Part shown: positions 1 through 64,000 of the stretch, one piece after another | How the letters are laid out: every line of letters begins with the position of its first letter | How positions within the stretch are numbered: position 1 is the stretch's first letter | Source of the DNA: a virus | Taxonomy: Duplodnaviria > Caudoviricetes | Length of the DNA: 64,000 bases | IMG/VR virus record: IMGVR_UViG_3300042870_001240 | Reading direction: 5' to 3' (one strand) | Program-made: the position numbers and the translations under genes | Notes under the pieces: model-generated | The model's database searches: none | What the model saw: the letters and a program-made list of their open reading frames with translations, nothing else | What the model was told of the DNA's origin: nothing

Positions 1-190
1 TCGATAAAATCGTGTTTAGTGGCAAACCTTAGAAAAGTGATAATATCATTAAATAATGGTTTAATACTACTTTCATAGTCACCGTCATTAAAATCTGTAA
101 TTAATTGTTCTGAATTCATATAAGATAAATATATGAAGAAACTAAATCATCCTATTTGGTGGTTTAATTTATTATTCTTATATTTGTTTT

Positions 191-439
191 ATGATAAAAG
201 AAATTAAAAAATTTATAGGTGTTGCAAAATTAGACGAATTTGGAGGAAATTATATTTGGGGAATAGATAAAGACGGTGGTCATCAATTAATATCTGAAGT
301 GAGAGGTTGGGGTGCCATCCAAAATATATTTAAAAACAAAGATGACTCCATTAACTTTGAAGATGCCGAACAATTCCAATATGAGTTAGGTAAATTTATT
401 GTTGACGCTATAAATGAAAAATTAAACAAAGAAGATTAA
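191..439 (+). CDS. Hypothetical protein (82 aa)
   Basis: ORF with ATG start; abuts the next ORF; no recognisable motif. Confidence 0.6.
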   Translation: MIKEIKKFIGVAKLDEFGGNYIWGIDKDGGHQLISEVRGWGAIQNIFKNKDDSINFEDAEQFQYELGKFIVDAINEKLNKED

Positions 440-440
440 T

Positions 441-641
441 ATGAGATTAAAAGTAAAACCGGAACCTAATTTTTTTGATAAAAAAACAATAATTGAATTC
501 GCTTGGATTCCTATAAGGGTAGAAAATAATATTATTTGGCTAGAAAAGTATGAACGCACTTATAGATACACAAAAGACAGCGTTTGGGAATATTATTATT
601 GGGAAGAGATTGATAAAAAATTAATAAACAAAAAAGACTAA
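441..641 (+). CDS. Hypothetical protein (66 aa)
   Basis: ORF starts 1 nt after the upstream stop and converges on the 645 gene. Confidence 0.55.
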   Translation: MRLKVKPEPNFFDKKTIIEFAWIPIRVENNIIWLEKYERTYRYTKDSVWEYYYWEEIDKKLINKKD

Positions 642-644
642 TTA

Positions 645-1265
645 TTACCAAGCTTTACACGACCAATATCCTGGCGTTGTCTTATCTTTCTTCTCGGAAC
701 ATTTATGTCTTGCTCTAAATGATTTTCTATGTGAAGGGATATCACGTTTAATTTCCATATTTGGGTCACCAAAATTAACCTTAACAACATTACCCTTGGA
801 GTTCTTTACATATACAGACCTTTTCTTTGGTCCATCAGGAGTATAGAAAGGTTTATTCAATGTAACCTTACGTCCCTTGTATTCTGATTCTTGAATGGGT
901 AGAATTTCAACGGAACCATATTGGTCCTCATATATTTTCTTACCTTTAATGTTTGGTAAATAAGATTCTGACTGAACATCGGAATCATCACCTTTAATCT
1001 CATTCATTAAGAAATCAAAAACTTGGTCCATATTGTTCTTAGCTTCAGAAATATGGTCTTGAGCCCAATCATGTCCGTTATTTAATATCTCCTCAATTTG
1101 ATTTTCATCAAAGTCCAATAGATATTCACATTGTCTCTTCATCTGTTGTAGATTTGAAAAGAACATATAACGATTATTACCTTCTTCGGTCATTTCGTTT
1201 TCTTCAACAACTCGTTTAACAATACGGGTTAAATCAGATTCGGTTAGTCTTACTATTTTTTTCAC
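645..1265 (-). CDS. Multi-module hypothetical phage protein with KKIVRLTESDL leader and basic C-terminal VKVNFGDPNM...RKSFRARH.C...YWSC module
   Basis: Likely GTG start at 1265 behind a TATTTAT motif; leader shared with the 1932 and 15177 genes; C-terminal module recalled from other large phages. Confidence 0.7.
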   Translation of the reverse strand: MKKIVRLTESDLTRIVKRVVEENEMTEEGNNRYMFFSNLQQMKRQCEYLLDFDENQIEEILNNGHDWAQDHISEAKNNMDQVFDFLMNEIKGDDSDVQSESYLPNIKGKKIYEDQYGSVEILPIQESEYKGRKVTLNKPFYTPDGPKKRSVYVKNSKGNVVKVNFGDPNMEIKRDIPSHRKSFRARHKCSEKKDKTTPGYWSCKAW

Positions 1266-1340
1266 GGTATATATTTGTTTATATATAAATATCAAACAAA
1301 TAAAAAAAGGGAGTTAAGATATTAACCCAAAAAAAGAGAA

Positions 1341-1862
1341 CTATTCCTCCTCATCTTTATGGACATATTTAACGGAGACGGGAGCAATAAAACTCATATC
1401 AAAGTTCTCCAACTTTAATATCTGTTCATCAATGTCCTCACGAGTATGTAACGGAGCAAAATAAGGTCTTTCTCTGAACGGAACATTTTCACGTTCTTCC
1501 CATGCTTTAAGTTCATTCTCATATTCGGGAATTGAATTCTTAAGGTAGGTATACTCCATCCATATTTGATGGTCCTCAATAGATGGAACAAACATAACAA
1601 CACCATAGTTATCCAACTTAGATAAATCAGGGTTATTTGAATAGACATCAACGATACCTTCCTCACCATAATACTGATAACATAACTCTTGAAGAGCATT
1701 GAAATTATAGATGTCCCACGCTCTCCAATTACGTCCATAAGAACGAACCTTACAGATATAAAAATACCCATCCTTAAAATTGTGAATTATACTTGAAGAT
1801 TTGGATTGAACTTCAAGAAGTTCTTCCATACTAAGGTTTTTTAAAAAGTCGTCTATTTTCAT
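1341..1862 (-). CDS. Hypothetical protein (173 aa)
   Basis: Long ORF with TATCTTTG (Bacteroidota -7 element) just upstream of the ATG. Confidence 0.75.
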   Translation of the reverse strand: MKIDDFLKNLSMEELLEVQSKSSSIIHNFKDGYFYICKVRSYGRNWRAWDIYNFNALQELCYQYYGEEGIVDVYSNNPDLSKLDNYGVVMFVPSIEDHQIWMEYTYLKNSIPEYENELKAWEERENVPFRERPYFAPLHTREDIDEQILKLENFDMSFIAPVSVKYVHKDEEE

Positions 1863-1931
1863 ACCACAAAGATAACAAAAGATTTTGGATTAACAACAAA
1901 AAACCCCTCCGATAAAGGAAGGGTTTAATTA

Positions 1932-2441
1932 TTATAATTGATTTTTAAAATCACTGTATTCGTATGAAATTTTTCTTGGGTCAATTTCTGTCACATTAGC
2001 ACCAATTTTTTCAAATTGTTTTAATACCTTTTTGGCGTCATTTCTTGTTTCAGGTAATGCGGGATAGTCACCATTTAAAAAAAATTCAATATTATTTGAA
2101 TATTTATTAATATCAAATACTTTTGTAGCTCCTGTATCAACATCTTCAGTTGTCATCACAAATTCATTTTGATGATAACCTGCTCTTGGTGATTCAATAT
2201 TTACAATTCTAACTCTGTATGTTTGCTCATCCTGTTTTTTTACGACTATGGAGATTATATCCCTATCTTGATTTAAACCAAACTCTTTTCCATGTGATGC
2301 AAATCTATCGGCAAGTTTTGTATAACCTTTTTTATCAGCAATCTTAGAAGCTTTCTCATAGGTACTTTTATCAAGTTCACTAATGGTTTTCTTAACAATT
2401 CTAATTAAATCAGATTCCGTTAATCTTATAACTTTTTTCAT
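1932..2441 (-). CDS. Hypothetical protein with MKKVIRLTESDL leader
   Basis: ORF, upstream TATTTAT motif, terminator hairpin near 1898-1927. Confidence 0.75.
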   Translation of the reverse strand: MKKVIRLTESDLIRIVKKTISELDKSTYEKASKIADKKGYTKLADRFASHGKEFGLNQDRDIISIVVKKQDEQTYRVRIVNIESPRAGYHQNEFVMTTEDVDTGATKVFDINKYSNNIEFFLNGDYPALPETRNDAKKVLKQFEKIGANVTEIDPRKISYEYSDFKNQL

Positions 2442-2480
2442 AACAATTTTCTTTTATTATAAATATAACAAAACACCAAA

Positions 2481-2577
2481 AAAAGGGGGCGGGGGGGATT
2501 GACAACGACCGAAGGGAGTTCGGACGGTCTGGACTTATATTAAACAAAAAACCCCACCTGTATTAGAGAAGTGGGGT
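2481..2577. repeat. ~97-bp intergenic element, copy 1 (G-tract + CCGAAGGGAGTTCGG hairpin + terminator hairpin)
   Basis: Near-identical to 5303-5398. Confidence 0.9.
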
Positions 2578-2586
2578 AGTATTATA

Positions 2587-3018
2587 TTATTTTTTTAATA
2601 TTACACCATCTTCTGATTTATTACTTGGATTATTATATATTGAATCAGAATTACTCACTATAACCCTACCACCATAAATTGTTGTTCCATCTGGTTTCAA
2701 TTCAAATGGAGATTCTTTTTGTCCTCTAATCCCATTGTTTTGTGAAATTATAACATATCCAGTGTCTGACCCATCATTTTTTGAAACCGTAGTCAGATTC
2801 CCACTTTGAGTTTCTGTGTAAAGTCCGAATGGTAATGTTATAGTATTAACCTCTTTATATCCTAATTTAAGATATTCTTTAACTGTGTTATCATACCAAC
2901 TAACACCATCAGGTGGGGCACCACCACCAGGATTACTATTTTGTTCATTTAATAATCGGCTCTCCAATCTTTGATTGGATTCCTGAATGTGTCTTATCTT
3001 ACTGTAACTTCTGTTCAT
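2587..3018 (-). CDS. Hypothetical protein, MNRSYSKIRHIQESNQRLE leader (paralog of 5467-5892)
   Basis: First 78 nt differ from the 5467-5892 gene at only 3 positions; remainder unrelated. Confidence 0.8.
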   Translation of the reverse strand: MNRSYSKIRHIQESNQRLESRLLNEQNSNPGGGAPPDGVSWYDNTVKEYLKLGYKEVNTITLPFGLYTETQSGNLTTVSKNDGSDTGYVIISQNNGIRGQKESPFELKPDGTTIYGGRVIVSNSDSIYNNPSNKSEDGVILKK

Positions 3019-3258
3019 ATTTTTTGTTTATTATAAATATGTCTGAAAACAAAAACCCCAACCTGTATAAGAGATGGGGGGATTAAATAATAATCTTACC
3101 TTTGGCAAATCCAAATTCTCTAACTTTCAAATTTGATTTTGTTTTATACTTCTTTTTTAAGAATTTAACAAAATCCACAACCTGTAATCTCAAATCTTTA
3201 GGAAGTGAATTAATCTCAGATATTAATGTTGTATTTGTCATAACACAAATTATAAAAT

Positions 3259-3540
3259 TTATTTTTCGTCAGAGAACTCAATATAAACACTAATTGTATT
3301 TTCAATACCAATTGATTTAATCGTATCCCTAATTAAAGATTTAATATCTTCCCAATACTCACGACCGTTCTTAAGAAATGTATTACTATCAATTATCAAA
3401 AAAACATTATACACAATATTACGTTTTTTGTCTGTATAAAAACTCCGAGGATTCATTTCACTGGTAACCTCAACATCCTCGAACTCAGGATATTTCTCAT
3501 CCAAGACATATTTAACAATTTTTTTAATGTAATCTTCCAT
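3259..3540 (-). CDS. Hypothetical protein (93 aa)
   Basis: ORF with upstream TATTTAT; resembles the 13675 protein (KYPE..V). Confidence 0.7.
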   Translation of the reverse strand: MEDYIKKIVKYVLDEKYPEFEDVEVTSEMNPRSFYTDKKRNIVYNVFLIIDSNTFLKNGREYWEDIKSLIRDTIKSIGIENTISVYIEFSDEK

Positions 3541-3566
3541 AGTAATAAATATTATGTATTAGTATT

Positions 3567-4106
3567 TTAGATGGTAACATCATCTTTATGAGCAAGAACC
3601 TCTTCCACCCCCTCAATATCCTCTAAATAAGCACAACTAGTTGTATTTACCTTACAATTAAGAACCTCTTCAACCTTCAGTTGGCTATACGCCCATCCTA
3701 CGACAGTTGTGGTTACCTTACAGTTGAGGACCTCTTCCACCTGGCAATCTCCATTAAAATAGCCACACCGCGTTGTATTTACCTTACAGTTGAGGACCTC
3801 TTCCACCACTAGAGCGCGTGCTCGATTTATTACCAGCGTTGTATTTACCTTACAGTTGAGGACCTCTTCCACCCATTCGGACATAATCTTATCAAAATCA
3901 GGAGATTCCAAAGAAAAGAGAACAAAAAAACTCTTAAAGAAATCATATCTCCACCATAACTTACCCTCATTTTCATATTCAAAATACCAATACTTATTAT
4001 CTCTATCGATAAAGTATACACTGTCCTTATAAGAAATTATCTCGACCTTGGATAACTCCTTATAAAGTTTTTTGAATATAATATCTTTTAATCTATCTGA
4101 AACCAT
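3567..4106 (-). CDS. Array-bearing small-protein family member (MVSDRLKD type); C-terminus is a translated repeat-spacer array
   Basis: ATG at 4106 behind TATATTTG; paralog of 9453, 9993 and 20900 genes; repeats VEEVLNCKVNTT every 22 aa. Confidence 0.85.
   Translation of the reverse strand: MVSDRLKDIIFKKLYKELSKVEIISYKDSVYFIDRDNKYWYFEYENEGKLWWRYDFFKSFFVLFSLESPDFDKIMSEWVEEVLNCKVNTTLVINRARALVVEEVLNCKVNTTRCGYFNGDCQVEEVLNCKVTTTVVGWAYSQLKVEEVLNCKVNTTSCAYLEDIEGVEEVLAHKDDVTI
3574..3873 (-). CRISPR. CRISPR-like array A1: four full 36-bp repeats plus one degenerate repeat, four 30-bp spacers
   Basis: Repeats at 3640-3675, 3706-3741, 3772-3807, 3838-3873 and degenerate 3574-3609; sense consensus GGTGGAAGAGGTCCTCAACTGTAAGGTAAATACAAC; unique 30-bp spacers. 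Confidence 0.75.
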
Positions 4107-4154
4107 ATTACAAATATAATAATAATAAATGAAATAAAAAATAAAGAACACATC

Positions 4155-4463
4155 TTAACATTCATCGTTATTAAAATCCCAATATTCCATTATCCTTATT
4201 CTGAAGTTTTTCTTAACATATTCAATTAGATATTCTTCCATCTTTGAATATCCATCATCTTCCTCATTTTCAAAATAATGATATAGATAAGTCTTAGCCG
4301 TTGTTAAACATACATAATCATAATACTCTTGAAAATTATCGAAATTACAGATGAACTCATCCACCCCCTCATCAACAATGTCCCATATTAAATCAAAATC
4401 TTCCTCAACCCTCCTGAGAACATATATCAACATATTCTGTTGTTCAGTTATAATGTATTTCAT
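4155..4463 (-). CDS. Hypothetical protein with MKYIITE leader
   Basis: Leader motif and upstream TATTTAT. Confidence 0.75.
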   Translation of the reverse strand: MKYIITEQQNMLIYVLRRVEEDFDLIWDIVDEGVDEFICNFDNFQEYYDYVCLTTAKTYLYHYFENEEDDGYSKMEEYLIEYVKKNFRIRIMEYWDFNNDEC

Positions 4464-4549
4464 ATGTTATGTATTAGTTTATACATAAATATACACATAA
4501 ATAAAAAACCCCACCTATAACAGATGGGGGGTTATATATAAGATATTTT

Positions 4550-5170
4550 TTATAAAAACTCCATCAAAATCTTCGCATCCTCAGACACAAGACGTTTTGT
4601 GTTGTTCTGAAGCAAATCAAATGATTCAAATGAAAACGGACTATCACCAACCCTTGTCATAAATTCAGATTCAACATGAGGCTTAAATTTACCCATCTTC
4701 TCAATCTTACCATATCCAGGATACTCAGAATTATTTGTCCCAATAAGATAATTGTTATCACCACCCTTCTCAATAATCATAACACTATCCTGACAAAATA
4801 ACTCACCAAGCTTGGTCATATTCGAAATAAAATTAGAATCGTCTTTAATATTAACAACAAAGAAACTTTCCTCATTAACCTCAATGGCGTTTTGCTCAGC
4901 AAAATTTTCAATATACGTTCCCTTAACTTTTGTAACACCATAACCAAGATACAATAAAGCAGATTTTAAATGACGATTCCTATTCTTGTTTATCCGAATA
5001 TTAACATATCCCTTGTCATCATCACCACCCAAACAATTTGTTAGACTTTTTCTATATGATGTTATAATCGAACATTCATGCTTTATCAAATGATTATACA
5101 CACGATTAATAGATGATTCATTTAATAATAAAGAAAATCGACTCATTAGGTCTCTCATTTGTTGACTCAT
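4550..5170 (-). CDS. Hypothetical phage protein (weakly DUF3293-like)
   Basis: Likely ATG at 5170; IITSYR...N..LK..L...GYG..KV.G.Y.E...E.SF pattern. Confidence 0.6.
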   Translation of the reverse strand: MSQQMRDLMSRFSLLLNESSINRVYNHLIKHECSIITSYRKSLTNCLGGDDDKGYVNIRINKNRNRHLKSALLYLGYGVTKVKGTYIENFAEQNAIEVNEESFFVVNIKDDSNFISNMTKLGELFCQDSVMIIEKGGDNNYLIGTNNSEYPGYGKIEKMGKFKPHVESEFMTRVGDSPFSFESFDLLQNNTKRLVSEDAKILMEFL

Positions 5171-5302
5171 AGAATAAAAATATATTAATAAATACAAAGT
5201 TAATCAATATTTCAGATTTTTCCCAAAAATTTTTTTTTATATATAGGGAACAATTTAGAACAGGGGGTCATGTTCTTAAAATGATAGGTGGTGCACTTAA
5301 AT

Positions 5303-5398
5303 AAAAGGGGGCGGGGGGATTGACCACGACCGAAGGGAGTTCGGACGGTCTGGACTTATATTAAATAAAAACCCCCACCTGTATTAGAAAGTGGGGGT
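5303..5398. repeat. ~96-bp intergenic element, copy 2
   Basis: Near-identical to 2481-2577. Confidence 0.9.
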
Positions 5399-5466
5399 TA
5401 TTTAAAAAAGTGGGGGTCGTGTTTATAGGAAATAAAAAACCCCTCTGTTGGGAGGGGTAATATTAT

Positions 5467-5892
5467 TTACAGTTTATAATACTTACTAGCCGATTCGTTA
5501 TCAGGGTCAATTGGAATAGGTAATTCTTTACCTATTGTTTTATCGGGATAAGAAATTTTTACTTTTGATACGAAATTTTTATAAGCCTCCGCAAAGTCAC
5601 CACCACCGACACTAACAAGTACTCTACCTGAACCATCTCTTAAATCTATATATCTATCTTTTCCTGGCCCCAACATGTAAACACAAGATTTAAAACCAGG
5701 GGTTTCAACACCAGTACCATATGTTCCTGTCATATTATTACACAATGGTTTATTATATGTCGGTTTTAAAGTTGTATTATTAGGAGTGGCTCCCGTTGTA
5801 GTTTGGGTTGTAACTTGTTCATTTAACAATCGGTTCTCCAATCTTTGATTGGATTCCTGAATGTGTCTTATCTTACTGTAACTTTTGTTCAT
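5467..5892 (-). CDS. Hypothetical protein, MNKSYSKIRHIQESNQRLE leader (paralog of 2587-3018)
   Basis: Shared 78-nt 5' block; terminator hairpin near 5434-5459. Confidence 0.8.
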   Translation of the reverse strand: MNKSYSKIRHIQESNQRLENRLLNEQVTTQTTTGATPNNTTLKPTYNKPLCNNMTGTYGTGVETPGFKSCVYMLGPGKDRYIDLRDGSGRVLVSVGGGDFAEAYKNFVSKVKISYPDKTIGKELPIPIDPDNESASKYYKL

Positions 5893-6084
5893 GGTATTTT
5901 AGTTTATATATAAATATCACATATAACAAAAAACCCCACCTAAAAATATTTCGATTAAAAGTTGACAGTATAAAAAATAATTCGTAATATTTTGTTGTTG
6001 TTGGTTAACATAAAACCATCTCGTCAAACCCAACGGTTAGACCAATGTGGTCGAGGGTAATTATAAACAATTAAAACTTAAAAA

Positions 6085-7188
6085 ATGAAAAAGTTTAGAG
6101 TACGAATGACTAATGTTTCGACAAGATTAGTTGATGGTGAAACACAAAAATGGCTGACATGTGAGGTGTCACTATCTTCCCTAATAGAAGCAAAAAGAAA
6201 ACTAGGGAAAGAATTATTTTCCGTAAATGTTAGAGGATGTTTATCTAACAGTAAACCAACAAGTCAAGAAAGGAAAAAACCTGTATTCAGAGGTATAATG
6301 AATACAATGGACAAGATAAGAAAAAACCCTGAAAAAGCTTATCTGCAAACTATGGGAAATAATGGTTGTACGATAATGTGTGGTTCTATTGAAAGAATAT
6401 CTGGTGATATCTATGAAATCACATTAACCCATGATTACCATGGAATTGGTAACGGTCAACAAACGATTTATATAACCGAGTGGATTGATACAAATTATCC
6501 AATAAGTAGTGATGTAACCATACTATGTAAAATGGCCATTGGACTTTCAGAGGATGACTGTAACGACATATGTAAGGCAAATAACACAAGTAACAAAATC
6601 GATAAGAAAGATATCAAATCCATAGAGTGGAAAAGAATAAGTATGGAACTTAAAACATTGGGTATAACTTTCAATTATAAAAAAGAAAAAGAAGGTCAAT
6701 ACCATATCGACATCTGTGCTGAAAATTACTATAATATGATTGGGGCATATTTCACAAACAAACCTTGGGTAAACGGCCAAGAAGTGGTCGATAAAATTAA
6801 ACCTAACATCATATCAGGAAAAGAGATGATTGAAATGGATAGGGTAAAGAAAATAATTGATGATTGGTTTGAAACCAATGATAATGAGGTTAAAAAACAT
6901 AGTAATAAAATGGATACTACAAGAATGGGTTATTTAAAGAACATTATGATTTCATTATACACGGATGTTAAGATACAAGCAAGAGTAAAACCATTTATAA
7001 AAAAATACGGAGATGTTAAATTTTTTGAACTAATCTTTAAAGTTGTTATAAACACCATAGAAGAAAACGAAACAACTAAAGTATCGTCAAATTATTTTAA
7101 TAAAAAAACATACGAATTATTAAGTAAATCTATTGAAGTAGAAATTTTAGAATCAGAAATTTTAAAATCAGAAACGGTCTTAGTTTAA
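6085..7188 (+). CDS. AIPR-like (ParB/DndB-related fold) protein
   Basis: NNGCTIMC, GNGQQT and ICKANNTSNKI motifs match the AIPR pattern NNGIT...NGxQT...ATNSQN as recalled. Confidence 0.6.
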   Translation: MKKFRVRMTNVSTRLVDGETQKWLTCEVSLSSLIEAKRKLGKELFSVNVRGCLSNSKPTSQERKKPVFRGIMNTMDKIRKNPEKAYLQTMGNNGCTIMCGSIERISGDIYEITLTHDYHGIGNGQQTIYITEWIDTNYPISSDVTILCKMAIGLSEDDCNDICKANNTSNKIDKKDIKSIEWKRISMELKTLGITFNYKKEKEGQYHIDICAENYYNMIGAYFTNKPWVNGQEVVDKIKPNIISGKEMIEMDRVKKIIDDWFETNDNEVKKHSNKMDTTRMGYLKNIMISLYTDVKIQARVKPFIKKYGDVKFFELIFKVVINTIEENETTKVSSNYFNKKTYELLSKSIEVEILESEILKSETVLV

Positions 7189-7388
7189 TTGTAATAAATT
7201 TCCCCCTAACTAATATAGGGGAATTTTTCCAGAAATTTTATTTTACATATAGAGAACATTTTAAAACAAGGGGTCGTGTTTCTATATACATGGGGGAATT
7301 TTTCCAAAAATTTCTATAAACATTTTTTCATACAAATATTTCATTTAAGGGATTATCCCCCCTTTTGACACCCCAAAAACCACTATAT

Positions 7389-7460
7389 GGAGGGGGGATA
7401 CGGGGGAGGGAGGGGGTACCTACCCCATATAGGGGGGTATAGAGGGGACCTCCCCCCATA
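7389..7460 (+). other. G/C-tract cluster (potential G-quadruplex and palindromes)
   Basis: GGGGGG-ATAC-GGGGG-A-GGG-A-GGGGG within 25 nt in an otherwise AT-rich sequence. Confidence 0.6.
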
Positions 7461-7625
7461 AACGAGACGGGACACTATAGGGTCCTCCCCTGTCTGTAAT
7501 CTAATGTATGTGGGTGATGTAATTTTGATGACATATACAAGTAATGTTATTAACATGACATAATGACATTGTTAATAAGATTTGTTAATGGGGGAATAAT
7601 ATATTTGTGTATGTTGGGGATTGTA

Positions 7626-7790
7626 TGTATCTTTGTATTGTCAGTGGTTAAGTCCGAGACGGGTTCGACAAGGGGGTTGTCGCAGAGGGTGTACTCCAAC
7701 CTGCTTATATGTTTACTTAAAACCAAACCATAAGGCAGGCTGGAGTATACTCGGTCCCCATCTTCTGAATGGTCACAACACAAAGATACA
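7626..7790. ncRNA. Candidate structured RNA or inverted-repeat element bounded by convergent TATCTTTG motifs
   Basis: 16-bp terminal inverted repeats (1 mismatch), long internal stem at about 7684-7752, CGACAA-N5-TTGTCG hairpin. Confidence 0.45.
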
Positions 7791-7847
7791 AAAAAGATTT
7801 GATAGATACAAATTGTTTATTTAGAATATTATCCCTATCTTCGTATA

Positions 7848-8285
7848 ATGTTTATACAACTTATATCACATATAGAGAATCGGATTAAGTATAACAACTA
7901 CTCATCCGTGATTAATTTAACCAACAAGGAACGTAGGGACCTTGCCAAGTTCTGTCTTGAATATTGTATTGAAGTTATCGGTCAACCTAAGAAGAAAGGA
8001 ATCCCCAAGTTCAATATCGTTAAGACCAAGAAACCTTATTATGGGGAATATGTTAGCGAACATGAAAAGATATGCGTATTTTATAATCAATGTAAAACCA
8101 TTGGCACCTTCATCAGCACATTCATTCATGAATATACCCACCATACCCAAAACCTTAATAAGTATGATAAGGTATTATCCAAAGTTGGGTATGATAATCA
8201 CCCCAAAGAGATTGAAGCAAACAACATGGCAAAGTTATATAAACAACCATGCCTTGAAGCATTCCGTAAATCAATCCAATATTAA
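7848..8285 (+). CDS. Putative zinc metallopeptidase-like protein
   Basis: FIHEYTHH (HExxH) followed by HPKEIEA. Confidence 0.7.
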   Translation: MFIQLISHIENRIKYNNYSSVINLTNKERRDLAKFCLEYCIEVIGQPKKKGIPKFNIVKTKKPYYGEYVSEHEKICVFYNQCKTIGTFISTFIHEYTHHTQNLNKYDKVLSKVGYDNHPKEIEANNMAKLYKQPCLEAFRKSIQY

Positions 8286-8593
8286 ATTATCCCCCTAACA
8301 TGTTCCCGTATCACCTGTAACGAATGTTCCCTAATATACATCTGTAAATCATTATGGTCATCACTAGATAATGGATACTCCTTATGGATATACTCTATCA
8401 CATCCCCCATGTCAGTCTCCGTTAATAACAATACAGATTGGGGTTGAAGTCTACTCATCCCACTTTTTCCAACATACTTACACGTCCCCTCAAATAAACC
8501 ATGACCATATGTCACAATATAACACCCATCACTCTCCGTGATGACCGTTGAAAACTTTTTTAGTACACTTTCGTACATCTCTTTTCTACCCAT
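8282..8593 (-). CDS. Hypothetical protein (103 aa)
   Basis: ORF converging on the 7848 gene with a 4-nt overlap. Confidence 0.55.
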   Translation of the reverse strand: MGRKEMYESVLKKFSTVITESDGCYIVTYGHGLFEGTCKYVGKSGMSRLQPQSVLLLTETDMGDVIEYIHKEYPLSSDDHNDLQMYIREHSLQVIREHVRGII

Positions 8594-9181
8594 AATTGTT
8601 GATAACTTTTTTTATAAATCCCTCCTGACACTATGACAGAGGGGAATTGTTGATAACTTTTTATTAAATAAATATGTTAAAATATTTGGAATTGTCATTT
8701 TGTCAGTCACGCTTGACAATGGGGATAATCCCCCTCACCACCTTTTTTATATATTTTTTCCCACCTTTTCCCACCGATAATGGTCATAATAATATTGTAA
8801 TGTCACTTTTTTCCCTCTGTAGGGGTCTACAAGACCAATAAATTCACTATAGGTAAATCCCAGCTAATTATGTTCTTAAGAGTACACTAAGCGGTGAAAC
8901 ACGTAGTGTGTTAGAAACTAACACCCGATTACCATGAGATGTGTTAGAAACTAACACTTGATTTTCATGAGATGTGTTAGGATAATATCTTCAACGACCA
9001 CTTTAGTGGGACATTATACTCCCCACCATAATGACATACCATAACAAATTATAGGTAAGTTCTTTTAATAGTTAAAGAGAAACATCATTTATGATGAACA
9101 TGGTAACTACCATATAACTAACTCTATGGGAATATAAGGTTATAACCTTATAATCACCCATTATAAGGTCCTGACCTTATA
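8594..9181. promoter_or_regulatory. Non-coding control region with repeated operator/iteron-like sites (candidate origin)
   Basis: AATTGTTGATAACTTTT x2 (8594, 8645); GTGTTAG-AAA-CTAACAC x2 plus a half-site at 33-bp period (8908, 8941, 8974); TATAAGGT-N4-ACCTTATA x2 (9133, 9162). Confidence 0.55.
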
Positions 9182-9452
9182 ATTTGATTATCTCATCTAT
9201 ACAATATTTTTCCACCATAACAATTTACCAATATGTCACCATAACAATGGGGAAATTATATGTAATGACGTATACCTTACTGTTGCACCCTCATATTTAA
9301 TATGTATCTACATATAATGGGGACCTGATATAAATGGGGGAATATGATTATGAAGGAATACCGTAGTGAATGAAATGAACGGGAGGGATGAGTGAGTAAT
9401 TATATTCTCTCATTTATTGTATAACTAAAATATTATTATTATCTTTGTGATT

Positions 9453-9989
9453 ATGGTTAGTGGTAGATTAAAGGATTTGATATTTAAGAAACTGTATAAA
9501 GATTTATCTCATGTAGAAATTATTGAGTATAAGGGTGAGATATGGTTTATTGATAGAAAGGAAAAGTTTTGGTATTTTATATATACTAAGTCTAATGGTC
9601 AGATGTGGTGGAGATATTCTTTCTTTACTCCTTTCTTTCTTCTTTTCTCTTTACCCTCTGATGAATTTACTCACATTCTTTCTTCTTGGGTGGAAGAGGT
9701 CTTAAATTGTAAGGTGACCACAACACTCAAGGTGGCTAATGTTAGGGAAGTTATGGTGGAAGAGGTCTTAAATTGTAAGGTGACTGAAACAGAAACCGTT
9801 ATTAATGGCTACCCCCTATCGGTGGAAGAGGTCCTAAATTGTAGGGTGACTACAACAATGGTGTCTATTGCTTCTTTACCAAAATCGGTGGAAGATGTCC
9901 TAAATTGTAGGGTGACTACAACAATGATAGACAGAGGTATTCCACGTCATGAGGTGGAAGAGGTTTTAAATAATAATATAAATAAATAA
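9453..9989 (+). CDS. Array-bearing small-protein family member (MVSGRLKD type), translated array
   Basis: TATCTTTG upstream; VEEVLNC[KR]VTTT repeats every 22 aa. Confidence 0.85.
   Translation: MVSGRLKDLIFKKLYKDLSHVEIIEYKGEIWFIDRKEKFWYFIYTKSNGQMWWRYSFFTPFFLLFSLPSDEFTHILSSWVEEVLNCKVTTTLKVANVREVMVEEVLNCKVTETETVINGYPLSVEEVLNCRVTTTMVSIASLPKSVEDVLNCRVTTTMIDRGIPRHEVEEVLNNNINK
9689..9970 (+). CRISPR. CRISPR-like array A2: four full 36-bp repeats plus one partial, four 30-bp spacers
   Basis: Repeats at 9689, 9755, 9821, 9887 and partial at 9953; consensus GGTGGAAGAGGTCCTAAATTGTAGGGTGACTACAAC. Confidence 0.75.
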
Positions 9990-9992
9990 GAT

Positions 9993-10688
9993 ATGGTTAG
10001 TGATAGATTAAAGGATTTGATATTTAAGAAACTGTATAAAGATTTATCTCGTGTAGAGATTATTCATTATAAAACTTATATATGGTTTATCGATAGAGAG
10101 GATAAGTGTTGGTATTTCAGGTATGATAAATCTGACGGCACACTCTTATGGAGATATTATTTCTTCATGGATTTTTTTACCCTCTTTACGATGAGTTCCA
10201 TCGAATTTGTTCCCATCATATCTTCTTGGGTGGAACAGGTTATAAATAATAAGGTAACTATAACTCGCAACAAGATGACTTCATTTCCAGACGATATTGA
10301 AGATGCCTTAAATTGTAAAATGGTGGAAGAGGTAATAAATCATAAGGTTTCATTCGACTTAGGATATTCCATTTCTACCCTTTGTGAGGTGGAAGATGTC
10401 CTAAATCATAAGGTAACTAAACCAGATGGTGTCATTGCACTATATAATCCGATTGAAGAGCATCATAAGGTGGGATTAACTTTAGGACCTTCCCTTCCCC
10501 AATATGAAATGGTGGATGAGGTCCTAAATCATAAGGTAACTAAAACAGATGGAGCGATTGCATGGAGCGGTCCGATAGAAGAGGCTCTAAATAATAAGGT
10601 AAATACGACCGAAGATGAAATAGATAACAACATACGTGACCACCTCCTCAACCTTCAGCTGGCTATACGCCCATCCTACGACAGGTGA
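9993..10688 (+). CDS. Array-bearing family member with a degenerate translated array
   Basis: Tandem paralog of the 9453 gene; V[ED]xVLNHKV repeats. Confidence 0.8.
   Translation: MVSDRLKDLIFKKLYKDLSRVEIIHYKTYIWFIDREDKCWYFRYDKSDGTLLWRYYFFMDFFTLFTMSSIEFVPIISSWVEQVINNKVTITRNKMTSFPDDIEDALNCKMVEEVINHKVSFDLGYSISTLCEVEDVLNHKVTKPDGVIALYNPIEEHHKVGLTLGPSLPQYEMVDEVLNHKVTKTDGAIAWSGPIEEALNNKVNTTEDEIDNNIRDHLLNLQLAIRPSYDR
10229..10609 (+). repeat. Degenerate array A3 (eroded 36-bp repeats, internal deletions and a spacer duplication)
   Basis: First repeat 10229-10264, last 10574-10609; two similar DG.IA spacers. Confidence 0.6.
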
Positions 10689-10693
10689 AGATT

Positions 10694-11437
10694 TTAAACC
10701 ATATTAACTTTATTTTGCCATAACCCAAAAAAATCAGAATTTTTTATTACAATAGACCAACGCTCTATTTCTGATTTTCGATTTGACATATCTATTTCTT
10801 TTCTTGATGATGATGGTAGTTTAATTATGGTAGATAATTCGGAACTTGATAATTTAACATTTGGTGTTAAAAATATTTGTCTCCACATATAAAGGTCACT
10901 CCAAATATTTTTTGGTGCAGGTCTCCATCCAAACTTTAATTTTCTGTATAAATCCATTGTATGGGATGCTCCTGTTAAACTAATTTCATTTTGTTTAGGT
11001 TTTAAGTGATAATCAACCCATTTTTTATCTTTTAAATTAACCCTTGAAACCGTTAAGATATTATTTGGATATACTAAAACAGGTAATGGATGTGTAAAAT
11101 CACTATCAACTAACATATCTCTCATTACCTCAACATGTTTAGATAGTAAAAGGTCATCATCCCCAAGATAAGTAACTATGTCTGATTTTGATTCTGAAAC
11201 TATTCTATGTCTTGCAACTTCATTTCGACTTATTCTTTTTGGCTCATCCTCAAATCTAACTCTATTATCAGTTTTAATTATATCACTAATAACATCTCTT
11301 GTGTCATCAGTAACACCATCACCAATGATTACAATATCCAAATTATCAACCGTTTGGTTTTGAGCACTCTCAACTGAATATTTAAGTGTTGTGGGGTGAT
11401 TATGTGTCGGTATAACCACCATTACAGAATTTGACAT
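10694..11437 (-). CDS. Glycosyltransferase family 2 (GT-A fold)
   Basis: VVIPTHN, IIGDGVTD, YLGDDD motifs. Confidence 0.85.
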   Translation of the reverse strand: MSNSVMVVIPTHNHPTTLKYSVESAQNQTVDNLDIVIIGDGVTDDTRDVISDIIKTDNRVRFEDEPKRISRNEVARHRIVSESKSDIVTYLGDDDLLLSKHVEVMRDMLVDSDFTHPLPVLVYPNNILTVSRVNLKDKKWVDYHLKPKQNEISLTGASHTMDLYRKLKFGWRPAPKNIWSDLYMWRQIFLTPNVKLSSSELSTIIKLPSSSRKEIDMSNRKSEIERWSIVIKNSDFFGLWQNKVNMV

Positions 11438-12001
11438 TTATGTAAATTGACTTGGAAATAATTTAGATAAGTCAATCGGTATTTCCGTTGTATTCCAAGG
11501 TAATAATAACTTATCAGGTGCTTTATGGTTATAAACCGTTGTCGGGTGATTTATTAAAAACGCCTCCGATTCTCCAATATTAATAATACAATGCCACACA
11601 CCTGTAGGTATTTTTAATGATTGATTGCTCTGTCCACCCAAATAAACTTTTTGAATCTTTTCAAAAGTTTTTGATTCAGGTCTAACATCATATAATACCA
11701 CCAACGCTTCACCACTAATTAAAGTATAACGGTCATCCTTATATTCGTGGAGTCCCCAACCTTTAACTTGATTCGCCCGAATACTAAACATATAACAATA
11801 TACAATTGGTTTTTCCCAAAAAATATCATGACCATTTGTTCCAGAACAAATTTCAAATAACCTACCACGATTGTCAACATGAATTGTTGGTTTTAATATT
11901 ATAACATCTTGAATATTTGAAATGATTGGTGTTGAATCATTGCTGGTCGTTTGTTCCTCTTTAATTGCCCTTTTTAAAGATGGATGTATATTGTTTTCCA
12001 T
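11438..12001 (-). CDS. rmlC: dTDP-4-dehydrorhamnose 3,5-epimerase-like cupin
   Basis: HVDNRGRLFE, VKGWGLH, DVRPESKTF, IPTGVWH motifs. Confidence 0.75.
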   Translation of the reverse strand: MENNIHPSLKRAIKEEQTTSNDSTPIISNIQDVIILKPTIHVDNRGRLFEICSGTNGHDIFWEKPIVYCYMFSIRANQVKGWGLHEYKDDRYTLISGEALVVLYDVRPESKTFEKIQKVYLGGQSNQSLKIPTGVWHCIINIGESEAFLINHPTTVYNHKAPDKLLLPWNTTEIPIDLSKLFPSQFT

Positions 12002-12005
12002 ATTT

Positions 12006-13598
12006 TTAGTTAAGATAATTTAAATCTTCATCCTCTTCTAACCCATTGTAGGCGTAAGTTTGGAAGTTAGCGTTTGTATCAACCCAAGCCATTGACCTGA
12101 ATGTAACACCATCATTAATCCTAAGTTTCTCTATCTCTAATTGTTTTAACTTATGATGTAATTCTTTTTTTATAAGTTGGATTTCTTTATCTTTGGAGTA
12201 TGCTAAATTTTCTGATTCATCGGTATCATTAATTAAATCATATAATTCATACTGAGTCTCGTAACTATTTAATGCGTCAAAATAATAAGTATACTTCCAT
12301 CCTTTAGTACGAATGGTTCTTAATCTATTACAAGTTTTAACTGATGACGATAAATTGTTTGACCCTGATTTAGTATCATCAAATGTGAATAGGATTTCAT
12401 TTTGTGCTGGTTCGTTATTCTCGATAATTGGTAGTAAGTTTACACCTCTACAATCAGATGGAACAGGAAGATTAACAAAATTAGATAACGTTGGTAATAT
12501 ATCAATTAACGTAGCAAGTTCGTGGGATGATTTATGTTTCAATGTTGTTGGAAATACAACAGGGTTTGATATGACCATTGGTATTCTAATTGCTTCCTCA
12601 TAAGCAACGAACGCTTTTTGTCTCATTCCACCATGTGACATTCCCATTTCTCCATGGTCTGCCAATCTAATAACGATGGCATCATTTGCCAAGTTAATAC
12701 CATCTTCTTTATTATATAGAACATCAATTACTTTACCTATCTCACCATCAATCTTTTTAAGTAGGAACGCATAAAAGTTTAAGTAATCTAACTTCATATC
12801 ATCATTCTTTAATACCCCTAATAGACCATCTGCGGCAATATTTGTTTGGAATTGGGCAATAGGTTTTGCGTTTTCTATTAAATTTTCATTCACAGTTGTT
12901 GGTAGATTTGGAATGTCTCTTCCTGTATAGTCAGGCTCATTATATCCATACTGTATTGAGTTTGGATATCCTAACACATCATGCGGATTAACTAAACTTA
13001 ACACTATACAATATGGTTGCATGTCACCATTTTTTCTTCTAACTTTAACTTGTTCAAGATATTCCATGGTCTGTTCGATATACATGGCATCATGATTGGC
13101 AAATCCTCCACCAAAATTTTCGGGTTTCGCGTCTTCGCCAGCGTCAGGACCAACCCATCCTTTAAATCCAAATAGTGCTATGTCTTTTGCTAATGGGTCA
13201 CCACCATCGGTGCCCTTACTAAGATGCCATTTTCCTCTGTATTGAACATCATAACCAATACCATCCAATATTCTTCCTATATTTGGTGTTTGGTTATTTA
13301 ATTGTGGTTCTACAGGTGAAAAAACACCTCCTGATGTTAATGTTTGTGTTACTTGATGTTGAGCAGGATAAGTTCCTGTGAACAATGTTGAGCGGCTAGG
13401 AGAACACATACAACTGTTACAAAAAGCTCTTTCAAAACTAAATCCATTTTCTTTTAAAAAGGTTAGTGTTGGTAGATTTTCTTTTTCCCAATTGTCAGGA
13501 AAATGTTGTGTGGCTCTTTCTTGGTCGGTGATGATAAATATAATATCTGGTTGAGTAGGTAACTCAGATAAATTTTGTTTAAAGTTATTTTGTTTCAT
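12006..13598 (-). CDS. Cys-type sulfatase (formylglycine-dependent), no signal peptide
   Basis: PDIIFIITDQ, CSPSRSTLFTG (CxPxR), GKWHL, ADHGEM motifs. Confidence 0.9.
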   Translation of the reverse strand: MKQNNFKQNLSELPTQPDIIFIITDQERATQHFPDNWEKENLPTLTFLKENGFSFERAFCNSCMCSPSRSTLFTGTYPAQHQVTQTLTSGGVFSPVEPQLNNQTPNIGRILDGIGYDVQYRGKWHLSKGTDGGDPLAKDIALFGFKGWVGPDAGEDAKPENFGGGFANHDAMYIEQTMEYLEQVKVRRKNGDMQPYCIVLSLVNPHDVLGYPNSIQYGYNEPDYTGRDIPNLPTTVNENLIENAKPIAQFQTNIAADGLLGVLKNDDMKLDYLNFYAFLLKKIDGEIGKVIDVLYNKEDGINLANDAIVIRLADHGEMGMSHGGMRQKAFVAYEEAIRIPMVISNPVVFPTTLKHKSSHELATLIDILPTLSNFVNLPVPSDCRGVNLLPIIENNEPAQNEILFTFDDTKSGSNNLSSSVKTCNRLRTIRTKGWKYTYYFDALNSYETQYELYDLINDTDESENLAYSKDKEIQLIKKELHHKLKQLEIEKLRINDGVTFRSMAWVDTNANFQTYAYNGLEEDEDLNYLN

Positions 13599-13674
13599 TT
13601 TTCTTTTTTAAAAAAAATAATCCAACATAAACTATTATAAAGTATTTAATAATTTTTATTATATATTTATTTAT

Positions 13675-13986
13675 ATGTCAAAAGAACACCAATTAGATAA
13701 TATTGAAGAACAACTTGAGAAATTTCTTAATAAGATGATTCCTATTAAATACCCTGAGGTTAATACTATTATTGTTATAGGTAAAAAGTTTTGGTCTGAC
13801 GGTAATTTTAGATATGACATTAATGTTAATCCCACCTTTGATGGTGTTAAGAAATTAAACAAGAATCCTGAGTTTGAACATGAACTATTAGAATATATCG
13901 AGAATATCTCTCAGTTCGGGACTAAAATGTTCAATACCACTAACACTAAACATTATGTCAATGATGTTAAATTGTTTTGGGATTAA
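13675..13986 (+). CDS. Hypothetical protein (103 aa)
   Basis: ORF behind TATTTAT. Confidence 0.65.
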   Translation: MSKEHQLDNIEEQLEKFLNKMIPIKYPEVNTIIVIGKKFWSDGNFRYDINVNPTFDGVKKLNKNPEFEHELLEYIENISQFGTKMFNTTNTKHYVNDVKLFWD

Positions 13987-14258
13987 TTACCCCGTGCTGA
14001 TTTAAGAATAACCTCTAACATCTGAATTTTCTCCCTGTCGGCCTTGGTCTTTTTTACCTTACCCTTAAGATAGTTAATTGCGTCCATAATCTCATCCCTC
14101 TTATTATTAACGGGTTTTGGTTTAACAATCACCTTATTCTCTTTTACCTTAACTACCTCGGTGGTTTCATTACCGAATAGGGTATCCATCGCCTTAGTGA
14201 TACGAGTTCTGTCATCCACAAATAACCATAAGAAAATATGTATAAGTAATTTATCCAT
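13983..14258 (-). CDS. Hypothetical protein (91 aa)
   Basis: ORF in a minus-strand gene run. Confidence 0.6.
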   Translation of the reverse strand: MDKLLIHIFLWLFVDDRTRITKAMDTLFGNETTEVVKVKENKVIVKPKPVNNKRDEIMDAINYLKGKVKKTKADREKIQMLEVILKSARGN

Positions 14259-14282
14259 AAAATAAAGATACGGATTTTTTCT

Positions 14283-14609
14283 TTAAATCCCCTCTCTTTC
14301 TTTATACATCTTAATAATCCTGTCTCTATAATGATTTTCCAATTCATTGTGTATTTCATCATACCAAAACTCATCTTCAGGTAATGTGCTCACAAATCTC
14401 CAGTGAAATGAATCCATCATCATGGATATTGTTGTATATGTAAGTTCTAAAAAAGTTTTTGATAGAAGTTTTCTTCTTTTTATTATATCATACGCATTAT
14501 TAAAAGATTCAATAAATTCCTTTTCTATCTCATCCGCAGGAACTCTTCTTCTTATCCTTGGAGATAATTCTTCCCTTAATATTCTTCTTATGGATTCTTT
14601 TAGGTTCAT
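14283..14609 (-). CDS. Hypothetical protein with MNLKESIRRILREEL leader
   Basis: First ~42 nt identical to those of the 14611-15180 gene. Confidence 0.75.
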   Translation of the reverse strand: MNLKESIRRILREELSPRIRRRVPADEIEKEFIESFNNAYDIIKRRKLLSKTFLELTYTTISMMMDSFHWRFVSTLPEDEFWYDEIHNELENHYRDRIIKMYKEREGI

Positions 14610-14610
14610 A

Positions 14611-15180
14611 TTATTCTTGAGTTAAATATTCGTCCATAATGTCAATAACCTCATCGGTTACATTTGGTATGTCAGATATCTCATAATCATAATTCCATAG
14701 GAAATTGTCTTCCATATCGTATATTCCATTTTCAGGTGAGTAATAAACTATGTTTAAATTAAAGTTATTAATATCATTTGATATTTCCACAAAATAATCT
14801 AATGCTTTTTCTTTACTACCATCAAAGTCATATCCTAATGTTTGTGTTACAGTACCCCAATCCCAAACACCTTCATCTAATCTTGATAAAATAAATATTT
14901 CACCTTCGGTTTCCATTCCTGTAATACCTTTCTTATTCTTCTTTGGTTTTCTTTGTATGATAACCGCGTGTTTCTTTTGATGGTAATCTTCCCATTCTCC
15001 CCTATCATCATTAATACACCACTGACATCTATGAGCATATTTTTGTAGTGCTCTGTGACTTAATGGGACGATAACAATAATGTTATTGTCTTTATATAAT
15101 TCAACTCTCTCTTCTCTTGGGACTCGAACCTCAGTTAGTTCTTCCCTTAATATTCTTCTTATGGATTCTTTTAGGTTCAT
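14611..15180 (-). CDS. Hypothetical protein with MNLKESIRRILREEL leader and PLS...KYA...QWCI motif
   Basis: Leader duplicated at DNA level. Confidence 0.75.
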   Translation of the reverse strand: MNLKESIRRILREELTEVRVPREERVELYKDNNIIVIVPLSHRALQKYAHRCQWCINDDRGEWEDYHQKKHAVIIQRKPKKNKKGITGMETEGEIFILSRLDEGVWDWGTVTQTLGYDFDGSKEKALDYFVEISNDINNFNLNIVYYSPENGIYDMEDNFLWNYDYEISDIPNVTDEVIDIMDEYLTQE

Positions 15181-16427
15181 ATCATACTTTGTTTAATCTT
15201 ATCCCCCACTTGTTGGAAGAATTCAAATAGTGACTCTTCAAGTTCATCATCAAACTCTTCATAATCATCACCGTTGTGTAAATCAAATGAATGGACGTTT
15301 AAATCTTCATCGGTATACATTGTTGCATAATATTTTTCACCGTCAATAAAGAATTCACCTGTGTGTTTAAATTCCACAGGGTCATCATCCCATTCCTCAG
15401 TTTCATCATAAATGAATTTAACATCATACCCATCAACAGTGTCATCAAATTCGTAACCTGAGTCAATACTAGCAATATCAGACACCTCGTCATCTTCAAT
15501 ATCCTGAGATTTGTTATCAAGGTATTTTCTTTCCGCACCACTTAAAGAATCAATACCATAAGTATTAATTTTATCTAAGATACGATTGGTTAATTCATCA
15601 TTCTCATTGATGATACTTATCATTGTCTTCATACCTTTTTGCGTATATCCCGCCCAATATTTTTCTGTAAGTTCACCTTCTTTTATTTCTTCTTGTTTAC
15701 CCATATGACTAAATACTTTTCTTATATCTTTGGGTAAATCGTTAATTGGTATTAGTTTTGCGTTGATTGTTTTTAATTTGTGTCTTACCGCCTTTTGTGC
15801 TCTGTGGTGTCCGTCTATAATTGATATGAATTCACCATCATTATCAACAAATATTAATATTGGGTATTGTAAGTCGGCACTATCTATTTTTATAATTTCT
15901 TCTTCATCACCATCCCAACTTAATAGGTGTGGTTTTAATTCTTCTACTGAAAATCTTTCTACAGGAATATCTTCGGTCGCGTTTAGTAAATCCATAAGGG
16001 TTACTTTGTCACCCTCATCATTTTGCCAAGATGTATCGTGTAATCCTTCTTTCATTCCTTTGGTTTTTCTTTTTGATGCTTCTTTTTTGGATTCAATATA
16101 TTCAAATGCGGTTCTTAATCTTTTCTTTACTTCAGGGTCTTTCGCTCTTTCTAACGCAACTCTTAATCTCTGATGTATAAGATTAATTATTTGTGATTGT
16201 CTAGCGTGAGACTTGGACTTAAAACTTTCTTTATTTAAAGTATCAACAATATCTTGTTTTGTTTTAAACTTTACCGACACAGTATCACTTGGATTTTCAT
16301 CTGTATATAATCTTCTATCGGAACCTTCAGGTTTTTTACCTGTCCCAACCTTTGGGTCACTTTCATTAATTACTCTTTTAACTAATGAAATAAGTTCTGA
16401 TTCTGTTAGTGTTATTATTTTTTTCAT
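15177..16427 (-). CDS. Multi-module protein containing a ParB/Srx-like domain
   Basis: LQYPILI...IIDGHHRAQKA motif; MKKIITLTESEL leader. Confidence 0.7.
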   Translation of the reverse strand: MKKIITLTESELISLVKRVINESDPKVGTGKKPEGSDRRLYTDENPSDTVSVKFKTKQDIVDTLNKESFKSKSHARQSQIINLIHQRLRVALERAKDPEVKKRLRTAFEYIESKKEASKRKTKGMKEGLHDTSWQNDEGDKVTLMDLLNATEDIPVERFSVEELKPHLLSWDGDEEEIIKIDSADLQYPILIFVDNDGEFISIIDGHHRAQKAVRHKLKTINAKLIPINDLPKDIRKVFSHMGKQEEIKEGELTEKYWAGYTQKGMKTMISIINENDELTNRILDKINTYGIDSLSGAERKYLDNKSQDIEDDEVSDIASIDSGYEFDDTVDGYDVKFIYDETEEWDDDPVEFKHTGEFFIDGEKYYATMYTDEDLNVHSFDLHNGDDYEEFDDELEESLFEFFQQVGDKIKQSMI

Positions 16428-16428
16428 A

Positions 16429-16983
16429 TTACCTAATTATGTAAGCCTTCATTTTTATTGGATTAAAGTTATTTAACTCAAATGCTGCATATGTTCTATG
16501 ATTTCCACCAACTATATCTTCAATCTTTCCTTCACTATTATATTTCAATATTATTGGCTCATTAATTCCTTTACCTAAGTTTGGCGAATTTTCCATTGTT
16601 TTCAGTAATCTTTCTCTTGAATCAGGAAAGTTTGGGTTTTCTCCTGACATTTTATTTTTTAAAAATCTTTGTAATGGTTCCACTAAATTATCCCATTTTA
16701 TTTCTATAACTCTTGGTTTATCTTTTTTTTCAAAATCACCATATCTTTCAAAAAATTTTTTACCATCTCCATTATGAAAATAATTTATTATTTCATCTTT
16801 TGACATCCCCTGAATATCTTTGTAATCTAAATCACCGGTTTCTCTAAACATATCATTAATCACATAATCAGGGAAGTTAGTAAAGACATTATTCTTTAAA
16901 AACCTTTTATAACCTTTGAATCTATCTTCATTGATTACACCCATCATTGATTGTATTCTATTTATCTGTTCTGATAGGTTCAT
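16429..16983 (-). CDS. ParB/Srx-like domain protein with MNLSE leader
   Basis: EPIIL...VGGNHRTYAA motif. Confidence 0.65.
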   Translation of the reverse strand: MNLSEQINRIQSMMGVINEDRFKGYKRFLKNNVFTNFPDYVINDMFRETGDLDYKDIQGMSKDEIINYFHNGDGKKFFERYGDFEKKDKPRVIEIKWDNLVEPLQRFLKNKMSGENPNFPDSRERLLKTMENSPNLGKGINEPIILKYNSEGKIEDIVGGNHRTYAAFELNNFNPIKMKAYIIR

Positions 16984-16985
16984 AC

Positions 16986-17390
16986 TTATCTGTTATATGG
17001 TCTAAACCTTGCTGGGTTTGCTTTTATTGCCGACTTTGGGAATCTTAATCCAACCCCCTGTTGTCTTGCGTTTTTTAATGTTCTCGCATATTCAGTTAAT
17101 TCCTCATTTCCCATATCATCAATAGCCTTTACAAATTTATGACATTTTTCAGACACACCACCCTTTTCGTGGTCGGTTATTGATATCTTTACTTTGTTGT
17201 AATTTATTTCAATATCGGGATGATGGTTTTGTTGTTCAGCAATTTTTGCAACTTTATTAACGAAGTCAATTGATTCATTAAAATCTTTAAATTTAAAAGT
17301 TCTTTCTAATTTTTGTTTTGAATCTCCCCAACCTTTGGATTCATTAACCGTTTCCCTTAATGCTTTTCTTATGTGTTCTTGTAGGTTCAT
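16986..17390 (-). CDS. phhB: Pterin-4-alpha-carbinolamine dehydratase with MNLQE leader
   Basis: LERTFKFKDF...VNKVAKIAEQQNHHPDIEINYNKV..TDH..GGVS. Confidence 0.9.
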   Translation of the reverse strand: MNLQEHIRKALRETVNESKGWGDSKQKLERTFKFKDFNESIDFVNKVAKIAEQQNHHPDIEINYNKVKISITDHEKGGVSEKCHKFVKAIDDMGNEELTEYARTLKNARQQGVGLRFPKSAIKANPARFRPYNR

Positions 17391-17392
17391 AA

Positions 17393-18166
17393 CTATTTTA
17401 TTTCAGGAAGTTTAGTGTCTTTAATAAATTTACTATGTGATGCTTTATATGATTTTTGTGTCTCATCGTTAGAATCTTTAGTATATTGCCAGTTCCAATA
17501 TAAACTATCGTTTGGTTTGAATCCGTAGAATTCGTGCACTTCTTTTTGTGTTTTAGTAACATTCTCACCATTCCAATTCTGTCCAACACAAATGAACCCT
17601 GTTTCAATATCTTTGATAATGTTAGACTCTCCTAACGTTGTGTGTCTGTTTTCCAACCAATTTAATCTTTCAATTAAATTTTGGTAATACATATTTGTCT
17701 GTCCCCATCTTATTGAACTAAAGAATATTACCGCATCAGATTCAAATAACTCTTTTGATATCTTCCATAATTCATCTGATGGTTCATTGATATTAACCCA
17801 ACATCTGTGGTTTCCTGATGGGTTCTTTTTTTTGTCTTTAAGGATTGCTTTTAATAACCCACAACTGTTCCCATCCTTTCTTGATACATTACCCTCACAA
17901 GGTAATATCTTAAGTTCTGGAACGTCAATTAAAACTGATTTATCTCCCAATTCATCATTGAGATACATGGCTATCATCTTGGACTTTGGTATGTCTATAT
18001 TGTCCTCATCAAAGTTATATCTGTTGGAACAACTTAATAGTAATACTTTCTTTTTTTTCTTAAGAATATCTAATGTTTGTTTGATTGACTTCCATGCGTC
18101 CGACTGAACCATTTCCTCGGAAATCATCATCTCTCTTATCCTTTGTATATTTTCTTGTAGGTTCAT
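17393..18166 (-). CDS. Flavodoxin-like / NADPH-dependent FMN reductase (iron-sulfur flavoprotein-like) with MNLQE leader
   Basis: LLLSCSNR, I.PCEG...CG...C, ESDAVIFFSSIRWG motifs. Confidence 0.75.
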   Translation of the reverse strand: MNLQENIQRIREMMISEEMVQSDAWKSIKQTLDILKKKKKVLLLSCSNRYNFDEDNIDIPKSKMIAMYLNDELGDKSVLIDVPELKILPCEGNVSRKDGNSCGLLKAILKDKKKNPSGNHRCWVNINEPSDELWKISKELFESDAVIFFSSIRWGQTNMYYQNLIERLNWLENRHTTLGESNIIKDIETGFICVGQNWNGENVTKTQKEVHEFYGFKPNDSLYWNWQYTKDSNDETQKSYKASHSKFIKDTKLPEIK

Positions 18167-18168
18167 AA

Positions 18169-18534
18169 TTAACTGGTTATTTGTTGTATACTTTTAGGTT
18201 TTCTACCAAATCTATATTCACAATATTCTCTCAGTAATTCAAACCAAGTTGATTGGTATTCAAATTCGTCAAAAGGTAATAATTTTTCAAGTGGTTCATA
18301 TACTAAATCAAAATCGTAGTATAATGTATCTGTTCTCCAATGATATTTAAAAATAATTTTTGCGTTTTTTTTATCAGTAAATACCAATGTGGAACCCATA
18401 TGTTCATCTACATGTTGATTAGGATATTCTTTTTCTAAAACTTTATCAATAACTTTTAATTTTCTAATATCGTCAATTTCTTCAGTTAAACCCATCATTG
18501 ATTGTATCCTTTGTATGTTTTCATTTAGATTCAT
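18169..18534 (-). CDS. Small-protein family member with MNLNE leader
   Basis: Leader and aromatic pattern shared with the MKYIITE family. Confidence 0.7.
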   Translation of the reverse strand: MNLNENIQRIQSMMGLTEEIDDIRKLKVIDKVLEKEYPNQHVDEHMGSTLVFTDKKNAKIIFKYHWRTDTLYYDFDLVYEPLEKLLPFDEFEYQSTWFELLREYCEYRFGRKPKSIQQITS

Positions 18535-18582
18535 AATAATAAATACTCCATATTTATGATTAATTCTCTATATTTATCTAAT

Positions 18583-19020
18583 ATGAAATATCTTATTACC
18601 GAAAATAAAATGAATAGTGTTATGGAAAAGTTCCTTAACGATGAGTTTGAAGGGTTCTCTGATATCCATTACACTTGGGCCAACTTTAATTGTGGTATGG
18701 GAGAATGTTGTGATATGTATGCCATTGGATTTGTTTTACCTAAAGCTAATTATGATGAATATATATTTAAACTTGTTGATAGTGAGAACTATAGACCCTT
18801 CGGTAAATATGAAGACTATCCTGATGAATTACCTGAACCTTGTTATGAACATCCCGATATTAATGACCCCAAGTTTGATACAATCCTTATCAGTGATGAA
18901 ATGTATGAAAGGATGGAAAACTACTTCAGTTTTTTTGAAGATTGGGAGAATGAACTATTACGTGTTCTGAATCATATGTTCTTTATGAATGCAAAAAGAA
19001 TTAAATTACCATATTTATAA
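18583..19020 (+). CDS. Hypothetical protein with MKYLITE leader
   Basis: ATG at 18583 behind TATTTAT. Confidence 0.75.
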   Translation: MKYLITENKMNSVMEKFLNDEFEGFSDIHYTWANFNCGMGECCDMYAIGFVLPKANYDEYIFKLVDSENYRPFGKYEDYPDELPEPCYEHPDINDPKFDTILISDEMYERMENYFSFFEDWENELLRVLNHMFFMNAKRIKLPYL

Positions 19021-19022
19021 TT

Positions 19023-19889
19023 ATGAAATACATTATTACCGAATCACATTTCAAACACTATGTTAGTGTCATCACCGAACAAGAAGATGATGATGATGAT
19101 GAATACGATAAACTCGAATCGTATTCTGATGAAGATTTTATTGAGGTGTTTTTTAATTATTTCAGACCTTGGATAAAATCCAATCACGGTGATGAGATTA
19201 GTCAATATCCATTATCACTTCTGTTAAAGAAATACTACCAAGAGTTTTGTAAATATTCAGGTGTTGATATTGATGATGATGATGAATTTCGTTATTACAG
19301 TGATTTAATAAAAATCGGTAAAGCTCTTATTAAAAAAGAACAACATAAATTACCAACATTACGTCCTGTATCTAAGTTCACCGAAAAACATTCAAAACAA
19401 ATTCAGTCTCTTTTAAAGCTTCTTAAAATGCCGGAATGGTTAACCGTTTCATTTGAGGAATATTCTCCATATAAAGTTTATATGACGTTTAATATTGATT
19501 TCCCTTCTATGATGAAAATTGGTGGTGGTGAACAAAACATTTCCACATATTTTTATGAGTTTACAGAACAGTTAGAGAATTATATGGGGATTAAGGTGGG
19601 TTCTCCATCTCATGGTGACCTTGATATCAATAACACCATATCATTAAACGGTGTTGATGAGTTTAATAAACCTAAATTTCAGAAGGAACTTAAAACCCAA
19701 ATCAAATCTTTACTTACGGGTCATAAAGATATTCACACCATTAAACTTAAGTTTACAGATAAAGGAATATCACTAGATATAGGTTTTGCAAGAAACGTTA
19801 TGTTCTCCGAGAAACAACTGTATAAAAAAGCAATTATAGATTTGTTATCTACCAAGTATAGTGAAGATAAAATTAGAATTTTTTTCTAA
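19023..19889 (+). CDS. Hypothetical protein with MKYIITE leader
   Basis: 288-aa ORF, leader motif. Confidence 0.75.
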   Translation: MKYIITESHFKHYVSVITEQEDDDDDEYDKLESYSDEDFIEVFFNYFRPWIKSNHGDEISQYPLSLLLKKYYQEFCKYSGVDIDDDDEFRYYSDLIKIGKALIKKEQHKLPTLRPVSKFTEKHSKQIQSLLKLLKMPEWLTVSFEEYSPYKVYMTFNIDFPSMMKIGGGEQNISTYFYEFTEQLENYMGIKVGSPSHGDLDINNTISLNGVDEFNKPKFQKELKTQIKSLLTGHKDIHTIKLKFTDKGISLDIGFARNVMFSEKQLYKKAIIDLLSTKYSEDKIRIFF

Positions 19890-19920
19890 TTATAACGATG
19901 TTGGAAAAAGAGACTAATAG

Positions 19921-19956
19921 AAATGAGGGTGTAAATGAGGGTGTAAATGAGGGTGA
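19921..19956. repeat. 12-bp tandem repeat AAATGAGGGTG[T/A] x3
   Basis: Direct reading; lies between convergent genes. Confidence 0.85.
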
Positions 19957-20030
19957 TAGACCACTTCAAACCGTTATTCGTTCCATTTAATGTAATTTTT
20001 AATCACTTATTCGTTCTTAAAAATGTAAAA

Positions 20031-20531
20031 TTAAAACGTTTCTATTAAATTTAAAACAATTCTTAGAATATCATCTATTGTTTTTTCAGTTAAATCTTCA
20101 TATCTAACAGGAAATTCTCCGAGAAGACTTTCGTTTTCATGTCCACCCCATCTATCAACTACAACATAGTTAATACCCAGATAAACTATTTCTTGGTATT
20201 CCGTATTCATTTCTCTGTAAGGAATTGGTTCTTCATCAAAATCGTATAAACTACTACCTCCTATACGTTTAAGACAATCTTTGATGGTTTTAATCTTTAA
20301 ACTATTCTGTATTTGATAATCACCTAATAACTTAATCAAATTATCATATCCATCAACAAGTTTTGACGTAGTTTCAATTCCGTTTCGGTCAAGAACTTTT
20401 ATTATGTCTTCTTTGAAACCCTCGTTGATTGTTTCTTCTTGTAAATTTATGAAATTATCATCACTTAATTTATCGGCAGTAACTAAACCCATTATCTTTT
20501 GTATTCTATGTATGTCTTCTTGTAGGTTCAT
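20031..20531 (-). CDS. Hypothetical protein with MNLQE leader
   Basis: ORF and leader. Confidence 0.75.
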   Translation of the reverse strand: MNLQEDIHRIQKIMGLVTADKLSDDNFINLQEETINEGFKEDIIKVLDRNGIETTSKLVDGYDNLIKLLGDYQIQNSLKIKTIKDCLKRIGGSSLYDFDEEPIPYREMNTEYQEIVYLGINYVVVDRWGGHENESLLGEFPVRYEDLTEKTIDDILRIVLNLIETF

Positions 20532-20584
20532 ATTATTGAATATATAATAATAAATATTATAATAATCATTATATTTATTATCAT

Positions 20585-20893
20585 ATGGAATATAATATTA
20601 CACCAGAACAATTAGACCGATTAATTAAACCTTATTTTGATAAAGAATTTAAACACGCTAAGTGGAGTGAATATTATTTTTCAGATGGTGGAGGACTATG
20701 GTATGGGTTTATAAATCAGGATAACGTTATGTTAGTTGGTCACCCATCTAATGACAATGATTTTTACTTTACAAATGGTCAATATTTTCATGATATGTGG
20801 TACTTATTTAGTGTTAGACATCAAGAATTTAATGAGTCTATGGGTAGATACATTAAAAAGAAATATGGTTGTAAATTTGAAAGAATTATGTAA
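20585..20893 (+). CDS. Small-protein family member (MEYNITPE leader)
   Basis: TATTTAT upstream; family aromatic pattern. Confidence 0.7.
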   Translation: MEYNITPEQLDRLIKPYFDKEFKHAKWSEYYFSDGGGLWYGFINQDNVMLVGHPSNDNDFYFTNGQYFHDMWYLFSVRHQEFNESMGRYIKKKYGCKFERIM

Positions 20894-20899
20894 GTGTTG

Positions 20900-21580
20900 T
20901 TATTTTATTGATTCTATTAAAACCCCATTTTGAATGATGTCTTTTGGGAAAAAATCACGCTTTGACAATTCGGTATATTTCACCCCATTTTGAATGGTAT
21001 CTTCAACAAAGGAGTCGTTCAAAAAATTATAGATATTGGCGTGTTTCACCCCAATTTGAATGGTATTTTCAACGACAACGTTTGTAATGAACTCTACTCC
21101 TGTGGTGTTCTTCACACCATTTTGAATGGTATTTTCAACCTCTCTATCAAAATCTTCCGACCAATTATACTCATTAGGAATTTCATTTGTCCACGTATTT
21201 TTAATACCATCTTCAATAACTCTCCCAACAATAGGAATATTACCACCAATAACCCCTTCGGTTTCTTTTATACCGTTTTCAATAATACTAATAACCCCTT
21301 CTTCAAAAACAAACTTATTACCACTAATCGATAGTGGTTTATTCAAAATATTCTTAGTAAACCAATCAGTAATATATTCACTATTCTCAGTCACATTCAA
21401 TGACACAAAATTAAAAACATTATTAAATAATGAGTAATTATACCATAAGACATTCTCTTTAGTATATTCAAAAACCCATCTTTTTTCTTCGGTAAAAATA
21501 AACCACATTGACCCATTGTGATTGTAAATGTCAACACCTTTTAATTCTTTGTTTATTAATTGATTTATTGCTCGTTTCAT
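20900..21580 (-). CDS. Array-bearing small-protein family member, translated array
   Basis: N-terminal ~80 aa align with the MVSDRLKD paralogs; VENTIQNGVKxT repeats. Confidence 0.8.
   Translation of the reverse strand: MKRAINQLINKELKGVDIYNHNGSMWFIFTEEKRWVFEYTKENVLWYNYSLFNNVFNFVSLNVTENSEYITDWFTKNILNKPLSISGNKFVFEEGVISIIENGIKETEGVIGGNIPIVGRVIEDGIKNTWTNEIPNEYNWSEDFDREVENTIQNGVKNTTGVEFITNVVVENTIQIGVKHANIYNFLNDSFVEDTIQNGVKYTELSKRDFFPKDIIQNGVLIESIK
20972..21139 (-). CRISPR. CRISPR-like array A4: three clear 36-bp repeats with two 30-bp spacers, plus degenerate flanking units
   Basis: Repeats at 20972-21007, 21038-21073, 21104-21139; sense GTTGAAAATACCATTCAAAATGGTGTGAAGAACACC. Confidence 0.65.
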
Positions 21581-21581
21581 T

Positions 21582-22292
21582 TTAGATTTTTCCTATTTTA
21601 ATCACATTATTTTCTATAATCAAATACTCATCAGTTGTTCCTAAACAATCAATGAGGATTAAATTATCATCATTTAATACCGTCACTTCTTTAACCTGAG
21701 TGTGCCCAACAACACAAACAATTCCATCTACCATATCCTTCACCAAAGACTGTGGTCTAACCCATATAGGAGGTTGTGTAACATCGTTTCCACCAAAACT
21801 TAAGTTACCACCCATTGTGAATCTAAACTTCGTTATATCGGTTTTAAATAGGTCATTCACAGACCCCTGTAAATTATTATTATCTATACCACAATTCTTA
21901 CACCATGTTTTAGTTAAACCAGCATGACTGAAAAAATACTTATCATCTTGATAACACATCTGTAACAATCCTTCATCAACAACAGGTTGTAAGACACGAT
22001 TAATATTTTTGGCATAACCAAATTGGTATGAAGAGTAATGTTCATTAACACCTTTCAAATAATGGAAATCATGATTACCAACCAAAAGTATTACCTTATC
22101 AGGATTGGCCTTTTTGAACTCAACTATCTCTTTGAAGTTCTTAATCTGTCTGTTTGCACTGTATCCACCATTTTTATCATCAAAATAATCCCCAATAAAA
22201 ACCCATTTTGTAACTTGTGGATTTTTAATTATTTCTTTCCACTTACTTCTTCCGTGTGTATCACCAATGACCCCTATTATTTCTTTTTTCAT
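21582..22292 (-). CDS. Calcineurin-like metallophosphoesterase
   Basis: IGDTHG, IGDYFD, GNHD, HAG, GHT motifs; ATG at 22292 behind TATATTTG. Confidence 0.9.
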   Translation of the reverse strand: MKKEIIGVIGDTHGRSKWKEIIKNPQVTKWVFIGDYFDDKNGGYSANRQIKNFKEIVEFKKANPDKVILLVGNHDFHYLKGVNEHYSSYQFGYAKNINRVLQPVVDEGLLQMCYQDDKYFFSHAGLTKTWCKNCGIDNNNLQGSVNDLFKTDITKFRFTMGGNLSFGGNDVTQPPIWVRPQSLVKDMVDGIVCVVGHTQVKEVTVLNDDNLILIDCLGTTDEYLIIENNVIKIGKI

Positions 22293-22341
22293 ATGACAAA
22301 TATAATATTTTTTTTTTAAAAAAAACAATATTTATTATCAT

Positions 22342-22620
22342 ATGGTCTACGAAGTAAAAAAAGGTCAAATCGATAAACTCATGAACAAGATTGAGTCCTA
22401 CGTTAATAAAGTTAATCCTGATAAACGCATTTGTTATGTTCGTTTGGAATACAATGAAATTCATGACAATATTCACTGTAATATCTTTTGGGATAGAATG
22501 ACGGCCGTTAGGATGCTTTCGAGTCAAATGCGAGATTCTAACTTAAGTATTAAAGATTTAATTAATTCATTAATAGGGTTTAACGTTGATTTATATGTTC
22601 ACTACGACAATTGTAGATAA
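22342..22620 (+). CDS. Hypothetical protein (92 aa)
   Basis: ORF behind TATTTAT. Confidence 0.65.
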   Translation: MVYEVKKGQIDKLMNKIESYVNKVNPDKRICYVRLEYNEIHDNIHCNIFWDRMTAVRMLSSQMRDSNLSIKDLINSLIGFNVDLYVHYDNCR

Positions 22621-22628
22621 TTAAAATT

Positions 22629-22967
22629 ATGAAATACATAATTACAGAAAATAAGTTAGATAATGTTGTTGATAAATTTATAACCAATAAATTTAATAAA
22701 TTATCAACATTTAAAAGTAAAATATTTCCTGTTGGATTATTTTATATTGACAATCATGGTAATATTATTGCTGAAGTAATTTTTCCTCCTCACGGAAGAG
22801 GTGTAATAATTGATTGGGAATTATGGAAAGAAGTGTCAGATTTTTTTGGGTTTGAGACAATTAAGGAACAACAAGAATCAATGTCTAAATGGGCCGACCA
22901 ATACTTTGGTTTTAAAGACTCATTAATTGATTATAGAGATTTTGTTGAAACAATTGAAGATTTATAA
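22629..22967 (+). CDS. Small-protein family member, MKYIITE leader
   Basis: Leader; LW..VSDFFGF...SKW pattern. Confidence 0.75.
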   Translation: MKYIITENKLDNVVDKFITNKFNKLSTFKSKIFPVGLFYIDNHGNIIAEVIFPPHGRGVIIDWELWKEVSDFFGFETIKEQQESMSKWADQYFGFKDSLIDYRDFVETIEDL

Positions 22968-22974
22968 ACCGAAT

Positions 22975-23340
22975 CTATTTATATTTTTCTTTTAGGATAA
23001 CATATTCCATTGTCTCCGAATTAATCTCATCAACAAGTTTTTCATATTTTTCTCTTTGAGTTTCTGTTAAAGTTTCAGACATTTCATAACCACCATCTAT
23101 CTTTGTATAAACGGTTTTTGTTTGTTTTAACTTCGTAATTATTTTAATGTGTCTTTGACTTAGATACTTGAGGTTCATATCGATACACCATCTTATATCA
23201 TCCATATTACTTTCTGAAATAGATTCTTCAATACCATTCCATTTAATAATTTTGTTATTGATAAAGTCTACCGTTAATCCGTATTGTCTCCCTTTAACTT
23301 TATCATCTTCAAACCATTCAATTTCATTCATACTACCCAT
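22975..23340 (-). CDS. Hypothetical protein (121 aa)
   Basis: ORF. Confidence 0.6.
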   Translation of the reverse strand: MGSMNEIEWFEDDKVKGRQYGLTVDFINNKIIKWNGIEESISESNMDDIRWCIDMNLKYLSQRHIKIITKLKQTKTVYTKIDGGYEMSETLTETQREKYEKLVDEINSETMEYVILKEKYK

Positions 23341-23461
23341 ATAATTGTTATTACCTTAATTATAGGTGTTTACTCATGTTTTATCAACAAATATTTTTTA
23401 AAGTCTCATGTAAAAATTGTATATCCACCCATAATTAAAAAAAAACAATATATTTATCATT

Positions 23462-23800
23462 ATGGAATATATTATCACAGAGTCTAAAATTCATGACGTA
23501 TTAAATGAACTTATTGAAAAGAGGTTTAAAGGAATGGTTTTTAGAAAAATGCTATCTGGCTCTTTGCTTGGATTTCTACCTGAAAATATTGGGTCTGATG
23601 ATTGGTTGGAAGATTTTACTTTGGAATATGAAGACGAACAAGTTACCAATTCAAATAGAAAAGTTTTATGGGTATATACTGACGACTACGATTATTTTTT
23701 AAGTATGGTACCAGTATCGGAAAAAGAAGTCAATGATTCAATTAAAAAATGGTTTTGGTCAAAAACAAAATTAAAAGCAGATTTAGTATACGTTCAATAA
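23462..23800 (+). CDS. Small-protein family member, MEYIITE leader
   Basis: Leader; KKWF C-terminal motif. Confidence 0.75.
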   Translation: MEYIITESKIHDVLNELIEKRFKGMVFRKMLSGSLLGFLPENIGSDDWLEDFTLEYEDEQVTNSNRKVLWVYTDDYDYFLSMVPVSEKEVNDSIKKWFWSKTKLKADLVYVQ

Positions 23801-23801
23801 T

Positions 23802-24098
23802 ATGAAATACATTATAAGTGAAAGTCGGTATAATAAAATGGTTTCTGATTACTTGGACGGTATCAAGTACACTGAATATATTGATGATAGAGAAATATTT
23901 TTAGGAACTCCTAATAGCGAATCGGGAGAATATTTGTATGAGAAAGATTCGGGAGAATTACTTATTAATCCTGACATTGTAGACATGTTAACTAAAATTT
24001 TTAGTATGGACGACTTTAAGGCGTATGATGCAATTGAAAATTGGTTCAATGAAAAATATAATGTTCATATTGAAAGTTCTCGTCCTTGGGATTGGTAA
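23802..24098 (+). CDS. Small-protein family member, MKYIISE leader
   Basis: Leader; NWFNEKYN motif. Confidence 0.75.
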   Translation: MKYIISESRYNKMVSDYLDGIKYTEYIDDREIFLGTPNSESGEYLYEKDSGELLINPDIVDMLTKIFSMDDFKAYDAIENWFNEKYNVHIESSRPWDW

Positions 24099-24101
24099 TT
24101 A

Positions 24102-24809
24102 TTATTGACCCTTATTTTCACACTTAGGAACGTATGTCCTGTATAGGTCGGTGGAAATACCTAAGTAATCATATATTGTATTCCAAATAGTATCCAATAT
24201 TCTTTCATATTTTCCAATAACCTCTTGAGTTCTTGGAAATAAATTACTTCCATATCCACCAATAAAATAAACATTAATCTTATAATGAAGATAAGGTTTT
24301 TGTAAGTCTAAGACTTCTCTATCTTTTGGAGGAGTAACTTTAATATCACAAATAATATCATTATACTCACTTAGAATAGTTTTCTTCATTAACTTTGTTA
24401 TAAGGTCTGTATAATCTTTTTCAACTTCTTCTTTAATAACATTATATTGTGACTCGGTAATAACAAAAACACTATTAACATTCTCATCAAGTTTTTTCTT
24501 TTCTTCATACCACCATTTAGTGTTATTATAACTATCAATGGTTGAGTTCCCACAACTAATACCACCTTTCAAATAATCCCCAAACATTGTCTTAACAAAG
24601 TTTTTCGCATCTTTACCTATATCATAAAGAAAGTCAGAGTCTTTTTCACTAAACGGTTTTTTCATTAAAATTGCTATATGAGCCACTTTACCATATTTGG
24701 TAGGATATACATCGACTTTAATTCCGTGAAAATCCTCAGGTGTTTTAATATTTTTAAAGTGAGATTCAACCATTTTTTCAATGGTCTTTTCTAATTTACT
24801 ACTCTCCAT
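24102..24809 (-). CDS. Two-module hypothetical protein
   Basis: Likely ATG at 24809; internal VITESQY leader-like junction. Confidence 0.7.
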   Translation of the reverse strand: MESSKLEKTIEKMVESHFKNIKTPEDFHGIKVDVYPTKYGKVAHIAILMKKPFSEKDSDFLYDIGKDAKNFVKTMFGDYLKGGISCGNSTIDSYNNTKWWYEEKKKLDENVNSVFVITESQYNVIKEEVEKDYTDLITKLMKKTILSEYNDIICDIKVTPPKDREVLDLQKPYLHYKINVYFIGGYGSNLFPRTQEVIGKYERILDTIWNTIYDYLGISTDLYRTYVPKCENKGQ

Positions 24810-24843
24810 AATAATAAATACTCTTATCTTTGTATTTATCATT

Positions 24844-25182
24844 ATGAAATATTTTATTACAGAATCTAAATTAGAAAATACTATTTATACCTACATTAAT
24901 AATTTATTTGGGGATTTACATTTTACCGCTTACGAAGATGACGATGGTAATGAAATGGATTCTGCGTTAGATTTTTATTTTGGTGACTATGAGGACGATG
25001 AACACGCATTTTATTGGTATGATAGTAATTTTTTTGTTAGTTATTGTTTAAAATGTCCTATTGTGCAATTTGACGAAGACTTATTAAACAAATTAAACAG
25101 TTTGTTTGGTGATAAGTGGGAACACATATTTAAAAAATGGTTATGGGAAAAATATCATATGAAGGTTAAAACTATTGAATAA
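24844..25182 (+). CDS. Small-protein family member, MKYFITE leader
   Basis: ATG at 24844 behind TATTTAT. Confidence 0.75.
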   Translation: MKYFITESKLENTIYTYINNLFGDLHFTAYEDDDGNEMDSALDFYFGDYEDDEHAFYWYDSNFFVSYCLKCPIVQFDEDLLNKLNSLFGDKWEHIFKKWLWEKYHMKVKTIE

Positions 25183-26379
25183 CTAATATTCTTCATCTTG
25201 AACCTCAACCTCTGTTGCGGTTCTATTATATTTCTCATTGAACCAATCCATAATAACGTATTCATCAATCAATGGAAAAAAACTTTCTATCGTATGAACA
25301 AGATTTGAGGAAACTGTTAATCTGTTATATGTTTTATCCGAATTAGTCCATTCATGAAGATTTGTTTCGTATGAAAGGGGGGTTGTTTCCCCGTCTGTTA
25401 AAGACATTTCATCAAAAGTATAATTATGAACGCGCCACCCTTCAGACATCTTATTCAACATTTCTAATGCGGGTTTTAACATTCTTTCAAACTTAGTAAC
25501 AGTTTTGTGTTTTGGTTCGTCAGACTCATTTAACCTCTCATTGATTGTGTCGTTATGAACCAACTTAACACTACCTCGTCCTGTCAATGTTTGTACTTGG
25601 TACTGGAGTTCCCATATTAAATTATCAATATTTTGGTACCTAATAGATTCGACATGGAAATTTAAAAATAAAACGATGATTCCCTTGTCAATTTTATAAT
25701 CAACGACTTTAACCTCATTGGTTGATGACAATTCATCACACGCTTCGAAATTAACAATCTCTTCAGCATCGGCTCCTCGTTCTTCTTGGTCGTCACATTT
25801 TTCTTTAAGGATTGATAATGAACTATCAATTAGTTTTTGGAATTTGTTCTGTCTATCGTCTTCTTTCAAGATTCTGAATCGTAATAAAGGTTTACCGTTA
25901 ATCGTTACATCACCCTTTTCATTTTTACCAATGGTTTTAACAACAACTTTTTTATTCTTAAACTTACCACCCATGATTGTATCACCAACCTTGATGTCAA
26001 GTTTAATCATTTCCGTAATACCTTCTTTATAATCAATTGTTTGATTAGTAGTAATGAAAACCTCATCACCTAAGAACTTAGATAAGTCATCACCTAAAGC
26101 GTCAAACAAATCGTCATTATCGGACTCAAACGAATTCCAACCGTCTTTCATATATACATCCAAATAAATTGTATATTCTTTATTATCGTATTGAATTTCT
26201 TGGACTTTTAGTTTTGCAATATCATTAAGAGATTTGTGATAATTGAAGTGGTCGTCCTTTTCATATTCGTCCATATCGTCCCAAGTATCATTAATATAAT
26301 TCATTCTTACTTTGAACGAACTATCAATCATAGATTGAACTACTTTTTCTTGTTGATTTTCAGTTATAACATATTTCAT
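25183..26379 (-). CDS. Multi-module protein, MKYVITE leader; internal IKVGDT.MGGKFKNKKVVVK module; ends in a small-family domain
   Basis: Modules separated by ITE, LKE and LNE. Confidence 0.75.
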   Translation of the reverse strand: MKYVITENQQEKVVQSMIDSSFKVRMNYINDTWDDMDEYEKDDHFNYHKSLNDIAKLKVQEIQYDNKEYTIYLDVYMKDGWNSFESDNDDLFDALGDDLSKFLGDEVFITTNQTIDYKEGITEMIKLDIKVGDTIMGGKFKNKKVVVKTIGKNEKGDVTINGKPLLRFRILKEDDRQNKFQKLIDSSLSILKEKCDDQEERGADAEEIVNFEACDELSSTNEVKVVDYKIDKGIIVLFLNFHVESIRYQNIDNLIWELQYQVQTLTGRGSVKLVHNDTINERLNESDEPKHKTVTKFERMLKPALEMLNKMSEGWRVHNYTFDEMSLTDGETTPLSYETNLHEWTNSDKTYNRLTVSSNLVHTIESFFPLIDEYVIMDWFNEKYNRTATEVEVQDEEY

Positions 26380-26726
26380 TAGTAAACATATTCATCATTA
26401 TCAAAGGTCTCAACCTCTGTTATATGGTCTAAACCATCAAAATTTTCTTTAAACCATCTAACCAAATGTTCTTGTATTTCGTCAATTCCATCCATTGAGA
26501 ACAAATTATAAATCCCTTCATATAGTTTTTCCTCCATCATAACTTCGGTCTCTTGTGACGTTCTATTAAAGAAAATAATTACGATAGAGTTTTCCGCTTT
26601 ATCCACAAAATCAATTCTACCAGAACCCCCATGATTACTAACAGTTTCATCCAAACTCATAATGTTTTTAGTTAAGTAGTTATCAATCATTTTATATCTT
26701 TGGGATTCAGTTATAAGGTATTTCAT
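26379..26726 (-). CDS. Small-protein family member, MKYLITE leader
   Basis: Leader; RWFKENF motif. Confidence 0.75.
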   Translation of the reverse strand: MKYLITESQRYKMIDNYLTKNIMSLDETVSNHGGSGRIDFVDKAENSIVIIFFNRTSQETEVMMEEKLYEGIYNLFSMDGIDEIQEHLVRWFKENFDGLDHITEVETFDNDEYVY

Positions 26727-26727
26727 A

Positions 26728-27330
26728 TTATAAATCAGATTTTACCATATTATAGAAAAACTCACTAACCTCTGATGGTTTTGTAATTCTTCCTTGTCTT
26801 ATCACGTTTCTAAATTGTAATATCATTCCCTTTAATTGATTAATTGAAACATTTTTATACATACCTTTGAATGTTGCATCTTCCTGTGGAATAAACCCTA
26901 AATTAACAAACTCTCTAACTTTTTTTCTCGCGAATTCATCCGCAACAAGTTCTGTTTTCTTCATAAATTCGGCAGCCTCTTCAATACTAGTATCTCCAAC
27001 ATAAACCGAATACATTGTTTCTTCACCATATTTCTTAAATTGGTATTGATGGGCAATCTCATGAAATAATATAAATAAAAATATCCCTAAAGAATTATTA
27101 AAAACACCTGGTGTTATTACAACTCTATCAGATAATGCTAACGCTTCACCCATTCTAATATTTTGAACCATAATTTTCTTACAGTCAGAATTTAGTATGA
27201 ATTGTTTTATCTTACCAATAAAATCATCATTAATATTGTATTTTTCTTTGACTTTATCTAAAAACTCATCAAGACCTGACGTTTGTTCTAAGACTAAGTT
27301 ATACTGAGTTTCGTTTAAAATATATTTCAT
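26728..27330 (-). CDS. HExxH zincin-like protein with MKYILNE leader
   Basis: LFHEIAHQYQ...ELVADEFA. Confidence 0.65.
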   Translation of the reverse strand: MKYILNETQYNLVLEQTSGLDEFLDKVKEKYNINDDFIGKIKQFILNSDCKKIMVQNIRMGEALALSDRVVITPGVFNNSLGIFLFILFHEIAHQYQFKKYGEETMYSVYVGDTSIEEAAEFMKKTELVADEFARKKVREFVNLGFIPQEDATFKGMYKNVSINQLKGMILQFRNVIRQGRITKPSEVSEFFYNMVKSDL

Positions 27331-27367
27331 AACGATAAATACTTGATTTTGGGATTACGGATTAGTT

Positions 27368-28093
27368 TTATGGAAAATAAATGCTGGTAATTATAAACCA
27401 ATTACCATTAAAATCCTCAACAAGACAAGTTGAGTTTTCACAAAAGTCCCCCGAATTCATATAATCTTTTTCTAATTTTGGTTGGTGTATATGTCCACAT
27501 ACCGCAACATCACAACCTTTTTCTTTTGTTAACCCTTTAGCATTCTCCTCAAAGTCAGACACAAAATTAATTGCCCCTTTAACACTTTGTTTAATATCGT
27601 TTGCTAATGAATGATACGGTAAATTAAATGTTTTTCTTATCTTATTATACCATGTGTTTAGATTTATAACAAAATCATATGACCATCCCCCAAGAACAGC
27701 TAACCATCTAACTTTCATAATAACAAAGTCTAAAACATCTCCATGGAAACAATAGTAACTTCGACCATCAACACCAATATGAGTATACTTTCTAACAATT
27801 TCAATGTTATTTAATGTGAATGGTATAAATGGTTTCAGAAAATCATCATGATTACCTCTAATATAAATTACTTTGGTTCCTTTCTCAGACCTTTTCATAA
27901 ACTTTCTAAATATTTTTGTGCAATCAGATTTCCATTTACCATTGTTTTTTAACGCCCAACCATCAATTATATCCCCATTTAATATTAATGTTTCCGATTC
28001 ATTTTCACTTAAGAATTTCAAAATTTTATCTGTTTGAGATTGTTTTGCACCTAAGTGTAAATCACTCATAATAATTGTTTTCCACTTTTTCAT
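27368..28093 (-). CDS. LpxH-like metallophosphoesterase (UDP-2,3-diacylglucosamine diphosphatase family)
   Basis: SDLHLG, GDIIDGW, GNHD, HGD, GHIH, NSGD motifs. Confidence 0.85.
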   Translation of the reverse strand: MKKWKTIIMSDLHLGAKQSQTDKILKFLSENESETLILNGDIIDGWALKNNGKWKSDCTKIFRKFMKRSEKGTKVIYIRGNHDDFLKPFIPFTLNNIEIVRKYTHIGVDGRSYYCFHGDVLDFVIMKVRWLAVLGGWSYDFVINLNTWYNKIRKTFNLPYHSLANDIKQSVKGAINFVSDFEENAKGLTKEKGCDVAVCGHIHQPKLEKDYMNSGDFCENSTCLVEDFNGNWFIITSIYFP

Positions 28094-28812
28094 TTCCAGT
28101 AATCTTTATCGTTTTGAAAAAACTTTTTATTTTTGTTGTTAAAGAATGAACCAATCATTAGTTTTAACATATACCATAAACCTTTAGATTTAAACCTTCT
28201 TGGTGTTGTAAAAATTGTTATGTCCGCAATCTCGAACTTATTTGGTCTTATTTCTTTGGATAATAGGTAATCCTCGGCAACTTTCGCATCTTCATCAAAC
28301 CCTCCAATCTCATCAAATCGTTCTTTTCTAACTAACATGAACCCACCTAAACAGAAAGGAGTGATTGGTTTAAATACTCGTTGTATAACGTCAAAAAACC
28401 TGAATACATAGTTGTATCCATTCTCACTTGAACGTATTTTACAGGTTACTAAATCCTGTTGATTAGTAATAATTAAGTTTACGGTTGTGAATAACAAATC
28501 AGGATTCAAAATAAACATATCAGCATCCATGAATAAAATGTAAGGGGTTTTAACTAATCTTGCACCGTTGTTTCTTGCTTTGGACGGTAATCCTCCTTCT
28601 GTCAAATATAAGTCGAACTTGTCTCTACCACGTTCATGTTCTACCCTATTAATTAATGAAGGTGTGGTGATATCATCATCAGAAGAATCACATACGATTA
28701 CTTTAACACCATTAATTGTTTTCTGATAGTTTAATAAATCTAAAGTTTTAGATATAATATCTTTTTCGTTTTTACACGGAATAACAATCGTTAAAAATTT
28801 AGATAACTCCAT
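28090..28812 (-). CDS. Glycosyltransferase family 2
   Basis: TIVIPCKNE, ARNNGA, LFMDAD, GGFDE...EDY motifs. Confidence 0.9.
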   Translation of the reverse strand: MELSKFLTIVIPCKNEKDIISKTLDLLNYQKTINGVKVIVCDSSDDDITTPSLINRVEHERGRDKFDLYLTEGGLPSKARNNGARLVKTPYILFMDADMFILNPDLLFTTVNLIITNQQDLVTCKIRSSENGYNYVFRFFDVIQRVFKPITPFCLGGFMLVRKERFDEIGGFDEDAKVAEDYLLSKEIRPNKFEIADITIFTTPRRFKSKGLWYMLKLMIGSFFNNKNKKFFQNDKDYWK

Positions 28813-28838
28813 AAAACAATAATTTTAATGTTTTTAAC

Positions 28839-30014
28839 TTACTTAACCAATTTTTCTCCACAAGCATTAAAGGTGACTAATGTTTTAATTTCGTTTTTAG
28901 CATTAGGGGTTGATGAATCATACCTAAATGTTTGTTTTTGTCCGTTGGTTACCACAATATTACCAACTCCTTCGTGGCACCCACCTTTCCAATCTCTATT
29001 ATTGAATGGGTTAAGACATTTTGCCTTTAAAGTAAATGAAGGTTTTTGTAAACCATTTAATTTACCAATACTTTGTGTTAATATCTGAGAAGCTATTTCA
29101 GGAGTAATAACAAACGTGTTAAATCTTTTTCCACTAACTGATTTAGGTTCATTATCATAAGCCGCAATACCTGGATTGCTACCCGATTTAGGATAGTCAT
29201 TATTTAAACTTGCATATTCTTTACCATCATTTCTCATTAATTTGATGTCATTTAGATATATTTCGTAAATCGCACTATTACAATTATGACTTTTACTTAA
29301 ATCAGTATAGTTCACTTGAATAACCATATTATCTAAACATTTTTTCATTTCTGTTAACTCTTTCAACACTATTTTAACATTAACAAATTGTTCTTTATTA
29401 TATGAATCAAGTATTGTTTTATATACAGTATTTTTCCCATTCACCCAATTAAAAATTGGTTTACCATCAGTACCATTACCAGGTTTAAATGATGAGCCAG
29501 CACAAATATAACCTTGTTTATCGTCTGAAGGTATTAATGATTTAGGACAGAATGGTTGACCAATCCAAGCGGTTTTTCCAACCACAGGGTCCTCAACTTT
29601 AAATGTTGGAATTTCCACTAATAATTTACTATTAACAAACGGTTGTAATTGGTTTTTAATATATATTTGAATTACATTATTTCTATTTGTTGCCAAGAAT
29701 AAAGGTTCAACACGTACGGAAGGTTTTTTTTCATTATCTGTATTAGGTATTTGTGATTCTCCCGAAGATATTTGAACGCTTACTATAAACGATTTCCCTG
29801 ACGATGAAGTTAAATAATCTTTTATTCTTTGTATTTCAGGTGCCAAATCTTTTAAAAGATATGGTTCACTATAAGTCCCTCCCGCAAAATTAACATTTTT
29901 GTCTATGTTTAATGTTGAGACAGGCTCAGGATTTACGTCCTCAGTTAATAGATTATATTGTCTCAATATATCCCTTTTTTCAATTTCAGAAATTAATAAT
30001 CTTTTTATATTCAT
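28839..30014 (-). CDS. Hypothetical protein (~390 aa) with leader-like LLISE...LLTED N-terminus
   Basis: Likely ATG at 30014 behind TATTTAT. Confidence 0.7.
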   Translation of the reverse strand: MNIKRLLISEIEKRDILRQYNLLTEDVNPEPVSTLNIDKNVNFAGGTYSEPYLLKDLAPEIQRIKDYLTSSSGKSFIVSVQISSGESQIPNTDNEKKPSVRVEPLFLATNRNNVIQIYIKNQLQPFVNSKLLVEIPTFKVEDPVVGKTAWIGQPFCPKSLIPSDDKQGYICAGSSFKPGNGTDGKPIFNWVNGKNTVYKTILDSYNKEQFVNVKIVLKELTEMKKCLDNMVIQVNYTDLSKSHNCNSAIYEIYLNDIKLMRNDGKEYASLNNDYPKSGSNPGIAAYDNEPKSVSGKRFNTFVITPEIASQILTQSIGKLNGLQKPSFTLKAKCLNPFNNRDWKGGCHEGVGNIVVTNGQKQTFRYDSSTPNAKNEIKTLVTFNACGEKLVK

Positions 30015-30078
30015 CACCCAATAAATACTTGGCCAATCCAAAATAATGATGTATATTTGTGTAAAGAATTAAAAAACT

Positions 30079-30408
30079 ATGAAAAAATCAACATTATTAT
30101 TATTAGGAGTTATTTCAATTTTAACCTCATGTTCAGTAACTAAAAAAATTAAAACAGAACCTGTAATGTTAAATCAAGAAAAGGTTCAAGTTAACATAAC
30201 TGTTATTTTACCTGGTCAAGTGGACACTACCCCAATTAACGTTGGTGACACTAACTTGTATAACACATACTTTTTGACTTACAAGAATGGTCAAACTCAA
30301 ACATTACAGTATGGGTATCGATACAATTTTTACGGAGTAATCAAGTCAAGTAAAGTATCTACTGTTGATACATTACAATATAAAGTTCTTTGGAAAGACT
30401 TAAATTAA
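30079..30408 (+). CDS. Putative lipoprotein
   Basis: MKK + hydrophobic stretch + LTSC lipobox; TATATTTG upstream. Confidence 0.7.
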   Translation: MKKSTLLLLGVISILTSCSVTKKIKTEPVMLNQEKVQVNITVILPGQVDTTPINVGDTNLYNTYFLTYKNGQTQTLQYGYRYNFYGVIKSSKVSTVDTLQYKVLWKDLN

Positions 30409-30432
30409 AAAGGAGGTTTAACCTCCTTTTTT
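30407..30432. terminator. Bidirectional intrinsic terminator
   Basis: AAAAGGAGG-TTTA-ACCTCCTTTTTT between convergent genes. Confidence 0.8.
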
Positions 30433-30650
30433 TATTTCTCGTCATCATCTTCTTCCACCTCTTCTTGGCACTTTTCGTTAACATAATTTCGTATTTCTTT
30501 CAAATATTTTAAATATTGTAATCTAAGTTCGTGGAACTTCTCGTCTTTAATTTCATAGAAACTACTATAGTGTTCAAAACAATAGTCAATACCTTCGTTG
30601 TTCATTCTATATCGAACTGCGTTCCATTCATCTTGTTCTTCGTATGTCAT
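30432..30650 (-). CDS. Hypothetical protein (72 aa)
   Basis: ORF ending at the bidirectional terminator 30407-30432. Confidence 0.65.
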   Translation of the reverse strand: MTYEEQDEWNAVRYRMNNEGIDYCFEHYSSFYEIKDEKFHELRLQYLKYLKEIRNYVNEKCQEEVEEDDDEK

Positions 30651-30825
30651 CTTCTTTAGTTTTTAATTCGTTAATCTCTGTTTCTACTCGTTTAATTTCG
30701 TCTGTTAAATCTACTCTGTAATCAAGTGATTCATTATATTTTTTAATAAAAGTTAAGTGTCGGTTTAATCCTTCAAGTTTACCTGAAATACGGATTAATT
30801 CACAGTCTTCGTTAGTATATCTCAT
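30628..30825 (-). CDS. Hypothetical protein (65 aa)
   Basis: Coupled ORF. Confidence 0.55.
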   Translation of the reverse strand: MRYTNEDCELIRISGKLEGLNRHLTFIKKYNESLDYRVDLTDEIKRVETEINELKTKEDDIRRTR

Positions 30826-31364
30826 CTTATTCTAAATTGTATGGTTATTCTATAGTAACCACCCCAATGATTTTCAACCAATACTGTTCTAAACTCCAAT
30901 TCAGTATCTTGAATGAATCCGTCCTCAACCATAACTCCTTCACTACATGATGTTATATTCTCAATGACTCTGTCAAATAGACCTGTCTCTAAATAATATT
31001 CGTAAAACTCGGTAGCAAATTTATTATAAACTCTAACATCTATTTGTTTTTGTTGTGTTCTTGTCGCAACTTTGAAAAATGGTTCAGAATAAAGTGTCCA
31101 TTTAGTTAAGTCTTTTTTCTTGTATTTTTTTGCTTCTCTCACTCTACCTGTTTCAGGGTGAACAATGTCATACTTACACATACTAGAAGATTCGTCCAAT
31201 ATGAACAATTCAGGAAGAAACCTACAGTCTCTCATTTTTTGAATAAAACTTCTACCTTTACCACTCCATTTGAATTTGGGTGATTTGGGTTTAACTATCC
31301 AACCATCTTTGATTAATGATTGTTCAAACAATCTTCCACTTTGAACTCTGTTCTGTATACTCAT
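30822..31364 (-). CDS. Possible PD-(D/E)xK nuclease-like protein
   Basis: GRLFE...KYDIV-x6-REAKKY pattern. Confidence 0.4.
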   Translation of the reverse strand: MSIQNRVQSGRLFEQSLIKDGWIVKPKSPKFKWSGKGRSFIQKMRDCRFLPELFILDESSSMCKYDIVHPETGRVREAKKYKKKDLTKWTLYSEPFFKVATRTQQKQIDVRVYNKFATEFYEYYLETGLFDRVIENITSCSEGVMVEDGFIQDTELEFRTVLVENHWGGYYRITIQFRIR

Positions 31365-31365
31365 C

Positions 31366-31533
31366 TTAACACCATCTTATTATTCCGTAAGCGATAAATA
31401 GACCTAATGATATACCATTCAAGGTCATTAATATTACTTTTTGTTTAATATCATCTTTAGTTAAATAAGGTATTGTCCATGTAAGTAGAAGAAAAATCCA
31501 CCCGAGTAAAAAGATAACTTGTAATTTGTCCAT
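31366..31533 (-). CDS. Small two-helix membrane protein (55 aa, not in the ORF track)
   Basis: Manual translation MDKLQVIFLLGWIFLLLTWT...GISLGLFIAYGIIRWC; abuts the 30822 gene. Confidence 0.55.
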   Translation of the reverse strand: MDKLQVIFLLGWIFLLLTWTIPYLTKDDIKQKVILMTLNGISLGLFIAYGIIRWC

Positions 31534-31605
31534 AATAATTAATTTAAAAGAAAGATAGGAAAAAAACGTTTAATAACAAACTAATCTTTCAATATATTTA
31601 TAGTT

Positions 31606-32151
31606 ATGTCAGGAAAGAAATCCATAGAAGATATTATAAAATCGTTAACCAAATTACTTGATTCAATGGTTATTAAAGGTCGAGTTAAGTTTAGAGTTGA
31701 CATTGACCCTTACACAAGTGAGTATTATAATAGACAGGATGAAGAATATACTATCCATTACCCTATCACTTATACATTTACTAATGACCATGCAAAGTAC
31801 TGGGAGGATTCTCCACAGTTTTCTCAAGAATATAATGACCTAATTAATTCAATTGATTTTGATAACCTTTCCGATAAATTGGAAGAGATTCCTAAGTATT
31901 TTTTATTCGGTGAGTCTAGTGAGATAACAATTAGATGGGAACATTATAATACAGACACATATAAACCGTTGTTGGATGCTTTAGGTCTTGAACAAATCCC
32001 TTATGTAACTAAATTTACAATATACCAACCAAACATAAACATAATATTATCTAATGACTACATCGTTGAAAAGGGAGACTTACAAGTAGATTTAGGTTTT
32101 GCTTTTGATAACATAGTAATGTATTCAGACGATATCTCAGGAGACAAATGA
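31606..32151 (+). CDS. Hypothetical protein (181 aa)
   Basis: ATATTTAT at 31594-31601. Confidence 0.7.
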   Translation: MSGKKSIEDIIKSLTKLLDSMVIKGRVKFRVDIDPYTSEYYNRQDEEYTIHYPITYTFTNDHAKYWEDSPQFSQEYNDLINSIDFDNLSDKLEEIPKYFLFGESSEITIRWEHYNTDTYKPLLDALGLEQIPYVTKFTIYQPNINIILSNDYIVEKGDLQVDLGFAFDNIVMYSDDISGDK

Positions 32152-32474
32152 AATATATAATAACAGAAAATAAGTTAAACAATGTCGCGTTAAGTTGGAT
32201 GAATCAAAACTTCAGTCCATACCAGTTAGAAATTTTTGAATCTGAAAAATATCCAAATTCTGTTTTTTTTAGAAAAAATGGAAAAGTTGTGATGCAACAA
32301 GATAAAAAATCTAAGTTTTTTTGGTTTGATTATGATAAAATTTGGTCATTTTTTAAATTGTTTTTTGGTATGCAATACCCACAAATACAAGACGTTCTGA
32401 ACTACTGGTTGGAGGATACTTTCAAATTAGAGGGTTATACACCTAATCCCTACGAATTAACATATACACTTTAG
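32148..32474 (+). CDS. Array-bearing small-protein family member (MKYIITE...YWLEDTFKLEGYTP)
   Basis: Close paralog of the 50295 and 48889 genes; ends inside mini-array A5. Confidence 0.85.
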   Translation: MKYIITENKLNNVALSWMNQNFSPYQLEIFESEKYPNSVFFRKNGKVVMQQDKKSKFFWFDYDKIWSFFKLFFGMQYPQIQDVLNYWLEDTFKLEGYTPNPYELTYTL

Positions 32475-32495
32475 TTGGAGAATACCCTCAAATTA
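32408..32495 (+). CRISPR. Mini-array A5: repeat - 30-bp spacer - truncated repeat
   Basis: GTTGGAGGATACTTTCAAATTAGAGGGTTATACACC (32408-32443), spacer 32444-32473, GTTGGAGAATACCCTCAAATTA. Confidence 0.65.
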
Positions 32496-32507
32496 AAATA
32501 AAAAGAA

Positions 32508-32891
32508 ATGAAATATATAATAACAGAAAATAAAATGTATAACACGTTTTCATCTTTCCTAACTTCATTAGGGTTAAAGGACGTTATGTCACATGGTAAT
32601 GGTTTAGATAGTTGTTATTATCCTGTTGAGTGGTTTGAATACGACTATGATGAGGATGGGTATGAACCAGCACCTTGTTTATTCAGATACTTTAATAATG
32701 GAAAAGATTACAGTGAATGGCATGGAGTAAGTGATACTTATTCAAATCAAGATTACCCGATAATTGAGTTGGATTGGGAAATGTATAAACAAATTGAGGA
32801 TTTATTTGGTGAAAAAACGATTACTGAGTTTGGTCCTAAATTTTTTCAAAATGTTGTAAATCAAGAAGTTAAAACTATAGTATCAGAGTAA
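32508..32891 (+). CDS. Small-protein family member, MKYIITE leader
   Basis: Leader; starts just after the truncated repeat. Confidence 0.75.
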   Translation: MKYIITENKMYNTFSSFLTSLGLKDVMSHGNGLDSCYYPVEWFEYDYDEDGYEPAPCLFRYFNNGKDYSEWHGVSDTYSNQDYPIIELDWEMYKQIEDLFGEKTITEFGPKFFQNVVNQEVKTIVSE

Positions 32892-34538
32892 TCACTTACT
32901 TATTTCGTAATCAACTTCTCCCAATCTATCTGAAAGAATTTCATTATAACTTGATTTATCAATATCTGGATACCACCTATCGTCAATACTAAATTCAGGT
33001 TTGTCAATTACTTCACCAATCATTTCACTAAACACACATCCTAAATCATCGTCACATCTTTCCATATAATCATCATACCATACGTCATCTATATCGTTTA
33101 AATACTTTTCCATATTAACAATTATAACAATCCCTTCATCGTCAAATTTAATTACCTCACCCAATTCCTCTACAGCTTCTTTTAATGTATCATATAACAT
33201 ATTAGAATAACTGTCTTGTTCGGCATTATTAATTGCTCCTGATATTGCACTTGTAAGGTCATGATTATCGTCATATTCCTTAATCTTATCCTCCAAATTC
33301 ATGGCATTAAATTCTTCCTCATCAAAATCAGGATTGTCTTTGGTTGCAAGTTTTTTAATTAACTCATTAATCTTTTCTTCATTTTTTTTATCACAGTAAT
33401 AATCAATTCCACTCCTCCAATCAGCATTATAATTATCCCACAAATCCGAAGTTTCACCTGCCAAGATAGTTTCAAACATTGTCACCTTTCTACTATGACC
33501 TTCCTTAGTTTTCCATTGTCTAATAACCCAATCACCTGAGACATATCTATCCAAATCATCAGGATTAATCTCCACCCTAACTTTATAATTAATTTCAGGT
33601 TTATCGATAATCCCCATATCCATTAATTTCCTTTGTAATCTTCTTGAGGAGAATAAGTCAGGTCTACTACGATATAAATCAATTATAACATCATTAGGTA
33701 AATCCGTTATCTTGAAATCTTGTTGAGATGCGTATTCAGACCCAAACTCTTGGATTAGGTAATTATTATTTTCGTCCTTAATATAGAATAATGGTAAAAT
33801 ATAATCGTGGTATTCCTCTTTTGGTTTTGAGTTCTTAGGACCTTTTAGTTGATATAGCACATTATCATTCCCAATAGCCGCGGTTAAATGACTCTTATTT
33901 AACGTATACTTCTCTCCTGGCAGTCTTTTAACCTCTCTTAAGGAAACTATAGTATTTCTATTTCCTGTTCTACCACAGTGTCCCATTCTATTACATTCTT
34001 CACTAGAGTTGTTTGTGTTTAAGTCAACCCAATAAAACCCTTCACCATTTTTATTTCTGAAATCTAAAATAATATCATGAGTGTGTGGCTCAACGTAATT
34101 AATCTTACCTTGACCAATCTGTAATGAGTCGTGCCATTCTTTGGATTTTTGAAAAAGTTCTTTCCATGTTAAATCTTTGTACTGATTCATATTACCGTTA
34201 AGCCCGACTCTAATCCAATCCATGATAGATTGTATATCATATGAGGAACTAATAATTAAATTTCTACTATTAATTTTGTTAATTAACTCATCACCTTGAT
34301 ATGGTTTGGTATACAAACTAAGATGATTCTTATTTGACACGTCTTTAAACTTATTAAACATCCACACGGCAAGAGGACCACATTTTTCATCTAAAAAAGT
34401 GGCTTGTTCGACAGATAAACCTTCTTTGTCTGTAAGAATTTTTATTTTAGACGCCTCAGAAATAAGTTCATTATCGTATATTGAATTATAATTACGAAGT
34501 GTTTTAAGAATCTCCTCGTTTAAACTTTTTAAATCCAT
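32892..34538 (-). CDS. Large protein with a PcfJ-like domain
   Basis: SKEWH...EECNRMGHCG...IVSLRE...TAAI...QLKGPKN pattern. Confidence 0.55.
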   Translation of the reverse strand: MDLKSLNEEILKTLRNYNSIYDNELISEASKIKILTDKEGLSVEQATFLDEKCGPLAVWMFNKFKDVSNKNHLSLYTKPYQGDELINKINSRNLIISSSYDIQSIMDWIRVGLNGNMNQYKDLTWKELFQKSKEWHDSLQIGQGKINYVEPHTHDIILDFRNKNGEGFYWVDLNTNNSSEECNRMGHCGRTGNRNTIVSLREVKRLPGEKYTLNKSHLTAAIGNDNVLYQLKGPKNSKPKEEYHDYILPLFYIKDENNNYLIQEFGSEYASQQDFKITDLPNDVIIDLYRSRPDLFSSRRLQRKLMDMGIIDKPEINYKVRVEINPDDLDRYVSGDWVIRQWKTKEGHSRKVTMFETILAGETSDLWDNYNADWRSGIDYYCDKKNEEKINELIKKLATKDNPDFDEEEFNAMNLEDKIKEYDDNHDLTSAISGAINNAEQDSYSNMLYDTLKEAVEELGEVIKFDDEGIVIIVNMEKYLNDIDDVWYDDYMERCDDDLGCVFSEMIGEVIDKPEFSIDDRWYPDIDKSSYNEILSDRLGEVDYEISK

Positions 34539-34623
34539 ACCAATAAATACCAAGTAATAAAATTAAATAACAGATTATTTTTTAAACAACATTATTCGTA
34601 ACTTAAGGATAATTGTTAATAAC

Positions 34624-35031
34624 CTATAAGTAGGTAGTCACGGTGTACCATCTGCGCATATTTGATAAATAATCAATCTTTATTTTGAATTGGTCATTTC
34701 TATAATAACCATCATCATACCTTGCATATCCTTTATTCAATAATACTTCCATCAATTCACTGAGGATTACTTCTTTAAAGACTACTATATACTGAAAGCA
34801 CATATTATCTGAATTTAAGTAGTATGTCTGATAATTGTTAGACTCACTAAAAAACCACATATAGTAAGTGCCATCATTATCTACAGTTGTAGTTATTTCA
34901 ATTCCCTTGTCTTTAAATCGATTCTGAATCTCAGTCTTAGATAACCCAACGTAATTTTGGCTTTTTGCTGTAAAATTTATACCAAGTAGTATAATACTAC
35001 TTAGTATAATATTTAATAATTGTTTTTTCAT
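34624..35031 (-). CDS. Putative secreted protein
   Basis: N-terminal signal peptide ending AKSQ. Confidence 0.65.
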   Translation of the reverse strand: MKKQLLNIILSSIILLGINFTAKSQNYVGLSKTEIQNRFKDKGIEITTTVDNDGTYYMWFFSESNNYQTYYLNSDNMCFQYIVVFKEVILSELMEVLLNKGYARYDDGYYRNDQFKIKIDYLSNMRRWYTVTTYL

Positions 35032-35061
35032 AATTTTATTTTTTTTTATAAATATACTAAT

Positions 35062-35520
35062 TTATTTTGACCTGTCAATTATAACATAAATAGTATCAAT
35101 TATTTTACCAGTAACTTGTGGCGTGTTTTGATTTTTACCATTAAAAACATTACCGAAATTCTTTTCTAAAACTTCGCACTTTTCTATAAAATGAGATGTT
35201 TCACCACGATTATTAAACCAATTTTTACCAAAAGTTTCGTGATAAACAAGTTTAACTTTCCATCCAAATTGAGCTGCACTATCAATTGTTTTAATCAATT
35301 CTTCTGGCTCATTGTCGTTATCTACTGAAAAATCAAATGGAACTGAACTATTCATACCTGTTTGTGTAACATTTAAATGCCCTTCGTGGCTTTTCCATAT
35401 TGCTCCACTTTTTGAGAATTGAGTTACCACCCCAATTCTTTCACCGTTTGCATAATTTTCGGAACAACTTTGTATCATCAATGTAGCCGATGCAATCGCT
35501 ATTAAAAATAATTTTTTCAT
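35062..35520 (-). CDS. Putative lipoprotein
   Basis: MKKLFLIAIASATLMIQSC lipobox; GERIG...FSKSG.IWKS.EG.L. Confidence 0.7.
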   Translation of the reverse strand: MKKLFLIAIASATLMIQSCSENYANGERIGVVTQFSKSGAIWKSHEGHLNVTQTGMNSSVPFDFSVDNDNEPEELIKTIDSAAQFGWKVKLVYHETFGKNWFNNRGETSHFIEKCEVLEKNFGNVFNGKNQNTPQVTGKIIDTIYVIIDRSK

Positions 35521-35609
35521 TTACTTAAATTTTGTTTTGCCTTCCGTTTAAAATGGGTGGAAATCTGAACCCTAAAAATGCACCGCATATAACAGGTATT
35601 AATTTTATT

Positions 35610-35927
35610 TTAATACCCTTCCCCTGTTTTGTTAATAAAATCAACTCCGTTTTCTTTTGCAAACTCAGATACCAGTTGTTCAACTAAATCTTTATCCATT
35701 TTTCCATAATCAACAGAATAACCATAAACTTCGATTCCAATATCTGACCAACAAACTCGTCCTCCACCACGAACTCTCCAATCCTTTAGTTCAGGTTCTT
35801 CTTTTCTAAAATTATTTGCAACCTCTTGATGAAACTCACCGTAACCTGAACGAAATACAAATTCACCCTCGTTTTCAAGGATAACACATTTATGAACCGA
35901 ATCTTTTTTAATTATAACTTTTTCCAT
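35610..35927 (-). CDS. Janus/Ocnus (PHPT1 phosphohistidine phosphatase)-like protein
   Basis: EFHQEV...GGGRV...IEVYGYSVDYG matches the recalled PHPT1 pattern EYHADI...GGGRI...IHVYGYSMAYG; TAAATTTG upstream. Confidence 0.6.
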   Translation of the reverse strand: MEKVIIKKDSVHKCVILENEGEFVFRSGYGEFHQEVANNFRKEEPELKDWRVRGGGRVCWSDIGIEVYGYSVDYGKMDKDLVEQLVSEFAKENGVDFINKTGEGY

Positions 35928-36057
35928 AAAACAAATTTACAAATTAATATTTATATTTCCAAATATAACCCATTAAATAATTTAAACCAAATCGAAATTA
36001 TTCTTCATAATACAAAGGTATGGATTATATTTTAATTTTACAAGGTATTTATATGTT

Positions 36058-36549
36058 ATGGGAAAATCTAAATTAGAAGCATTAAGTGATAGAATATTAT
36101 CTCAATTTTTTATCCAATTAAGAAAAATATATGACGAGGAGTTAAGAAATAGTCCTCATTACTCATTGGTTGAACAAGATAATTTTATTGATGCGTGTGA
36201 TACGGTATCAAGTATATTTGGGGTCGCTCCTTGTGATTATATCGACCTTGATTTTATTATCACCATGATTGATATGAATCCATCTATTAGTGAAGGCATT
36301 ATTAATAAAAGACCAACAATAGGTAACTATACTTATGAGATAGATGTTCACGAAAAGGTTTATGAAAGAGTGACTTATAAACATAAGAGTGAATCGTATA
36401 GTCCAAGTACATTAATACAAATAGCTAAAAAAATGGAGTATGAAGGTGATATAAGTGTTTGGGATGGTCAAGAAATCGATAGGGATAATTATGATTCAGA
36501 AACTATCAGTATTGACTACGATAAGAATTCAATTACTAAAATAGGTTAA
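36058..36549 (+). CDS. Hypothetical protein (163 aa)
   Basis: GTATTTAT upstream. Confidence 0.7.
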   Translation: MGKSKLEALSDRILSQFFIQLRKIYDEELRNSPHYSLVEQDNFIDACDTVSSIFGVAPCDYIDLDFIITMIDMNPSISEGIINKRPTIGNYTYEIDVHEKVYERVTYKHKSESYSPSTLIQIAKKMEYEGDISVWDGQEIDRDNYDSETISIDYDKNSITKIG

Positions 36550-36552
36550 TCT

Positions 36553-37086
36553 TTATTTTTTTCTTTCCGATAATTTTCTAACAATCGGTAACTGTTCTTC
36601 AACAATCACTTGATATACTTTTGGTAAATAGAAATGTTTATACCATATAAGCACATCTTCAACACCATCAAACACTTCTTTAGTCTTTAAACGGTTATAA
36701 ACATCACCATAATACCATAACTCAATTTTATCATCATCTGTTATCTCCTTATAATACTGAATTTCCACAGGTATTCCTGACTCTCCTTGCCAAAATGGTG
36801 TAGCATAAACAAAAACTTTTTCTTTTCTCTCATTGGATACAAGTATTCCGTCCCAACCAAAAGCTCCTGACATATTGTCAATAGAAATTCCGAATTCTTT
36901 ATATTGTTTAGGTAACTTTCCCTCTGACATTAATTCTATTAACACCGTATTGGCTAACCCAGTATCAATAGTTATTTCACTAATGTGAATTAACTCAACA
37001 GGATTTATACCTGCGATTTTCGAGGCATCATAAATTCCATGTGTCTCAATTAAATTTAATAACTGTTGTCGTCTTTTATCTGTCAT
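36553..37086 (-). CDS. Hypothetical protein (177 aa)
   Basis: TATTTAT upstream. Confidence 0.7.
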   Translation of the reverse strand: MTDKRRQQLLNLIETHGIYDASKIAGINPVELIHISEITIDTGLANTVLIELMSEGKLPKQYKEFGISIDNMSGAFGWDGILVSNERKEKVFVYATPFWQGESGIPVEIQYYKEITDDDKIELWYYGDVYNRLKTKEVFDGVEDVLIWYKHFYLPKVYQVIVEEQLPIVRKLSERKK

Positions 37087-37113
37087 TAATAATAAATATA
37101 AGTATTTATAGTT
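37087..37113. promoter_or_regulatory. Back-to-back RTATTTAT motifs serving a divergent gene pair
   Basis: ATAAATAT (37092-37099) and GTATTTAT (37102-37109) in a 27-bp gap. Confidence 0.65.
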
Positions 37114-37770
37114 ATGAATAGACTACTTTATATATATTTTCACAAATTTTTAAAACCTTCATATGATTTTCATGGGTTAACACTTAGACCTAATTTCTTA
37201 CCTAATGAAGGACTAATACGTTGGTCTGTCGAAAACCCTCAGGATAAATCATATTACATGGAGACATTGATTGCTTTTACAGAGGAACTTTTTATTACTT
37301 TTTGTCACCTTCTTGAGGGTGAAATCGGGTCAGGTTTTTATCGTAATAATCGTAGATATGCCTGTAGTTTTGAACAAACCAATAAGTATTATTACCTTAA
37401 TAAATCGGATGACCAAAAATTATTAAACAGTATTAAACAAATTACTAAAATTGATTACAAAAATATATTTTATAGTGATGTTGAATGTACCTATGTTAAT
37501 ATTTACCCAGCAGAAGATTTTACGATAACAATTGGAATGAAGCTTTTAAATCCTCATAATGAACAACATTCCAAATTGATTAACACTGAATTATCTGAAG
37601 CTATATTTGAATTGATTGAGGATGATTTTTTTTACAGTGACTATCTATTTGATTTATTTCACCCCGTAATAAATGTCATTACAAACCTACCCTTATTGTA
37701 CGACCATACCTGGATGTTTTTTACTACTAGTGTTGATTTCAGAGATAAAAACAATATAAAAATTAAATAA
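37114..37770 (+). CDS. Hypothetical protein (distant paralog of 38607)
   Basis: Y.F.GL.LRP N-terminal similarity. Confidence 0.7.
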   Translation: MNRLLYIYFHKFLKPSYDFHGLTLRPNFLPNEGLIRWSVENPQDKSYYMETLIAFTEELFITFCHLLEGEIGSGFYRNNRRYACSFEQTNKYYYLNKSDDQKLLNSIKQITKIDYKNIFYSDVECTYVNIYPAEDFTITIGMKLLNPHNEQHSKLINTELSEAIFELIEDDFFYSDYLFDLFHPVINVITNLPLLYDHTWMFFTTSVDFRDKNNIKIK

Positions 37771-37799
37771 TTTTAATCAATTCTTATTTCTTATAAAAC

Positions 37800-38186
37800 T
37801 TAAGAATTCAATATCGTAAAGTCAAAATCATAATCAATACAAACATGAGTTAATATTGATTCAACCTCTCTAACTAAATCTTCACCTAACTCATCCCATA
37901 TTCTTTCGTAAACATCGTCTTGTCTAAATCCATGTTCCCACATATCATCAACCCCTAAAGAAACTTTAATTGGTTGGATGTATATTGTTCCATCAAATAA
38001 ACACACAACAGGGTCATTATTTTTCCATAATGAAACTTTCTTAACCTTATATTCAATGTGAACATCAACTCGGTCATCATCACTACTTGAATAGGGCATC
38101 GAATACCAAGTGTCAAATTCATTTTTGTCCTTTAATAATTTATGAACCATTTCAATAGTTCGTTCAGTGTGTTTGTCCATTTCCAT
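37800..38186 (-). CDS. Hypothetical protein (128 aa)
   Basis: ORF behind TATTTAT. Confidence 0.7.
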   Translation of the reverse strand: MEMDKHTERTIEMVHKLLKDKNEFDTWYSMPYSSSDDDRVDVHIEYKVKKVSLWKNNDPVVCLFDGTIYIQPIKVSLGVDDMWEHGFRQDDVYERIWDELGEDLVREVESILTHVCIDYDFDFTILNS

Positions 38187-38227
38187 ATTATATAAGTATT
38201 TATAAGAAACAAAAAATTATTTAAATA

Positions 38228-38620
38228 ATGACAATAGAACAAGAAATACAATCATTAAACAAGATTATTAATTCAGGTCTTATATTATCAGTATATCCAA
38301 ATGTAGACCATATTGATGTGTCTTTTGATGGGACACACCATCCATATCTTATTTATAAGATGTATTTAAAAGATAAAGACGCCACTAATAATGATTTGTA
38401 TAATGATGTCGACCCTTTTTATTTAGTTGACTATCACGTAATGAACATCATTTCAAAACTAATTCCTTTTGAACACTTACCAATCAAAGATGATGGTTAT
38501 CAACTGATTGTTTATAATGGAAGTGGTATTCCAATTTTTGATTGGGAACATGAATTAAGTGTAATGAATAGAGGTTCTTTAGGTAGAAGTGATTGGGAAC
38601 AAAGGTCTAAAAACCGATAA
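38228..38620 (+). CDS. Hypothetical protein (130 aa)
   Basis: ORF behind GTATTTAT. Confidence 0.7.
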   Translation: MTIEQEIQSLNKIINSGLILSVYPNVDHIDVSFDGTHHPYLIYKMYLKDKDATNNDLYNDVDPFYLVDYHVMNIISKLIPFEHLPIKDDGYQLIVYNGSGIPIFDWEHELSVMNRGSLGRSDWEQRSKNR

Positions 38621-39233
38621 ACTCAGTTTTAACATATGAGACCATCCATTCATTGTCAACTAACGCAGTTTCACCTTCTAAGATTTCATCAATATGAGGA
38701 TATGAATGGTCTGTCTCAGAGTATTTATTTCCTTTTTGAAATGACTGATAACGTTCCACGGTAAATTCAATTTTGGATTCAACTTTACCTTTATTTTGTG
38801 TATATAAAAATACTTTTAAAGGTTTGACATAATTTTTTATTACTAAAGCATTCTCAATAATCTCTATTTCTGCATTAACAGGTTTAATATCTATCTCGTG
38901 AGAACCAACTTTTAATACTTTAACAGTTTTAAGATAGTTTTTTATTTTTGTGAGTAATTCTTCATTAATGTATAAAGATTCCTCGTCATTTGAAGAACGG
39001 ATAAGTGTATGGACTTCTTTTTGTATTCCCAATAATTTCTGAAATGACTCCATACTTTCATTTGCAAACCCTTTTAATGCCGCATAACTATACGACACAT
39101 CATTAGGATTAATTACCTCAAACACCATTGTTTGACTATGGTCAAACCCAAGTGGTCGTAACAAAACCCCGTTAACATTTAAAGTCCCATTAAGATATTT
39201 GGTATATAATTCTAAATACTTTTTACTTATCAT
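38607..39233 (-). CDS. Hypothetical protein (208 aa)
   Basis: ORF. Confidence 0.7.
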   Translation of the reverse strand: MISKKYLELYTKYLNGTLNVNGVLLRPLGFDHSQTMVFEVINPNDVSYSYAALKGFANESMESFQKLLGIQKEVHTLIRSSNDEESLYINEELLTKIKNYLKTVKVLKVGSHEIDIKPVNAEIEIIENALVIKNYVKPLKVFLYTQNKGKVESKIEFTVERYQSFQKGNKYSETDHSYPHIDEILEGETALVDNEWMVSYVKTEFIGF

Positions 39234-39790
39234 CCTACATCTGACTTATAATTTATCGAGTCCATTACAAATGAAATCCCTGTTTTATCTTCAACATTAT
39301 CACTAATGTATTCATGAATACAATCTTCAATTTCACTCTCAATCTCCCAACCGTAGTCATCACTATTTCTAGCCTCTTCCAACTTATGTAAAGTTCCATC
39401 CTCAAGTAAGATTACCGTGCCGTTAATGTCATCAACCGTTACCGTAACAATAAATTGTGCTCCATCATCCTCAACATTATCAATAGTAAAATTAAATTCA
39501 TAACCACCACATTTGTTTATGGTATGTTCTTTCTTATTGAAGAACTCCATGGCGATTTCTTGAGCCTTATCTACACCAAGATATTCGGTTAACCATCTTT
39601 GGACATCGACCATTCTGATACCTGTTTGATTTTTAAGTCCGCCATGATACTGAAATCCAAATAATTTTGTCATTGTATCAGTTAATCCAGGACCAACTTT
39701 GTCCCAATATTTAAACAACATCTTTTTATAAGACTCTTGTTCTTTTACTTTATCTAATTGGTCTTCAGTAATTTTAATTCTCATATACAT
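39230..39790 (-). CDS. Hypothetical protein with MRIKITE leader
   Basis: ORF, TATTTAT upstream. Confidence 0.7.
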   Translation of the reverse strand: MYMRIKITEDQLDKVKEQESYKKMLFKYWDKVGPGLTDTMTKLFGFQYHGGLKNQTGIRMVDVQRWLTEYLGVDKAQEIAMEFFNKKEHTINKCGGYEFNFTIDNVEDDGAQFIVTVTVDDINGTVILLEDGTLHKLEEARNSDDYGWEIESEIEDCIHEYISDNVEDKTGISFVMDSINYKSDVG

Positions 39791-39809
39791 AAATATAAGG
39801 TTTTGAGGT

Positions 39810-40334
39810 TTAGTTCACCCCAAAAACCTTATCTAAATATACTTTCATTGAGTAACACATGTGATATTCTTTAATGTCTAAACTTTTAATGAAATCCTCA
39901 TTCTCTTTCTTATACATCTCGAACATACGACTACCTGACATCTTAGAGTATTCAACATTTGCGATTCGGTCACACATCTTAACAAATATACCGTATTTTT
40001 CTGACCTAATACCTTCATAATACTTATCATTTGCACGTTCTTTACGAGTTTTACCTTTCTCATTAGTTAAAGCGTAAACCAAATCGGCAACGTAATGACC
40101 TAACTCCGATTTAACATCATTGTAAGTAACACGAGTGTCCTCGATTAAATCGTGCCCAAAACAAGCCATTTTAACATCTTCTCGTTTTATCTCTTCAACC
40201 AAATGTTTGAATCTCTCAAATACCCCAACAACCATTCGTAAATGATATTCATATGGAAGATATTCCGCATACATGTGATTAGTATTTTTGTGTTGGGTAA
40301 TAACCCATCTTATTTTTTCTTCTGTTGATTTCAT
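39810..40334 (-). CDS. HD-domain (p)ppGpp hydrolase-like protein (SpoT/Mesh1 HD)
   Basis: PYEYHL..V, GHDLIEDT, VADLV.ALT, VKMCDRIAN motifs; TATCTTTG upstream. Confidence 0.8.
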   Translation of the reverse strand: MKSTEEKIRWVITQHKNTNHMYAEYLPYEYHLRMVVGVFERFKHLVEEIKREDVKMACFGHDLIEDTRVTYNDVKSELGHYVADLVYALTNEKGKTRKERANDKYYEGIRSEKYGIFVKMCDRIANVEYSKMSGSRMFEMYKKENEDFIKSLDIKEYHMCYSMKVYLDKVFGVN

Positions 40335-40369
40335 ACTACAAAGATAATAATTTTTTAATTAAAAACAAA

Positions 40370-40588
40370 TTACGAAACAATAAACATATTCGTATTTGCG
40401 ATTGGCAATCTCATCACAGGGAGAGCGTTACTGTCCTCATTAGGTTTTTGCATAACCTCATAGAAACCATTATCCGAACATTTCACAGTCGTTATGTTGT
40501 CCATTCTCTCCATAATTGTTGACGCCCCTCTGTGTCCAGATGTTAAGGAAATTGTCTTGTCTTTTGTGTTAAAAACTAAAGTTTGCAT
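40370..40588 (-). CDS. Hypothetical protein (72 aa)
   Basis: ORF. Confidence 0.65.
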   Translation of the reverse strand: MQTLVFNTKDKTISLTSGHRGASTIMERMDNITTVKCSDNGFYEVMQKPNEDSNALPVMRLPIANTNMFIVS

Positions 40589-40651
40589 GATATATATATT
40601 TTGGTTTGATGTTAGTTAAATAAAAGGGGAGAGTCATCTCTCCCCTTAAGA

Positions 40652-41392
40652 TTAAATCATCTTCAAGATGACTTCGGTCTTTCCATCCCATTTGATGATA
40701 CGTGATTTAGGAACCCAAAATTCTAAAATCCCAATCTCTTCCACCTTTTTCAAATAATCCTCTCGGAAACGCTCTGCTTGACTTAGGTCAGTGATGTATT
40801 CAACACCCATGTGTTTAGCACATGTCTTACCCATCTTAGTTAACATTGAGAACTCATCAGTCAATGTTTTAGCACAACACACACAAACATCACCACGTTT
40901 TACTGTCATCTTACCTGAGAACTTAACCGCCTTTGGAGACACTGCCAATACTTTAGTGATGTCCAAAAGGATTGGATTGAATTTCAAACCATATTGTTCC
41001 TTCATCTGTTGTCCGATAGAACGTCCAACTTTGATTGTCTCACCAATAGTAGGGATATTCATCTTACGAGTGTTCGCTTTGTCTTCCTCTTTTTGGATTT
41101 GTTTAACCGCCGCAGATGTCTGAGGGAAAGTAAGAGTTCCGTAAGACAACAATTTTTTCTTGATGTCCAATACGAAAGAGTTCTCTCCCACGTAGTTAGC
41201 AATTCTCTTCATATCCTCAGGTAATTCATCTACCTTCACTTCAGACTTGGTCATTAAGGCCTTCTCAACTGCCGCCAATTGTTTCTCAGTCAAACGACCG
41301 TATTTAGATAATGAGTCCTTCATTTTAAGAACGAAAGAGTTATTTCCTTGATAATTCTTGATTTTTGATGTAGTTGTTACTGTAGTTGTCAT
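40652..41392 (-). CDS. Hypothetical protein with a DUF6011-like zinc motif
   Basis: CxxC..TLTD..S.....GKTCAKH; TATCTTTG upstream. Confidence 0.6.
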   Translation of the reverse strand: MTTTVTTTSKIKNYQGNNSFVLKMKDSLSKYGRLTEKQLAAVEKALMTKSEVKVDELPEDMKRIANYVGENSFVLDIKKKLLSYGTLTFPQTSAAVKQIQKEEDKANTRKMNIPTIGETIKVGRSIGQQMKEQYGLKFNPILLDITKVLAVSPKAVKFSGKMTVKRGDVCVCCAKTLTDEFSMLTKMGKTCAKHMGVEYITDLSQAERFREDYLKKVEEIGILEFWVPKSRIIKWDGKTEVILKMI

Positions 41393-41454
41393 ATGTCTTT
41401 GTTTTTGTTTTACAAAGATATATAACTTTTAACGATTACCCAAATTTATTTTAA

Positions 41455-41985
41455 TTATTTTTGACCAGAAGTGGTAAACCATCTATAAGATTCTAAATCT
41501 ATTTCGGAACCTAAAACTTTCTGAAGTTCGTCAACAAATTTTATCCTATCTTTTTCCTTCCAAGTATTTTTGTGGTCATATAACCCAAATCTAACAACAG
41601 GATTGTCCCCTTCCGCAGATATAACCACATTAACTTCAGGACGACTAGTTTGTTTAATCGCTCTTTGTATCTTGTGTTCAATTTGGTCTAAGTATTTGTA
41701 ATTTTTAAAATTGAAGGAAACTCTAAGATTAACATCGAAAAACTTTTTAATTTCCTCAGCAATATATTCTATCTTTTCGATTGGTCTATAATCATTAACC
41801 AATTCTTCTGTATATTTTTTATCAAACTTACCACTATTTTTATCCATCTTCTCACAATCAACCACCAACATTAAATAAAAATCATTATGACGTTGTTCAA
41901 TTTTAAACTCAAACATAGGATTACCCATTTGAGCATAACTTAATATCGCTTTTTCAGGAATTTTATTTGGTGTTATATCGGACAT
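41455..41985 (-). CDS. Hypothetical protein (176 aa)
   Basis: ORF. Confidence 0.7.
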   Translation of the reverse strand: MSDITPNKIPEKAILSYAQMGNPMFEFKIEQRHNDFYLMLVVDCEKMDKNSGKFDKKYTEELVNDYRPIEKIEYIAEEIKKFFDVNLRVSFNFKNYKYLDQIEHKIQRAIKQTSRPEVNVVISAEGDNPVVRFGLYDHKNTWKEKDRIKFVDELQKVLGSEIDLESYRWFTTSGQK

Positions 41986-41987
41986 AA

Positions 41988-42938
41988 TTAATGTGGGTGT
42001 TGAAATACAAAGATAGTATTATCTTTTGACAAATAGTCTCTATTGTCAGAAATAATTTTTTCTATAATTCCTCTTTCTAAATCCTCAGAGAATGGACTAG
42101 GGTGAATATACCCATCAGGATTAACAACCATTTTATTGGTTCCCTCAACAGTTCCCGCTTTATTAATAGTAATTTCAAACTTTATCTTATCTCTAACTTT
42201 TTTAGCGTTTGTAATAGTATAGTCAACCTTCTTCTTATCATCTCCCCATCCTATAGTTAATAGTTTTTTAGTCCCTTTCAACACTTTAGTAAACTTATCA
42301 CTAAAGTTACTAACTCTATTAGTTTTAACATTAGATAAACTCTCACCATTCATGATGGATTTTATCTCATCAGGTGTTACAGAAATAACTTCATCTTTTA
42401 TATTACTATCATAAGAATTTCTTTTGGGGTTTGACCCTGATAAATGTTTTCCTGTTGATGATGAGTAACTATTACTTACTCGATACCATTGGTCTTCTAT
42501 AAATAAATAAATTGGATACCAATTATATGATGTAACAACATAATACCATTGGTTATTAGGGTTAACATCCCAATGTCCTTCTAAATTAGACCCTTTGAAT
42601 GGGATTCTACCTGTCGTGTAATTATATGCACTGTTGTTAGGTGTTCTTCTTTGTTTGAAATCTCTATAATGAACAAAGTTCTTACCATCTAATTTTTCGT
42701 AATCACCTTCTGGTCTGTAGTTGGCGGTATAAACCTCATAGTAGAATCTTGCGTCGTTAGGACTTCTACCAATCATTGGCATCATTACCTTAATTAATTC
42801 AAGTAATTTTGGTTGAGTTTTGACTTCATCCTTATGTTTGTTAAGGTATTTGAACAATCTAATTTCTTTCTCAGATAATGGTTTGTCGTCAGAACCTTCC
42901 AATTGTTCTCTTAATATTCTTTTAATTAAATTTTTCAT
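41988..42938 (-). CDS. Hypothetical protein with MKNLIKRILRE leader
   Basis: Likely ATG at 42938. Confidence 0.7.
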   Translation of the reverse strand: MKNLIKRILREQLEGSDDKPLSEKEIRLFKYLNKHKDEVKTQPKLLELIKVMMPMIGRSPNDARFYYEVYTANYRPEGDYEKLDGKNFVHYRDFKQRRTPNNSAYNYTTGRIPFKGSNLEGHWDVNPNNQWYYVVTSYNWYPIYLFIEDQWYRVSNSYSSSTGKHLSGSNPKRNSYDSNIKDEVISVTPDEIKSIMNGESLSNVKTNRVSNFSDKFTKVLKGTKKLLTIGWGDDKKKVDYTITNAKKVRDKIKFEITINKAGTVEGTNKMVVNPDGYIHPSPFSEDLERGIIEKIISDNRDYLSKDNTIFVFQHPH

Positions 42939-43040
42939 GTTACATATAAATATACATGAAAAAGAAAGTTCATTCATAAACACAAAGATAATAAAAAACC
43001 CCCACTAAAAATAGTGAGGGTCTTGATTATTTTTTAATTT

Positions 43041-43481
43041 TTACTTTAAGAATCTTAATTTATATAAAGTCGAATTAAGTAACTTACAAACATTGTCGAT
43101 TTCATTTTGGATGTATGAATCTTTACAACAATCTCTTAAGTCTTCAACTTTACTGTATAAGTCTTTAAAATAGTTAACCGTTGTTGTGGTGTCTTTATAA
43201 TCCTCAATGTCATATTTTTTATACCCTTTAATAATACTATACTTACCTTGATAAGATTCAATTAAACCGTCAACAATATCTCCAATCTCGTCATAGTATC
43301 CACCCAATGCACTGTGTTCAGCGAATGATTTAGTTTGTAAATGTAAAGTATGTGCTTGAGTTCTTGAATGAAACAATAACGACACCATCTCAATAAAATC
43401 TTTAGTGTTTGTTTTTTGTTCGATTAGTAAACCTCGTTTGGTCACTTCTTCAAATAGTCTATCTTTAAAATCTTGGTTCAT
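43041..43481 (-). CDS. Dps/ferritin-like protein (DUF5856-like)
   Basis: AHTLHLQTKSFAEHSALGGYYD...DGLIESYQG. Confidence 0.7.
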   Translation of the reverse strand: MNQDFKDRLFEEVTKRGLLIEQKTNTKDFIEMVSLLFHSRTQAHTLHLQTKSFAEHSALGGYYDEIGDIVDGLIESYQGKYSIIKGYKKYDIEDYKDTTTTVNYFKDLYSKVEDLRDCCKDSYIQNEIDNVCKLLNSTLYKLRFLK

Positions 43482-43510
43482 AATAATGTTTAACAATAAA
43501 TACCTAACAA

Positions 43511-43771
43511 TTAAGAAAAATTAATCATAAAATCATCATATATCGAAAACAATTTCATAATGTTTTTTATTTCTTTATTAATGTAATGTCGGATAATTTT
43601 TTCAGTAAACATTTTATACTCCTCAGGATTAGTTAAAGACAAAGTAATCTCTTTAATATCCCCATTAAAATTACCAACTTCAATTATATTAAACGACAAT
43701 TTTATCCCACCCTCAGATGGAATATTAAAGTAAATTGGTTTACCCCTATAGTATTTAGTGAACTGCTCCAT
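43511..43771 (-). CDS. Hypothetical protein (86 aa)
   Basis: ORF. Confidence 0.55.
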   Translation of the reverse strand: MEQFTKYYRGKPIYFNIPSEGGIKLSFNIIEVGNFNGDIKEITLSLTNPEEYKMFTEKIIRHYINKEIKNIMKLFSIYDDFMINFS

Positions 43772-43813
43772 ATAAAAATCCCCACCTTATTTAGGATGGG
43801 GATTTAGTTAATT

Positions 43814-45250
43814 TTATTTTGTTAATATGAATAACGAATTTTGTTTAACCACTCTTCCCAATAAATCAAAATATTTTGTAGTTCCATTATCTAACGAAAG
43901 ATGGTCAATCGATATAATATCCGAATAATCAAAATTATTATTAAAATCGATTTGTTTTAATCTATAATATATGTTAGTTATATTAGGGTATTCATATTTA
44001 TCATAAAATACATAGGTGTTTTGGAAAGAACTTGTTCCATGTCCTAAGACATATCCTACTACACCCCATTCCTCTCCATTTAATGAACGTTGTATTTCAA
44101 ATTTCCAATTATCCACTTCGGTCGCAGTTACCCATTTTAAATGATTGATATTATCTATTGACACACCATTAAAATACAACCACTTCACAGGTAATGTGTT
44201 TGGTAATACGTTTAATCTAGCAGATGTAGATGTTATTGGACTACAAGGTGAGTTTGATGCTTGGATTCTATATCTAAATCCATTCATACTATAGGAGATA
44301 GGACTAATAGTTAAAGTATCTCGTGAAATAGTATCTACGTTACTCCAACTAATTCCTGAATCGGATGAATATTGCCATATATGGTTATTTGGAGATGAAG
44401 ATATAAATCTTACAGTTGACCCATCAATTGCGGTTGTATCTATTGGATTAGTAGTAATGGTTGGGTTTGAGCGAATAGTGACGTTAAATGTAGTTGGAGT
44501 TGACCAAACACCAGTACAACCAACAACCGTTGATACCGTTCTTAAGTATTGAGTATCTGTTGTTGATATGGTTTGGGGTGATGGTAAAGAAGTACTTACC
44601 CCAACCGCTGACGATTGTAAATACGAATTGGCCGGAAAAGTGGCTACTGTAGATAAACAAGTAGGTGAAGTGTAAGTTGGAGTAGGAGAACTTGGGATTA
44701 AACACCCTGTTAATTTAATATCATCAATTCTAAACTGCAAACCAACTGTATTTGTGTTCATTCTAAACCTAATTCTTAAGTTAGCAGTTGCAGGAATAGT
44801 TCCTGTTGGTGTTATGCGAGACCATGTATTGGCGGTTCCCGCCCCTGTTGATAATGTAAATGATAGTGTGTCGTATGTTACACCATCAGTACTAACTTCT
44901 ATTTTTAAGTTAGAACCATTAGATGCCGTTGTCGTCTTTAAAATACCTAAACTCAACGATAGTGAAGTGTAGTTGGTAGTGTTAATTGTTCCAAATGTTA
45001 CGTTTGTGCCTACAGTATTTGTTATAAATGTATTTCCTTGCCCACTAGCTCCAACATACACAGATGATGGTAAAGTAGTTCTAACGTCTGCAGTTCCAGT
45101 GTAGGATAACACCCCATAATTTTGCCATCCAGTGAAGGATGAGACTGATGTTGTTGACGATGGATTACCACAGTTTTCTGTGAATATTGTTGATTGACCC
45201 ATTGATAGAAATGGGATGGTCATTAGGACCAGAATTTTAAATAACTTCAT
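43814..45250 (-). CDS. Secreted Bacteroidota-type beta-rich protein with a T9SS-cargo-like C-terminal region
   Basis: Signal peptide; LPVKWLYF...WVTATE....FEIQRS...YYRLKQIDF..YS and YFDLLGR motifs. Confidence 0.75.
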   Translation of the reverse strand: MKLFKILVLMTIPFLSMGQSTIFTENCGNPSSTTSVSSFTGWQNYGVLSYTGTADVRTTLPSSVYVGASGQGNTFITNTVGTNVTFGTINTTNYTSLSLSLGILKTTTASNGSNLKIEVSTDGVTYDTLSFTLSTGAGTANTWSRITPTGTIPATANLRIRFRMNTNTVGLQFRIDDIKLTGCLIPSSPTPTYTSPTCLSTVATFPANSYLQSSAVGVSTSLPSPQTISTTDTQYLRTVSTVVGCTGVWSTPTTFNVTIRSNPTITTNPIDTTAIDGSTVRFISSSPNNHIWQYSSDSGISWSNVDTISRDTLTISPISYSMNGFRYRIQASNSPCSPITSTSARLNVLPNTLPVKWLYFNGVSIDNINHLKWVTATEVDNWKFEIQRSLNGEEWGVVGYVLGHGTSSFQNTYVFYDKYEYPNITNIYYRLKQIDFNNNFDYSDIISIDHLSLDNGTTKYFDLLGRVVKQNSLFILTK

Positions 45251-45309
45251 TGTTTTTGTTTTAATTTTATTTTAATGTATCGAATTATTTAACCATAAAT
45301 ATTAATAGA

Positions 45310-45606
45310 TTATTTTAACGATAAAATAAACGCTAATTTGTATCCAACAAATGCTCCCAATGCGGCTGCCGCTGGAAATATCATGTATTTTCCTACTCGG
45401 GTTTCATACTTGTCTCGGTTAATAACTATACTCACAAACATATAGTATATTAGAAAATTAATCAACACTGCAATATCATATTTCATAATTATAAACACGG
45501 TAATTGTATTAGCAATAAATCCATACATGAAATTAACTGCTGACTCCTTTACCAACTCACCAACACTAGTACGAGCATCTAAAAATCTAAATTTCTTGTT
45601 TAACAT
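45310..45606 (-). CDS. Small membrane protein
   Basis: Three hydrophobic segments. Confidence 0.65.
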   Translation of the reverse strand: MLNKKFRFLDARTSVGELVKESAVNFMYGFIANTITVFIIMKYDIAVLINFLIYYMFVSIVINRDKYETRVGKYMIFPAAAALGAFVGYKLAFILSLK

Positions 45607-45860
45607 TATATTCCGTATTTTGCTGGTTCATCCTCAATATAGAACTTAGAACCTAAATTGACCCCTACTATCTTAGTATTTAGGTATTGTTTTTTAATTT
45701 CATCCTGAATATCGTTGAATGATTGTGAGTCTTTCTCGTAGTAGTCTGTGAACATAACATATAACCCTTTATCAGTATCAAGGATATTGAACTCATGACC
45801 ATCATATACTCCAGGAGTTACTATAAGAAAGTAATTTGGTTTGTCTTCGATTTTTAACAT
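45606..45860 (-). CDS. Hypothetical protein (84 aa)
   Basis: ORF. Confidence 0.6.
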   Translation of the reverse strand: MLKIEDKPNYFLIVTPGVYDGHEFNILDTDKGLYVMFTDYYEKDSQSFNDIQDEIKKQYLNTKIVGVNLGSKFYIEDEPAKYGI

Positions 45861-45882
45861 ATTATTTATTTTTATTTATTTG

Positions 45883-45955
45883 TAGTCAGGACAGGATTCG
45901 AACCTATACAATAGAGCAATCGCTCAAAGCGTTTAACCAATTTCGCCACCTGACT
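45883..45955 (-). ncRNA. tRNA-like RNA 1 (acceptor, D and T arms; non-canonical 6-nt loop in place of the anticodon loop)
   Basis: AGTCAGG/CCTGACT stem, TGGCGAAATTGGTTAAACGC D arm, ATAGGTTCGAATCCTGT T arm. Confidence 0.7.
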
Positions 45956-46032
45956 ATTTACTTGTCTTTCCAAACTGTCAACTAAATTTCTAGGTAGTGG
46001 CACCTTTACACGGCCATTAGTTCTACTTGTGA

Positions 46033-46138
46033 TGGTAGTCAGGACAGGAATCGAACCTGTAACTTCTTTGTCATACAGAGTGCCATTAGCTGTTATCTCA
46101 ACCTTGATGGTGATACGTTACCACTACGCCACCTGACT
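46033..46138 (-). ncRNA. tRNA-like RNA 2 (encoded CCA; ~54-nt insert replacing the anticodon/variable region)
   Basis: Same acceptor stem; ACAGGTTCGATTCCTGT T arm; ends CCTGACT-A-CCA; TATATTTG at 46168-46175. Confidence 0.7.
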
Positions 46139-46203
46139 ATATTTTCCTTCTGTGTTTTATCTTATAACAAATATACGAACTTTATTTCGTATTTCCAAAT
46201 TCT

Positions 46204-46476
46204 TTACACTTCTGAGTGATGAATATTGTGATTAATTTCTATCCAACATTTAGCCCATATTAGATTTAGTCCTAACATGAAAGAGGGATATAGACTATAT
46301 TTTAGATTTCCACTACCTATACGAAGACACATATCTTTTCTAAAGAATATGCCAAGTTTCTTAACCTTATACTCATGAACTGTAGTGTATAAGTCTCCCG
46401 GTGAGTCCCATTTGTGACGAAATACCCCTTTCACAGTTATACCGCCTAACTTGAATTTCACTATTTTTCCTGCCAT
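46204..46476 (-). CDS. Hypothetical protein (90 aa)
   Basis: ORF. Confidence 0.6.
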   Translation of the reverse strand: MAGKIVKFKLGGITVKGVFRHKWDSPGDLYTTVHEYKVKKLGIFFRKDMCLRIGSGNLKYSLYPSFMLGLNLIWAKCWIEINHNIHHSEV

Positions 46477-46482
46477 GTTATT

Positions 46483-46716
46483 CTATTTAAAGTATTCATC
46501 ATAAATATCATCTGTGCTAACATTACCCCACTTTTTACCATACTTTACAAAACTAATTCCTTCCCTATGAAATTCCTCTAAAAGTTCTTTCTCCACGGAA
46601 AGCAATTGCTCAAGCTTCTCGTTGATTTCTTGAATATTCTTATCAGTTAATGTTTTTGCAGCGTTTGATTCAGTTGCGAACCAATCTCTAAATGTGGTTA
46701 TTGGTGTTTTTTTCAT
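46483..46716 (-). CDS. Hypothetical protein (77 aa)
   Basis: ORF. Confidence 0.6.
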   Translation of the reverse strand: MKKTPITTFRDWFATESNAAKTLTDKNIQEINEKLEQLLSVEKELLEEFHREGISFVKYGKKWGNVSTDDIYDEYFK

Positions 46717-46750
46717 GATATATTTTTCATTTATACTTTTATTTTTTTAG

Positions 46751-46879
46751 TAGTCAGGACAGGACTTGAACCTGTGATAGTATCCATCAGCACATTGATA
46801 AAGCAGATACTCCGTTGTACTTCTGTCAGAAAGTTTTTACGTCAATGTTTCGGTGCGTGTTCCAACTCGCCACCTGACT
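46751..46879 (-). ncRNA. tRNA-like RNA 3 (~80-nt structured insert)
   Basis: Same acceptor stem, D and T arms; insert contains ACATTGA/TCAATGT stem; TATCTTTG at 46886-46893 directly upstream. Confidence 0.7.
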
Positions 46880-46885
46880 ATAATA

Positions 46886-46893
46886 CAAAGATA
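46886..46893 (-). promoter_or_regulatory. Bacteroidota housekeeping-sigma -7 element (TAnnTTTG); representative of more than 12 copies
   Basis: TATCTTTG immediately upstream of tRNA-like RNA 3; the same motif precedes the 1862, 4106, 9453, 22292, 30079, 35927, 40334, 41392, 47970, 48774, 49641 and 63643 starts. Confidence 0.75.
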
Positions 46894-47007
46894 ATAAAAA
46901 AATTGGGGAATAAAAATAATTCTCCATTTTTTTATTTTTAATCCAAACTTTAAAACATAAAAAACCCCTCTTTGTTGGAGGGGTCTTAATAAGATATTTT
47001 TAATAAA

Positions 47008-47325
47008 TTACTTACCAATAATTAAATCATCAAAGTTTAATTTTCCCATACCATCATTAGATTCTTTACTGGTAAACTCATCATACATAAATGATTGAAC
47101 CACAGATGTAATACTTTGTTCCGCTTGGGCTATCTTAGTTTCCTGCCAGTCTTCAAGTTGTTCTCCGTCTTCCATTTCTTCCCACATCTTATAAGCTAAT
47201 GTCGCAATGGTGAACAACTGTTGCTTTGACATGTAAGACCCCTCTTCTTGATTTTCAGTCAAGGAATTTTTAACTCGGTTAGTTAATTTTTCCAATTGTT
47301 TTTCCGATATAATAATATTTTTCAT
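47008..47325 (-). CDS. Hypothetical protein with MKNIIISE leader
   Basis: SYMSKQQL...LEDWQETKIAQA module. Confidence 0.7.
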   Translation of the reverse strand: MKNIIISEKQLEKLTNRVKNSLTENQEEGSYMSKQQLFTIATLAYKMWEEMEDGEQLEDWQETKIAQAEQSITSVVQSFMYDEFTSKESNDGMGKLNFDDLIIGK

Positions 47326-47448
47326 GTTAGTCTTTATCTATAAATATACAACAGTAACATAAAAAAGGAGACGATTTCTCATCTCCTTAATTTGGGGCCG
47401 ATAATTCAGCGAATCCACCACCTTATTTTTCTAAACAAGGAAACAAAA

Positions 47449-47682
47449 CTATTCAGAAATAAGACTTGCATTATCATTTGTAATGACGCTATCAACATTT
47501 GATTGGTTTTCAACAATATGTTCGGTTTGAGTTGGTTTTGATAAATAATCATAACCCTCTTTCAACTTAATCACCGTAAAGGCAAACATAAGAATAAGTC
47601 CTATGAAAATCAACTTAACAACTTGTTTCCAAGTTTTAAATAAGATGTATAAAATTACCGCTAAAAATATAAGAAATCCCAT
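47449..47682 (-). CDS. Small membrane protein
   Basis: Two hydrophobic segments. Confidence 0.6.
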   Translation of the reverse strand: MGFLIFLAVILYILFKTWKQVVKLIFIGLILMFAFTVIKLKEGYDYLSKPTQTEHIVENQSNVDSVITNDNASLISE

Positions 47683-47694
47683 AATTGTTTATTT

Positions 47695-47970
47695 TTATTT
47701 TGTTACTAATGCTTCTACTTTACTTTTCATGTGGTCAGCCAAACCATAACTGTCTACCGATGTTAATACGATTGAATCAACCAAGTGTTTGAATGGTATG
47801 TGTACTAAGAAGTCCACCCCATTGAAGAATGTTAAGTCGTTCTTCAGTTCCAAACATCCGTGGATTATTTTAAGGAACAATTTGAACTGTGTTCCATCCA
47901 CGAATGTTTCGTCAACCAATTTACCGAATTTCTCGTTCTCAATTCTGATGTTGTATGTTGAAGTTGTCAT
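47695..47970 (-). CDS. Hypothetical protein (91 aa)
   Basis: TAAATTTG upstream. Confidence 0.7.
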   Translation of the reverse strand: MTTSTYNIRIENEKFGKLVDETFVDGTQFKLFLKIIHGCLELKNDLTFFNGVDFLVHIPFKHLVDSIVLTSVDSYGLADHMKSKVEALVTK

Positions 47971-48003
47971 ATCTATTTGATTTATTCTACAAATTTACAA
48001 AAA

Positions 48004-48774
48004 CTATTTCATATTTCCTAATGCCTCGATAACAGAATCAGCACTATTTCCTCCCATAGATACTTGAGAGATAGTGAACACGATTTTACCATCAACCTCT
48101 GCGTAGTTAAGGATAACCGCACTTCCGTTAGGATTTTTTACCACGATTTGGTTTCTTGTAGTGTTAATATTATTAACTTTGTTACCACCAAAATCAATGT
48201 CAGAATTTCTGTAACGTTTGAACGCTTCACCGAAGGCGCTCATACGAACTTCGTTATCTTTAATTCTTCGGTTATGAACATCCCACATTCCTTTAACGTA
48301 GTCCTCAACAATTGTTACAACAGGTTTACCTGTTTTGTAATAGGTCTTAGTATCATCACTACCAACTTTAACTCTTAACTTATAACCATGACTCTTACTT
48401 CTCCAACCACCCCTTGGAGTTGTTGTGTGCTCTTCAACATAAACAGTAATACGATTGTTAGACTCACCTTCAGGTAGTTCACCCTTGTAAACAATTTTAG
48501 AACTGTTATAGTTCTCGGAAATTTCCCCAATTTTAACTTGGTTATAACCAATACGGTTACCTTGAGAGTCTAATTTATAAACATTTACAGGCCAAGTTTG
48601 AATATTCTGAGTTTTAACCAACTCAAATTTATCGGAATGTTTTTGAATTTCTTTGAAGTACCTATCCCACTCAGACTCAATTTTTGTCTGTTCAGATTTG
48701 AAATTATCCGCAGTTTTTTGAGCTGAGGCGATATTGTCTTTGATGTGTTTTTGTTGGTGTTCTTTTAGGGTCAT
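48004..48774 (-). CDS. Hypothetical protein (256 aa)
   Basis: TATATTTG upstream. Confidence 0.75.
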   Translation of the reverse strand: MTLKEHQQKHIKDNIASAQKTADNFKSEQTKIESEWDRYFKEIQKHSDKFELVKTQNIQTWPVNVYKLDSQGNRIGYNQVKIGEISENYNSSKIVYKGELPEGESNNRITVYVEEHTTTPRGGWRSKSHGYKLRVKVGSDDTKTYYKTGKPVVTIVEDYVKGMWDVHNRRIKDNEVRMSAFGEAFKRYRNSDIDFGGNKVNNINTTRNQIVVKNPNGSAVILNYAEVDGKIVFTISQVSMGGNSADSVIEALGNMK

Positions 48775-48853
48775 GGTAGAAGTTTTTGTGTTTGTTTTAC
48801 AAATATAAGCACATTATTTTAATTGGCCAAATTTATTTAAAGACTAAATATCC

Positions 48854-48955
48854 GGTGTTAGACCCTTCAAATTATAGGTCTCTTCCAACTATAAAGAACG
48901 CAGGTTATTATTTGAAAAAGGTGTTAGACCCTTTAAATTATAGGTCTCTTCCAAC
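48854..48955 (-). CRISPR. Mini-array A6: two 36-bp repeats (1 mismatch) around one 30-bp spacer
   Basis: 48854-48889 and 48920-48955; sense GTTGGAAGAGACCTATAATTT[A/G]AAGGGTCTAACACC. Confidence 0.75.
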
Positions 48956-49197
48956 CAGTATGTTATAATACCCTTCATTTGTTCATATTCCAACCCAAAA
49001 AAGGATTTTAAAAACGACCAAATTTCATTGTAATTTATATAAACATACCCATTTTTTTTATCCTGATAATAATAAAATAATGGTAATCTATCTTCATTAA
49101 CATAAATTGTTCTATCACCCTTAACTATTGGTTTTAAATTACCAAATTTATCGTTAAGCCATGTTATCACGACCTTATCTAATTTATTTTTAATCAT
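48889..49197 (-). CDS. Array-bearing small-protein family member (YWLEETYNLKGLTP)
   Basis: Paralog of 50295 and 32148; stop codon formed at the spacer/repeat junction. Confidence 0.85.
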   Translation of the reverse strand: MIKNKLDKVVITWLNDKFGNLKPIVKGDRTIYVNEDRLPLFYYYQDKKNGYVYINYNEIWSFLKSFFGLEYEQMKGIITYWLEETYNLKGLTPFSNNNLRSL

Positions 49198-49215
49198 TTT
49201 ATCTTTAATTCTTTA

Positions 49216-49641
49216 TTATATAGATTGTTTGGATTCCCTATCTAAATCTCGTAATTTAATAGAATTTCTTTTATCCCATAGTTTTTTACCTTTAGCCAAC
49301 ACAATATCAACCTTCAATAATCCCCTGTCATTCTCATATAATACATGAGGAATGATTGTATATCCCTTAACCAACTCTGATTCAAGTTTTCTTAATTGTT
49401 TTTTCTTCAATAACAATTTTTTATCGGTAGCAATATTATCATTCCCAATTCCTTGGATAAGAACCCCTTTCATATATAACTCCCCATTATTAAAATAACA
49501 GAACGAGTCAGTCATAGAGACTTTCCCTTCTCGGATTCTCTTAACCTCAACACCAGTCAATTTAATACCCGCCAAGAATGTTTCCTCAATAAAATACTCA
49601 AACTTAACTTTTTTATTCTCAATACGAACTTTTATCTTCAT
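49216..49641 (-). CDS. smpB: SsrA-binding protein SmpB
   Basis: ENKK.KFEYFIEETFLAGIKLTGVEVKRIR, KKLLL.KKQLRKL, LAKGKKLWDKR motifs; ATG at 49641 behind TATCTTTG. Confidence 0.92.
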   Translation of the reverse strand: MKIKVRIENKKVKFEYFIEETFLAGIKLTGVEVKRIREGKVSMTDSFCYFNNGELYMKGVLIQGIGNDNIATDKKLLLKKKQLRKLESELVKGYTIIPHVLYENDRGLLKVDIVLAKGKKLWDKRNSIKLRDLDRESKQSI

Positions 49642-49791
49642 AAACACAAAGATAAATATAAAAAACAAAAAACCCTAACAAATTTTTACATTCACCAGGG
49701 TTTAATATTAACCAACTAAGAAAGGGGTCGTTGGGACTATTTAGGTTATAAATATAACAAATTTTTTAAAAAGAAAAAGATATTTATAAAT

Positions 49792-50133
49792 ATGATATTA
49801 AAAATCAACGATAACAAATTTAAAGTGATGGTAATGATGACTCAAAAAGATACTCAAAAGGGTATGATGGGTCGTGACTTTGATTCTAACTTTAATGGTA
49901 TGTTATTTCTAATGGACAAAGGTCCTCACGGTTTTTGGATGAAGGATTGTATTATCCCATTGGATATTATTTTTATTGACGGTAATACAATAACTAAAAT
50001 ACACCATAGTTGTCCTCCATGTAAATCGGAAGACTGTCCTAGTTATGTCGGAACAGGAGATACTATTTTAGAACTTAGAGGCGGTACTTGCGGGGAATTA
50101 AGTATTAAAGAGGGGGATAAGATTCTATACTAA
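49792..50133 (+). CDS. DUF192 family protein
   Basis: GMMGR...GMLF...FWMKDC.IPLDIIFID...LELRGG. Confidence 0.85.
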   Translation: MILKINDNKFKVMVMMTQKDTQKGMMGRDFDSNFNGMLFLMDKGPHGFWMKDCIIPLDIIFIDGNTITKIHHSCPPCKSEDCPSYVGTGDTILELRGGTCGELSIKEGDKILY

Positions 50134-50349
50134 TTTGAGAGTATCCTCCAACTGGATGTAATGGAGCGAATTGCGAAGCGTGGTGTATAACCCTTTAATT
50201 TGAGAGTCTCTTCCAACTAGTCATGCTTTCCGCTGAACCGTCTTTCAGGTGTATAACCCTTTAATTTGAGAGTCTCTTCCAACTACTAACGCATTCAAGA
50301 CTGGAAATGGCTCGGTGTATAACCCTTTAATTTGAGAGTCTCTTCCAAC
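50131..50349 (-). CRISPR. CRISPR-like array A7: three identical 36-bp repeats plus a truncated fourth; spacers 30/30/29 bp
   Basis: 50182-50217, 50248-50283, 50314-50349 identical; sense GTTGGAAGAGACTCTCAAATTAAAGGGTTATACACC. Confidence 0.85.
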
Positions 50350-50609
50350 CAGTAACTCAGAAATTCCTGTATTTCTTGGTATTCCATACCAAAAAACGAT
50401 TCAAAAAATGACCAAATTTCATCATAATCAAACAAAAAATCTTTATTTTTTTTATCCTGCTCCATCACAACTTCTCCATTTTTTTTAAAAAAAATTGAAT
50501 TAGGATATTTTTCAGATTTAACAATTTCTAACTGGTCTAAACCAAAGTTTTTGTTCATCCAACTTAACACGACATTGTTTAACTTATTTTCCGTTATTAT
50601 ATATTTCAT
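50295..50609 (-). CDS. Array-bearing small-protein family member (MKYIITE...YWLEETLKLKGYTP)
   Basis: Final codons are the first repeat of A7. Confidence 0.85.
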   Translation of the reverse strand: MKYIITENKLNNVVLSWMNKNFGLDQLEIVKSEKYPNSIFFKKNGEVVMEQDKKNKDFLFDYDEIWSFFESFFGMEYQEIQEFLSYWLEETLKLKGYTPSHFQS

Positions 50610-50623
50610 TATTATGGATGATT

Positions 50624-52030
50624 TTATCCGTTATTAATCTTACTTTGTAAAACTCTCACAAATTCATTCTGAATCATTTTTGTGAATTTAACATATGGTG
50701 AGTCTTCGCTCTCAGAATCATATTTATAAGCTCCTGCCGGTGGTCTTTTTGACCTTCCAAGATAACTTAAACCCGAAATGTTAGTGATACATTTATGACC
50801 CCCACTGTTAGCCTGAATCAAATCCCAAGCATTAATTGTAATCTTATCTAACATCTCTTTTTCCTCCTCAGATAATTCGGTAAAAGGTTTTTCCATCATT
50901 TTACCAATATGAGTTAATGTTTCTTTACCGTTGTCCATTGTTTTGTATTTGTTACCATATAAAGCAACAAAGTCTTTAAATGTAAAACCGACAGACTCCG
51001 GTCCAAAACCTTTTGACCTTTCCGATATCCACTTAATTGTTGATAATGGGATTTCTTTTTCTTTTAAACTACCTTCCCACTTTGAAAGTACTTCTTGGGC
51101 AATTTCTCCTAAGTTAACCCCCTTTAATTCTCTTTCTTTCTTATAAGGATTACAAGACGCTTGTACCAAACCTAACGGCCAAGCAATAACAATAAAATCC
51201 GCTTCAGGATTATTTTTGAATGGGGTGTATCTATCATAAGACCCTGGCTTCATCATATTCCCACCACCGTATTGAACAATAATGTTACCCTCAACTTTAA
51301 CATTCGGATTGGTTTTCATTTGATTGATATAGGTTTCTTTATTCTTTTGTAATTCAGGTATTTTTGCATAACCTTTCTCAACCATAATTCTTTTAATGTT
51401 TTGTAATATATTCATTAAAGATGGTGAACATTTTAATACGAGTTCTTCTAAAAACCCTGGTTTGTTTTTAAAGGCCAATAACAATTTATTTGCGACCAAA
51501 CCTAAAGCCATTTTGTTTTTGGTTAAAGACGAATCTTTATCTAACTTAAATAAGTAATTAATAACTTGGTCAACAGAAATATCATTCATTGCAAAGTTTG
51601 CGGAATCTACAGTCGAAATTAATAAGATATCACTACTTGGGAATATTTCTCTTGGTGATACCACTTGGGAAATTGTCTCTACGTTGGACCTTGAGTGTCT
51701 AAATGATACTGATTTTGTGTCCTCAGCTCCCGCTTGTCTATCATGATGGTCAGTATGAATAACAAACATTGGTTTACCGTGAGCAAAATCAACAAGGACT
51801 GGCATTGTATCTCCCTGAGCATCATTCTTTTTAACGGAAAATTCTTTGTCCCCGTATTGGATGACATGGGCATCAACTACTTTAACCCCGTTGTCCTCAA
51901 GATATTTTTTCATCGCAATTGCGGTAGTAACACCATCTAAATCTTGATGGAAATAAATCTCCGCTTTAGGATATCTTTTAGCTAGTAGATTAATATCTCG
52001 TAACCCACTTTCTTTAATTAACTTTTTCAT
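50624..52030 (-). CDS. DHH-like phosphoesterase
   Basis: FHQDLDG, LVDFAH, TDHHD motifs. Confidence 0.6.
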   Translation of the reverse strand: MKKLIKESGLRDINLLAKRYPKAEIYFHQDLDGVTTAIAMKKYLEDNGVKVVDAHVIQYGDKEFSVKKNDAQGDTMPVLVDFAHGKPMFVIHTDHHDRQAGAEDTKSVSFRHSRSNVETISQVVSPREIFPSSDILLISTVDSANFAMNDISVDQVINYLFKLDKDSSLTKNKMALGLVANKLLLAFKNKPGFLEELVLKCSPSLMNILQNIKRIMVEKGYAKIPELQKNKETYINQMKTNPNVKVEGNIIVQYGGGNMMKPGSYDRYTPFKNNPEADFIVIAWPLGLVQASCNPYKKERELKGVNLGEIAQEVLSKWEGSLKEKEIPLSTIKWISERSKGFGPESVGFTFKDFVALYGNKYKTMDNGKETLTHIGKMMEKPFTELSEEEKEMLDKITINAWDLIQANSGGHKCITNISGLSYLGRSKRPPAGAYKYDSESEDSPYVKFTKMIQNEFVRVLQSKINNG

Positions 52031-52031
52031 A

Positions 52032-53174
52032 TTATATTAACGCTCCAATAACTTTACTCGCAGTTCCTCCCCCACCTCCGAATAATGATGCTAAGGCAGA
52101 TACTGGGTCTAACCCTCCTCCTCCACCTCCTGAAGATTGAGGTGACGTTGATGATGTTGATGATGTCGGTGGAGGTGGTGGGGAAACCTCTCCTTGACCT
52201 AAATCTTCTTGTGCGTATTGTTGGGCTTGATTAGTTTTTTCGTATTCATCAACTCTACCTTGTAAATTACCATATTGTTCTTCTAACTCATCAGGACCAA
52301 CAAAATTAGCAACCCCTAAAAAATCTAACAATCCTAAATACCATTTTGTTCTTCTCATAAGTGACCTTGTTGCTCTGTTACCCCAAAGTCTACCCATACC
52401 ACCCGAAATATATTTATTTGCAAAACTTTGTCCTTCACCTTTATAGTCTCTGAAACCTCTAAATGAACTTTGTTTCTTTAACTCGGTTGCTAATAATTCT
52501 TTTTCAGATTTAGTTAACGCCGCCTCACCTTTAGCCATAAGTTTACCTGTAATTTCGGTAGACGCTTTCATTTCTTTACTTGCTTTACCAAAAATACTAA
52601 CAAACTCTTCAACAGTTTTTACTAATCCAGTACCTAATAATGGTACTCTTCCAACAGAAGCTCTTAACATCGCAATTAATTTACTTCCCCAAGAAGGAAC
52701 CTTCTCAACTAATTTGGCAATAGGTCCACCCGCCATTTTTGCGGTCTTAGCCATTTTGGTAGCATCTCCTGCGATTGTTGCGGCTTTAAACGCTTTGGAT
52801 GCACTTCCACCTATTTTCATAACACCCACAACAGGTTTTGCAAGTAAATCTCCTAAATATGGTACTGCTGATACCCAAGATAAAATTGCAAATAATTTAT
52901 CTCCTTGTCTCCAATAACTAATTCCATTAACAATATCCACAACACCTGTAGGGTCAAAAATACCCACAATATCCCCAACTGTATTATACCAACGAGATTC
53001 GGTGACCAACATAGCCTTTTCAGGGTAAATTACTTTTAAAAATTCAAGAACAAATTGTCTATCAATTCCTGATAATTTATTCCATTTTTCGTCAAGAAGT
53101 TTTATTTGTTCTTCTTTGTATATTTTAACCATCGTTTCTTTTAGTTCCGATTCGGTAAGTGATAATTTATTCAT
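52032..53174 (-). CDS. Leader-bearing protein with a pre-toxin TG-like segment and Gly/Pro/Ser-rich tail
   Basis: GIFDPTGVVDIVNGISYWRQGD.L.A.LSW.SAVPYLGD. Confidence 0.5.
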   Translation of the reverse strand: MNKLSLTESELKETMVKIYKEEQIKLLDEKWNKLSGIDRQFVLEFLKVIYPEKAMLVTESRWYNTVGDIVGIFDPTGVVDIVNGISYWRQGDKLFAILSWVSAVPYLGDLLAKPVVGVMKIGGSASKAFKAATIAGDATKMAKTAKMAGGPIAKLVEKVPSWGSKLIAMLRASVGRVPLLGTGLVKTVEEFVSIFGKASKEMKASTEITGKLMAKGEAALTKSEKELLATELKKQSSFRGFRDYKGEGQSFANKYISGGMGRLWGNRATRSLMRRTKWYLGLLDFLGVANFVGPDELEEQYGNLQGRVDEYEKTNQAQQYAQEDLGQGEVSPPPPPTSSTSSTSPQSSGGGGGGLDPVSALASLFGGGGGTASKVIGALI

Positions 53175-53224
53175 ATGATATATTTTTATTTATAAATATC
53201 ATAGAAAATAAAAAAAGGGGTTGA

Positions 53225-54091
53225 TTAAACCCCTTCTTCAAAAACTAATTTACTTTGTTTTTTATCATCAACAAATGCTTGTATTCGTTTACGAGATATT
53301 TCACAATAATCAGGACTTAATTCAATCCCAATCCATCTCCTATCTAATATCTCAGCAGCAACACATGACGTTCCACTTCCGTTGAATGGGTCAAGAACAA
53401 TATCATTCTTATAAGATAATATCTTAATCGCCCTTGTAGGGATATCCATTGAGAATGTTGCCTTGGTTAAGGATTTAGTGTCAGCAAAATATTTCCATTG
53501 CCCAAACACCAATTCCATAAAATCTTTTTTATCAATATCCTCATAAACAACTTTTTTCTTAATTGTTCCATCCTCTTGTTCAATATCAGTTGGAACTCCC
53601 TTCCATTGGGGTTCTCCCTTAACAGTCTTAATATGTTTATGTTTGTAGGCTAATATAACACACTCTTTTGGGTTATAAATATAAGGGCTGGATGGACTCA
53701 TCCAACTACCCCAAGCAGTCGTCTTACTTCTATGGGGACTGTCTTCCTCAAGGTCAACGATACCGAAGAACTTATAACCAATTCTTTTCATAACTTGATA
53801 GACTTCAGAACAAAAGAAAATTCTACCACCTTTATCTTGTCTATTTATTTCGTAGGGGATATTTAACGCAATTCTACCATCGTCTTTTAATAACTGATAC
53901 GCTTCAGTTAACCATTCTTTAGTAAATTTTAGATATTCATCAAAATATACATCATCATTATGAACATCATAATTAATCCCAACACCATAAGGACAACTAG
54001 TCACAATTAAGTCAATTGAGTTTATCGGCATTTTTGACATTATGTCAATACAATCACCATTAATAACTTTACCCGTATAATTTTCTATCAT
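53225..54091 (-). CDS. DNA methyltransferase, N4-C/N6-A, beta class
   Basis: IDLIVTSCPY (motif IV variant) near the N-terminus and VLDPFNGSGT (motif I) near the C-terminus. Confidence 0.88.
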   Translation of the reverse strand: MIENYTGKVINGDCIDIMSKMPINSIDLIVTSCPYGVGINYDVHNDDVYFDEYLKFTKEWLTEAYQLLKDDGRIALNIPYEINRQDKGGRIFFCSEVYQVMKRIGYKFFGIVDLEEDSPHRSKTTAWGSWMSPSSPYIYNPKECVILAYKHKHIKTVKGEPQWKGVPTDIEQEDGTIKKKVVYEDIDKKDFMELVFGQWKYFADTKSLTKATFSMDIPTRAIKILSYKNDIVLDPFNGSGTSCVAAEILDRRWIGIELSPDYCEISRKRIQAFVDDKKQSKLVFEEGV

Positions 54092-54321
54092 TTCTTTTCT
54101 AATGTTTTAATGTGATGTTCTAAATACCATAAAGCCTTTTTCAAATCTTGTAACTCTTTATCTGTTTCTTTTTTCCCTGCTCTTGAAATATACTTCACAG
54201 TATTCCCAAGTGAGAATCCCAAGTTCCAAGCATCAATAACCTTAATGGCTTCATATTCATTATTTTTTCCCCCATAATGACTCGGGTGGTCTACTTGTTC
54301 TTTATTTTTTTGGTTCTCCAT
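54088..54321 (-). CDS. DUF3310 family protein
   Basis: VDHPSHY...F.LGN..KY..RAGKK...DLKKA.WYL. Confidence 0.8.
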   Translation of the reverse strand: MENQKNKEQVDHPSHYGGKNNEYEAIKVIDAWNLGFSLGNTVKYISRAGKKETDKELQDLKKALWYLEHHIKTLEKK

Positions 54322-54694
54322 AACTAATTGGTTCTAATAATAAATCTGTCTCACCAATAATAACTCTAAGTTTTGTTATCATCAAGTCGTCACCAGAATA
54401 AGAATGTTTTCTTTCAAAGTTAATACCCTTAACAATCATTTTTAATCCTCCAACAACAACTCCTGTTGGGTCTAAATACTCTAAGGTTATATCAGTAATC
54501 TCCAATAATTCTTTTGGGTTATATGAGTCTGTAACCGTTTCAAAAAACTCAGTTTTGAATACGATTGATTCTCCTTCATTATACATCTTATACTTTCTAA
54601 ACAAGTACGGGTTAATGTTTATTGGGTGAGTTTTAATAATCCATCTATTTTCCATTAAAGGCTGAAAAGGCACAAAATGTTTAAATTTTTCCAT
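54302..54694 (-). CDS. Hypothetical protein (130 aa)
   Basis: ORF. Confidence 0.65.
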   Translation of the reverse strand: MEKFKHFVPFQPLMENRWIIKTHPININPYLFRKYKMYNEGESIVFKTEFFETVTDSYNPKELLEITDITLEYLDPTGVVVGGLKMIVKGINFERKHSYSGDDLMITKLRVIIGETDLLLEPISYGEPKK

Positions 54695-54696
54695 AT

Positions 54697-55815
54697 TTAA
54701 TCTTTTTTATATTCGTTTAATAATTCTTCGGTAGTAAGGATTCCATTGTATTTTTTAGCAACCTCATCAAAGTTTTTAACACTAACATTACTATACATGT
54801 TGTGGGTTGTTGCGAGAAGTTCGTTAGCCATATCAATCGTTTCAGAAATAACTTTAACTATGTCATAAGGGTTTGCATTTGATGCTGGTCTTCTATCTTC
54901 AATATAACCTTTCCACTCTTTAGCCGTTGACACAGGAACTCGGATAGATGCTCCTCGGTCACTAATCCCCCAACTGAACTTATCAATTGATTGTGTTTCG
55001 TATTTACCTGTAAGTCTTAGTTCATTATCTGAACCATAAACTTCAATATGTTGATATCTTCTTGATTCCAAAGAATTAAATATTACGTTGAAGTATTCCT
55101 CCCCACCCTTATTTCTCATTATATCTGTCGAAAAGTTTGTGTGTAATCCTGACCCATTCCATTCACCATGTCTAATCGGTTTAGGATGGTATTCAATATA
55201 ATATCCATATTTCTCAGATAGTTTTTCCATTAGATATCTCGACATCCAAAGGTCGTCACCAGCCTTTAATTTACCTTTTGAGAATACTTGATATTCCCAT
55301 TGTCCTAAAGCCACTTCAGCGTTCACACCTGTAATGGTGATTCCCATATTTAAACATAAATCCATGTGCTCTTCAACAATATCTCTACCAACAACATTAG
55401 AACCTACACCGCAATAGTATTTTCCTTGACCTTCAATCAACCCTTCACTATGTCCTAACACTGGTTTGTTTTTACCTTCACGGATAAAATATTCTTGTTC
55501 AAATCCAAACCACATATCATTATCTTCGTCACCTAACTGTGCTCTTCTATTAGTTTCGTGAGGAGTCCCATCAGGATTCATAACCTCACATAAAACGTAT
55601 ATTTTAGATGTGTCAACATTTGTCCAATAAACTCTCACAGGTTTTAAAATACAATCAGAATTATTATCTTCCGCCTGTAGTGTTGATGACCCATCAAAAT
55701 TACATTCAGGAATTTTATGTAATTCACAGTTTTGTTCTTCAACAACTTTAATTTTACTTCTTAAATTTGGTTCAGGCGTATAACCATCAAGCCATATGTA
55801 TTCAATTTTTGTCAT
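54697..55815 (-). CDS. glnII: Glutamine synthetase type II
   Basis: EYIWLDG, FDGSST, GFEQEY, NAEV..GQWEYQ, HPKP...WNGSGLHTNFST, DRGASIRVP, EDRRPASN. Confidence 0.93.
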   Translation of the reverse strand: MTKIEYIWLDGYTPEPNLRSKIKVVEEQNCELHKIPECNFDGSSTLQAEDNNSDCILKPVRVYWTNVDTSKIYVLCEVMNPDGTPHETNRRAQLGDEDNDMWFGFEQEYFIREGKNKPVLGHSEGLIEGQGKYYCGVGSNVVGRDIVEEHMDLCLNMGITITGVNAEVALGQWEYQVFSKGKLKAGDDLWMSRYLMEKLSEKYGYYIEYHPKPIRHGEWNGSGLHTNFSTDIMRNKGGEEYFNVIFNSLESRRYQHIEVYGSDNELRLTGKYETQSIDKFSWGISDRGASIRVPVSTAKEWKGYIEDRRPASNANPYDIVKVISETIDMANELLATTHNMYSNVSVKNFDEVAKKYNGILTTEELLNEYKKD

Positions 55816-56006
55816 TTGTTTTTATTTTTTATAGTGTAGTAATTATTTTCTTTACTAAGGATTCCATCTTCAACCAAACCATCCAAATATTCTTTAGCCT
55901 CAAATTGATTCGTCTTTAAGATATTAGAACTGATAAATTTCAAATCCAATGGTTGTCTTAATTTTGAAAAAAGTAATTTAGTATTAAACAATTTCTCCAT
56001 TCTCAA
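55812..56006 (-). CDS. Hypothetical small protein (possible winged helix)
   Basis: Coupled ORF. Confidence 0.55.
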   Translation of the reverse strand: MRMEKLFNTKLLFSKLRQPLDLKFISSNILKTNQFEAKEYLDGLVEDGILSKENNYYTIKNKNK

Positions 56007-56181
56007 TCATTTTTAAAATTTCTTTATCTTCAACACCTTTTTCATATAGTTTGAATATTTTTGTGGACGCATCATCAGTAAAGATTAAAGCATCGGCAGA
56101 AAAAACTTTTGATAACGAATATTCGTTTTTTAAAAATTCTTTTATATTTTCTAATGTAACAATTCTTTTATTGAACCCCAT
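55984..56181 (-). CDS. Hypothetical protein (65 aa)
   Basis: Coupled ORF. Confidence 0.55.
   Translation of the reverse strand: MGFNKRIVTLENIKEFLKNEYSLSKVFSADALIFTDDASTKIFKLYEKGVEDKEILKMIENGEIV

Positions 56182-64000: not shown

Follow-up and report, generated by a model that had tools for sequence, protein, structure and literature searches.

Candidate CRISPR-type repeat-spacer arrays fused to a family of small genes in a lake phage of a probable Bacteroidota host

Within a 64-kb stretch (the window) of a lake phage genome of roughly 290 kb, probably infecting Bacteroidota, at least seven CRISPR-like repeat-spacer arrays are fused to small genes of one paralogous family, the last 36 bases of the small gene (its last 12 codons) doubling as the first repeat of the array. 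All seven loci reported in an initial annotation were recovered, with boundaries displaced by a few bases at most (Table 1), and the gene-array linkage is strict (7/7). Constant 36-nt repeats with spacers of 29-32 nt characterize the seven loci and also 38 array entries from the window and related phages, a count in which some records appear twice. No previous account of genes fused to arrays in this manner was found in the literature. There is about an even chance that these are genuine CRISPR-type arrays, anchored to a gene, written by a host integrase and serving counter-defence mimicry.

Table 1. Positions of the small genes, their arrays and associated features in the window
Feature	Position	Strand	Evidence or composition
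A1 gene, class II small protein (N-domain, then translated array)	3567..4106	-	ORF; family HMM E 1e-87
A1 array	3574..3873	-	Four full repeats and a degenerate terminal one; four 30-nt spacers, all in frame
A1 repeats	3838-3873, 3772-3807, 3706-3741, 3640-3675; degenerate terminal 3574-3609	-	
A2 gene, class II	9453..9989	+	ORF, family HMM; close orthologues P0001-P0007
A2 array	9689..9988	+	Four full repeats and a terminal repeat; four 30-nt spacers, in frame
A2 repeats	9689-9724, 9755-9790, 9821-9856, 9887-9922; terminal 9953-9988	+	
A3 gene, class II	9993..10688	+	ORF; eroded array 10229-10609
Inverted 29/30 copy of A1 spacer 3, partial repeat alongside	10654..10683	-	
A4 gene, divergent family member, translated repeats	20900..21580	-	Family HMM E 5e-21
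A4 repeats	20972-21007, 21038-21073, 21104-21139	+	Strand is the VI-B-like one, antisense to the gene
Distant family paralogue, no repeat-like C-terminus, no array	22629..22967	+	
A5 gene, class I	32148..32474	+	ORF, family HMM
A5 mini-array	32408..32495	+	Repeat 32408-32443, 30-nt spacer 32444-32473, truncated repeat from 32474
A6 gene, class I	48889..49197	-	ORF, family HMM
A6 array	48854..48955	-	Repeats 48920-48955, 48854-48889; 30-nt spacer 48890-48919
A7 gene, class I	50295..50609	-	ORF; AlphaFold2 pLDDT 91
A7 array	50131..50349	-	Three base-identical 36-mers and a truncated fourth; spacers 30, 30 and 29 nt
A7 repeats	50314-50349, 50248-50283, 50182-50217; truncated fourth 50131-50152	-	

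The first 36-bp repeat codes for the C-terminus and opens with the third base of a Trp codon that is invariant across the family. Anchoring at this Trp had been proposed in the initial annotation and is retained, but its A1-A3 repeat was one base out and starts within the codon, running from the last G to an ACAAC end. The loci, described there as sharing a 36+30 geometry, fall into two classes. In class I (A5-A7), identical repeats continue beyond the stop codon and the arrays are non-coding; the A7 ORF, for example, ends at a TGA inside spacer 1. Class I relatives have spacers of 29-32 nt with frequent stops, and in class I tails read-through, frameshift and stop are mixed at random. In class II (A1-A3), every spacer is 30 nt long and free of in-frame stops, which indicates that these arrays are translated. 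The 28 unique class II spacers, all of exactly 30 nt, contain no in-frame stop compared with 17-23 stops in the other frames, and there is a weak codon-position signal; the stop codon of both A1 and A2 sits within the degenerate terminal repeat. The rule that every unit is in frame and stop-free thus holds for class II and fails for class I. At A4, three clear units with a 66-nt period lie distal to degenerate ones, as described previously, but the VI-B-like strand is antisense to the gene. The inverted copy of A1 spacer 3 (Table 1) is a leftover of recombination between the A1 and A3 arrays in inverted orientation.

Judged by their sequence, the repeats are diverged relatives of type VI-B (Cas13b) repeats. 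Compared with 31 real VI-B repeats collected beside cas13b, the phage repeats are identical at 22-28 of 36 bases. Class II repeats, read in the sense orientation, reach 24-28/36 (VI-B repeats average 25.4 among themselves) and keep 15-16 of 18 VI-B-conserved positions, with covariance-model hits of 19-24 bits (E 0.016-0.15), every top hit being an array repeat. Within the window, the fourth repeat of A1 scores highest (22.9 bits, E 0.024). In class I the likeness is weaker (22-23/36 bases, 11-13/18 positions, 10-12 bits). All 15 covariance-model hits in the relatives are array repeats, as are eight of the nine window 36-mers with at least 24/36 VI-B identity, among about 128,000 tested. This pattern is far beyond chance, while likeness to II-C repeats is only at the level of shuffled sequences. 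The kinship to VI-B repeats claimed in the initial annotation is therefore upheld, and the Bergeyella repeat given there proved exactly right (L030, adjoining a Cas13b gene). Its use of the 36+30 geometry as a mark of type VI-B has to be given up, since Bacteroidota II-C arrays share that geometry.

The inner hairpin, which the same annotation read as a sign that RNA structure is under selection, does not exceed shuffled sequences in stability. Folding energies are -2.2 to -6.8 kcal/mol (z -0.9 to +1.3) for the phage repeats and -9.2 to -11.2 kcal/mol (z -2.7 to -3.4) for true VI-B repeats; by these energies, the full-length hairpin recognized by Cas13b is not kept. Inner-stem substitutions affect one side only (G-U wobble) and are not compensatory, and synonymous sites in the first repeat show no constraint beyond that seen elsewhere in the gene. 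With folds this weak and no added synonymous constraint, selection on RNA structure finds no support. The repeat sequence follows the protein sequence rather than staying conserved by itself, and the lack of additional synonymous-site constraint suggests that the VI-B likeness may be held mainly by the protein.

The arrays otherwise resemble the type VI-B arrays of Bacteroidota in having a 36-bp repeat and a 30-bp spacer, in most of the VI-B-conserved positions (a GTTG-like start, TTG.A.GGTA and, in class II, the ACAAC end), in a variable end that adjoins the upstream gene and in terminal repeats that are degenerate, just as bacterial VI-B arrays decay at the end far from cas13b. They differ in lacking a nearby cas13b, in placing the repeat inside a protein-coding gene, in having lost the hairpin, and in being many short arrays per genome, some of them translated, rather than one long array.

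Spacer content varies between phages and does so with a polarity. Related lake phages carry, at the same locus, identical repeats and flanks with different spacers (29-32 nt), and the locus syntenic with A6 holds one to three differing spacers in relatives. A metagenome variant with identical flanks has an A7 array lacking 50182-50313, exactly 132 nt or two repeat-spacer units. Across 200 pairs of close orthologues whose arrays are non-identical, the gene-proximal cassette is common to 48 (24%) and the distal cassette to 166 (83%); common cassettes are colinear in 143 pairs, and no pair has them in a changed order. Among 592 cassettes in 120 homologues, 426 are unique. The spacers are mutually unrelated while the repeats between them are base-identical.

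One spacer has a 29/29 match in three independent metagenome contigs, within a plsC-like gene of a Bacteroidota chromosome, in the neighbourhood of ppk1, ppx and genes whose products carry T9SS sorting domains. The GC content of the protospacer contig (36%) and the mean for the spacers (37%) compare with 31% for the phage. Of about eight spacers searched against large collections, this was the only one with a protospacer. It runs in the same sense as the mRNA of the plsC-like gene (n=1), so RNA transcribed from the phage gene would be unable to pair with this message. None of 60 spacers matched own or related phage DNA outside the arrays (390 kb), where roughly four would have been predicted had half of the spacers come from the phage, and the array regions tested had no match in cultured phages. 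For ordinary coding repeats, the initial annotation had expected spacers invariant across relatives and devoid of protospacers; instead, the spacers differ and a perfect protospacer exists.

These data already contradict the proposal that the arrays are simply 22-residue tandem repeats in coding sequence, diversified by selection without any part for CRISPR machinery. The perfect frame of class II and its codon-position signal would fit such repeats. Identical class I repeats past a stop codon, the 29-32-nt spacers of relatives, unrelated spacers between base-identical repeats, a perfect protospacer in a bacterial gene and the polarized, VI-B-like organization would not, and this explanation is extremely unlikely.

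The arrays are very probably the work of a CRISPR integrase that operates in trans. In this model the small gene would stand in for the leader, its final 12 codons forming the first 36-bp repeat. New spacers of about 30 bp would enter at the gene-near end and duplicate the repeat, the hallmark of integration by Cas1-Cas2; units would be lost through deletion between repeats, and at least some spacers would be copied from a Bacteroidota chromosome. The absence of cas genes noted in the initial annotation was borne out: no Cas family was found among the 62 ORFs of the window, the largest of which encodes 590 aa, and no Cas13b is present in it. Neither Cas1 nor Cas13b was found in the records of four relatives, each 8-19% complete, and a pattern search of IMG/VR revealed no Cas13b. 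As no cas gene was found, the integrase would presumably be supplied by the host. An exact-pattern search for the class I or class II repeat gave no match in 185,579 species genomes, a set from which the true host may be missing. By analogy, the likeliest source may be a II-C adaptation module, as in Flavobacterium columnare, where II-C Cas1-Cas2 fills VI-B arrays in trans and about half of the new VI-B spacers are derived from the host genome (PMC8092290). This offers a ready mechanism for a VI-B-type array without its own cas1 or cas2, although in F. columnare the array lies on the host chromosome beside cas13b, whereas in the present case integration would be into phage DNA in the course of infection.

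In the AlphaFold2 model of A7, where the domain is confidently folded, the repeat is predicted to encode the final strand together with the end of helix 3. With this essential strand encoded by the first repeat, the remainder of a class I array would be free non-coding DNA. Class II arrays would be translated as a disordered insert; spacers persist there only if they are 30 nt long and stop-free, probably because the protein needs a C-terminal element encoded past the array.

Short arrays without adaptation or effector genes are known from viral genomes, as mini-arrays and as compact arrays of huge phages, and are presumed to use host Cas proteins; in huge phages, spacers matching the host chromosome are on record (PMC11656645; PMC7162821). 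The phage arrays share this brevity and this lack of cas genes. Viral mini-arrays of the Faure/Medvedeva type, however, have repeats identical to those of the host and mostly target related viruses, whereas no matching host repeat was found here, none of the spacers matches related phages, and each array is joined to a gene belonging to a paralogous family.

Such precedents of cas-less phage arrays targeting hosts or rival phages (PMC7162821; PMC11656645) raise the possibility that these are working guide arrays, the gene transcript being a pre-crRNA processed by host Cas13b or a phage effector and aimed at host transcripts or competing phages. The VI-B-like class II repeat lies in the sense orientation of the gene, and no spacer matches the phage itself, which is the usual mark of active interference. 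Nevertheless, the hairpin is eroded, the sole mapped spacer has the sense of its target mRNA, neither related nor cultured phages were matched in the searches above, and translation of class II arrays is unexpected for a crRNA precursor. Cas13b is also rare in the sampled Bacteroidota genomes (3/401, compared with 70/401 for Cas9). A guide function is thus considered unlikely.

A second possibility is that the gene end resembles a VI-B repeat by chance and that off-target insertions by host Cas1-Cas2 are tolerated at the 3' end as neutral scars. Nivala et al. reportedly described in 2018 'neo-CRISPR' loci that arose by off-target Cas1-Cas2 integration. The lack of nucleotide-level constraint beyond the protein, the missing hairpin and the randomly mixed class I tails are all consistent with neutrality. 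Against this, the likeness and the activity persist over three sub-families only 20-30% identical, with roughly 1,200 homologues; about half of random class II insertions would truncate the protein; and synonymous changes could end integration free of cost, yet have not. Moreover, the array-less paralogue shows that the domain can do without the repeat-encoded C-terminus. Neutral scarring therefore appears rather improbable.

Alternatively, the variable protein itself may be selected, with class II spacer capture writing hypervariable 10-residue loops between constant 12-residue units. Multi-core RiPP precursors such as cyanobactin PatE similarly alternate constant recognition segments with hypervariable short cores in one ORF. 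We know of no RiPP precursor gene with identical repeats past its stop codon or with cores copied from another genome. Diversification would agree with the stop-free, strictly 30-nt class II spacers and with the high proportion of unique cassettes. However, modelling predicts disorder for the repeat region, read-through would follow equally well from having to reach a C-terminal element, class I has no such selection, and no function could be assigned to the protein from family or fold searches. It is thus very doubtful that diversification is what is selected, and equally doubtful that the phage family uses the host CRISPR integrase as a protein-sequence writer, each capture adding a random 10-residue loop to a 22-residue repeat tail. 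If true, Cas1-Cas2 would be generating diversity in a viral protein, with no guide role for the arrays.

There is next to no likelihood that the small protein binds RNA from its own 3' end as a compact protein and guide-RNA system. The strict linkage at seven loci and a fold without known match would be compatible with it, but the N-terminal domain of about 100 residues matches no nuclease or RNA-binding family or fold, and the repeat tracks the protein sequence instead of being conserved independently.

Mimicry or decoy activity is the function that we favour, at slightly below an even chance. Many highly copied leader-repeat look-alikes may soak up the host VI-B/II-C pathway, through loaded integrase and/or Cas13b, and the arrays would then not be kept for guides. 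RNA anti-CRISPRs (Racrs), which are solitary non-coding repeats that retain Cas-binding structure (PMC10651486), are likewise phage-borne repeat look-alikes that could occupy Cas proteins; the phage repeats described here are, in contrast, coding, spacer-gaining and poorly folding. In experiments, overexpressed extra crRNA also competes for Cas13b, lowering defence about 1000-fold (PMC13187072). An RNA-level decoy is weakened by the loss of the hairpin recognized by Cas13b, and a pure integration sink by the shortfall of phage-derived spacers. The gene-array fusion represents a new form of viral cas-less arrays.

All seven small-gene loci reported in the initial annotation (A1–A7) are real in the window, and each repeat-spacer array belongs to a small gene whose N-terminal domain of ~100 residues is homologous between loci. 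Family HMMs match all seven genes, and one Trp is invariant across the family. The first repeat starts at the third base of this Trp codon and codes for the last 12 residues of the domain. In A7, a TGA stop lies within spacer 1, so that two perfect repeats are in untranslated DNA. In A4, it is the strand antisense to the gene that resembles the repeats of CRISPR type VI-B (the Cas13b type), and the repeats decay with the opposite polarity. A separate small gene precedes the A4 repeats on the plus strand, and the A4 gene reads the same repeats from the opposite strand. The eighth, distant paralogue begins with a leader, MKYIITENK, that is common to many unrelated proteins of the window. Within the tail of the A3 gene, an inverted spacer copy with an adjoining partial repeat suggests that the A1 and A3 arrays, which have opposite orientations, once underwent inversion or recombination with each other.

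Arrays of the seven loci and other features, with positions in the window unless a contig is named
Feature	Position	Strand	Description
A1, A2 arrays			Four full repeats and four 30-nt spacers each; degenerate terminal repeat holds the stop
A3 array			Eroded
A4 array	20972-21139	+	Three clear units, distal to degenerate units; strand given is the VI-B-like orientation
A5, A6 arrays			One-spacer versions
A7 array			Three 36-mers identical in every base, plus a truncated fourth; spacers 30, 30 and 29 nt long
Small gene preceding A4 repeats	20585-20893	+	Separated from the repeats by ~78 nt
Eighth, distant paralogue	22629-22967	+	Neither repeat-like C-terminus nor array
Spacer remnant in A3 gene tail	10654-10683		29/30 inverted copy of A1 spacer 3
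SmpB	49216-49668	-	Phage-encoded (Pfam, 3e-40); between A6 and A7
tRNA-Gln and adjacent Rfam match	46036-46138; 45882-45955	-	tRNA-Gln called by both tools; the 103-nt Rfam tRNA match beside it (46036-46138) not called by ARAGORN
DHH-like protein	50624-52030	-	468 residues, weak DHH-family match; directly upstream of the A7 gene, same strand
Paralogous pair	2587-3018; 5467-5892	-	Common N-terminus MN(R/K)SYSKIRHIQESNQRLE.RLLNEQ; C-terminal halves unrelated
dTDP-sugar epimerase	11438-12001		Pfam match
Sulfatase	12006-13598		Pfam match
Protospacer (L153)	6339-6367		Contig Ga0214919_10000137, bacterial

The loci fall into two classes, with A4 divergent. In class I (A5–A7), the protein ends in WLEETLKLKGYTP, the repeat is of the form GTTGGAAGAG...ACACC, and identical repeats run past the stop codon; class I arrays of related phages have spacers of 29–32 nt, stops and frameshifted read-through. 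In class II (A1–A3), the protein C-terminus is WVEEVLNCKVxTT, the true repeat is GGTGGAAGAGGTC...ACAAC, and spacers are exclusively 30 nt. No in-frame stop occurs in 28 unique class II spacers, as against 17–23 stops in the other frames; since a random 30-mer stays open only about one time in two, class II read-through is selected. The lengths of class II homologues rise in 22-residue steps (156, 178, 200, 222).

In a confident AlphaFold2 model of the A7 protein (pLDDT 91), the chain runs from one helix through four strands and two helices to a last strand, and the repeat codes for this strand and for the end of helix 3. The N-terminal domain of the A2 protein is predicted to have the same layout. 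A2 residues 87–150, which comprise repeats and spacers, are modelled as disordered, and the last cassette (repeat-spacer unit) and terminal repeat form a strand and helix (pLDDT ~70). This predicted ordered end may be the reason that class II has to remain in frame, a requirement that class I does not share. A Pfam search of the seven proteins gave no family match, and fold searches of the PDB (Foldseek and VIA-wide), AFDB clusters and the ESM Atlas returned uncharacterized viral relatives only, with no solved or annotated fold.

Comparison with related phages reveals rapid turnover of the arrays. At the locus syntenic with A6, repeats and downstream flank are identical across the window and five relatives, which carry one to three spacers each, none of them common; identity of spacers across related phages, which would have pointed to ordinary coding repeats, is therefore not found. 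A variant contig from one lake-water sequencing run joins 50181 directly to 50314, with 0 differences over 534 flanking bases; this A7 variant is without exactly 132 nt, corresponding to the two gene-proximal units, and keeps the distal spacer alone. Close A2 orthologues all have the distal cassette MIDRGIPRHE, differ in their proximal cassettes and reuse middle cassettes in differing subsets. Of 200 close-orthologue pairs with a cassette in common but arrays that are not identical, 48 share the proximal cassette and 166 the distal one, an asymmetry that is large, though the pairs are not independent; shared cassettes stand in the same order in 143 pairs and out of order in 0. Gain at the gene end, internal loss and a degenerate last repeat are the behaviour of a CRISPR array. 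The arrays are real, polarized and changing on short time scales.

The family comprises ~1,200 distinct homologues in metagenomes; class II has ~1,000 homologues. The phage itself was detected in 17 or more lake-water sequencing runs dated 2020–2024, and a pattern scan of IMG/VR located class I repeats in eight contigs and class II repeats in three. No similar phage was found in INPHARED.

The type of the repeats was assessed against VI-B reference repeats taken from beside cas13b genes (NCBIfam NF038190), of which 31 distinct examples were aligned; the Bergeyella repeat given in the initial annotation is exact. In the sense orientation, class II repeats share 24–28 of 36 bases with the nearest VI-B repeat, where VI-B repeats share a mean of 25.4 bases with one another, and class I repeats share 22–23 of 36. 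Both classes share 18–21 bases with the II-C (Cas9-type) repeats of Bacteroidota, which is the level of shuffled sequence, and a II-C origin is ruled out on this basis. Class II keeps 15–16 of the 18 VI-B positions that are at least 90% conserved, compared with a mean of 4.8 for random 36-mers of the window. With a VI-B covariance model, the window's best match scores 22.9 bits (E 0.024) and the best match in relatives 23.9 bits (E 0.016), and the scores are individually marginal; all 15 matches in relatives with E up to 1 are array repeats. The likeness lies mostly in the 3' half of the repeat. Judged by their sequence, the phage repeats are relatives of those of type VI-B. The earlier proposal of a VI-B link is supported by repeat sequence, and the geometry of 36 plus 30 nt that was also offered for it proves nothing alone, because Bacteroidota II-C arrays have the same geometry. 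Rfam at gathering thresholds gave tRNAs only and no CRISPR-DR family, and a search for these repeats in bacterial genomes found none.

Selection on RNA structure, which had been suggested from the repeats, is not borne out. True VI-B repeats form a full hairpin of -9.2 to -11.2 kcal/mol (z -2.7 to -3.4; structure supplied by hand after RNAalifold gave none, and supported by pair counts), whereas the values for the phage repeats are -2.2 to -6.8 kcal/mol (z -0.9 to +1.3). Codon pairs for the same residue differ in 24% (class II) and 28% (class I) of cases in the first repeat, and in 34% and 19%, respectively, in the upstream domain, which indicates no extra nucleotide-level constraint between genes. 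The identity of repeats within an array would be the product expected from repeat duplication at each insertion.

The origin of one spacer could be traced. The 22-nt core of a spacer from the A6-type array of a related phage (L001), scanned against JGI metagenomes, matched its own contig and three others; in those three, all 29 nt of the spacer are matched without a difference, outside any array. The gene containing the protospacer has the HxxxxD and PEGTR motifs typical of 1-acylglycerol-3-phosphate acyltransferases. Further genes on the 117-kb contig code for a polyphosphate kinase (PPK), an exopolyphosphatase, an M23 peptidase and a pair of proteins that carry T9SS sorting domains; this gene content, with PPK identity of up to 55% to those of sampled Bacteroidota, identifies it as a Bacteroidota chromosome, probably that of the host of this phage group. 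Its GC content is 36%, compared with a spacer mean of 37% and 31% for the phage. A Bacteroidota chromosome is therefore the source of at least one spacer. The sequence TAAA is located 1 nt 3' of this protospacer. The spacer and the protospacer mRNA are of the same sense, so base-pairing between that mRNA and a transcript running from the phage gene would be impossible.

Other spacer searches gave no further protospacer: two array regions had none in INPHARED, three spacer cores gave at most self-matches in IMG/VR, and one other core had none in the JGI metagenomes. A 22-nt match of A7 spacer 2 to a Treponema MAG is attributed to chance, as it does not extend by one base on either side and 0.07 such matches are expected. 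When 60 spacers were compared with 390 kb of own and related phage DNA outside arrays, the only match was the array remnant in the A3 gene tail; about four would be expected if half of the spacers were phage-derived, as in the Flavobacterium columnare experiment cited below. A self-derived origin of the spacers is rejected on this result.

The absence of a cas gene noted initially holds for the window: Pfam detected no Cas family in its 62 ORFs of at least 125 residues, the largest having 590. This result rests on Pfam, as the PADLOC matches listed (25 of 69 families) were filled by methyltransferase models. Neither Cas1 nor Cas13b was found in the IMG/VR records of four relatives, which are 8–19% complete, implying a genome of ~290 kb; a phage-encoded Cas protein elsewhere in the genome, outside the window, is possible. 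A phage-borne Cas13b was also sought by pattern search, and no relative was found in IMG/VR. Among 401 sampled Bacteroidota genomes, Cas13b occurs in 3 and Cas9 in 70. Other Pfam matches in the window include a DNA N6/N4 methylase, an S-adenosylmethionine lyase, an AIPR domain, a glutamine synthetase, a pterin-4a-carbinolamine dehydratase and two GT2 glycosyltransferases. The smpB gene has the same position between array loci in two related phages (L001 and L006), and no tmRNA was found in the window. The 103-nt Rfam match could represent either a tRNA-like element or a tRNA that carries an insert.

Spacers are probably integrated by host Cas1-Cas2 at the junction of the Trp codon and the repeat, with duplication of the 36 bp. 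Integration at this junction would keep the small gene intact and alter only downstream sequence. The model for such filling in trans is F. columnare, in which the Cas1-Cas2 of a II-C system fills the VI-B array and about half of the new spacers are derived from the host genome (PMC8092290). Class I genes have an A-run ~100 nt upstream of the first repeat, as do many bacterial VI-B leaders; this is only a resemblance.

The favoured function is counter-defence by mimicry, in which the loci would compete for Cas13b loading or draw off loaded integrase as a sink. Overexpression of an extra crRNA is reported to reduce Cas13b defence ~1000-fold (PMC13187072). The lost repeat hairpin argues against an RNA decoy. 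A pure integrase sink is difficult to reconcile with the lack of phage-derived spacers, a lack which hints that some effector uses the spacers. Pure neutrality, under which the arrays would have no function, is opposed by sites that are many, persistent and, in class II, costly.

The loci are filed as viral cas-less CRISPR arrays. Earlier work has described compact phage arrays that lack cas genes and in some cases have spacers identical in sequence to parts of host chromosomes (PMC7162821), as well as mini-arrays and solitary repeats (PMC11656645, PMC10651486); the present arrays differ from these in that no matching host repeat is known. Neither these accounts nor the open-access literature searched contained an array fused to a gene so that its repeat forms part of a protein's structure, a genome with an entire paralogous family of gene-array fusions, or translated arrays.

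CRISPR arrays are regarded as non-coding sequence, and the programs that find them reject repeats within ORFs. This filter would hide gene-fused arrays. Here, a single 36-bp segment encodes the C-terminus of a folded protein and at the same time serves as a spacer-accepting repeat, spacers are acquired in a phage genome without a visible cas gene, and there are many array sites per genome, with one sub-family translating its arrays; these features were not found reported together. If the loci are decoys, they would be a new kind of anti-CRISPR, acting on VI-B/II-C systems at the stage of adaptation or of crRNA loading; if they supply guides, they would be a new phage route to using host Cas13b. 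Either way, the spacers provide links to hosts, and the family is a natural test bed for the leader and repeat needs of Bacteroidota Cas1-Cas2.

Follow-up and report, generated by a model that had tools for sequence, protein, structure and literature searches.

A phage gene with a CRISPR-type array that is probably translated as the tail of its protein

CRISPR arrays are, to our knowledge, by definition treated as non-coding. Array finders reject repeats that lie in frame as false positives. In the literature searched, no description of a translated, gene-fused CRISPR array was found. This is the arrangement considered here for a locus, A1, in a 64,000-nt stretch of phage DNA, referred to as the window. 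The nearest published things are the compact orphan arrays of huge phages (PMC7162821) and the type VI-B arrays that are filled in trans.

A type VI-B array is defined by a 36-nt repeat and a 30-nt spacer (Smargon et al., bioRxiv 10.1101/092577). In Flavobacterium columnare, such 36-nt/30-nt arrays are filled in trans by the II-C Cas1/2, many of their spacers derive from the bacterial chromosome, and the two arrays have only the leader-distal GTTGT/ACAAC end of the repeat in common (PMC8092290). By published description, A1 is like a VI-B array in its 36-nt repeat, its 30-nt spacer, its 66-nt unit, and the leader-distal ACAAC with which the repeat ends. In both cases transcription proceeds from the variable end into the array and there is no adjacent adaptation gene, and the A1 family and the VI-B arrays both contain chromosomal bacterial spacers from the same bacterial phylum, the Bacteroidota. 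A1 is unlike a VI-B array in that it lies inside a phage protein gene, with coding sequence in the place of the leader, in frame and free from stop codons. Furthermore, its repeat has the form GGUG...CAAC and not GUUG, by which one end pair out of four is lost, it lacks both a poly-U loop and a stable hairpin, and no cas13b was seen in the 64-kb window.

The orphan arrays of Al-Shayeb et al. (2020; PMC7162821) are likewise small and borne by huge phages. In common with the A1 family, they reside in phages without Cas1, Cas2, and Cas4, and some of their spacers match host genes. They are, however, non-coding loci, often beside an effector gene, whereas the arrays of the A1 family would form the translated tail of a multi-copy gene family, for which an effector was not found.

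Two further systems generate variable peptides. Diversity-generating retroelements (DGRs) resemble the A1 family in being phage-borne and in diversifying a C-terminus on a constant scaffold. Unlike a DGR, A1 has no template repeat: outside arrays, a second copy of a spacer is present neither in the window nor in 623 kb from related phages, with the one exception of an inverted array fragment. The change in the A1 family is by whole 66-nt units and not by adenine-specific substitution. In multi-core RiPP precursors, such as the cyanobactin precursor PatE, constant recognition peptides flank short hypervariable cassettes, and the precursor genes may be near-identical in DNA and differ only in their cassettes. 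In the A1 family, by contrast, the cassettes are copied bacterial DNA and random-like, and the constant part is a duplicated helix end. No RiPP maturation enzymes were found among the few neighboring genes scanned.

The A1 gene and its relatives in the window

The A1 open reading frame runs on the minus strand from an ATG at 4106 to a TAA at 3567–3569 and has 179 codons; its N-terminus, MVSDRLK, is that of the A1 orthologs too. The gene is the second in a three-gene unit, which is flanked by terminator hairpins at about 4509–4529 and about 3046–3089. The parts of the gene are the following:

3567–4106, minus strand: gene of the 179-aa protein (P0001 residues 16–194), N-domain plus putatively translated repeat-spacer tail
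3874–4106, minus strand: N-terminal domain of about 78 aa, unique
3838–3873, minus strand: repeat 1, gene-proximal, encoding VEEVLNCKVNTT; end of the last helix of the N-domain
3808–3837, minus strand: spacer 1, cassette LVINRARALV; missing in the ortholog P0124, whose N-domain is identical
3772–3807, minus strand: repeat 2, identical to repeat 1 at 36/36 positions
3742–3771, minus strand: spacer 2, cassette RCGYFNGDCQ
3706–3741, minus strand: repeat 3, differing at 2 positions from repeats 1 and 2
3676–3705, minus strand: spacer 3, cassette VVGWAYSQLK; common to P0096
3640–3675, minus strand: repeat 4 (GGTTGAAGAGGTTCTT...)
3610–3639, minus strand: spacer 4, cassette SCAYLEDIEG; common to P0096
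3574–3609, minus strand: degenerate terminal repeat, encoding VEEVLAHKDDVT of the protein end VEEVLAHKDDVTI

The tail reads ...W VEEVLNCKVNTT LVINRARALV VEEVLNCKVNTT RCGYFNGDCQ VEEVLNCKVTTT VVGWAYSQLK VEEVLNCKVNTT SCAYLEDIEG VEEVLAHKDDVTI, followed by the stop codon. The array has five 36-nt repeats, encoding VEEVLNCKVxTT, and four unrelated 30-nt spacers, all of it in one frame, with a period of 66 nt, i.e., 22 codons, and without in-frame stops. The sequence-only reading, in which a 66-bp unit keeps frame and lacks in-frame stops, is thereby confirmed from the A1 sequence and the coordinates of its open reading frame. Near-identical direct repeats within the 23–47 nt that are generic for CRISPR arrays, separated by unique spacers of like length, are found in A1 and in 114 distinct arrays of relatives.

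In the AF2 model of the paralog P0002, the N-domain has a helix, four strands, and two helices (pLDDT 75–80), and the first repeat is the end of the last of these helices. For the tail, in a model made with 28 sequences, pLDDT is about 30 and no regular secondary structure is predicted, but at this low confidence of the model a fold is possible. Searches of Pfam and PHROG gave nothing above threshold for three paralogs, the best Z value in a fold search with the N-domain was 5.4, which is not meaningful, and there was no match to DNA or protein in the INPHARED phage collection. The protein family consists of 1,616 clusters at E ≤ 0.001, none of which is named, and the lengths of its members step by 22 aa: 156, 178, 200, and 222.

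A T-rich tract, encoding FFKSFFVLFSL, is located 40–80 nt upstream of the first repeat of A1, and a conserved FFxxFFxLFSL peptide is encoded directly upstream of the first repeat at 3874–3960 (A1) and at 9620–9688 (A2). Poly-T or poly-A tracts are reported at a similar distance in Bacteroidota CRISPR leaders (PMC8092290). The T-richness may come from the peptide, or the peptide from a leader-like tract.

In its many small paralogous genes, its hairpin-plus-T terminators, and its GC content of 31%, the window resembles a large bacterial phage. A complete related contig of 293,850 bp encodes a tail sheath, PolB, and ribonucleotide reductase. The A1 array recurs without change in at least 20 metagenome runs from lake water. 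Four further genes of the window are of concern here:

9453–9989, plus strand: paralog with the putatively translated array A2, repeats from 9689
9993–10688, plus strand: paralog P0003 with an eroded array; all gaps are multiples of 3 and the motif [VI]E[ED]VLNxKV is kept
20900–21580, minus strand: paralog P0185 with a third repeat type (VENTIQNGVKNT + 10 aa), in frame
50182–50609, minus strand: family-2 gene and array (control); translation ends within the first spacer

The 22-residue units of P0185 (20900–21580) are built on another constant part, VENTIQNGVKNT, and upstream of them lie eroded copies. The family-2 proteins, MKYIITENKL...WLEETLKLKGYTP, constitute a more distant group, in which the last helix likewise runs into arrays; those of the window end within or right after the first spacer. 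All four family-2 spacers of the window (48854–48968, 50182–50349, 32408–32495) end in TA, which together with the first G of the repeat gives a TAG before each later repeat. That this is a purposeful TAG was rejected, as the TA end is true of these four spacers and not of those of relatives. Recoding of TAG, or a suppressor tRNA, was also rejected as the reason for the stops in family-2 arrays, as stop usage is ordinary (TAA 77, TAG 10, TGA 11) and the second tRNA-like gene merely duplicates the tRNA-Gln body and has an insertion in it. This tRNA-model match, at 46036–46138 on the minus strand beside the tRNA-Gln at 45882–45955, has the same acceptor stem, about 45 nt in the place of the anticodon arm, and no ARAGORN call.

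Two other observations in the window concern short sequences with counterparts in bacteria. The 850 nt upstream of the A2 gene (8594–9446) have no open reading frame and contain a 33-nt tandem repeat at 8907–8980; a 28-nt piece at about 8666–8693 has an exact match in sampled Chitinophagales genomes, and a piece at about 8749–8780 resembles a host-family genome at 91%. A 12-nt tandem repeat, AAATGAGGGTGT, with 2.9 copies at 19921–19955, has 88–94% matches in several Chitinophagales genomes.

The open frame and the constraint on the peptide

Consider first the probability that an array is open by chance. The sequence-only reading had estimated that a spacer passes without an in-frame stop with probability 0.62, which is correct for uniform base composition. 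In real AT-rich DNA, the pass rate per spacer is 0.51–0.57, and the chance of an open frame is about 0.1 for the four A1 spacers alone and about 0.001–0.004 for ten spacers. Since the four spacers of A1 alone prove little, relatives were examined. They came from IMG/VR (10 loci by protein and 3 by repeat pattern), from metagenomes (80 loci), and from near-identical phages (two contigs), and 96 phage loci were tested for frame.

When the stop frequency is taken from this larger set, as had been proposed as a check, in-frame stops are found in 1 of 365 unique 30-nt spacers, compared with 128–202 in each of the other five frames. The sole exception is a TAG, the last codon before the last repeat, in the locus L012. 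Frequent in-frame stops in orthologous arrays, the outcome that was to count against selection, are accordingly not seen. The gaps between repeats are multiples of 3 in 534 of 536 cases (30 nt in 495, 27 nt in 12, and longer where repeats are eroded), and 111 of the 114 distinct arrays, which have 2–16 repeats and reach 16 units but mostly have 4–6, are open and in frame from the first repeat to the last. In the family-2 arrays of the same phages, the spacers have 29–32 nt, 7 of 15 are not multiples of 3 in length, and the reading frame often closes within the first spacer or just past it, or is shifted. From these stops and frameshifts follows that the process by which arrays are built does not itself give open frames, and, further, that the open frame of family 1 is kept by selection and not built in.

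The repeats carry a signature of their own. Orthologous repeats differ mainly at synonymous sites: the Leu codon, for instance, occurs as CTC, CTA, TTA, TTG, and CTT, while VEEVLNCKV is kept, and Leu5 and Asn6 of the repeat are nearly invariant. Within arrays, changes were counted in a single internal repeat when its two neighbors agree. Such singleton changes comprise 50 synonymous, 67 nonsynonymous, and 0 stop changes, when 21.8% synonymous and 5.3% stop changes are expected from random single-base substitution (p = 3e-7). This corresponds to an omega of about 0.4, in an estimate that ignores transition bias and possible conversion between repeats; transition bias would soften the result, not remove it. 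The comparison of synonymous and nonsynonymous change in repeats, also suggested beforehand, thus points to constraint on the encoded peptide.

This bears on the idea that the tail is a by-product. The 3′ end of the gene would then resemble, or mimic as a decoy, a leader-repeat junction at which a host integrase drops spacers, the extra units would be junk linker, and insertions would survive only when the native end of the protein is not cut off. In line with this idea, relatives retain the degenerate terminal repeat and the ending (VEEVLAHKDDVTI, also found in P0096 and P0104; VEEVLN(N/K)NINK), an insertion of 66 nt is frame-neutral by its length, and the cassettes are random-like in a tail predicted to be disordered. 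Junk would, however, be expected to drift neutrally, which is contradicted by the omega of the internal repeats and their lack of stop changes, and the array lengths, with up to 16 units, also go against it. In addition, loss of the distal end is not lethal for the family-2 fold, as the family-2 proteins of the window end in or right after the first spacer. Both the accidental junction and the survival of insertions through the native end alone are therefore judged to be improbable.

The cassettes are a different matter from the repeats. No positional preference is seen in them, and in composition they come close to random DNA in translation, so that there is no sign of a role for their sequence. 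Relative to the proteome of the phage, they are poor in Asp, Glu, and Lys and rich in Arg, His, Pro, and Ser. The second codon position nevertheless has more A (0.317) than T (0.271), when the reverse (A 0.278, T 0.329) is predicted for randomly oriented DNA that has passed a stop filter. This bias means either fewer hydrophobic residues or an excess of gene pieces inserted sense and in frame; both are peptide-level effects.

A quite different possibility is that the RNA comes first, and that the open frame only shields the transcript (from Rho and RNases) or secures downstream expression, with a functionless peptide. A same-strand gene follows within 120 nt in 54 of 74 arrays, and untranslated family-2 arrays exist, as does the random look of the cassettes; all of this is as it should be if the peptide had no role. 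The 20 arrays without such a close downstream gene are nevertheless also open, with the TAG of L012 as the only stop, by which operon polarity was rejected as the sole cause of open frames. A synonymous bias among changes in internal repeats is not expected from constraint at the RNA level, and the bias at codon position 2 is of peptide type. Shielding or expression as the only role of the frame is for these reasons rather unlikely. The stop and frame statistics, the family-2 control, the synonymous excess in internal repeats, and the position-2 bias instead support, as far as comparison of sequences goes, the earlier proposal that read-through of family-1 arrays is selected.

Origin, turnover, and machinery of the units

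The spacers have a GC content of 0.41, compared with 0.31 for the phage and 0.38 for host loci, and have no matches outside arrays in 623 kb of related phage DNA. Their GC value (0.408) is near that of DNA of the Chitinophagaceae MAG G001 passed through a stop filter (0.396), and their amino-acid composition is matched better by this filtered DNA than by phage DNA filtered likewise. Individual sources are found for three translated sister arrays. The A2 spacer at 9923–9952 (cassette MIDRGIPRHE) is identical at 30/30 positions to gcvT of G001, in sense orientation and in the same reading frame; since other Chitinophagales have 93–96% matches at this gcvT site, the sequence is native to bacteria. 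A spacer of the translated array L018 matches a Chitinophagaceae MAG at 29/30 positions, sense and in frame, and the cassette ISNQNILGCA, shared by L016 and P0004, corresponds to a 29/31 antisense match in a sister genome. In family 2, a gene-proximal spacer matches at 30/30 positions inside the gene of a T9SS-sorted protein in G001, a lake MAG labeled Chitinophaga, and a second spacer matches the same MAG at 29/30. No PAM is visible across the five protospacers.

These matches show, at the level of sequence identity, that the spacers of the family are foreign to the phage, and that three translated sister arrays hold near-exact copies of chromosomal genes of the Chitinophagaceae, which are the probable host of these phages. 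For the four spacers of A1 itself, no source was found in the genomes G001–G005 or in 401 sampled Chitinophagales genomes, nor in a GTDB-wide scan with spacer 1 or in IMG/VR scans with spacers 1, 2, and 4. Since the MAG is partial, at 2.6 Mb, the missing source of the A1 spacers carries little weight. The proposal that spacer capture could diversify a protein tail is hence borne out in part: sister arrays contain captured foreign DNA (30/30, 29/30, and 29/31) and near-identical phages carry different cassettes, but the origin of A1's own four was not traced. Captured DNA seems in this way to enter a protein as peptide cassettes.

How the arrays change is seen from close relatives. Near-identical (about 99%) phages differ by whole 22-codon units, and contigs whose N-domain DNA is 98–99% identical carry different units, with breaks exactly at the repeat borders. 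P0073 differs from A1 by a single additional codon, within cassette 3. In P0124, precisely the gene-proximal unit of A1 is missing, while P0096 has cassettes 3 and 4 in common with A1 and a different proximal unit, as well as two extra distal units that are common to P0104. All close relatives of A2 have the same distal cassette but differ in the proximal ones. Distal units also recur in remoter relatives. Growth by whole units at one end and a degenerate terminal repeat, both characteristic of integrase-made arrays, are thus found. The order of shared cassettes is not explained by addition at one end, from which follows that recombination between repeats also shuffles units.

A second copy of A1 spacer 3 is present at 10654–10683, inverted, at the 3′ end of P0003. 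The last 18 or so codons of P0003 (10639–10690) are the antisense of an inverted [spacer + repeat] unit, and since the match continues into what is left of the adjoining repeat, it represents a piece of array that was inverted via recombination. An independent capture in opposite orientation was rejected because of these repeat remnants. Two arrays of opposite orientation, separated by about 6 kb, would have recombined or undergone an inversion in the past.

Could this be an ordinary tandem-repeat protein, with 22-residue units and hypervariable loops shaped by slippage, point mutation, and recombination, and with a coincidental likeness to CRISPR? Such a protein would always be in frame and keep its peptide motif, as is observed, and the eroded copies in P0003 still have the motif, with 3n spacing that is irregular. 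Point changes link some of the cassettes to one another, and in L001 one unit has been duplicated together with its spacer. Slippage and mutation do not account for spacers that are exact 30-nt copies of bacterial housekeeping genes, for repeats that within an array are identical at synonymous sites when the spacers are unrelated, or for units that are present, absent, or replaced as wholes on a 98–99% identical background. Homologous family-2 arrays are, moreover, non-coding, with spacers of 29–32 nt. We consider a coincidental likeness to be highly improbable.

The enzymes that would build the arrays were sought in the phages and in their hosts. Cas1 is absent from the complete 293,850-bp related phage and from two partial ones, PADLOC gave no match for the eight largest scanned open reading frames (810–1609 aa) of the complete phage, and the longest open reading frame of the 64-kb window, at most 590 aa, leaves none of the size of cas13b there. 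No cas genes were thus found in the same genome, as searched in the window and, for Cas1, in the relatives. A host-family genome has a II-C locus with Cas9, Cas1, and Cas2, 30-nt spacers, and a 47-nt repeat of the form GTTG...CACAAC. Five incomplete host-family MAGs yielded neither an array with the phage repeat nor a cluster of similar repeats.

These results also concern the array as a precursor of guide RNA, or as a decoy that offers its repeats to a host Cas effector, for instance Cas13b. It has the type VI-B format: repeats of 36 nt that end in ACAAC at the 3′ side, and spacers of 30 nt. On the other hand, neither the window nor the complete related phage yielded an effector gene. The repeat folds with −2.2 kcal/mol, which is weaker than in 189 of 200 shuffles, so that there is no hairpin beyond shuffled controls, and at the gathering threshold Rfam gave only two tRNA-type matches in the window and no family for the repeat. 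Of the three host-derived spacers of translated arrays, two are sense to the host gene and cannot pair with its mRNA. A role as guide precursor or decoy is, on this balance, doubtful.

A proposed mechanism and its meaning

The reading that we prefer, and hold to be probable, is that A1 is a CRISPR-type array that is translated as the tail of a jumbo-phage protein, that its units were supplied by a host integrase in trans, and that its open frame is selected. The first repeat encodes the end of the last helix of the N-domain as modeled, and each further unit adds exactly 22 codons, a 12-residue copy of the motif and a 10-residue cassette of arbitrary sequence. Selection retains only those units that are open in frame, and constrains the repeated peptide. 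As there is no Cas1 in the complete related phage, we infer that the units are inserted by host Cas1-Cas2, which would act in trans at the gene-proximal repeat. The integrase would most likely be of the Bacteroidota II-C kind, which makes 30-nt spacers, and recombination from repeat to repeat would then shuffle the units.

What the tail does can be guessed at, with lower confidence. It may be disordered and display several copies of VEEVLNCKV, in which case the captured pieces would be tolerated linkers and not specific binding sites. A more far-reaching suggestion, which we put forward tentatively and think possible rather than likely, is that phages use CRISPR-type integration, via borrowed host Cas1-Cas2, as a deliberate device for protein diversification, in which selection sorts the variants. 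Each capture would then duplicate a functional motif and at the same time write a new 10-residue cassette into the tail. Such a device, if true, would be a CRISPR-based counterpart of the DGRs and a natural library of peptide cassettes from host DNA.

In A1 and its relatives, one and the same DNA carries two signatures: that of an integrase-made array, with exact 30-nt copies of bacterial genes, whole-unit change, and a degenerate terminal repeat, and that of a selected coding sequence. If the proposed reading is true, spacer integration is able to remodel proteins, phage genes are possible integration targets of the adaptation machine of the host, and at least 1,616 unannotated protein clusters of lake phages belong to a family of such layout.

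Follow-up and report, generated by a model that had tools for sequence, protein, structure and literature searches.

What does an inverted spacer do at the end of a gene that itself ends in a repeat-spacer array, and how did it get there? The window analysed here, which is the whole 64,000-nt stretch of viral DNA, carries three paralogous genes, A1, A2 and A3, whose 3' parts have the shape of CRISPR arrays. The last codons of A3 contain an antisense copy of one A1 spacer, here called X. The copy could be a target for a guide RNA built into the virus genome, a partner in antisense pairing between paralogs, or the trace of a recombination event.

The three paralogs share one layout. An N-terminal domain of about 85 residues is followed by 22-residue units, in which 12 conserved residues correspond to the 36-nt repeat and 10 variable residues to the 30-nt spacer. 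The genes and array elements are as follows.

3567-4106, minus strand: paralog A1 gene, with a folded N-terminal domain of about 85 aa and an array-encoded tail
3574-3873, minus strand: array A1, with five 36-nt repeats (the last degenerate) and four 30-nt spacers
3664-3675, minus strand: part of the repeat downstream of X in gene sense, being its first 12 nt, GGTTGAAGAGGT, with an unusual T at position 4; included in the copy
3676-3705, minus strand: spacer X, the third of the four A1 spacers, encoding VVGWAYSQLK
9453-9989, plus strand: paralog A2 gene, with a regular array of five repeats, directly upstream of A3
9993-10688, plus strand: paralog A3 gene, with an eroded array (10229-10609) and its last 15 codons, HLLNLQLAIRPSYDR, from the inverted fragment
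10694-11437, minus strand: family-2 glycosyltransferase (GT2) gene, convergent with A3 and used as a neutral neighbour for the strain tree

The start of A1 is placed at the ATG at 4106, where its homologues begin; the ORF lister begins at a GTG at 4151. Array A1 reads in frame as VEEVLNCKVxTT followed by 10 variable residues. Since only 3 nt separate A2 from A3, the two genes are probably co-transcribed. More than 600 homologues were found in metagenomes with A3 as the query and more than 1,100 with A1, and 11 further loci lie on IMG/VR viral contigs. Searches of Pfam, PADLOC and PHROGs returned nothing for A1, A2 and A3, and a blastn search of 9400-10760 against a phage database gave no match. 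In the AlphaFold2 model of A1, residues 1-85 reach a pLDDT of about 86, and the tail stays below 50. A fold search with this model gave uninformative Z scores, below 6 throughout and mostly on the low-confidence tail. In the model, the first repeat (WVEEVLN at its start) begins within the last helix of the confident N-terminal domain, so the first repeat would belong to the fold and the array would begin within the domain.

The arrays behave as CRISPR arrays, with a degenerate last repeat and polar turnover. Their repeat-spacer units are regular (36-nt repeats, 30-nt spacers and a degenerate terminal repeat), and 111 of the 120 unique spacers are exactly 30 nt long. Among A1 orthologues, X and SCAYLEDIEG are common at the distal side and the gene-proximal spacers differ, which is the pattern of polar turnover. 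X together with this trailer-side neighbour is common to P0124, P0125 and P0126, and X is an older unit. The A1 arrays of L006 and L009 also share the distal spacers SAAQEYVGKK and VKVFDIGLEM (window 3574-3873 compared with L001 2649-3122, L006, L007 and L009). The A1 array of L001 shares none of these spacers, despite near-identical flanking genes. A trailer-most spacer in the same sense is also common to the tandem paralogs of L017 (1244-1273 and 1784-1811), where it encodes THMYNNGEI and THMYTNGEI; this shared spacer was probably inherited from the gene duplication.

Unlike non-coding CRISPR arrays, the arrays sit inside ORFs, with no cas gene found among the window ORFs scanned, and they also look translated. 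Among the unique 30-nt spacers (n = 111), 93% lack a stop codon when read in the frame of the gene; the corresponding figures for the five remaining frames are 41-62%. This count, over 28 loci (the window and L001-L027), carries some ascertainment bias because the loci were found via proteins. Differences between A1 and A2 repeats are mostly synonymous. In P0124, a 99%-identical strain, X carries an in-frame 3-nt insertion (VVGWAYSRQLK, a 33-nt spacer), and this frame-keeping indel fits translation of the array. The GC content of the spacers is 0.37-0.50, compared with 0.31 for the window. Searching 185,579 species genomes with 26-nt cores of two A1 spacers, X and the newest one, gave no exact match, and the 30-nt pattern of X had none in IMG/VR. 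Scanning JGI metagenomes for X yielded two near-identical A1 arrays, L004 and L005, in an incomplete scan that missed short JGI contigs known to carry the A3 tail.

By direct sequence comparison, 10642-10687 matches 3664-3709, both on the plus strand, at 43 of 46 nt (93%). BLAST of the 64-kb window against itself gives the A1/A3 match as 43 nt at 95.3% identity (E 9.8e-13), and this is the sole self-match in the window that contains a spacer. The spacer itself agrees at 29 of 30 nt (3676-3705 against 10654-10683), the adjoining repeat at 11 of 12 (3664-3675 against 10642-10653) and the other side at 3 of 4. Both comparisons bear out the match and its breakdown as proposed in a sequence-only reading of this DNA, and the ORF strands (3567-4151, minus; 9993-10688, plus) agree with the opposite orientations that it gave to the two genes. 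Because of these orientations, the mRNA of the 9993 gene is complementary to gene-sense spacer X RNA and to the first 12 nt of the next repeat. Its predicted pairing with the gene-sense A1 transcript takes in 29 of the 30 nt of X and 11 of the first 12 nt of the following repeat. One part of the proposed breakdown has to be corrected. The 4 nt assigned to a copied second repeat flank (GGTG, 10684-10687) are native, as they are present in the insert-free tails of L002, L003 and L016. The true copy is 42 nt long (10642-10683), or 43 nt (to 10684) if one ambiguous base is counted.

The inverted fragment is real and is found in several lake samples. A copy unique to one assembly had been named as a finding that would refute the sequence-only reading; the identical 42 nt are found in five other assemblies, namely L001 (ENA) and L011-L014 (four JGI samples), which come from different samples. 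The insert is therefore not an assembly artefact, and misassembly is ruled out by six independent contigs with the same 42 nt. The stretch is present in 24 listed lake-water runs, with no RNA run among them.

Comparison of these contigs with related loci revealed two alleles of the A3 tail. The insert-free allele (L002, L003 and L016) consists of the EDEIDNNIRD unit, a degenerate repeat in sense orientation (LEKSFNKKVIRT), NQ and a stop codon, followed by GGTGAAGATTTTAAACC. The insert allele (the window, L001 and L011-L014) has the same flanks, ...CGTGACC on the left and GGTGAAGATTTTAAACC on the right, and between them, in place of about 52-56 nt, stand 42 nt made up of ACCTCCTCAACC and the antisense spacer. 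Because more distant family members also finish with degenerate repeats in sense orientation, the sense tail represents the ancestral state. All A3 alleles, insert-bearing and insert-free alike, retain the relic terminal repeat, which in L015 encodes the C-terminal residues GEDFKPY. The elements of the insert allele are listed below, with a slash at each joint.

10642-10644, plus strand: left-junction microhomology ACC, in the donor (GAACC/TCC) and in the L016-type recipient (CCACC/ATA)
10645-10682, plus strand: part of the insert from the donor only, 9 nt of antisense repeat and 29 of the 30 nt of antisense spacer X
10683-10684, plus strand: right-junction microhomology AG (donor ACAG/TTG, recipient TAAG/GTG)
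10684-10707, plus strand: native relic of the terminal repeat, GGTGAAGATTTTAAACC..., which supplies the TGA stop at 10686-10688

An exact donor allele was also observed. The A1 array of L006 (995-1036) matches the insert at 42 of 42 nt. The window's own A1 matches it at 40 of 42, with CAA for CAG and GAA for GAG. The mismatches behind the 43 of 46 thus reflect either a later change in the window's A1 or an L006-type donor. Both differences fall on third codon positions and are synonymous in the A1 frame; if they arose later in the window's A1, two such frame-silent changes would fit array translation. The A1 copy of X exists in three variants, counting two substitutions and the 3-nt insertion in P0124; the 42 nt are identical in the six insert-bearing contigs. 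Both the insert and A1 repeat 4 carry the unusual T at repeat position 4 (GGTTGA), which indicates that the repeat part was copied with the spacer and is not convergent. The GC content of the 42-nt insert is 0.55, that of the adjoining native unit 0.38 and that of the window 0.31. With an L016-type recipient (GACCACC/ATAAATGG), the joints share 3 nt with the donor on the left (ACC) and 2 nt on the right (AG). The 20-nt flanks of donor and recipient are about 45-50% alike, as counted by eye from the sequences. The right joint coincides with the exact spacer/repeat border of the donor and with the 5' border of the relic repeat in the recipient. The EDEIDNNIRD unit to the left of the insert (10610-10641) begins with GAAGATG and ends with GTGACCAC, like both ends of the A2 repeat with the spacing 4 nt off, and may itself be a decayed repeat.

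We consider it probable that the A3 3' end arose as a one-off patch from an A1-type array, mediated by microhomology, and that it now segregates as an allele. The ancestral tail would have comprised EDEIDNNIRD, a degenerate sense repeat, NQ and a stop, and the relic terminal repeat. One lineage would then have had about 52-56 nt of this tail swapped for a 42-nt piece of an A1-type array, that is, spacer X and the first 9-12 nt of the following repeat, with the absolute orientation unchanged. Since A1 and A3 are oppositely oriented, a piece that keeps its absolute orientation reads antisense within A3. The mechanism we infer is a microhomology-mediated template switch or end-joining patch. This is favoured because the joints share only ACC and AG, and because homologous exchange would yield a sense copy. 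For the latter reason, homologous exchange or inversion between the inverted arrays was rejected as the direct cause. The sequence-only reading had offered a scar of inversion or recombination as its fallback; the recombination part is supported by the ancestral allele, the 42/42 donor and the junctions of 2-3 nt, and the direct inversion between arrays is not. A shufflon-type site-specific inversion was rejected as well, as the neighbouring ORFs scanned showed no recombinase family and the case is single. The insert happens to leave the A3 frame open and gives a new 15-residue tail whose stop is the TGA of the relic repeat. The resulting allele, which we infer to be neutral, segregates and recombines alongside the ancestral allele in the lake virus population.

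Such a scar is by itself an ordinary event of illegitimate recombination. Like known microhomology patches, it is a short foreign patch between conserved flanks, with joints of 2-3 nt and a donor in the same genome; it lacks a target-site duplication and is polymorphic in the population. Here, however, donor and recipient are arrays within a single repeat-spacer gene family, and at one of the joints a spacer/repeat border falls in both partners, which would not be expected of a random patch. These differences count against the patch. Microhomology of 2-3 nt leaves the choice of a same-family array as donor unexplained, and a random donor would rarely be an array, since arrays make up only a few per cent of the window. 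The position of the right joint hints at array-specific chemistry or selection. The invariance of the insert in six contigs could mean constraint, although the strains are very close.

The distribution of the insert is informative about its relation to X. In L001, the antisense tail is present and X is found in none of the A1, A2 and A3 arrays on the 13.6-kb contig, where A1 has three other spacers. Insert-free tails were sampled together with X-bearing A1 arrays, L002 with L006 and L016 with L004, an association at sample level. In the GT2 gene tree, the insert-bearing L001 (98.3% identical to the window) falls outside the group formed by the window and the insert-free L002 (99.9%) and L003 (99.3%). 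As this grouping is at odds with the distribution of the insert, the tail alleles have been shuffled by recombination. Among 173 spacers (120 unique) from 28 loci and 324 kb, a limited sample for such a count, X alone has an antisense or out-of-array copy. Folding showed nothing unusual at the A3 3' end (z 0.69), and Rfam gave no credible match within 3500-10800.

Could the copy instead have been selected as a target? A functional self-target or decoy would require that the anti-X site in the A2-A3 mRNA is bound by a host type VI effector carrying the phage's X guide, so that the guide is titrated without activating the nuclease (a sponge) or cleavage is triggered at a set time. The extent of the pairing (29 of 30 nt to the window's X; 42 of 42, with 12 nt of repeat among them, to the L006 allele) and the identity of the insert across six contigs are in keeping with this proposal. 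So is the block of Cas13a by an 8-nt anti-tag (PMC12528686); the sequence-only reading invoked anti-tag suppression of Cas13a. In that system, the tag comes from the repeat portion on the 5' side of the spacer, and the anti-tag follows the protospacer on its 3' side; for LwaCas13a, the anti-tag GUUUUAGU is complementary to the final 8 nt of the repeat preceding the spacer (PMC12528686). The repeat-derived 12 nt in A3 lie 5' of the protospacer. Its 3' flank, GGTGAAGA, agrees with the required anti-tag, GTTGTGGT, at 4 of 8 positions with one contiguous base. The Cas13a argument fails because the repeat-derived pairing is on the 5' side and not on the 3' anti-tag side. Cas13b guides carry the repeat 3' of the spacer (bioRxiv 10.1101/2023.03.10.532141), a geometry that would make the 12 nt repeat-proximal. 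The repeats match the PspCas13b direct repeat, taken from the same preprint, at 16-21 of 36 positions ungapped, a score equalled by no more than 62 of 20,000 shuffles; the similarity is equal in both orientations and so points to no particular type or strand of guide. The copy is thus a possible non-activating target for a Cas13b-like effector, although none of the observations calls for one. The base just 5' of the protospacer in A3 is a C, which BzCas13b disfavours at that place. Against a working decoy, PADLOC and Pfam gave no Cas match on the ORFs scanned, and the largest ORF of the whole window has 590 aa; L001 keeps the target although none of the arrays on its contig holds the guide; samples with X-bearing A1 arrays also contain insert-free tails (L002 with L006, L016 with L004); and the case is single among 173 spacers. 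The lack of a Cas match on the ORFs scanned, the guide missing from the L001 contig and the lack of recurrence likewise tell against the regulatory self-target or sponge of the sequence-only reading. Overall, it is quite unlikely that the A2-A3 mRNA is a selected decoy, whether it would titrate or silence a host Cas13b-like effector with the X guide or pair directly with A1 RNA. A decoy of this kind would be the first naturally occurring RNA sponge directed at a phage-borne CRISPR guide.

Direct pairing needs no Cas protein. The A1 and A2-A3 mRNAs could form a duplex, for example as a substrate of RNase III, by which the paralogs regulate each other. The genes lie on opposite strands, each with its own start region, and the potential duplex covers 40 of 42 nt in the window and 42 of 42 against the L006 allele. 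We regard such regulation as very unlikely, however, because L001 carries one partner without the other, folding and Rfam gave no conserved structure and nothing similar recurs in the family (173 spacers, 28 loci). As for the origin of the copy, a scar made in two steps is the least improbable of the alternatives, though still unlikely. A sense X unit would enter A3 by array exchange and then flip between CACC (10641-10644) and GGTG (10684-10687), a 4-nt inverted repeat that bounds the insert. Re-inversion of the insert puts X before a repeat start and after ...GTGACCACC, which is like a repeat end (compare A2 ...GGTGACCACAAC), and the L017 arrays show that neighbouring paralogs can share same-sense spacers. 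This route needs two events where one suffices, as well as an intermediate with an out-of-register joint, and no intermediate allele was seen in the collections searched, which missed short contigs; it is possible, and less economical than a single patch. The reverse direction, in which A1 gained X as a spacer from the A3 tail of its own or a sister phage for targeting itself or a competitor, is extremely improbable. Phage-borne arrays that target other phages are known, and the spacers are richer in GC than the genome. The match, however, continues through 9-12 nt of the repeat, with the variant T at position 4 in common, so that X was not taken by A1 from the A3 tail as an ordinary spacer. 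This direction also conflicts with the ancestral status of the insert-free A3 tail and leaves the antisense repeat piece of A3 unexplained. The single patch from an A1-type array remains the preferred origin.

Several known systems resemble parts of this arrangement. Self-targeting spacers also combine a spacer and a matching sequence in one genome, but here part of the repeat is matched as well, and the 'protospacer' went from array to gene rather than from gene to array. Type VI-A tag:anti-tag discrimination (Meeske and Marraffini 2018 and later studies, recounted in PMC12528686) likewise involves a transcript with a protospacer and an array-derived flank able to pair with the guide repeat. 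There the anti-tag is 3' of the protospacer and pairs with the last 8 nt of the repeat on the 5' side of the spacer, whereas here 4 of 8 positions agree and the 12 nt are on the opposite side. No Cas13 was found in the window either, and the target here came from DNA rearrangement and not from antisense transcription of an array. RNA anti-CRISPRs (PMC10651486) and viral crRNA-like RNAs (bioRxiv 10.1101/2024.10.29.618823) provide another parallel, as a virus without cas genes carries CRISPR-type repeats that may engage a host Cas protein. Those RNAs are non-coding solitary repeats or mini-arrays that mimic repeats. In contrast, the arrays described here are translated 3' parts of genes, and the feature in A3 is a target-like antisense copy.

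The scar is useful as a marker within an unusual system, namely virus genes with CRISPR-shaped arrays as their translated 3' parts. It indicates that these arrays exchange pieces by non-homologous events, besides the gain and loss of units. It also gives an order of events, as X was already in an A1-type array, in its L006-like form, when it was copied. As a by-product, the A2-A3 transcripts would be a near-perfect target for any guide RNA made from X. A strain that carries a would-be guide and its target is a natural experiment on array function. If the arrays armed an RNA-activated nuclease, such a strain should pay a cost. Given this expected cost, the persistence of this strain in several lakes and years is a testable hint on what the arrays do.

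Other features of the locus were observed alongside the arrays. Between the inverted arrays lies an ORF of 367 aa (6085-7188) that matches the AIPR (abortive-infection phage-resistance) family (E 5.5e-9). At the syntenic locus of L001, no gene is called at the place of this ORF, and the DNA there is partly masked. A cluster of sulfatase, RmlC-like epimerase and family-2 glycosyltransferase genes (10694-13598) converges on A3; its sulfatase gene is absent from L001 and kept in L015 and L016. A few bases upstream of the A1 and A2 starts are TATATTTG (4107-4118, minus strand) and TATCTTTG (9437-9444), which we take to resemble the Bacteroidota -7 promoter box (TAnnTTTG). These start regions suggest that the host belongs to the Bacteroidota and that the mRNAs are nearly leaderless.

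What the first reader, a model, noticed from the sequence alone, without database searches (positions are those of the whole stretch)
45883..46879. Three tRNA-shaped RNAs with one acceptor stem but interchangeable cargo instead of an anticodon arm
SEEN (minus strand): all three begin AGTCAGG-TG-GCG...CG(C/T), end A(C/T)AGG-TTC(G/A)A(A/T/G)T-CCTGT-CCTGACT-A, and differ only in the middle: ~21 nt with a 6-nt loop (45883-45955), ~54 nt (46033-46138, encoded CCA) and ~80 nt with a long ACATTGA/TCAATGT stem (46751-46879). Two have a TAnnTTTG promoter upstream; one abuts the 5' end. No 7-nt U-turn anticodon loop is evident. KNOWN: acceptor/T-arm elbows are recognised by RNase P, RNase Z, the CCA-adding enzyme and EF-Tu. 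INFERENCE: a tRNA scaffold used to stabilise or release small RNAs, decoys for host tRNA nucleases or uncharged-tRNA sensors, or anticodon-less tRNA mimics.
Basis: partly seen in the sequence, partly recalled or inferred. Interest (0 to 1): 0.8.

Follow-up and report, generated by a model that had tools for sequence, protein, structure and literature searches.

The report
Phage tRNA-bodied RNAs with swappable middles
A lake-water phage carries three genes for RNAs with the body of a leucine tRNA but a different folded module where the anticodon arm should be; the same body occurs in hundreds of uncultured phage contigs with hundreds of different modules, which points to an undescribed natural tRNA chassis for small functional RNAs.

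Summary
Three minus-strand genes (45883-45955, 46036-46138, 46751-46879) share a 7-bp acceptor stem (AGUCAGG/CCUGACU), A73, a D arm and a T arm, and differ only in the middle. None has a 7-nt anticodon loop.

They are not odd one-offs. No deposited phage record matched it.

- **Origin:** the body derives from a Bacteroidota or phage tRNA-Leu.
- **Flanks:** U-1, A-2, A-4 and C74, as in genuine tRNA genes.
- **Middles are maintained:** compensatory changes occur, and copy 3 is 100% identical to a relative whose nearby genes are 79% identical.
- **Middles are exchanged:** 29 of 56 pairs with homologous flanks carry unrelated middles, and 161 of 192 pairs with the same middle have unrelated flanks.

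They are neither decoders nor intron-containing tRNAs, and no middle matches Rfam.

Best reading: non-decoding, tRNA-processed chassis RNAs whose middle is the effector. The target is unknown. A decoy role in host takeover or counter-defence is inference.

This scan noted the same kind on other DNA (e1-4131516, e1-5360074). The closest published analogue is T4 species 1 RNA.

The parts
45883..45955 (-). Copy 1: 73-nt tRNA-bodied RNA. The middle is only a 4-bp stem with a GAUU loop, so this is a near-empty chassis.
   Evidence: Sequence. RF00005 45.4 bits. The ARAGORN Gln call is an aberrant fold. The middle has no exact homologue in IMG/VR.
45956..45982 (-). Conserved leader hairpin just upstream of copy 1: UUGAC, a covarying stem, a GAAAGA loop, then AAAU.
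   Evidence: The same leader lies before 14 of 163 family elements, with a covarying stem (GCUCG/CGAGC, GCUUG/CAAGC, UUUG/CAAG). Its role is unknown.
46033..46138 (-). Copy 2: 103-nt tRNA-bodied RNA (46036-46138) plus encoded CCA (46033-46035). It carries the 'cargo 2' pseudoknot-like module.
   Evidence: RF00005 47 bits with a 45-nt insert. In 11 aligned homologues the closing pair covaries (GC 5, UA 5, AU 1) and a CCA/UGG loop-tail pairing is kept.
46168..46199 (-). Bacteroidota-type promoter (TTTG, 20 nt, TATATTTG) about 30 nt upstream of copy 2.
   Evidence: The pattern is enriched in the window: 15 matches against 4.0 +/- 1.9 expected, 0 of 100 shuffles.
46751..46879 (-). Copy 3: 129-nt tRNA-bodied RNA carrying the 'cargo 3' module. 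The module has an invariant core, an internal variable hairpin and a covarying AGUAUC/GAUACU stem.
   Evidence: Seven aligned homologues (an eighth, L267, has the identical sequence). Three carry a different acceptor stem (UGUCAAG/AUUGACA). One pair shows compensatory change. The element is 100% identical over 133 nt to L267, whose nearby genes are 79% identical.
46886..46893 (-). TATCTTTG (TAnnTTTG, -7 box) 6 nt upstream of copy 3.
   Evidence: Sequence. No -33 TTTG lies at the standard spacing.
46961..46987 (-). Intrinsic terminator of the upstream gene. It sets copy 3 at the start of a new transcription unit.
   Evidence: Terminator scan.

Best explanation
These are genes for non-decoding RNAs built on one phage-specific chassis derived from tRNA-Leu. 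The chassis consists of the acceptor stem AGUCAGG/CCUGACU, A73, a D arm with G18G19, and a T arm.

The chassis makes the transcript look like a pre-tRNA. Host RNase P, 3' trimming and the CCA-adding enzyme are therefore expected to cut it out of phage transcripts and give it tRNA-like stability (inferred).

The region that replaces the anticodon arm is a folded module. It is the working, fast-evolving part. It is conserved within module families and is exchanged between phages by recombination in the invariant arms.

The most likely activity of the modules is binding host factors during takeover or counter-defence, for example as pseudo-substrates of tRNA-binding enzymes. That step is inference, and no target is known.

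Copy 1 is a near-empty chassis.
For: **Shown**
1. Family size. Lengths run 54-191 nt, with about 280 middle clusters of which 233 are singletons.
2. Phage-specific acceptor. No cellular tRNA with it exists in 185,579 species genomes, and the 28 genome hits are almost all MAG contigs, enriched in Bacteroidota.
3. tRNA-Leu origin. A Bacteroidota tRNA-Leu(CAG) shares the D arm, the T arm, acceptor pairs 4-7 and A73. A phage tRNA-Leu(UAA) has ACUCAGG.
4. Pre-tRNA-like flanks. U-1 in 137/161, A-2 in 117, A-4 in 110 and C74 in 161/163, as in genuine tRNAs of the same phages and of the host.
5. The middles are under selection:
   - The cargo-2 closing pair is GC 5, UA 5, AU 1, and 0 of 500 shuffles reach the covariation score.
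   - Cargo 3 has a compensatory pair and occurs with two acceptor types.
   - Copy 3 is 133/133 identical to L267, against 79% for nearby genes.
   - Middles fold better than shuffles (mean z -0.59, p 1.5e-10).
6. Exchange. 29 of 56 pairs with both flanks homologous have unrelated middles, and 161 of 192 pairs with the same middle have unrelated flanks (example).

**Inferred**
- Processing by host tRNA-maturation enzymes.
- Stability of the mature RNA.
- Protein binding by the modules.
Against: - No expression or processing data exist. Metatranscriptome contigs only show that family members are present in RNA libraries, which may hold DNA.
- About 8% of elements are 76 nt or shorter, with only a small hairpin as the middle. 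Copy 1 is one of them. The chassis may therefore have a role of its own.
- The near-invariant sequence of the acceptor stem is not explained by a pure stabilising scaffold, since any stem would do.
- No shared motif exists among the middles.
- No conserved neighbouring protein was found.
- No Rfam family matches any middle.
- The middles show no antisense complementarity to the window's own transcripts.

The target class is therefore open.
Confidence: 0.5

Rival explanations
1. The chassis itself is the function, and the middle is merely tolerated. In this reading the element is an anticodon-less tRNA-Leu mimic. It could be charged by LeuRS, which does not read the anticodon, and used as a non-translational leucyl donor. 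Alternatively it could titrate a tRNA-binding factor such as an acceptor-end toxin, LeuRS, EF-Tu or a processing enzyme.
For: - The body keeps A73.
- 196 of 365 elements keep the tRNA-Leu-type D arm.
- Near-empty members such as copy 1 exist.
- The acceptor sequence is almost invariant, which suggests sequence-specific recognition.
- There is a precedent for a phage enzyme that uses aminoacyl-tRNA outside translation: Mom with Gly-tRNA (PMC13219725).
- From my own knowledge: E. coli LeuRS charges minimal tRNA-Leu lacking the anticodon and variable arms.
Against: - Middles are conserved with compensatory changes and recur on different acceptor stems. A spacer would not do this.
- Nearly half the members have non-Leu D arms. 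One cargo-2 subgroup lacks U8.
- Several different copies per contig are common.
Confidence: 0.2
2. The elements are RNA punctuation marks. They exist to recruit RNase P and RNase Z so that phage polycistronic transcripts are cut between genes, as in mitochondria. The middles drift or carry secondary functions.
For: - In the window the elements lie between small ORFs on one strand. No terminator follows copy 3.
- In one phage group a single element sits between a 191-aa ORF and the terminase gene.
- The flanks are pre-tRNA-like.
Against: - It does not explain the conserved, covarying middles, the invariant acceptor sequence, or tandem arrays of up to 8 elements in one fetched locus.
- Copies 2 and 3 have their own promoter elements.
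Confidence: 0.08
3. The elements are tmRNA-like RNAs that enter ribosomes. In this reading they are charged, bound by SmpB in place of the missing anticodon arm, and act on stalled or host ribosomes.
For: - A phage smpB lies at 49219-49641, 2.3 kb from the trio (PF01668, E 2e-40).
- Relatives place a family element within about 1.3 to 2.5 kb of SmpB.
- The architecture, a tRNA top half plus a module in place of the anticodon arm, parallels tmRNA.
Against: - The G3:U70 alanine identity pair is absent (here U3-A70).
- A full D stem is present.
- No tag reading frame is evident.
- SmpB is absent from 5 other cargo-2 contigs, one of them 100% complete. It was found in only 5 of about 390 fetched loci.
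- Relatives encode a normal tmRNA. A first-reader note, which I did not check, reports one elsewhere in this genome (e1-5392090).
Confidence: 0.05
4. The elements are real decoding tRNAs with unusual or intron-interrupted anticodon arms.
For: - Rfam tRNA scores are above threshold for two copies.
- ARAGORN of 170 sites, or 93 of 163 with introns allowed.
- Rare members have a perfect anticodon arm. L054 (71 nt) has the loop CUUUUAA and scores 66 bits.
Against: - The predicted anticodons are scattered over 20 amino acids and include A34 anticodons.
- They lie at positions 28-38, and 2- or 4-nt 'anticodons' occur.
- Predicted intron positions run from 29 to 40.
- The call for copy 1 needs an aberrant fold.
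- No self-splicing intron family matches.
Confidence: 0.03
5. The elements are decaying tRNA pseudogenes, or they act at the DNA level as recombination or attachment sites rather than as RNAs.
For: - L118 has a copy with a deleted D arm and a mismatched acceptor.
- A Hymenobacter montanus contig has the family 3' end fused at the T loop to a tRNA-Arg-like sequence.
- The invariant arms do serve as recombination breakpoints.
Against: - The arms are intact and base-paired in nearly all of the 368 elements, with only wobble-compatible variants.
- T stems covary.
- The flanks are pre-tRNA-like.
- The RNA-level structure of the middles is conserved.
Confidence: 0.04

Closest known systems
Bacteriophage T4 species 1 RNA (rnaC, NC_000866 70908-71046)
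   Same: - A stable phage RNA of 139 nt at the end of the tRNA gene cluster.
- It has a canonical T arm followed by an acceptor-like 3' strand, and a large folded middle instead of an anticodon arm.
- Its function is unknown.
   Different: - No sequence relation was seen.
- T4 has a single copy. This family has one invariant tRNA-Leu-derived body with hundreds of exchangeable middles and several copies per genome.
- The T4 acceptor pairing is imperfect in the predicted fold.
tRNA-Leu of Bacteroidota and of phages
   Same: - The D arm (GGCGGAAUUGGUAGACGC type), the T arm, acceptor pairs 4-7, A73 and C74 match.
   Different: - Acceptor pairs 1-3 are changed to A-U, G-C, U-A.
- The anticodon arm and long variable arm are replaced by unrelated modules.
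- No Leu anticodon is present.
tmRNA with SmpB
   Same: - It is a tRNA top half with a functional domain where the anticodon arm would be.
- A phage smpB is nearby.
   Different: - There is no G3:U70 pair, no tag frame and no pseudoknot ring.
- A D stem is present.
- It is not detected by ARAGORN or RF00023.
- SmpB does not co-occur in other members' contigs.
YrlA-type bacterial and phage Y RNAs (RF02553)
   Same: - They are non-decoding tRNA mimics carried by phages.
- A YrlA-like element lies next to family members in relatives L051, L033 and L257.
   Different: - YrlA is circularly permuted, with a capped acceptor and its ends at the anticodon side.
- In this family the ends are at the acceptor stem, as in a tRNA.
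Engineered tRNA scaffolds for recombinant RNA (Ponchon and Dardel, from my own knowledge); tRNA-linked small RNAs of murine gammaherpesvirus 68
   Same: - The anticodon arm is replaced by an RNA of interest, so that the cell processes and stabilises it as a tRNA. The architecture found here is the same.
   Different: - Those are man-made. In the herpesvirus case the small RNA lies beside the tRNA and is released from it.
- Here the arrangement is natural and bacterial-viral, and the module stays inside the body.
GOLLD and ROOL RNA loci in phage tRNA islands
   Same: - Relatives of this phage place a family element about 0.8 to 1.4 kb from a GOLLD RNA scoring 300 bits.
- GOLLD is reported near, and sometimes fused to, phage tRNAs (PMC12286853).
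   Different: - No GOLLD or ROOL is present in this window, nor in 18 other family loci.
- The association is limited to one lineage.

Membership tests
Canonical decoding tRNA (RF00005) | 7-bp acceptor stem, D arm with G18G19, and T arm with a GUUCRANYC loop | tested here: met
   Sequence. Rfam alignment of copies 1 and 2. 340 of 365 family members have GG in the D loop.
Canonical decoding tRNA (RF00005) | 5-bp anticodon stem with a 7-nt loop, U33 and a purine at position 37, at positions 27-43 | tested here: not met
   None of the three copies has it. The ARAGORN call for copy 1 is an aberrant fold. In the family, predicted anticodons are random.
Intron-containing tRNA | Removing one insert at or near position 37/38 leaves a canonical anticodon arm with a consistent anticodon. 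Alternatively, the insert is a recognisable group I intron. | tested here: not met
   With the ARAGORN intron option, insert positions run 29-40 and anticodons are scattered and include A34. No intron family appears in Rfam scans. The middles are 20-140 nt, too short for group I introns.
tmRNA | G3:U70 pair, tag reading frame with a resume codon, and detection by ARAGORN or RF00023 | tested here: not met
   The pair is U3-A70. There is no tmRNA call in the window even at E 0.01.
tmRNA | Partner protein SmpB encoded with it | tested here: inconclusive
   smpB is present at 49219-49641. It is absent from 5 other contigs that carry the same middle. It is accounted for by ordinary tmRNAs in relatives.
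YrlA / Y RNA | Permuted tRNA-like module with a loop-capped acceptor and a Ro-binding stem at the RNA's ends | tested here: not met
   The topology is that of a normal tRNA. There is no RF02553 hit in the window.
T4 species 1 RNA-type tRNA-bodied stable RNA | T arm plus acceptor pairing of the two ends, a large structured middle, and a phage-encoded gene among or near tRNA genes | tested here: met
   The architecture was compared. Family members lie among 235 genuine tRNA genes in the fetched loci. Sequence homology to rnaC was not tested.
T4 species 1 RNA-type tRNA-bodied stable RNA | Accumulates as a stable, RNase P-processed RNA | not testable with these tools
   Only contigs from metatranscriptomes were available.
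tRNA-Leu (as a LeuRS substrate) | A73 and a tRNA-Leu-type D arm and elbow | tested here: inconclusive
   A73 is present in 320 of 365 elements, and a Leu-type D arm in 196 of 365. Copy 1 is close to the Leu type. Copies 2 and 3 have other D loops. Aminoacylation cannot be tested here.

The most novel reading that the evidence does not exclude
Phages of freshwater Bacteroidota maintain a natural RNA display system. One invariant tRNA-Leu-derived chassis lets any inserted module be processed and stabilised as a tRNA. Its two 25-nt arms double as homology arms, through which modules are traded between phages.

The modules would be aptamer-like pseudo-substrates that block tRNA-directed host defence or translation factors, such as anticodon nucleases, Cas13-type RNases or acceptor-end toxins. 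Each phage would carry the set that fits its hosts.
Probability: 0.2. Interest if true: 0.9.

Novelty: new variant of a known kind. Interest (0 to 1): 0.78.

Why it matters
Non-decoding tRNA look-alikes are known as isolated cases: tmRNA, Y RNAs, and T4 species 1 RNA, which has been unexplained for 50 years. This finding adds a principle. One nearly invariant tRNA body is reused with hundreds of unrelated, conserved, exchangeable RNA modules across hundreds of uncultured phages.

If the modules are effectors, this is a large untapped reservoir of small structured RNAs with unknown targets. Some, such as cargo 2, look like compact pseudoknotted aptamers.

It would also be a natural counterpart of the tRNA scaffolds used in biotechnology.

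It gives a concrete way to approach what T4 species 1 RNA and the 'tRNA-Undet' genes of many phage annotations do.

It also warns that tRNA counts in phage genomes are inflated by such genes. Rfam scores them as tRNA, and ARAGORN assigns them arbitrary anticodons.

Tried and rejected
- **Intron-containing tRNAs.** ARAGORN with introns gave random anticodons and insert positions.
- **Known RNA family in the middles.** Rfam found nothing but RF00005, both at gathering scores on 18 loci and at E 0.05 on 15 loci. The same held for the window at E 0.01 and for the finding region at E 10.
- **Antisense regulators of the phage's own genes.** The longest complementary words (10-12 nt) are no longer than with shuffled middles.
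- **A conserved partner protein next to the elements.** The largest neighbour cluster covers 14 of 148 loci. Neighbours were terminase, DUF932, metallophosphatase, a DNA methylase and proteins of unknown function.
- **SmpB as a general partner.** It was found in 5 fetched loci only, and is absent from 5 whole contigs that carry cargo 2.
- **Deposited phages.** No INPHARED record has the scaffold, only T-arm-level matches. Tenacibaculum phage pT24 has other odd 'tRNA-Undet' genes.
- **Host mimicry.** No cellular tRNA has this acceptor stem. The copy 3 sequence matches Bacteroidota genomes only at the T arm.
- **A shared motif among the middles.** None was found beyond U48 and an A or U at position 26. 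No uniform closing helix appears in MFE folds.
- **A homologue of copy 1's middle.** None in IMG/VR.
- **Expression.** Two lake metatranscriptome runs hold contigs that cover parts of the region, and other family members. They are assembled contigs from relatives or paralogues, and DNA carry-over cannot be excluded. Nothing can be said on transcript ends or levels.
- **The split partner of the Hymenobacter montanus chimera.** It was not found.
Full report
**1. The observation**

Read on the minus strand, 45883-45955 (73 nt), 46036-46138 (103 nt, followed by an encoded CCA) and 46751-46879 (129 nt) share several features:
- the same 7-bp acceptor stem, AGUCAGG/CCUGACU;
- U8-G9;
- a D arm beginning GCG and closing CG(C/U);
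- a T arm (A[C/U]AGG, UUC[G/A]A[A/U/G]U, CCUGU);
- discriminator A73.

The 22-nt 3' motif occurs three times in the window, against none in 100 shuffles.

The three copies differ only between the D arm and the T arm:
- Copy 1 has a 4-bp hairpin with a GAUU loop.
- Copy 2 has 54 nt.
- Copy 3 has 80 nt.

None has a 5-bp stem with a 7-nt U33 loop.

ARAGORN reports only copy 1, as tRNA-Gln(ttg) with the anticodon at position 29. The fold it draws sacrifices the D loop and uses a mismatched stem. Rfam's tRNA model scores copies 1 and 2 at 45 and 47 bits by treating the middle as an insert, and it does not report copy 3.

The window is 30% G+C and its genes are mostly on the minus strand. It is enriched for the Bacteroidota promoter pattern TTTG-N17-21-TAnnTTTG (15 found, 4.0 expected).
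- One such promoter lies at 46168-46199, before copy 2.
- A TATCTTTG box lies 6 nt before copy 3, just after the terminator of the upstream gene.

**2. A very large phage family**

A second scan with the 5' half also stopped at 120, and most of those contigs were new.

Pooled with two searches for specific middles, I hold 368 unique elements in 238 loci:
- Lengths run 54-191 nt, with a median of 104.
- A fetched locus holds up to 8 elements.
- The middles fall into about 280 clusters, of which 233 are singletons.

When sampled from the 5' side, the 3' strand plus discriminator is CCUGACUA in 83 of 120 elements. Most of the variants are single transitions that keep pairing through G-U. The T arm is ACAGG-UUCGAAU-CCUGU in 61 of 120, with a few covarying stems.

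In the GTDB species genomes the motif occurs 28 times. Almost all hits lie on MAG contigs, with an excess of Chitinophagia, Flavobacterium, Saprospiraceae and Sediminibacterium. A pattern that allows any T stem finds no cellular tRNA with this acceptor stem. No deposited phage record has it.

The window's DNA is present in at least 18 lake-water metagenome runs.

**3. Origin**

A Bacteroidota tRNA-Leu(CAG) (L280:1441-1525) has the same D arm type, the same T arm, acceptor pairs 4-7 and A73-C74. Phage tRNA-Leu genes in the fetched loci have the same D arm, and one has the acceptor ACUCAGG.

The body is therefore a tRNA-Leu derivative whose first three acceptor pairs were changed and then frozen.

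The flanks look like those of pre-tRNAs:
- U at -1 (137/161), A at -2 (117) and A at -4 (110);
- C at 74 (161/163), followed by A-rich sequence;
- genuine tRNAs of the same contigs, and the host tRNA-Leu, also carry C74 without a full CCA.

From established knowledge of bacterial RNase P and of CCA-less tRNA genes, I infer that these transcripts are matured by the host tRNA pathway. This was not shown.

**4. Not decoders, not intron tRNAs**

ARAGORN of 170 sites. The anticodons are scattered over many amino acids, lie at positions 28-38, and are sometimes 2 or 4 nt long.

With introns allowed it of 163. The anticodons are again scattered and include many with A34, and the inserts lie at positions 29-40.

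Only rare members have a perfect anticodon arm, for example a 71-nt element in L054 with the loop CUUUUAA.

Rfam finds nothing in any middle.

**5. The middles are functional modules**

*Copy 3.* Its middle recurs in eight contigs.
- It has an invariant core, an internal hairpin that differs between members, and a stem that changes AGUAUC/GAUACU to AGUCUC/GAGACU or AGUUUC/GAAACU.
- Three members carry it on a different acceptor stem, UGUCAAG/AUUGACA.
- In L267, a related phage whose homologous small ORFs are 79% identical at the DNA level, the element is identical over 133 of 133 nt and sits in a different place.

*Copy 2.* Its middle recurs in at least 12 contigs.
- In an 11-sequence alignment, the base before CACC and the base after AAAG covary perfectly (GC 5, UA 5, AU 1).
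- A loop CCA pairs with a downstream UGG (UCA/UGA in the window).
- An inner hairpin covaries.
- No shuffle of 500 reaches the observed covariation score, and slid controls collapse.
- The closing pair sits where the anticodon stem would start. One or two unpaired nucleotides (positions 26-27) and 4-5 nt of 'variable loop' are kept, so the tRNA core geometry is preserved.

*Other middles.* Some are likewise shared between different acceptor stems: L100 with L032, and L025 with L080.

Across 135 middles the folding energy is lower than that of dinucleotide shuffles (mean z -0.59, p 1.5e-10). There is no common motif.

**6. The middles are exchanged**

Among element pairs from different contigs, 56 have both 150-nt flanks homologous. 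In 29 of these the middles are unrelated.

Conversely, 161 of 192 pairs with homologous middles have no flank homology.

Examples:
- One orthologous site, between a 191-aa ORF and the terminase gene, carries at least six different middles.
- L049 and L087 share the upstream 68 nt and the downstream trailer with L116, but the interior differs entirely.
- In L267 two tandem elements share body and trailer but not the middle.

The invariant arms thus behave as recombination breakpoints. Whether this is why they are invariant is inference.

**7. Context**

No protein family is consistently adjacent.

The window encodes an intact SmpB at 49219-49641. Relatives (L051, L226, L257, L033) have an RNA island: a family element, a YrlA-like element (not reported for L226), another tRNA-like RNA, GOLLD, SmpB, and in L051 a tmRNA.

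However, SmpB is absent from five other contigs with the copy 2 middle, one of them complete. First-reader notes, which I did not check, report a tmRNA and a GOLLD-like RNA elsewhere in this genome. I therefore treat SmpB as the partner of an ordinary phage tmRNA.

Fourteen of 163 elements, copy 1 included, are preceded by a conserved hairpin with a covarying stem and a GAAAGA loop. Its role is unknown.

**8. Mechanism**

*Shown:*
- a tRNA-Leu-derived, phage-specific body;
- pre-tRNA-like flanks;
- no anticodon arm;
- conserved, structured and exchangeable middles.

*Inferred:*
- The RNAs are excised and CCA-tailed by host enzymes and are stable.
- The middle is the effector, and the body is the delivery and stability chassis.
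- Given the diversity, the turnover at orthologous sites, several different copies per genome and the setting in phage accessory regions, the modules most likely bind host factors in takeover or counter-defence.

*Main rival:* the body itself is the agent, as a chargeable or titrating tRNA-Leu mimic. The near-empty members and the frozen acceptor sequence speak for this. Both could be true.

Punctuation of transcripts, tmRNA-like action, decoding and decay are less likely, for the reasons given under the rivals.

**9. Comparison and novelty**

The nearest published analogue is T4 species 1 RNA (rnaC). It has a T arm and paired ends around a large middle, lies in the tRNA cluster, and has no known function.

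tmRNA, YrlA and engineered tRNA scaffolds share the principle but fail membership tests.

I found no paper with the sequence, or describing such a family, in the held library. The three recently reported bacterial tRNA mimics are other RNAs.

This scan has flagged the same kind on other DNA (e1-4131516, e1-5360074). Those notes agree with mine but are not independent proof.

I rate the finding a new variant of a known kind. What is new is the scale, the single frozen chassis and the cassette-like exchange of modules.

Noticed in passing
window 49219-49641 (-): An intact phage-encoded SmpB of 141 aa (PF01668, E 2e-40), with a C-terminal tail slightly shorter than that of E. coli SmpB (E. coli sequence recalled from memory, not aligned). 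No tmRNA is present in the window at E 0.01. Relatives (L051) have SmpB beside a tmRNA.
   Followed up: partly
L051:3977-5800, L226:495-2551, L033:468-3363, L257:12-2600: A conserved phage RNA island: family element, YrlA-like permuted tRNA mimic (RF02553, 34-40 bits, below threshold; not reported for L226), a second tRNA-like RNA (acceptor GGUAUUG, a hairpin inserted in the D loop, loop AACGAAA), GOLLD RNA (about 300 bits) and SmpB. L051 also has a tmRNA.
   Followed up: partly
window 45956-45982; also L001, L025, L038, L046, L049, L084, L087, L107, L116: A conserved leader directly before some elements: UUGAC, a covarying 4-5-bp stem and a GAAAGA loop. It also occurs before tRNA-like genes with other acceptor stems (L089, L308, L312). 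Its function is unknown.
   Followed up: partly
L014, L046, L068, L120 (156-176 nt elements): A separate long tRNA-like family. It has covarying acceptor stems (UGUCAGG, UGUAAGG, UGACAGG, UGUAGAG), discriminator G and a conserved middle (GGGUUGACCAC.AAGC). There is no Rfam family for the middle.
   Followed up: no
L036, L037, L072, L097 (68-71 nt): Another small tRNA-like family with acceptor GGCUAUG/CAUGGCC and a 2-nt 'anticodon' by ARAGORN.
   Followed up: no
L121:5788-5866, 5951-6023, 6155-6233 (Tenacibaculum phage pT24, LC168164): A cultured jumbo phage of a Bacteroidota host has genes annotated tRNA-Undet or tRNA-Pro whose anticodon arms are replaced by long stems with 5-6-nt loops. This is a possible laboratory system for anticodon-less tRNA mimics.
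   Followed up: no
L135:6790-6885 (Hymenobacter montanus BT664, G001:C2:142860): The 5' three-quarters of a tRNA-Arg(CCU)-like sequence is fused at the T loop to the family's 3' end, with another CUGACUAC remnant just upstream. It is probably a recombination or prophage junction. No matching 5' half was found on that contig.
   Followed up: partly
L287:1911-2090, L290:5113-5310: In a few members the 3' acceptor strand is interrupted by a 50-85-nt insert that contains a hairpin with a UAGAAAU loop.
   Followed up: no
L100:191-325: A Hatchet ribozyme (RF02678, 82 bits) lies in a family-bearing phage contig that also encodes a tmRNA.
   Followed up: no
window 46036-46110 (copy 2 middle): Most cargo-2 homologues contain CACCUCC, the anti-Shine-Dalgarno sequence of 16S rRNA, partly paired to AAGGU. 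The window's own copy reads CACCAUC. In Bacteroidota the anti-SD is normally sequestered. The resemblance may be chance.
   Followed up: no
window 53228-54091 and other ORFs: The window also encodes several DNA methyltransferases, an S-adenosylmethionine lyase-family protein, an AIPR/Abi-like protein, glycosyltransferases, a sulfatase and a glutamine synthetase-like protein. This is consistent with a large phage rich in accessory and counter-defence genes.
   Followed up: partly

Follow-up and report, generated by a model that had tools for sequence, protein, structure and literature searches.

The gene considered here encodes a 104-aa protein of a multi-copy phage family and lies on the minus strand at positions 50295..50609 of the window, that is, of the whole 64-kb stretch of phage DNA that was analyzed. 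An array of repeats and spacers, designated A7, was found at its 3' end. The 36-mer GGTGTATAACCCTTTAATTTGAGAGTCTCTTCCAAC (plus strand) was present in exactly three copies, at 50182-50217, 50248-50283 and 50314-50349, with none expected from 100 shuffles. Read in the direction of the gene (minus strand), repeat 1, the gene-proximal copy (50314..50349, 36 nt), encodes LEETLKLKGYTP, the last 12 conserved residues of the ORF, and is followed by spacer S1 (50284..50313, 30 nt, 43% GC), repeat 2 (50248..50283, 36 nt), spacer S2 (50218..50247, 30 nt, 47% GC), repeat 3 (50182..50217, 36 nt), spacer S3 (50153..50181, 29 nt, 48% GC) and a truncated and degenerate terminal repeat of 22 nt with two mismatches (50131..50152), which overlaps the stop codon of a convergent DUF192 gene (49792..50133, plus strand). 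Repeats 2 and 3 are base-for-base copies of repeat 1, and S1, S2 and S3 are mutually unrelated inserts, richer in GC than the DNA around them (31-34%). The body of the gene occupies the position of a leader. The TGA stop codon of the ORF is contained in S1, from which the C-terminal tail of the protein, SHFQS*, is translated, and in-frame stops precede repeats 2 and 3. Identical repeats of constant length and unique spacers of near-constant length are general features of CRISPR arrays, and both were observed in A7 (three identical 36-mers plus the truncated copy; spacers of 30, 30 and 29 nt).

Most of this layout had been recognized in the first-pass annotation of the DNA. The coordinates and the shuffles confirmed its three base-identical 36-mers with a truncated fourth, the spacers on the transcribed strand were found exactly as it had listed them, and its statements on their higher GC content, on the TGA inside the first spacer and on the distal repeat as the most degenerate one were equally correct. 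Its description of the repeats as non-coding and placed behind the gene was valid for repeats 2 and 3 and for the truncated copy, but not for repeat 1; since the latter constitutes the final 12 conserved codons of the gene, only the others are untranslated.

All of the 198 homologues of the 104-aa protein finished with WLEETLKLKGYTP and, after it, a hypervariable tail, as in SHFQS versus RFAIRSITSSWRILSN. No family match was obtained for this protein in Pfam or PHROG. Its AlphaFold model (pLDDT 90) showed no known fold, and the N-terminal domain had no PDB match with Foldseek (best VIA-align Z 4.4) and matched only uncharacterized proteins of uncultured phages in BFVD, a collection of predicted viral structures. 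The conservation of synonymous sites was 0.79 in the repeat versus 0.76 in the gene body, and an additional constraint on the repeat at the nucleotide level was thus not supported. The idea of recoded stop codons behind the in-frame TAG and TGA was set aside, as the neighboring genes are normal under table 11.

A7 is one of seven such arrays in the window, one per paralogue and each with its own version of the repeat. A1 (3574..3873, minus strand) comprises four full repeats and a partial one, in frame in the gene 3567..4151; A2 (9689..9989, plus strand) has five repeats, in frame in the gene 9447..9989; A3 (10229..10609, plus strand) is eroded and lies in frame in the gene 9993..10688; and A4 (20972..21139, minus strand) has three repeats, in frame within a 226-aa gene (20900..21580). 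A5 (32408..32498, plus strand) consists of a repeat, a spacer and a truncated repeat on a 108-aa paralogue (32148..32474), and A6 (48854..48955, minus strand) of two repeats and one spacer on a 102-aa paralogue (48889..49197). When the window was taken together with 51 related loci, 74 arrays with 92 unique spacers were available, 63 of these spacers being 30 nt long and 18 being 29 nt long; the repeat-spacer unit is 66 nt, or 22 codons. Terminal repeats were degenerate or truncated across the family, and the same architecture was observed in divergent phage lineages carrying different repeats, none of these arrays lacking a spacer or a degenerate terminal repeat.

The spacers of the A5-A7 subfamily are under no coding constraint: 38 of 62 were open in frame versus 31 expected (40 and 31 in the other frames), and most tails of this subfamily end inside the first spacer or just past it. 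All ten spacers of A1, A2 and A4 were open in frame, with about five expected, which hints at a protein-level role for these arrays, and the reading frame of spacer 4 of A2 is the one used for GcvT in the host. A rule by which spacers would end in TA and thereby make TAG stops proved not to be general, as 58 subfamily spacers showed no such rule at their last two positions, the final base alone being A slightly more often than expected.

The A7 locus was present in runs of a lake time series from 2020 and 2024, and near-identical copies of it were then compared. In three of them (L003, L004 and L005, from three samples) the flanks were 100% identical to the window upstream and 99.5% identical downstream, and the array consisted of R-S3-Rt alone, where R is the full repeat and Rt the truncated terminal one. 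The window carried exactly 132 nt more, corresponding to two units (S1-R-S2-R), both at the end next to the gene. In a third allele (L006), another proximal spacer preceded the same S3. Hence S1 is the newest spacer and S3, on the trailer side and common to all alleles of the locus, is the oldest; the terminal repeat had the same truncated form in L003-L006. The same polarity was observed in two pairs of related loci (L009/L025 and L010/L007), and the A7 alleles differed by whole units and at one end only. This polarized turnover, with new units at the leader end and the old spacer at the trailer end, is another general feature of CRISPR arrays. The comparison showed A7 to grow at its gene-proximal repeat, each event consisting of an exact duplication of the 36-bp repeat together with an insert of about 30 bp. 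The earlier claim that the polarity is that of a true array with the gene acting as leader was therefore borne out, and the gain of spacers at the gene-proximal end, which had been proposed as a check on relatives, was detected as the 132-nt gain of the window with S3 retained. The locus was polymorphic among relatives, and its traced spacers did not derive from duplications of the phage's own DNA; the refuting outcome that had been named was not obtained.

The origin of the spacers was analyzed by sequence matching. S1 was identical at 30 of 30 positions to a gene of G160, a genome of the order Chitinophagales, encoding an Ig-like surface protein sorted by type IX secretion (T9SS; Por_Secre_tail), the spacer being antisense to the gene. 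S2 matched rpsB (ribosomal protein S2) of the same genome at 29 of 30 positions in sense orientation, versus 27 of 30 for rpsB of the sister genome G147. Two further spacers of the phage lineage had 30/30 matches in G160, namely spacer 4 of A2 (9923-9952) to gcvT and one L006 spacer of a related phage to the arginine deiminase gene. The four protospacers were located on four contigs and had no PAM in common; with the array read in the direction of the gene, three of the four traced spacers were sense and one was antisense to the host gene. That spacers derive from other genomes is again a general feature of CRISPR arrays. To judge from these matches, the two newest pieces of A7 were shown to be copies of chromosomal genes from one Chitinophagales bacterium, and the earlier claim of recently acquired foreign DNA held for S1 and S2, which are not duplications of phage DNA. 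A bacterium of the G160 type is the probable host of the phage, whose SmpB was closest to SmpB proteins of Bacteroidota. Two observations go beyond the earlier reading, namely that the foreign DNA comes from the chromosome of the probable host and that repeat 1 is coding sequence.

For a number of other spacers no source was obtained. S3 and the proximal spacer of L006 had no convincing source in 401 genomes of the host order, and weak matches in three of these (G291, G329 and G330; E 0.005-0.009 per genome) were discarded, being at the level expected over 401 genomes. G160 and G147 contained no match to the A1 spacers and the 401 genomes no convincing one, no source match was found for those of A4, and the arrays of more distant relatives (L028, L009 and L010) had no spacer match to the family of G160. 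In an exact scan, neither the 24-nt core of S1 nor that of S2 occurred in IMG/VR. The arrays of A7 and L038 gave only chance-level matches (E >= 0.2) by blastn against 50,697 phage records, and in related phage records (G001-G005) only repeat-to-repeat matches were detected, plus one AT-rich 36-nt match regarded as chance. The spacers of a II-C array in G116 had no counterpart in the window, nor in related phage loci.

No cas gene was detected in the 64-kb window, in which the largest ORF has 590 aa; the genome is of about 300 kb, the size estimated for its relatives from CheckV completeness. Neither the neighbors of A7 nor 20 further ORFs of at least 230 aa carried a Cas Pfam domain, there was no ORF of effector size (e.g., for cas13b) in the window, and Cas1 was not found in five partial relatives of the phage. 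G160, a MAG that may be incomplete, had neither Cas1 nor an array of this kind. Cas1 was present in 158 of the 401 genomes of the host order, and of the five host-family genomes one had a II-C locus with 29-30-nt spacers and 47-nt repeats; in the arrays common in the order, repeats are 30 nt and spacers about 36 nt long. No system duplicating 36 bp was seen in the order, the repeats found being of 47 nt (II-C, host family) and 30 nt, in genomes other than the actual host strain.

The repeats themselves resemble type VI-B repeats of Flavobacterium. The A7 repeat shared 21 and the A1 repeat 22 of 36 positions with 36-nt repeats of Flavobacterium (PMC5395568, Table 4), namely those of F. columnare CRISPR-2 and the F. 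branchiophilum arrays (shuffle p about 1e-4 or lower); two others, the II-C repeat of F. columnare and a further Flavobacterium repeat of 36 nt, were less similar, for A7 at chance level. The fold of the A7 repeat was no better than that of shuffles (z = 0.08), and its central hairpin paired in 74% of the cells in the covariation analysis, but a slid control reached 70%. Rfam detected neither CRISPR-DR nor any other family in A7, at the gathering cut-off or at E up to 10. No array with a repeat signature of the A7 type was found in 185,579 species genomes, and none of the VI-B type (36 nt, GTTG..ACANC) in the 401 genomes of the host order; when G160 was scanned with the array as query, two spacers matched and the repeats did not.

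The growth of the alleles at the proximal end and the matches to G160 indicated that A7 is of CRISPR type, with polarized capture of DNA from the probable host. On the whole, we consider it fairly probable that in A7 a genuine CRISPR-type array and a small phage gene are fused, the array lying at the 3' end of the gene. The body of the gene would stand in for a leader and its final 36 nt would be the first repeat, and a spacer integrase of the Cas1-Cas2 type would be at work in the infected cell, most likely on fragments of the host chromosome under degradation. This integrase would most likely be supplied in trans by the host, in whose family a type II-C adaptation module exists, or alternatively by the phage, from a gene outside the 64-kb window. 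With every insertion the small protein would acquire a new C-terminal tail and its transcript a longer 3' part. As a best guess on their role, the multi-copy look-alikes of a leader and repeat may, in the course of infection, absorb integration events or provide RNA containing repeats, and would thus interfere with the CRISPR immunity of the host rather than serve it. A7 may function as an adaptation sink, a source of guides or a means of rewriting protein tails. What is duplicated in a given paralogue is that paralogue's own version of the repeat, which has undergone ordinary synonymous drift; hence the machinery is either tolerant of sequence or not the CRISPR integrase of the host. A bolder version, which we hold to be rather doubtful, is that capture takes place independently of any host CRISPR locus with a matching type of repeat and proceeds through an unrecognized phage function or a very permissive integrase, 30-bp host pieces being written into the 3' ends of a gene family as a heritable, growing record that is not only transcribed but also, for some of the paralogues, translated into cassettes of 10 residues.

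Several other explanations were weighed against this one. It is possible, if on balance questionable, that the arrays are neutral "neo-CRISPR" scars, left where the host Cas1-Cas2 occasionally mis-integrates host DNA at a phage sequence resembling a leader and repeat, with no benefit to the phage. Off-target integration with duplication of a pseudo-repeat has a precedent in E. coli type I-E, reportedly described by Nivala, Shipman and Church in 2018, and scar units would be tolerated because they are located at gene ends. The sources of the spacers (ordinary housekeeping genes), the lack of a common PAM and of a strand bias toward mRNA targeting (one antisense in four), the absence of a nearby cas gene or effector and the stop codons in the A7 spacers, by which the reading frame is not maintained, agree with such an origin. 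Nevertheless, the architecture is present on every member of a multi-copy family, at seven loci in 64 kb, and recurs in divergent lineages with different repeats, A1, A2 and A4 stay open in frame, and a 36-bp duplication fits no array type found in the host order. Alternatively, some unknown phage mechanism might insert 30-bp host fragments so as to diversify C-terminal tails, with 10-residue cassettes between 12-residue constant modules and A7 as a copy whose last inserts brought in stops. This we judge unlikely. The 22-codon unit, the ten open spacers, the GcvT frame of A2 spacer 4, the duplication in each paralogue of its own repeat, a conserved protein motif with ordinary drift, and the lack of any bacterial array of this signature all speak for it; however, the A5-A7 spacers are not depleted of stops and most tails end in or just after the first of them, no candidate enzyme was found, and in its geometry the array conforms exactly to known CRISPR adaptation.

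A function as a guide array appears more unlikely still. The transcript of the gene would run into the array, be cut to crRNAs and be used by a Cas13b- or Cas9-like effector of host or phage against host genes such as rpsB. The significant similarity to Flavobacterium VI-B repeats, with the same 36/30 geometry and leader-to-repeat orientation, is consistent with this, as are the arrays of huge phages (PMC7162821), one target here also being a ribosomal protein gene. Against it, the window has no effector-sized ORF and the 401 genomes no VI-B-type arrays, three of the four traced spacers have the polarity of the host mRNA when the array is read along the gene, the repeat folds no better than shuffles, and minimal arrays end in a truncated repeat unable to form a full 3' handle. 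Finally, an ordinary protein tandem repeat, produced by duplication and divergence and mistaken for an array, would account for a period divisible by three, for a repeat encoding a conserved peptide motif and for the sister arrays that read through. This is highly improbable, since base-identical repeats enclose mutually unrelated inserts, alleles differ by whole units at one end alone and in-frame stops lie ahead of repeats 2 and 3 of A7, and it is already contradicted by inserts identical to bacterial chromosomal genes.

In the usual understanding of CRISPR adaptation, a bacterium writes the DNA of an invader into its own array. A7 reverses this direction, as bacterial chromosomal DNA passes into a virus, at the ends of protein-coding genes, with growth that can be seen among strains otherwise 99.5-100% identical. 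If an integrase of the host is responsible, phage genomes may be sinks or decoys for adaptation, which would be a form of counter-defence; if the phage itself is responsible, the arrays would represent a new system of DNA capture and possibly a new route of protein diversification. Exact spacer matches would also link uncultured jumbo phages directly to their hosts. No published description of such a gene-fused array was found in the literature. In off-target neo-CRISPR integration, as in A7, a spacer-sized insert is placed at a non-CRISPR site and the adjacent sequence is duplicated as a new "repeat"; unlike it, events of the A7 type recur across a gene family and in several phage lineages, on phage DNA, and duplicate 36 bp that fit no array found in the host order.

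The compact arrays of huge phages lack Cas1, Cas2 and Cas4, and sometimes effectors, and some of their spacers target host genes of transcription and translation (Al-Shayeb et al., 2020; PMC7162821). A7 is likewise a short array in a jumbo phage without an adaptation module nearby, and its spacers match the chromosome of the probable host, including a gene of translation. However, the arrays of huge phages (PMC7162821) share their repeats with their hosts, whereas the repeat signature of A7 was in no bacterial array found. In addition, A7 differs in being fused to a protein gene with its first repeat as the conserved C-terminus, in the density of the arrays (at least seven per 64 kb, each paralogue with its own repeat version) and in a growth that is visible between near-identical strains.

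The type VI-B (Cas13b) arrays of Flavobacteriia, such as CRISPR-2 of F. columnare (PMC5395568; PMC8092290), agree with A7 in repeat length (36 nt), in spacer length (29-30 nt) and in having the GTTGG side of the repeat face the leader. Transcription of the VI-B locus of F. columnare, whose repeats are 36 bp long, proceeds from the leader, and its spacers, some of them of host origin, are acquired with the II-C Cas1 acting in trans (PMC8092290); the array has no Cas1 of its own, and none was detected in the window. On the other hand, A7 is not accompanied in the window by any ORF of a size fit for Cas13b or another effector, its repeat ends in ACACC instead of the ACAAC of the GTTG...ACAAC family, with loss of the terminal complementarity, and only one of the four traced spacers is complementary to the mRNA of its target. 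Moreover, A7 lies in a coding region, and its probable host belongs to an order, Chitinophagales, with no such array in 401 genomes. A7 bears on a question raised in the same work (PMC8092290), how spacers are acquired by 36-nt arrays in Bacteroidota whose sole Cas1-Cas2 belongs to loci with 47-nt repeats.

Racrs (RNA anti-CRISPRs), considered here with viral solitary repeat units, are non-coding copies of a host repeat at 90% identity or more (PMC10651486). Arrays of the A7 type would be missed by standard surveys because ORFs are masked, as in the methods of that survey, in which no Racr was reported for type VI. Racrs and mini-arrays (PMC10651486) share with A7 the presence of repeat-like viral elements without cas genes, and an anti-CRISPR role is plausible for both. 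Unlike Racrs, the repeats of the A7 type are coding, as repeat 1 illustrates, they copy no known host repeat at such identity, and their arrays acquire spacers.

Array A7 (50131-50349, minus strand) occupies the end of a gene encoding a 104-aa protein (50295..50609, minus strand). The 36-mer GGTGTATAACCCTTTAATTTGAGAGTCTCTTCCAAC (plus strand) was found in exactly three copies, at 50182, 50248 and 50314, where chance would predict none, together with a fourth copy truncated to 22 nt and carrying two mismatches (50131-50152). On the minus strand, the meaningful one, the repeat reads GTTGGAAGAGACTCTCAAATTAAAGGGTTATACACC. The repeats follow each other with a period of 66, 66 and 65, and the gene-proximal, middle and distal spacers (S1, S2 and S3) measure 30, 30 and 29 nt and have GC contents of 43, 47 and 48%, compared with 31-34% locally. 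The identical repeats with their truncated fourth copy, the same three spacers, their higher GC content and the TGA stop of the ORF within the first spacer had been described in the first-pass annotation and were all recovered here. Its placement of the array behind the gene had to be corrected, since the first repeat is not downstream but coding, and specifies the last conserved residues of the protein, LEETLKLKGYTP. The truncated repeat overlaps the stop codon of a convergent DUF192 gene; the neighbourhood also includes a DHH-family gene and smpB (49216-49668, minus strand; Pfam E = 3e-40). No tmRNA was found within the window.

Several other features were recorded in the window. A 103-nt stretch at 46036-46138 (minus strand), adjoining a normal tRNA-Gln (45882-45955), matched the Rfam tRNA model with 47 bits and was not called by ARAGORN; it may represent either a tRNA that contains a long insert or an RNA resembling a tRNA. 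Genes for an AIPR (abortive-infection-type) domain protein (6085-7188, plus strand), an N6/N4 DNA methylase (53225-54091, minus strand) and a glutamine-synthetase-like protein (54697-55815, minus strand) are also present.

The A7 locus was compared in related phages. With R as the full repeat and Rt as the truncated terminal one, the window carries the reference allele R-S1-R-S2-R-S3-Rt, and the loci L003, L004 and L005, from three samples, carry R-S3-Rt. L003 is 100% identical to the window upstream (1205 nt) and 99.5% downstream (3092 nt), L004 and L005 are 100% identical upstream, and the window exceeds L003 by exactly 132 nt, corresponding to S1-R-S2-R. In L006, with 89-93% identity in the adjacent flanks, the allele is R-Sx-R-S3-Rt, Sx being a different proximal spacer. 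S3, at the trailer, is common to all alleles and the gene-proximal spacers differ, which is the polarity of CRISPR adaptation; the earlier proposal of a true array with the gene side as leader was therefore borne out. The same pattern was observed in two more pairs (L009 versus L025, and L010/L029 versus L007/L024/L027). Altogether, the window and 51 related loci yielded 74 arrays, which contain 92 unique spacers. Spacer lengths were 30 nt (63), 29 nt (18), 31 nt (3) and 32 nt (5), and the mean GC content was 36.7%, versus 30% for their loci. The phage was present in lake-water metagenomes of 2020 and 2024.

Spacer matches sought in cultured phages and IMG/VR gave none. The phage SmpB most resembles proteins of Bacteroidota (about 50% identity; 51% to Cytophagales and Chitinophagaceae genomes), and the A7 array was searched against 401 genomes from the order of the matching Chitinophagaceae genome. 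This search singled out G160, a metagenome-assembled genome of 2.6 Mb. S1 matched 30/30, in antisense, a gene on contig C10 for an Ig-like protein that carries a sorting tail for type IX secretion (T9SS), and S2 matched 29/30, in sense, rpsB in the rplM-rpsI-rpsB-tsf cluster of contig C4, in agreement with the foreign origin suggested previously for these spacers. Two further spacers matched G160 at 30/30 in sense: the fourth of sister array A2 (9923-9952) in gcvT (contig C15), where the phage ORF reads the same frame as the host GcvT protein (MIDRGIPRH), and the third of the third A6-like array of L006 in an arginine deiminase gene (contig C3). Because a 30/30 match would be expected by chance only ~1e-11 times in 2.6 Mb, the spacers are copies of the chromosome of the G160 species, which, judging from these matches, is probably the host of the phage. 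Diverged protospacer copies occur in sister genomes (S2, 27/30 in G147; the L006 spacer, 27/30 in G134), and no flanking motif common to the four G160 protospacers was found. In L048, from a more distant lineage, one array spacer (3867-3896) matches 27/30 a conserved phage gene (four copies) of a family of 177-191 aa; its source is thus a phage gene, not a host gene, and spacer sources are mixed. Small genes alternate with this family (..DILWLLLRKEFLSEKDLRLFAVW.., Ala/Tyr-rich tail) in L048, L046, L047 and L050.

A scan of the window revealed six further loci with period-66 self-similarity (A1-A6), in each of which a paralogue of the A7 small gene has the array at its 3' end. Each array repeats, and has propagated separately, its own paralogue's version of the 36 nt; on this evidence, whatever machinery makes the insertions must be tolerant of differences in sequence. 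Synonymous codon identity between diverged homologues was similar in the repeat (0.79), the gene body (0.76) and the 20 codons before the repeat (0.81), indicating that the repeat is kept as a peptide motif and not as a nucleic-acid signal. All 198 homologues found by protein search share W-L-E-E-T-L-K-L-K-G-Y-T-P, after which the tails bear no relation to one another, even where the proteins are 96-100% identical. The N-terminal domain has a confident predicted fold (pLDDT 90) and no relative in Pfam, PHROG or PDB; in BFVD, a collection of predicted viral protein structures, its matches were limited to proteins of uncultured phages that are uncharacterised and differ widely in length. At L006:3700-4780 an A6-type paralogue is present in tandem triplicate, with differing arrays of 2, 1 and 3 spacers, so the family grows by gene duplication plus spacer gain. 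Additionally, A1 spacer 3 plus the initial 13 nt of the repeat that follows it (3664-3708) has an inverted copy at the A3 gene tail (10641-10685; 2 mismatches in ~45 nt). This suggests that sequence was exchanged between arrays of opposite orientation; a simple inversion fails to account for it.

The features of A7, namely a repeat of fixed length that is duplicated exactly, an insert of ~30 bp, polarity at the leader end and a terminal repeat that has decayed, would be the signature of Cas1-Cas2 integration. No cas genes were found in the 64-kb window (largest ORF, 590 aa), no Cas domain in 20 further window ORFs of at least 230 aa and no Cas1 in five partial phage relatives; neither Cas1 nor an array of the A7 kind was seen in G160, whose assembly may be incomplete. 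One of five genomes of the host family, G116, carries a complete type II-C locus (L155:6337-12879; 1487-aa Cas9, Cas1 and Cas2, in the order cas9-cas1-cas2) with a 47-nt repeat, GTTGTTTATC...TTCACAAC, and 29-30-nt spacers, none of which matched the phage window. The phage spacer length therefore fits this module; nothing seen in the host family corresponds to the 36 bp that are duplicated. Natural VI-B arrays in species whose sole Cas1-Cas2 belongs to a longer-repeat II-C locus show the same unexplained mismatch (PMC8092290). Cas1 was detected in 158 of the 401 order genomes, and most arrays at the best-scoring 30 Cas1 loci have 30-nt repeats and ~36-nt spacers. The commonest Cas1-linked arrays among the retrieved Chitinophagales loci (L179-L194) share the 66-nt period of the phage arrays, their repeats having the length of the phage spacers and their spacers that of the phage repeats. 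A pattern for 36-nt GTTG..ACANC arrays gave single chance matches only in the 401 genomes, and the phage-repeat signature in array arrangement gave nothing in 185,579 species genomes.

Taken as a whole, A7 is a CRISPR-type array that is fused to a gene of the phage and has recently gained fragments of the probable host's chromosome in a polarised manner; a plain protein-repeat reading is excluded by the data. We infer that, within infected cells, a leader-repeat look-alike would be acted on by a Cas1-Cas2-type integrase, which is probably fed by breakdown products of host DNA. Alternatively, the arrays may be cassettes written by the phage itself for protein tails. In A1, A2, A3 and A4 the frame stays open from one end of the array to the other, which yields a protein repeat of 22 residues, and 10/10 clear spacers are open in frame versus ~5 expected; in the A5-A7 subfamily stop codons are common in spacers, and these lack coding constraint because 38 of 62 spacers from relatives are open versus 31 expected, with 40 and 31 in the two other frames. 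The insertions may also be neutral scars of off-target integration, or A7 may be a guide array aimed at host genes; only 1/4 of the traced spacers is antisense to its target gene. More speculatively, the multi-copy arrays could function as adaptation sinks, or could counter host CRISPR by providing repeat RNA.

Huge phages have been described as carrying arrays that lack Cas1/2/4, and some of these arrays have spacers targeting the host (PMC7162821); solitary repeats and mini-arrays have been described in viruses (PMC10651486; preprint 10.1101/2024.10.29.618823). The survey of viral solitary repeats, in which ORFs had been masked, detected none for type VI (PMC10651486). In the literature searched, no account was found of an array joined to a coding gene or of phage genes that have captured host DNA. 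Repeats of 36 nt are listed for Flavobacterium (F. columnare CRISPR-2 and F. branchiophilum arrays; Table 4 in PMC5395568); the F. columnare VI-B locus has 36-bp repeats, and transcription of VI-B arrays starts from the leader (PMC8092290). A7 agrees with VI-B in geometry and orientation, its leader lying on the GTTGG side, and its repeat is identical to that of CRISPR-2 at 21/36 positions (22/36 for A1; shuffle p at most 1e-4). The F. columnare II-C repeat and one more 36-nt repeat from Flavobacterium were less similar, and for A7 this similarity was at the level of chance. Nevertheless, no effector for A7 was found in the window, its repeat differs from VI-B repeats in the terminal motif and has no significant fold (in a test of hairpin covariation, 74% of cells pair, compared with 70% in a slid control). 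For these reasons, and given the single antisense spacer, A7 is not called a member of the VI-B system; its repeat is called VI-B-like, a resemblance in sequence that would reflect either ancestry or mimicry.
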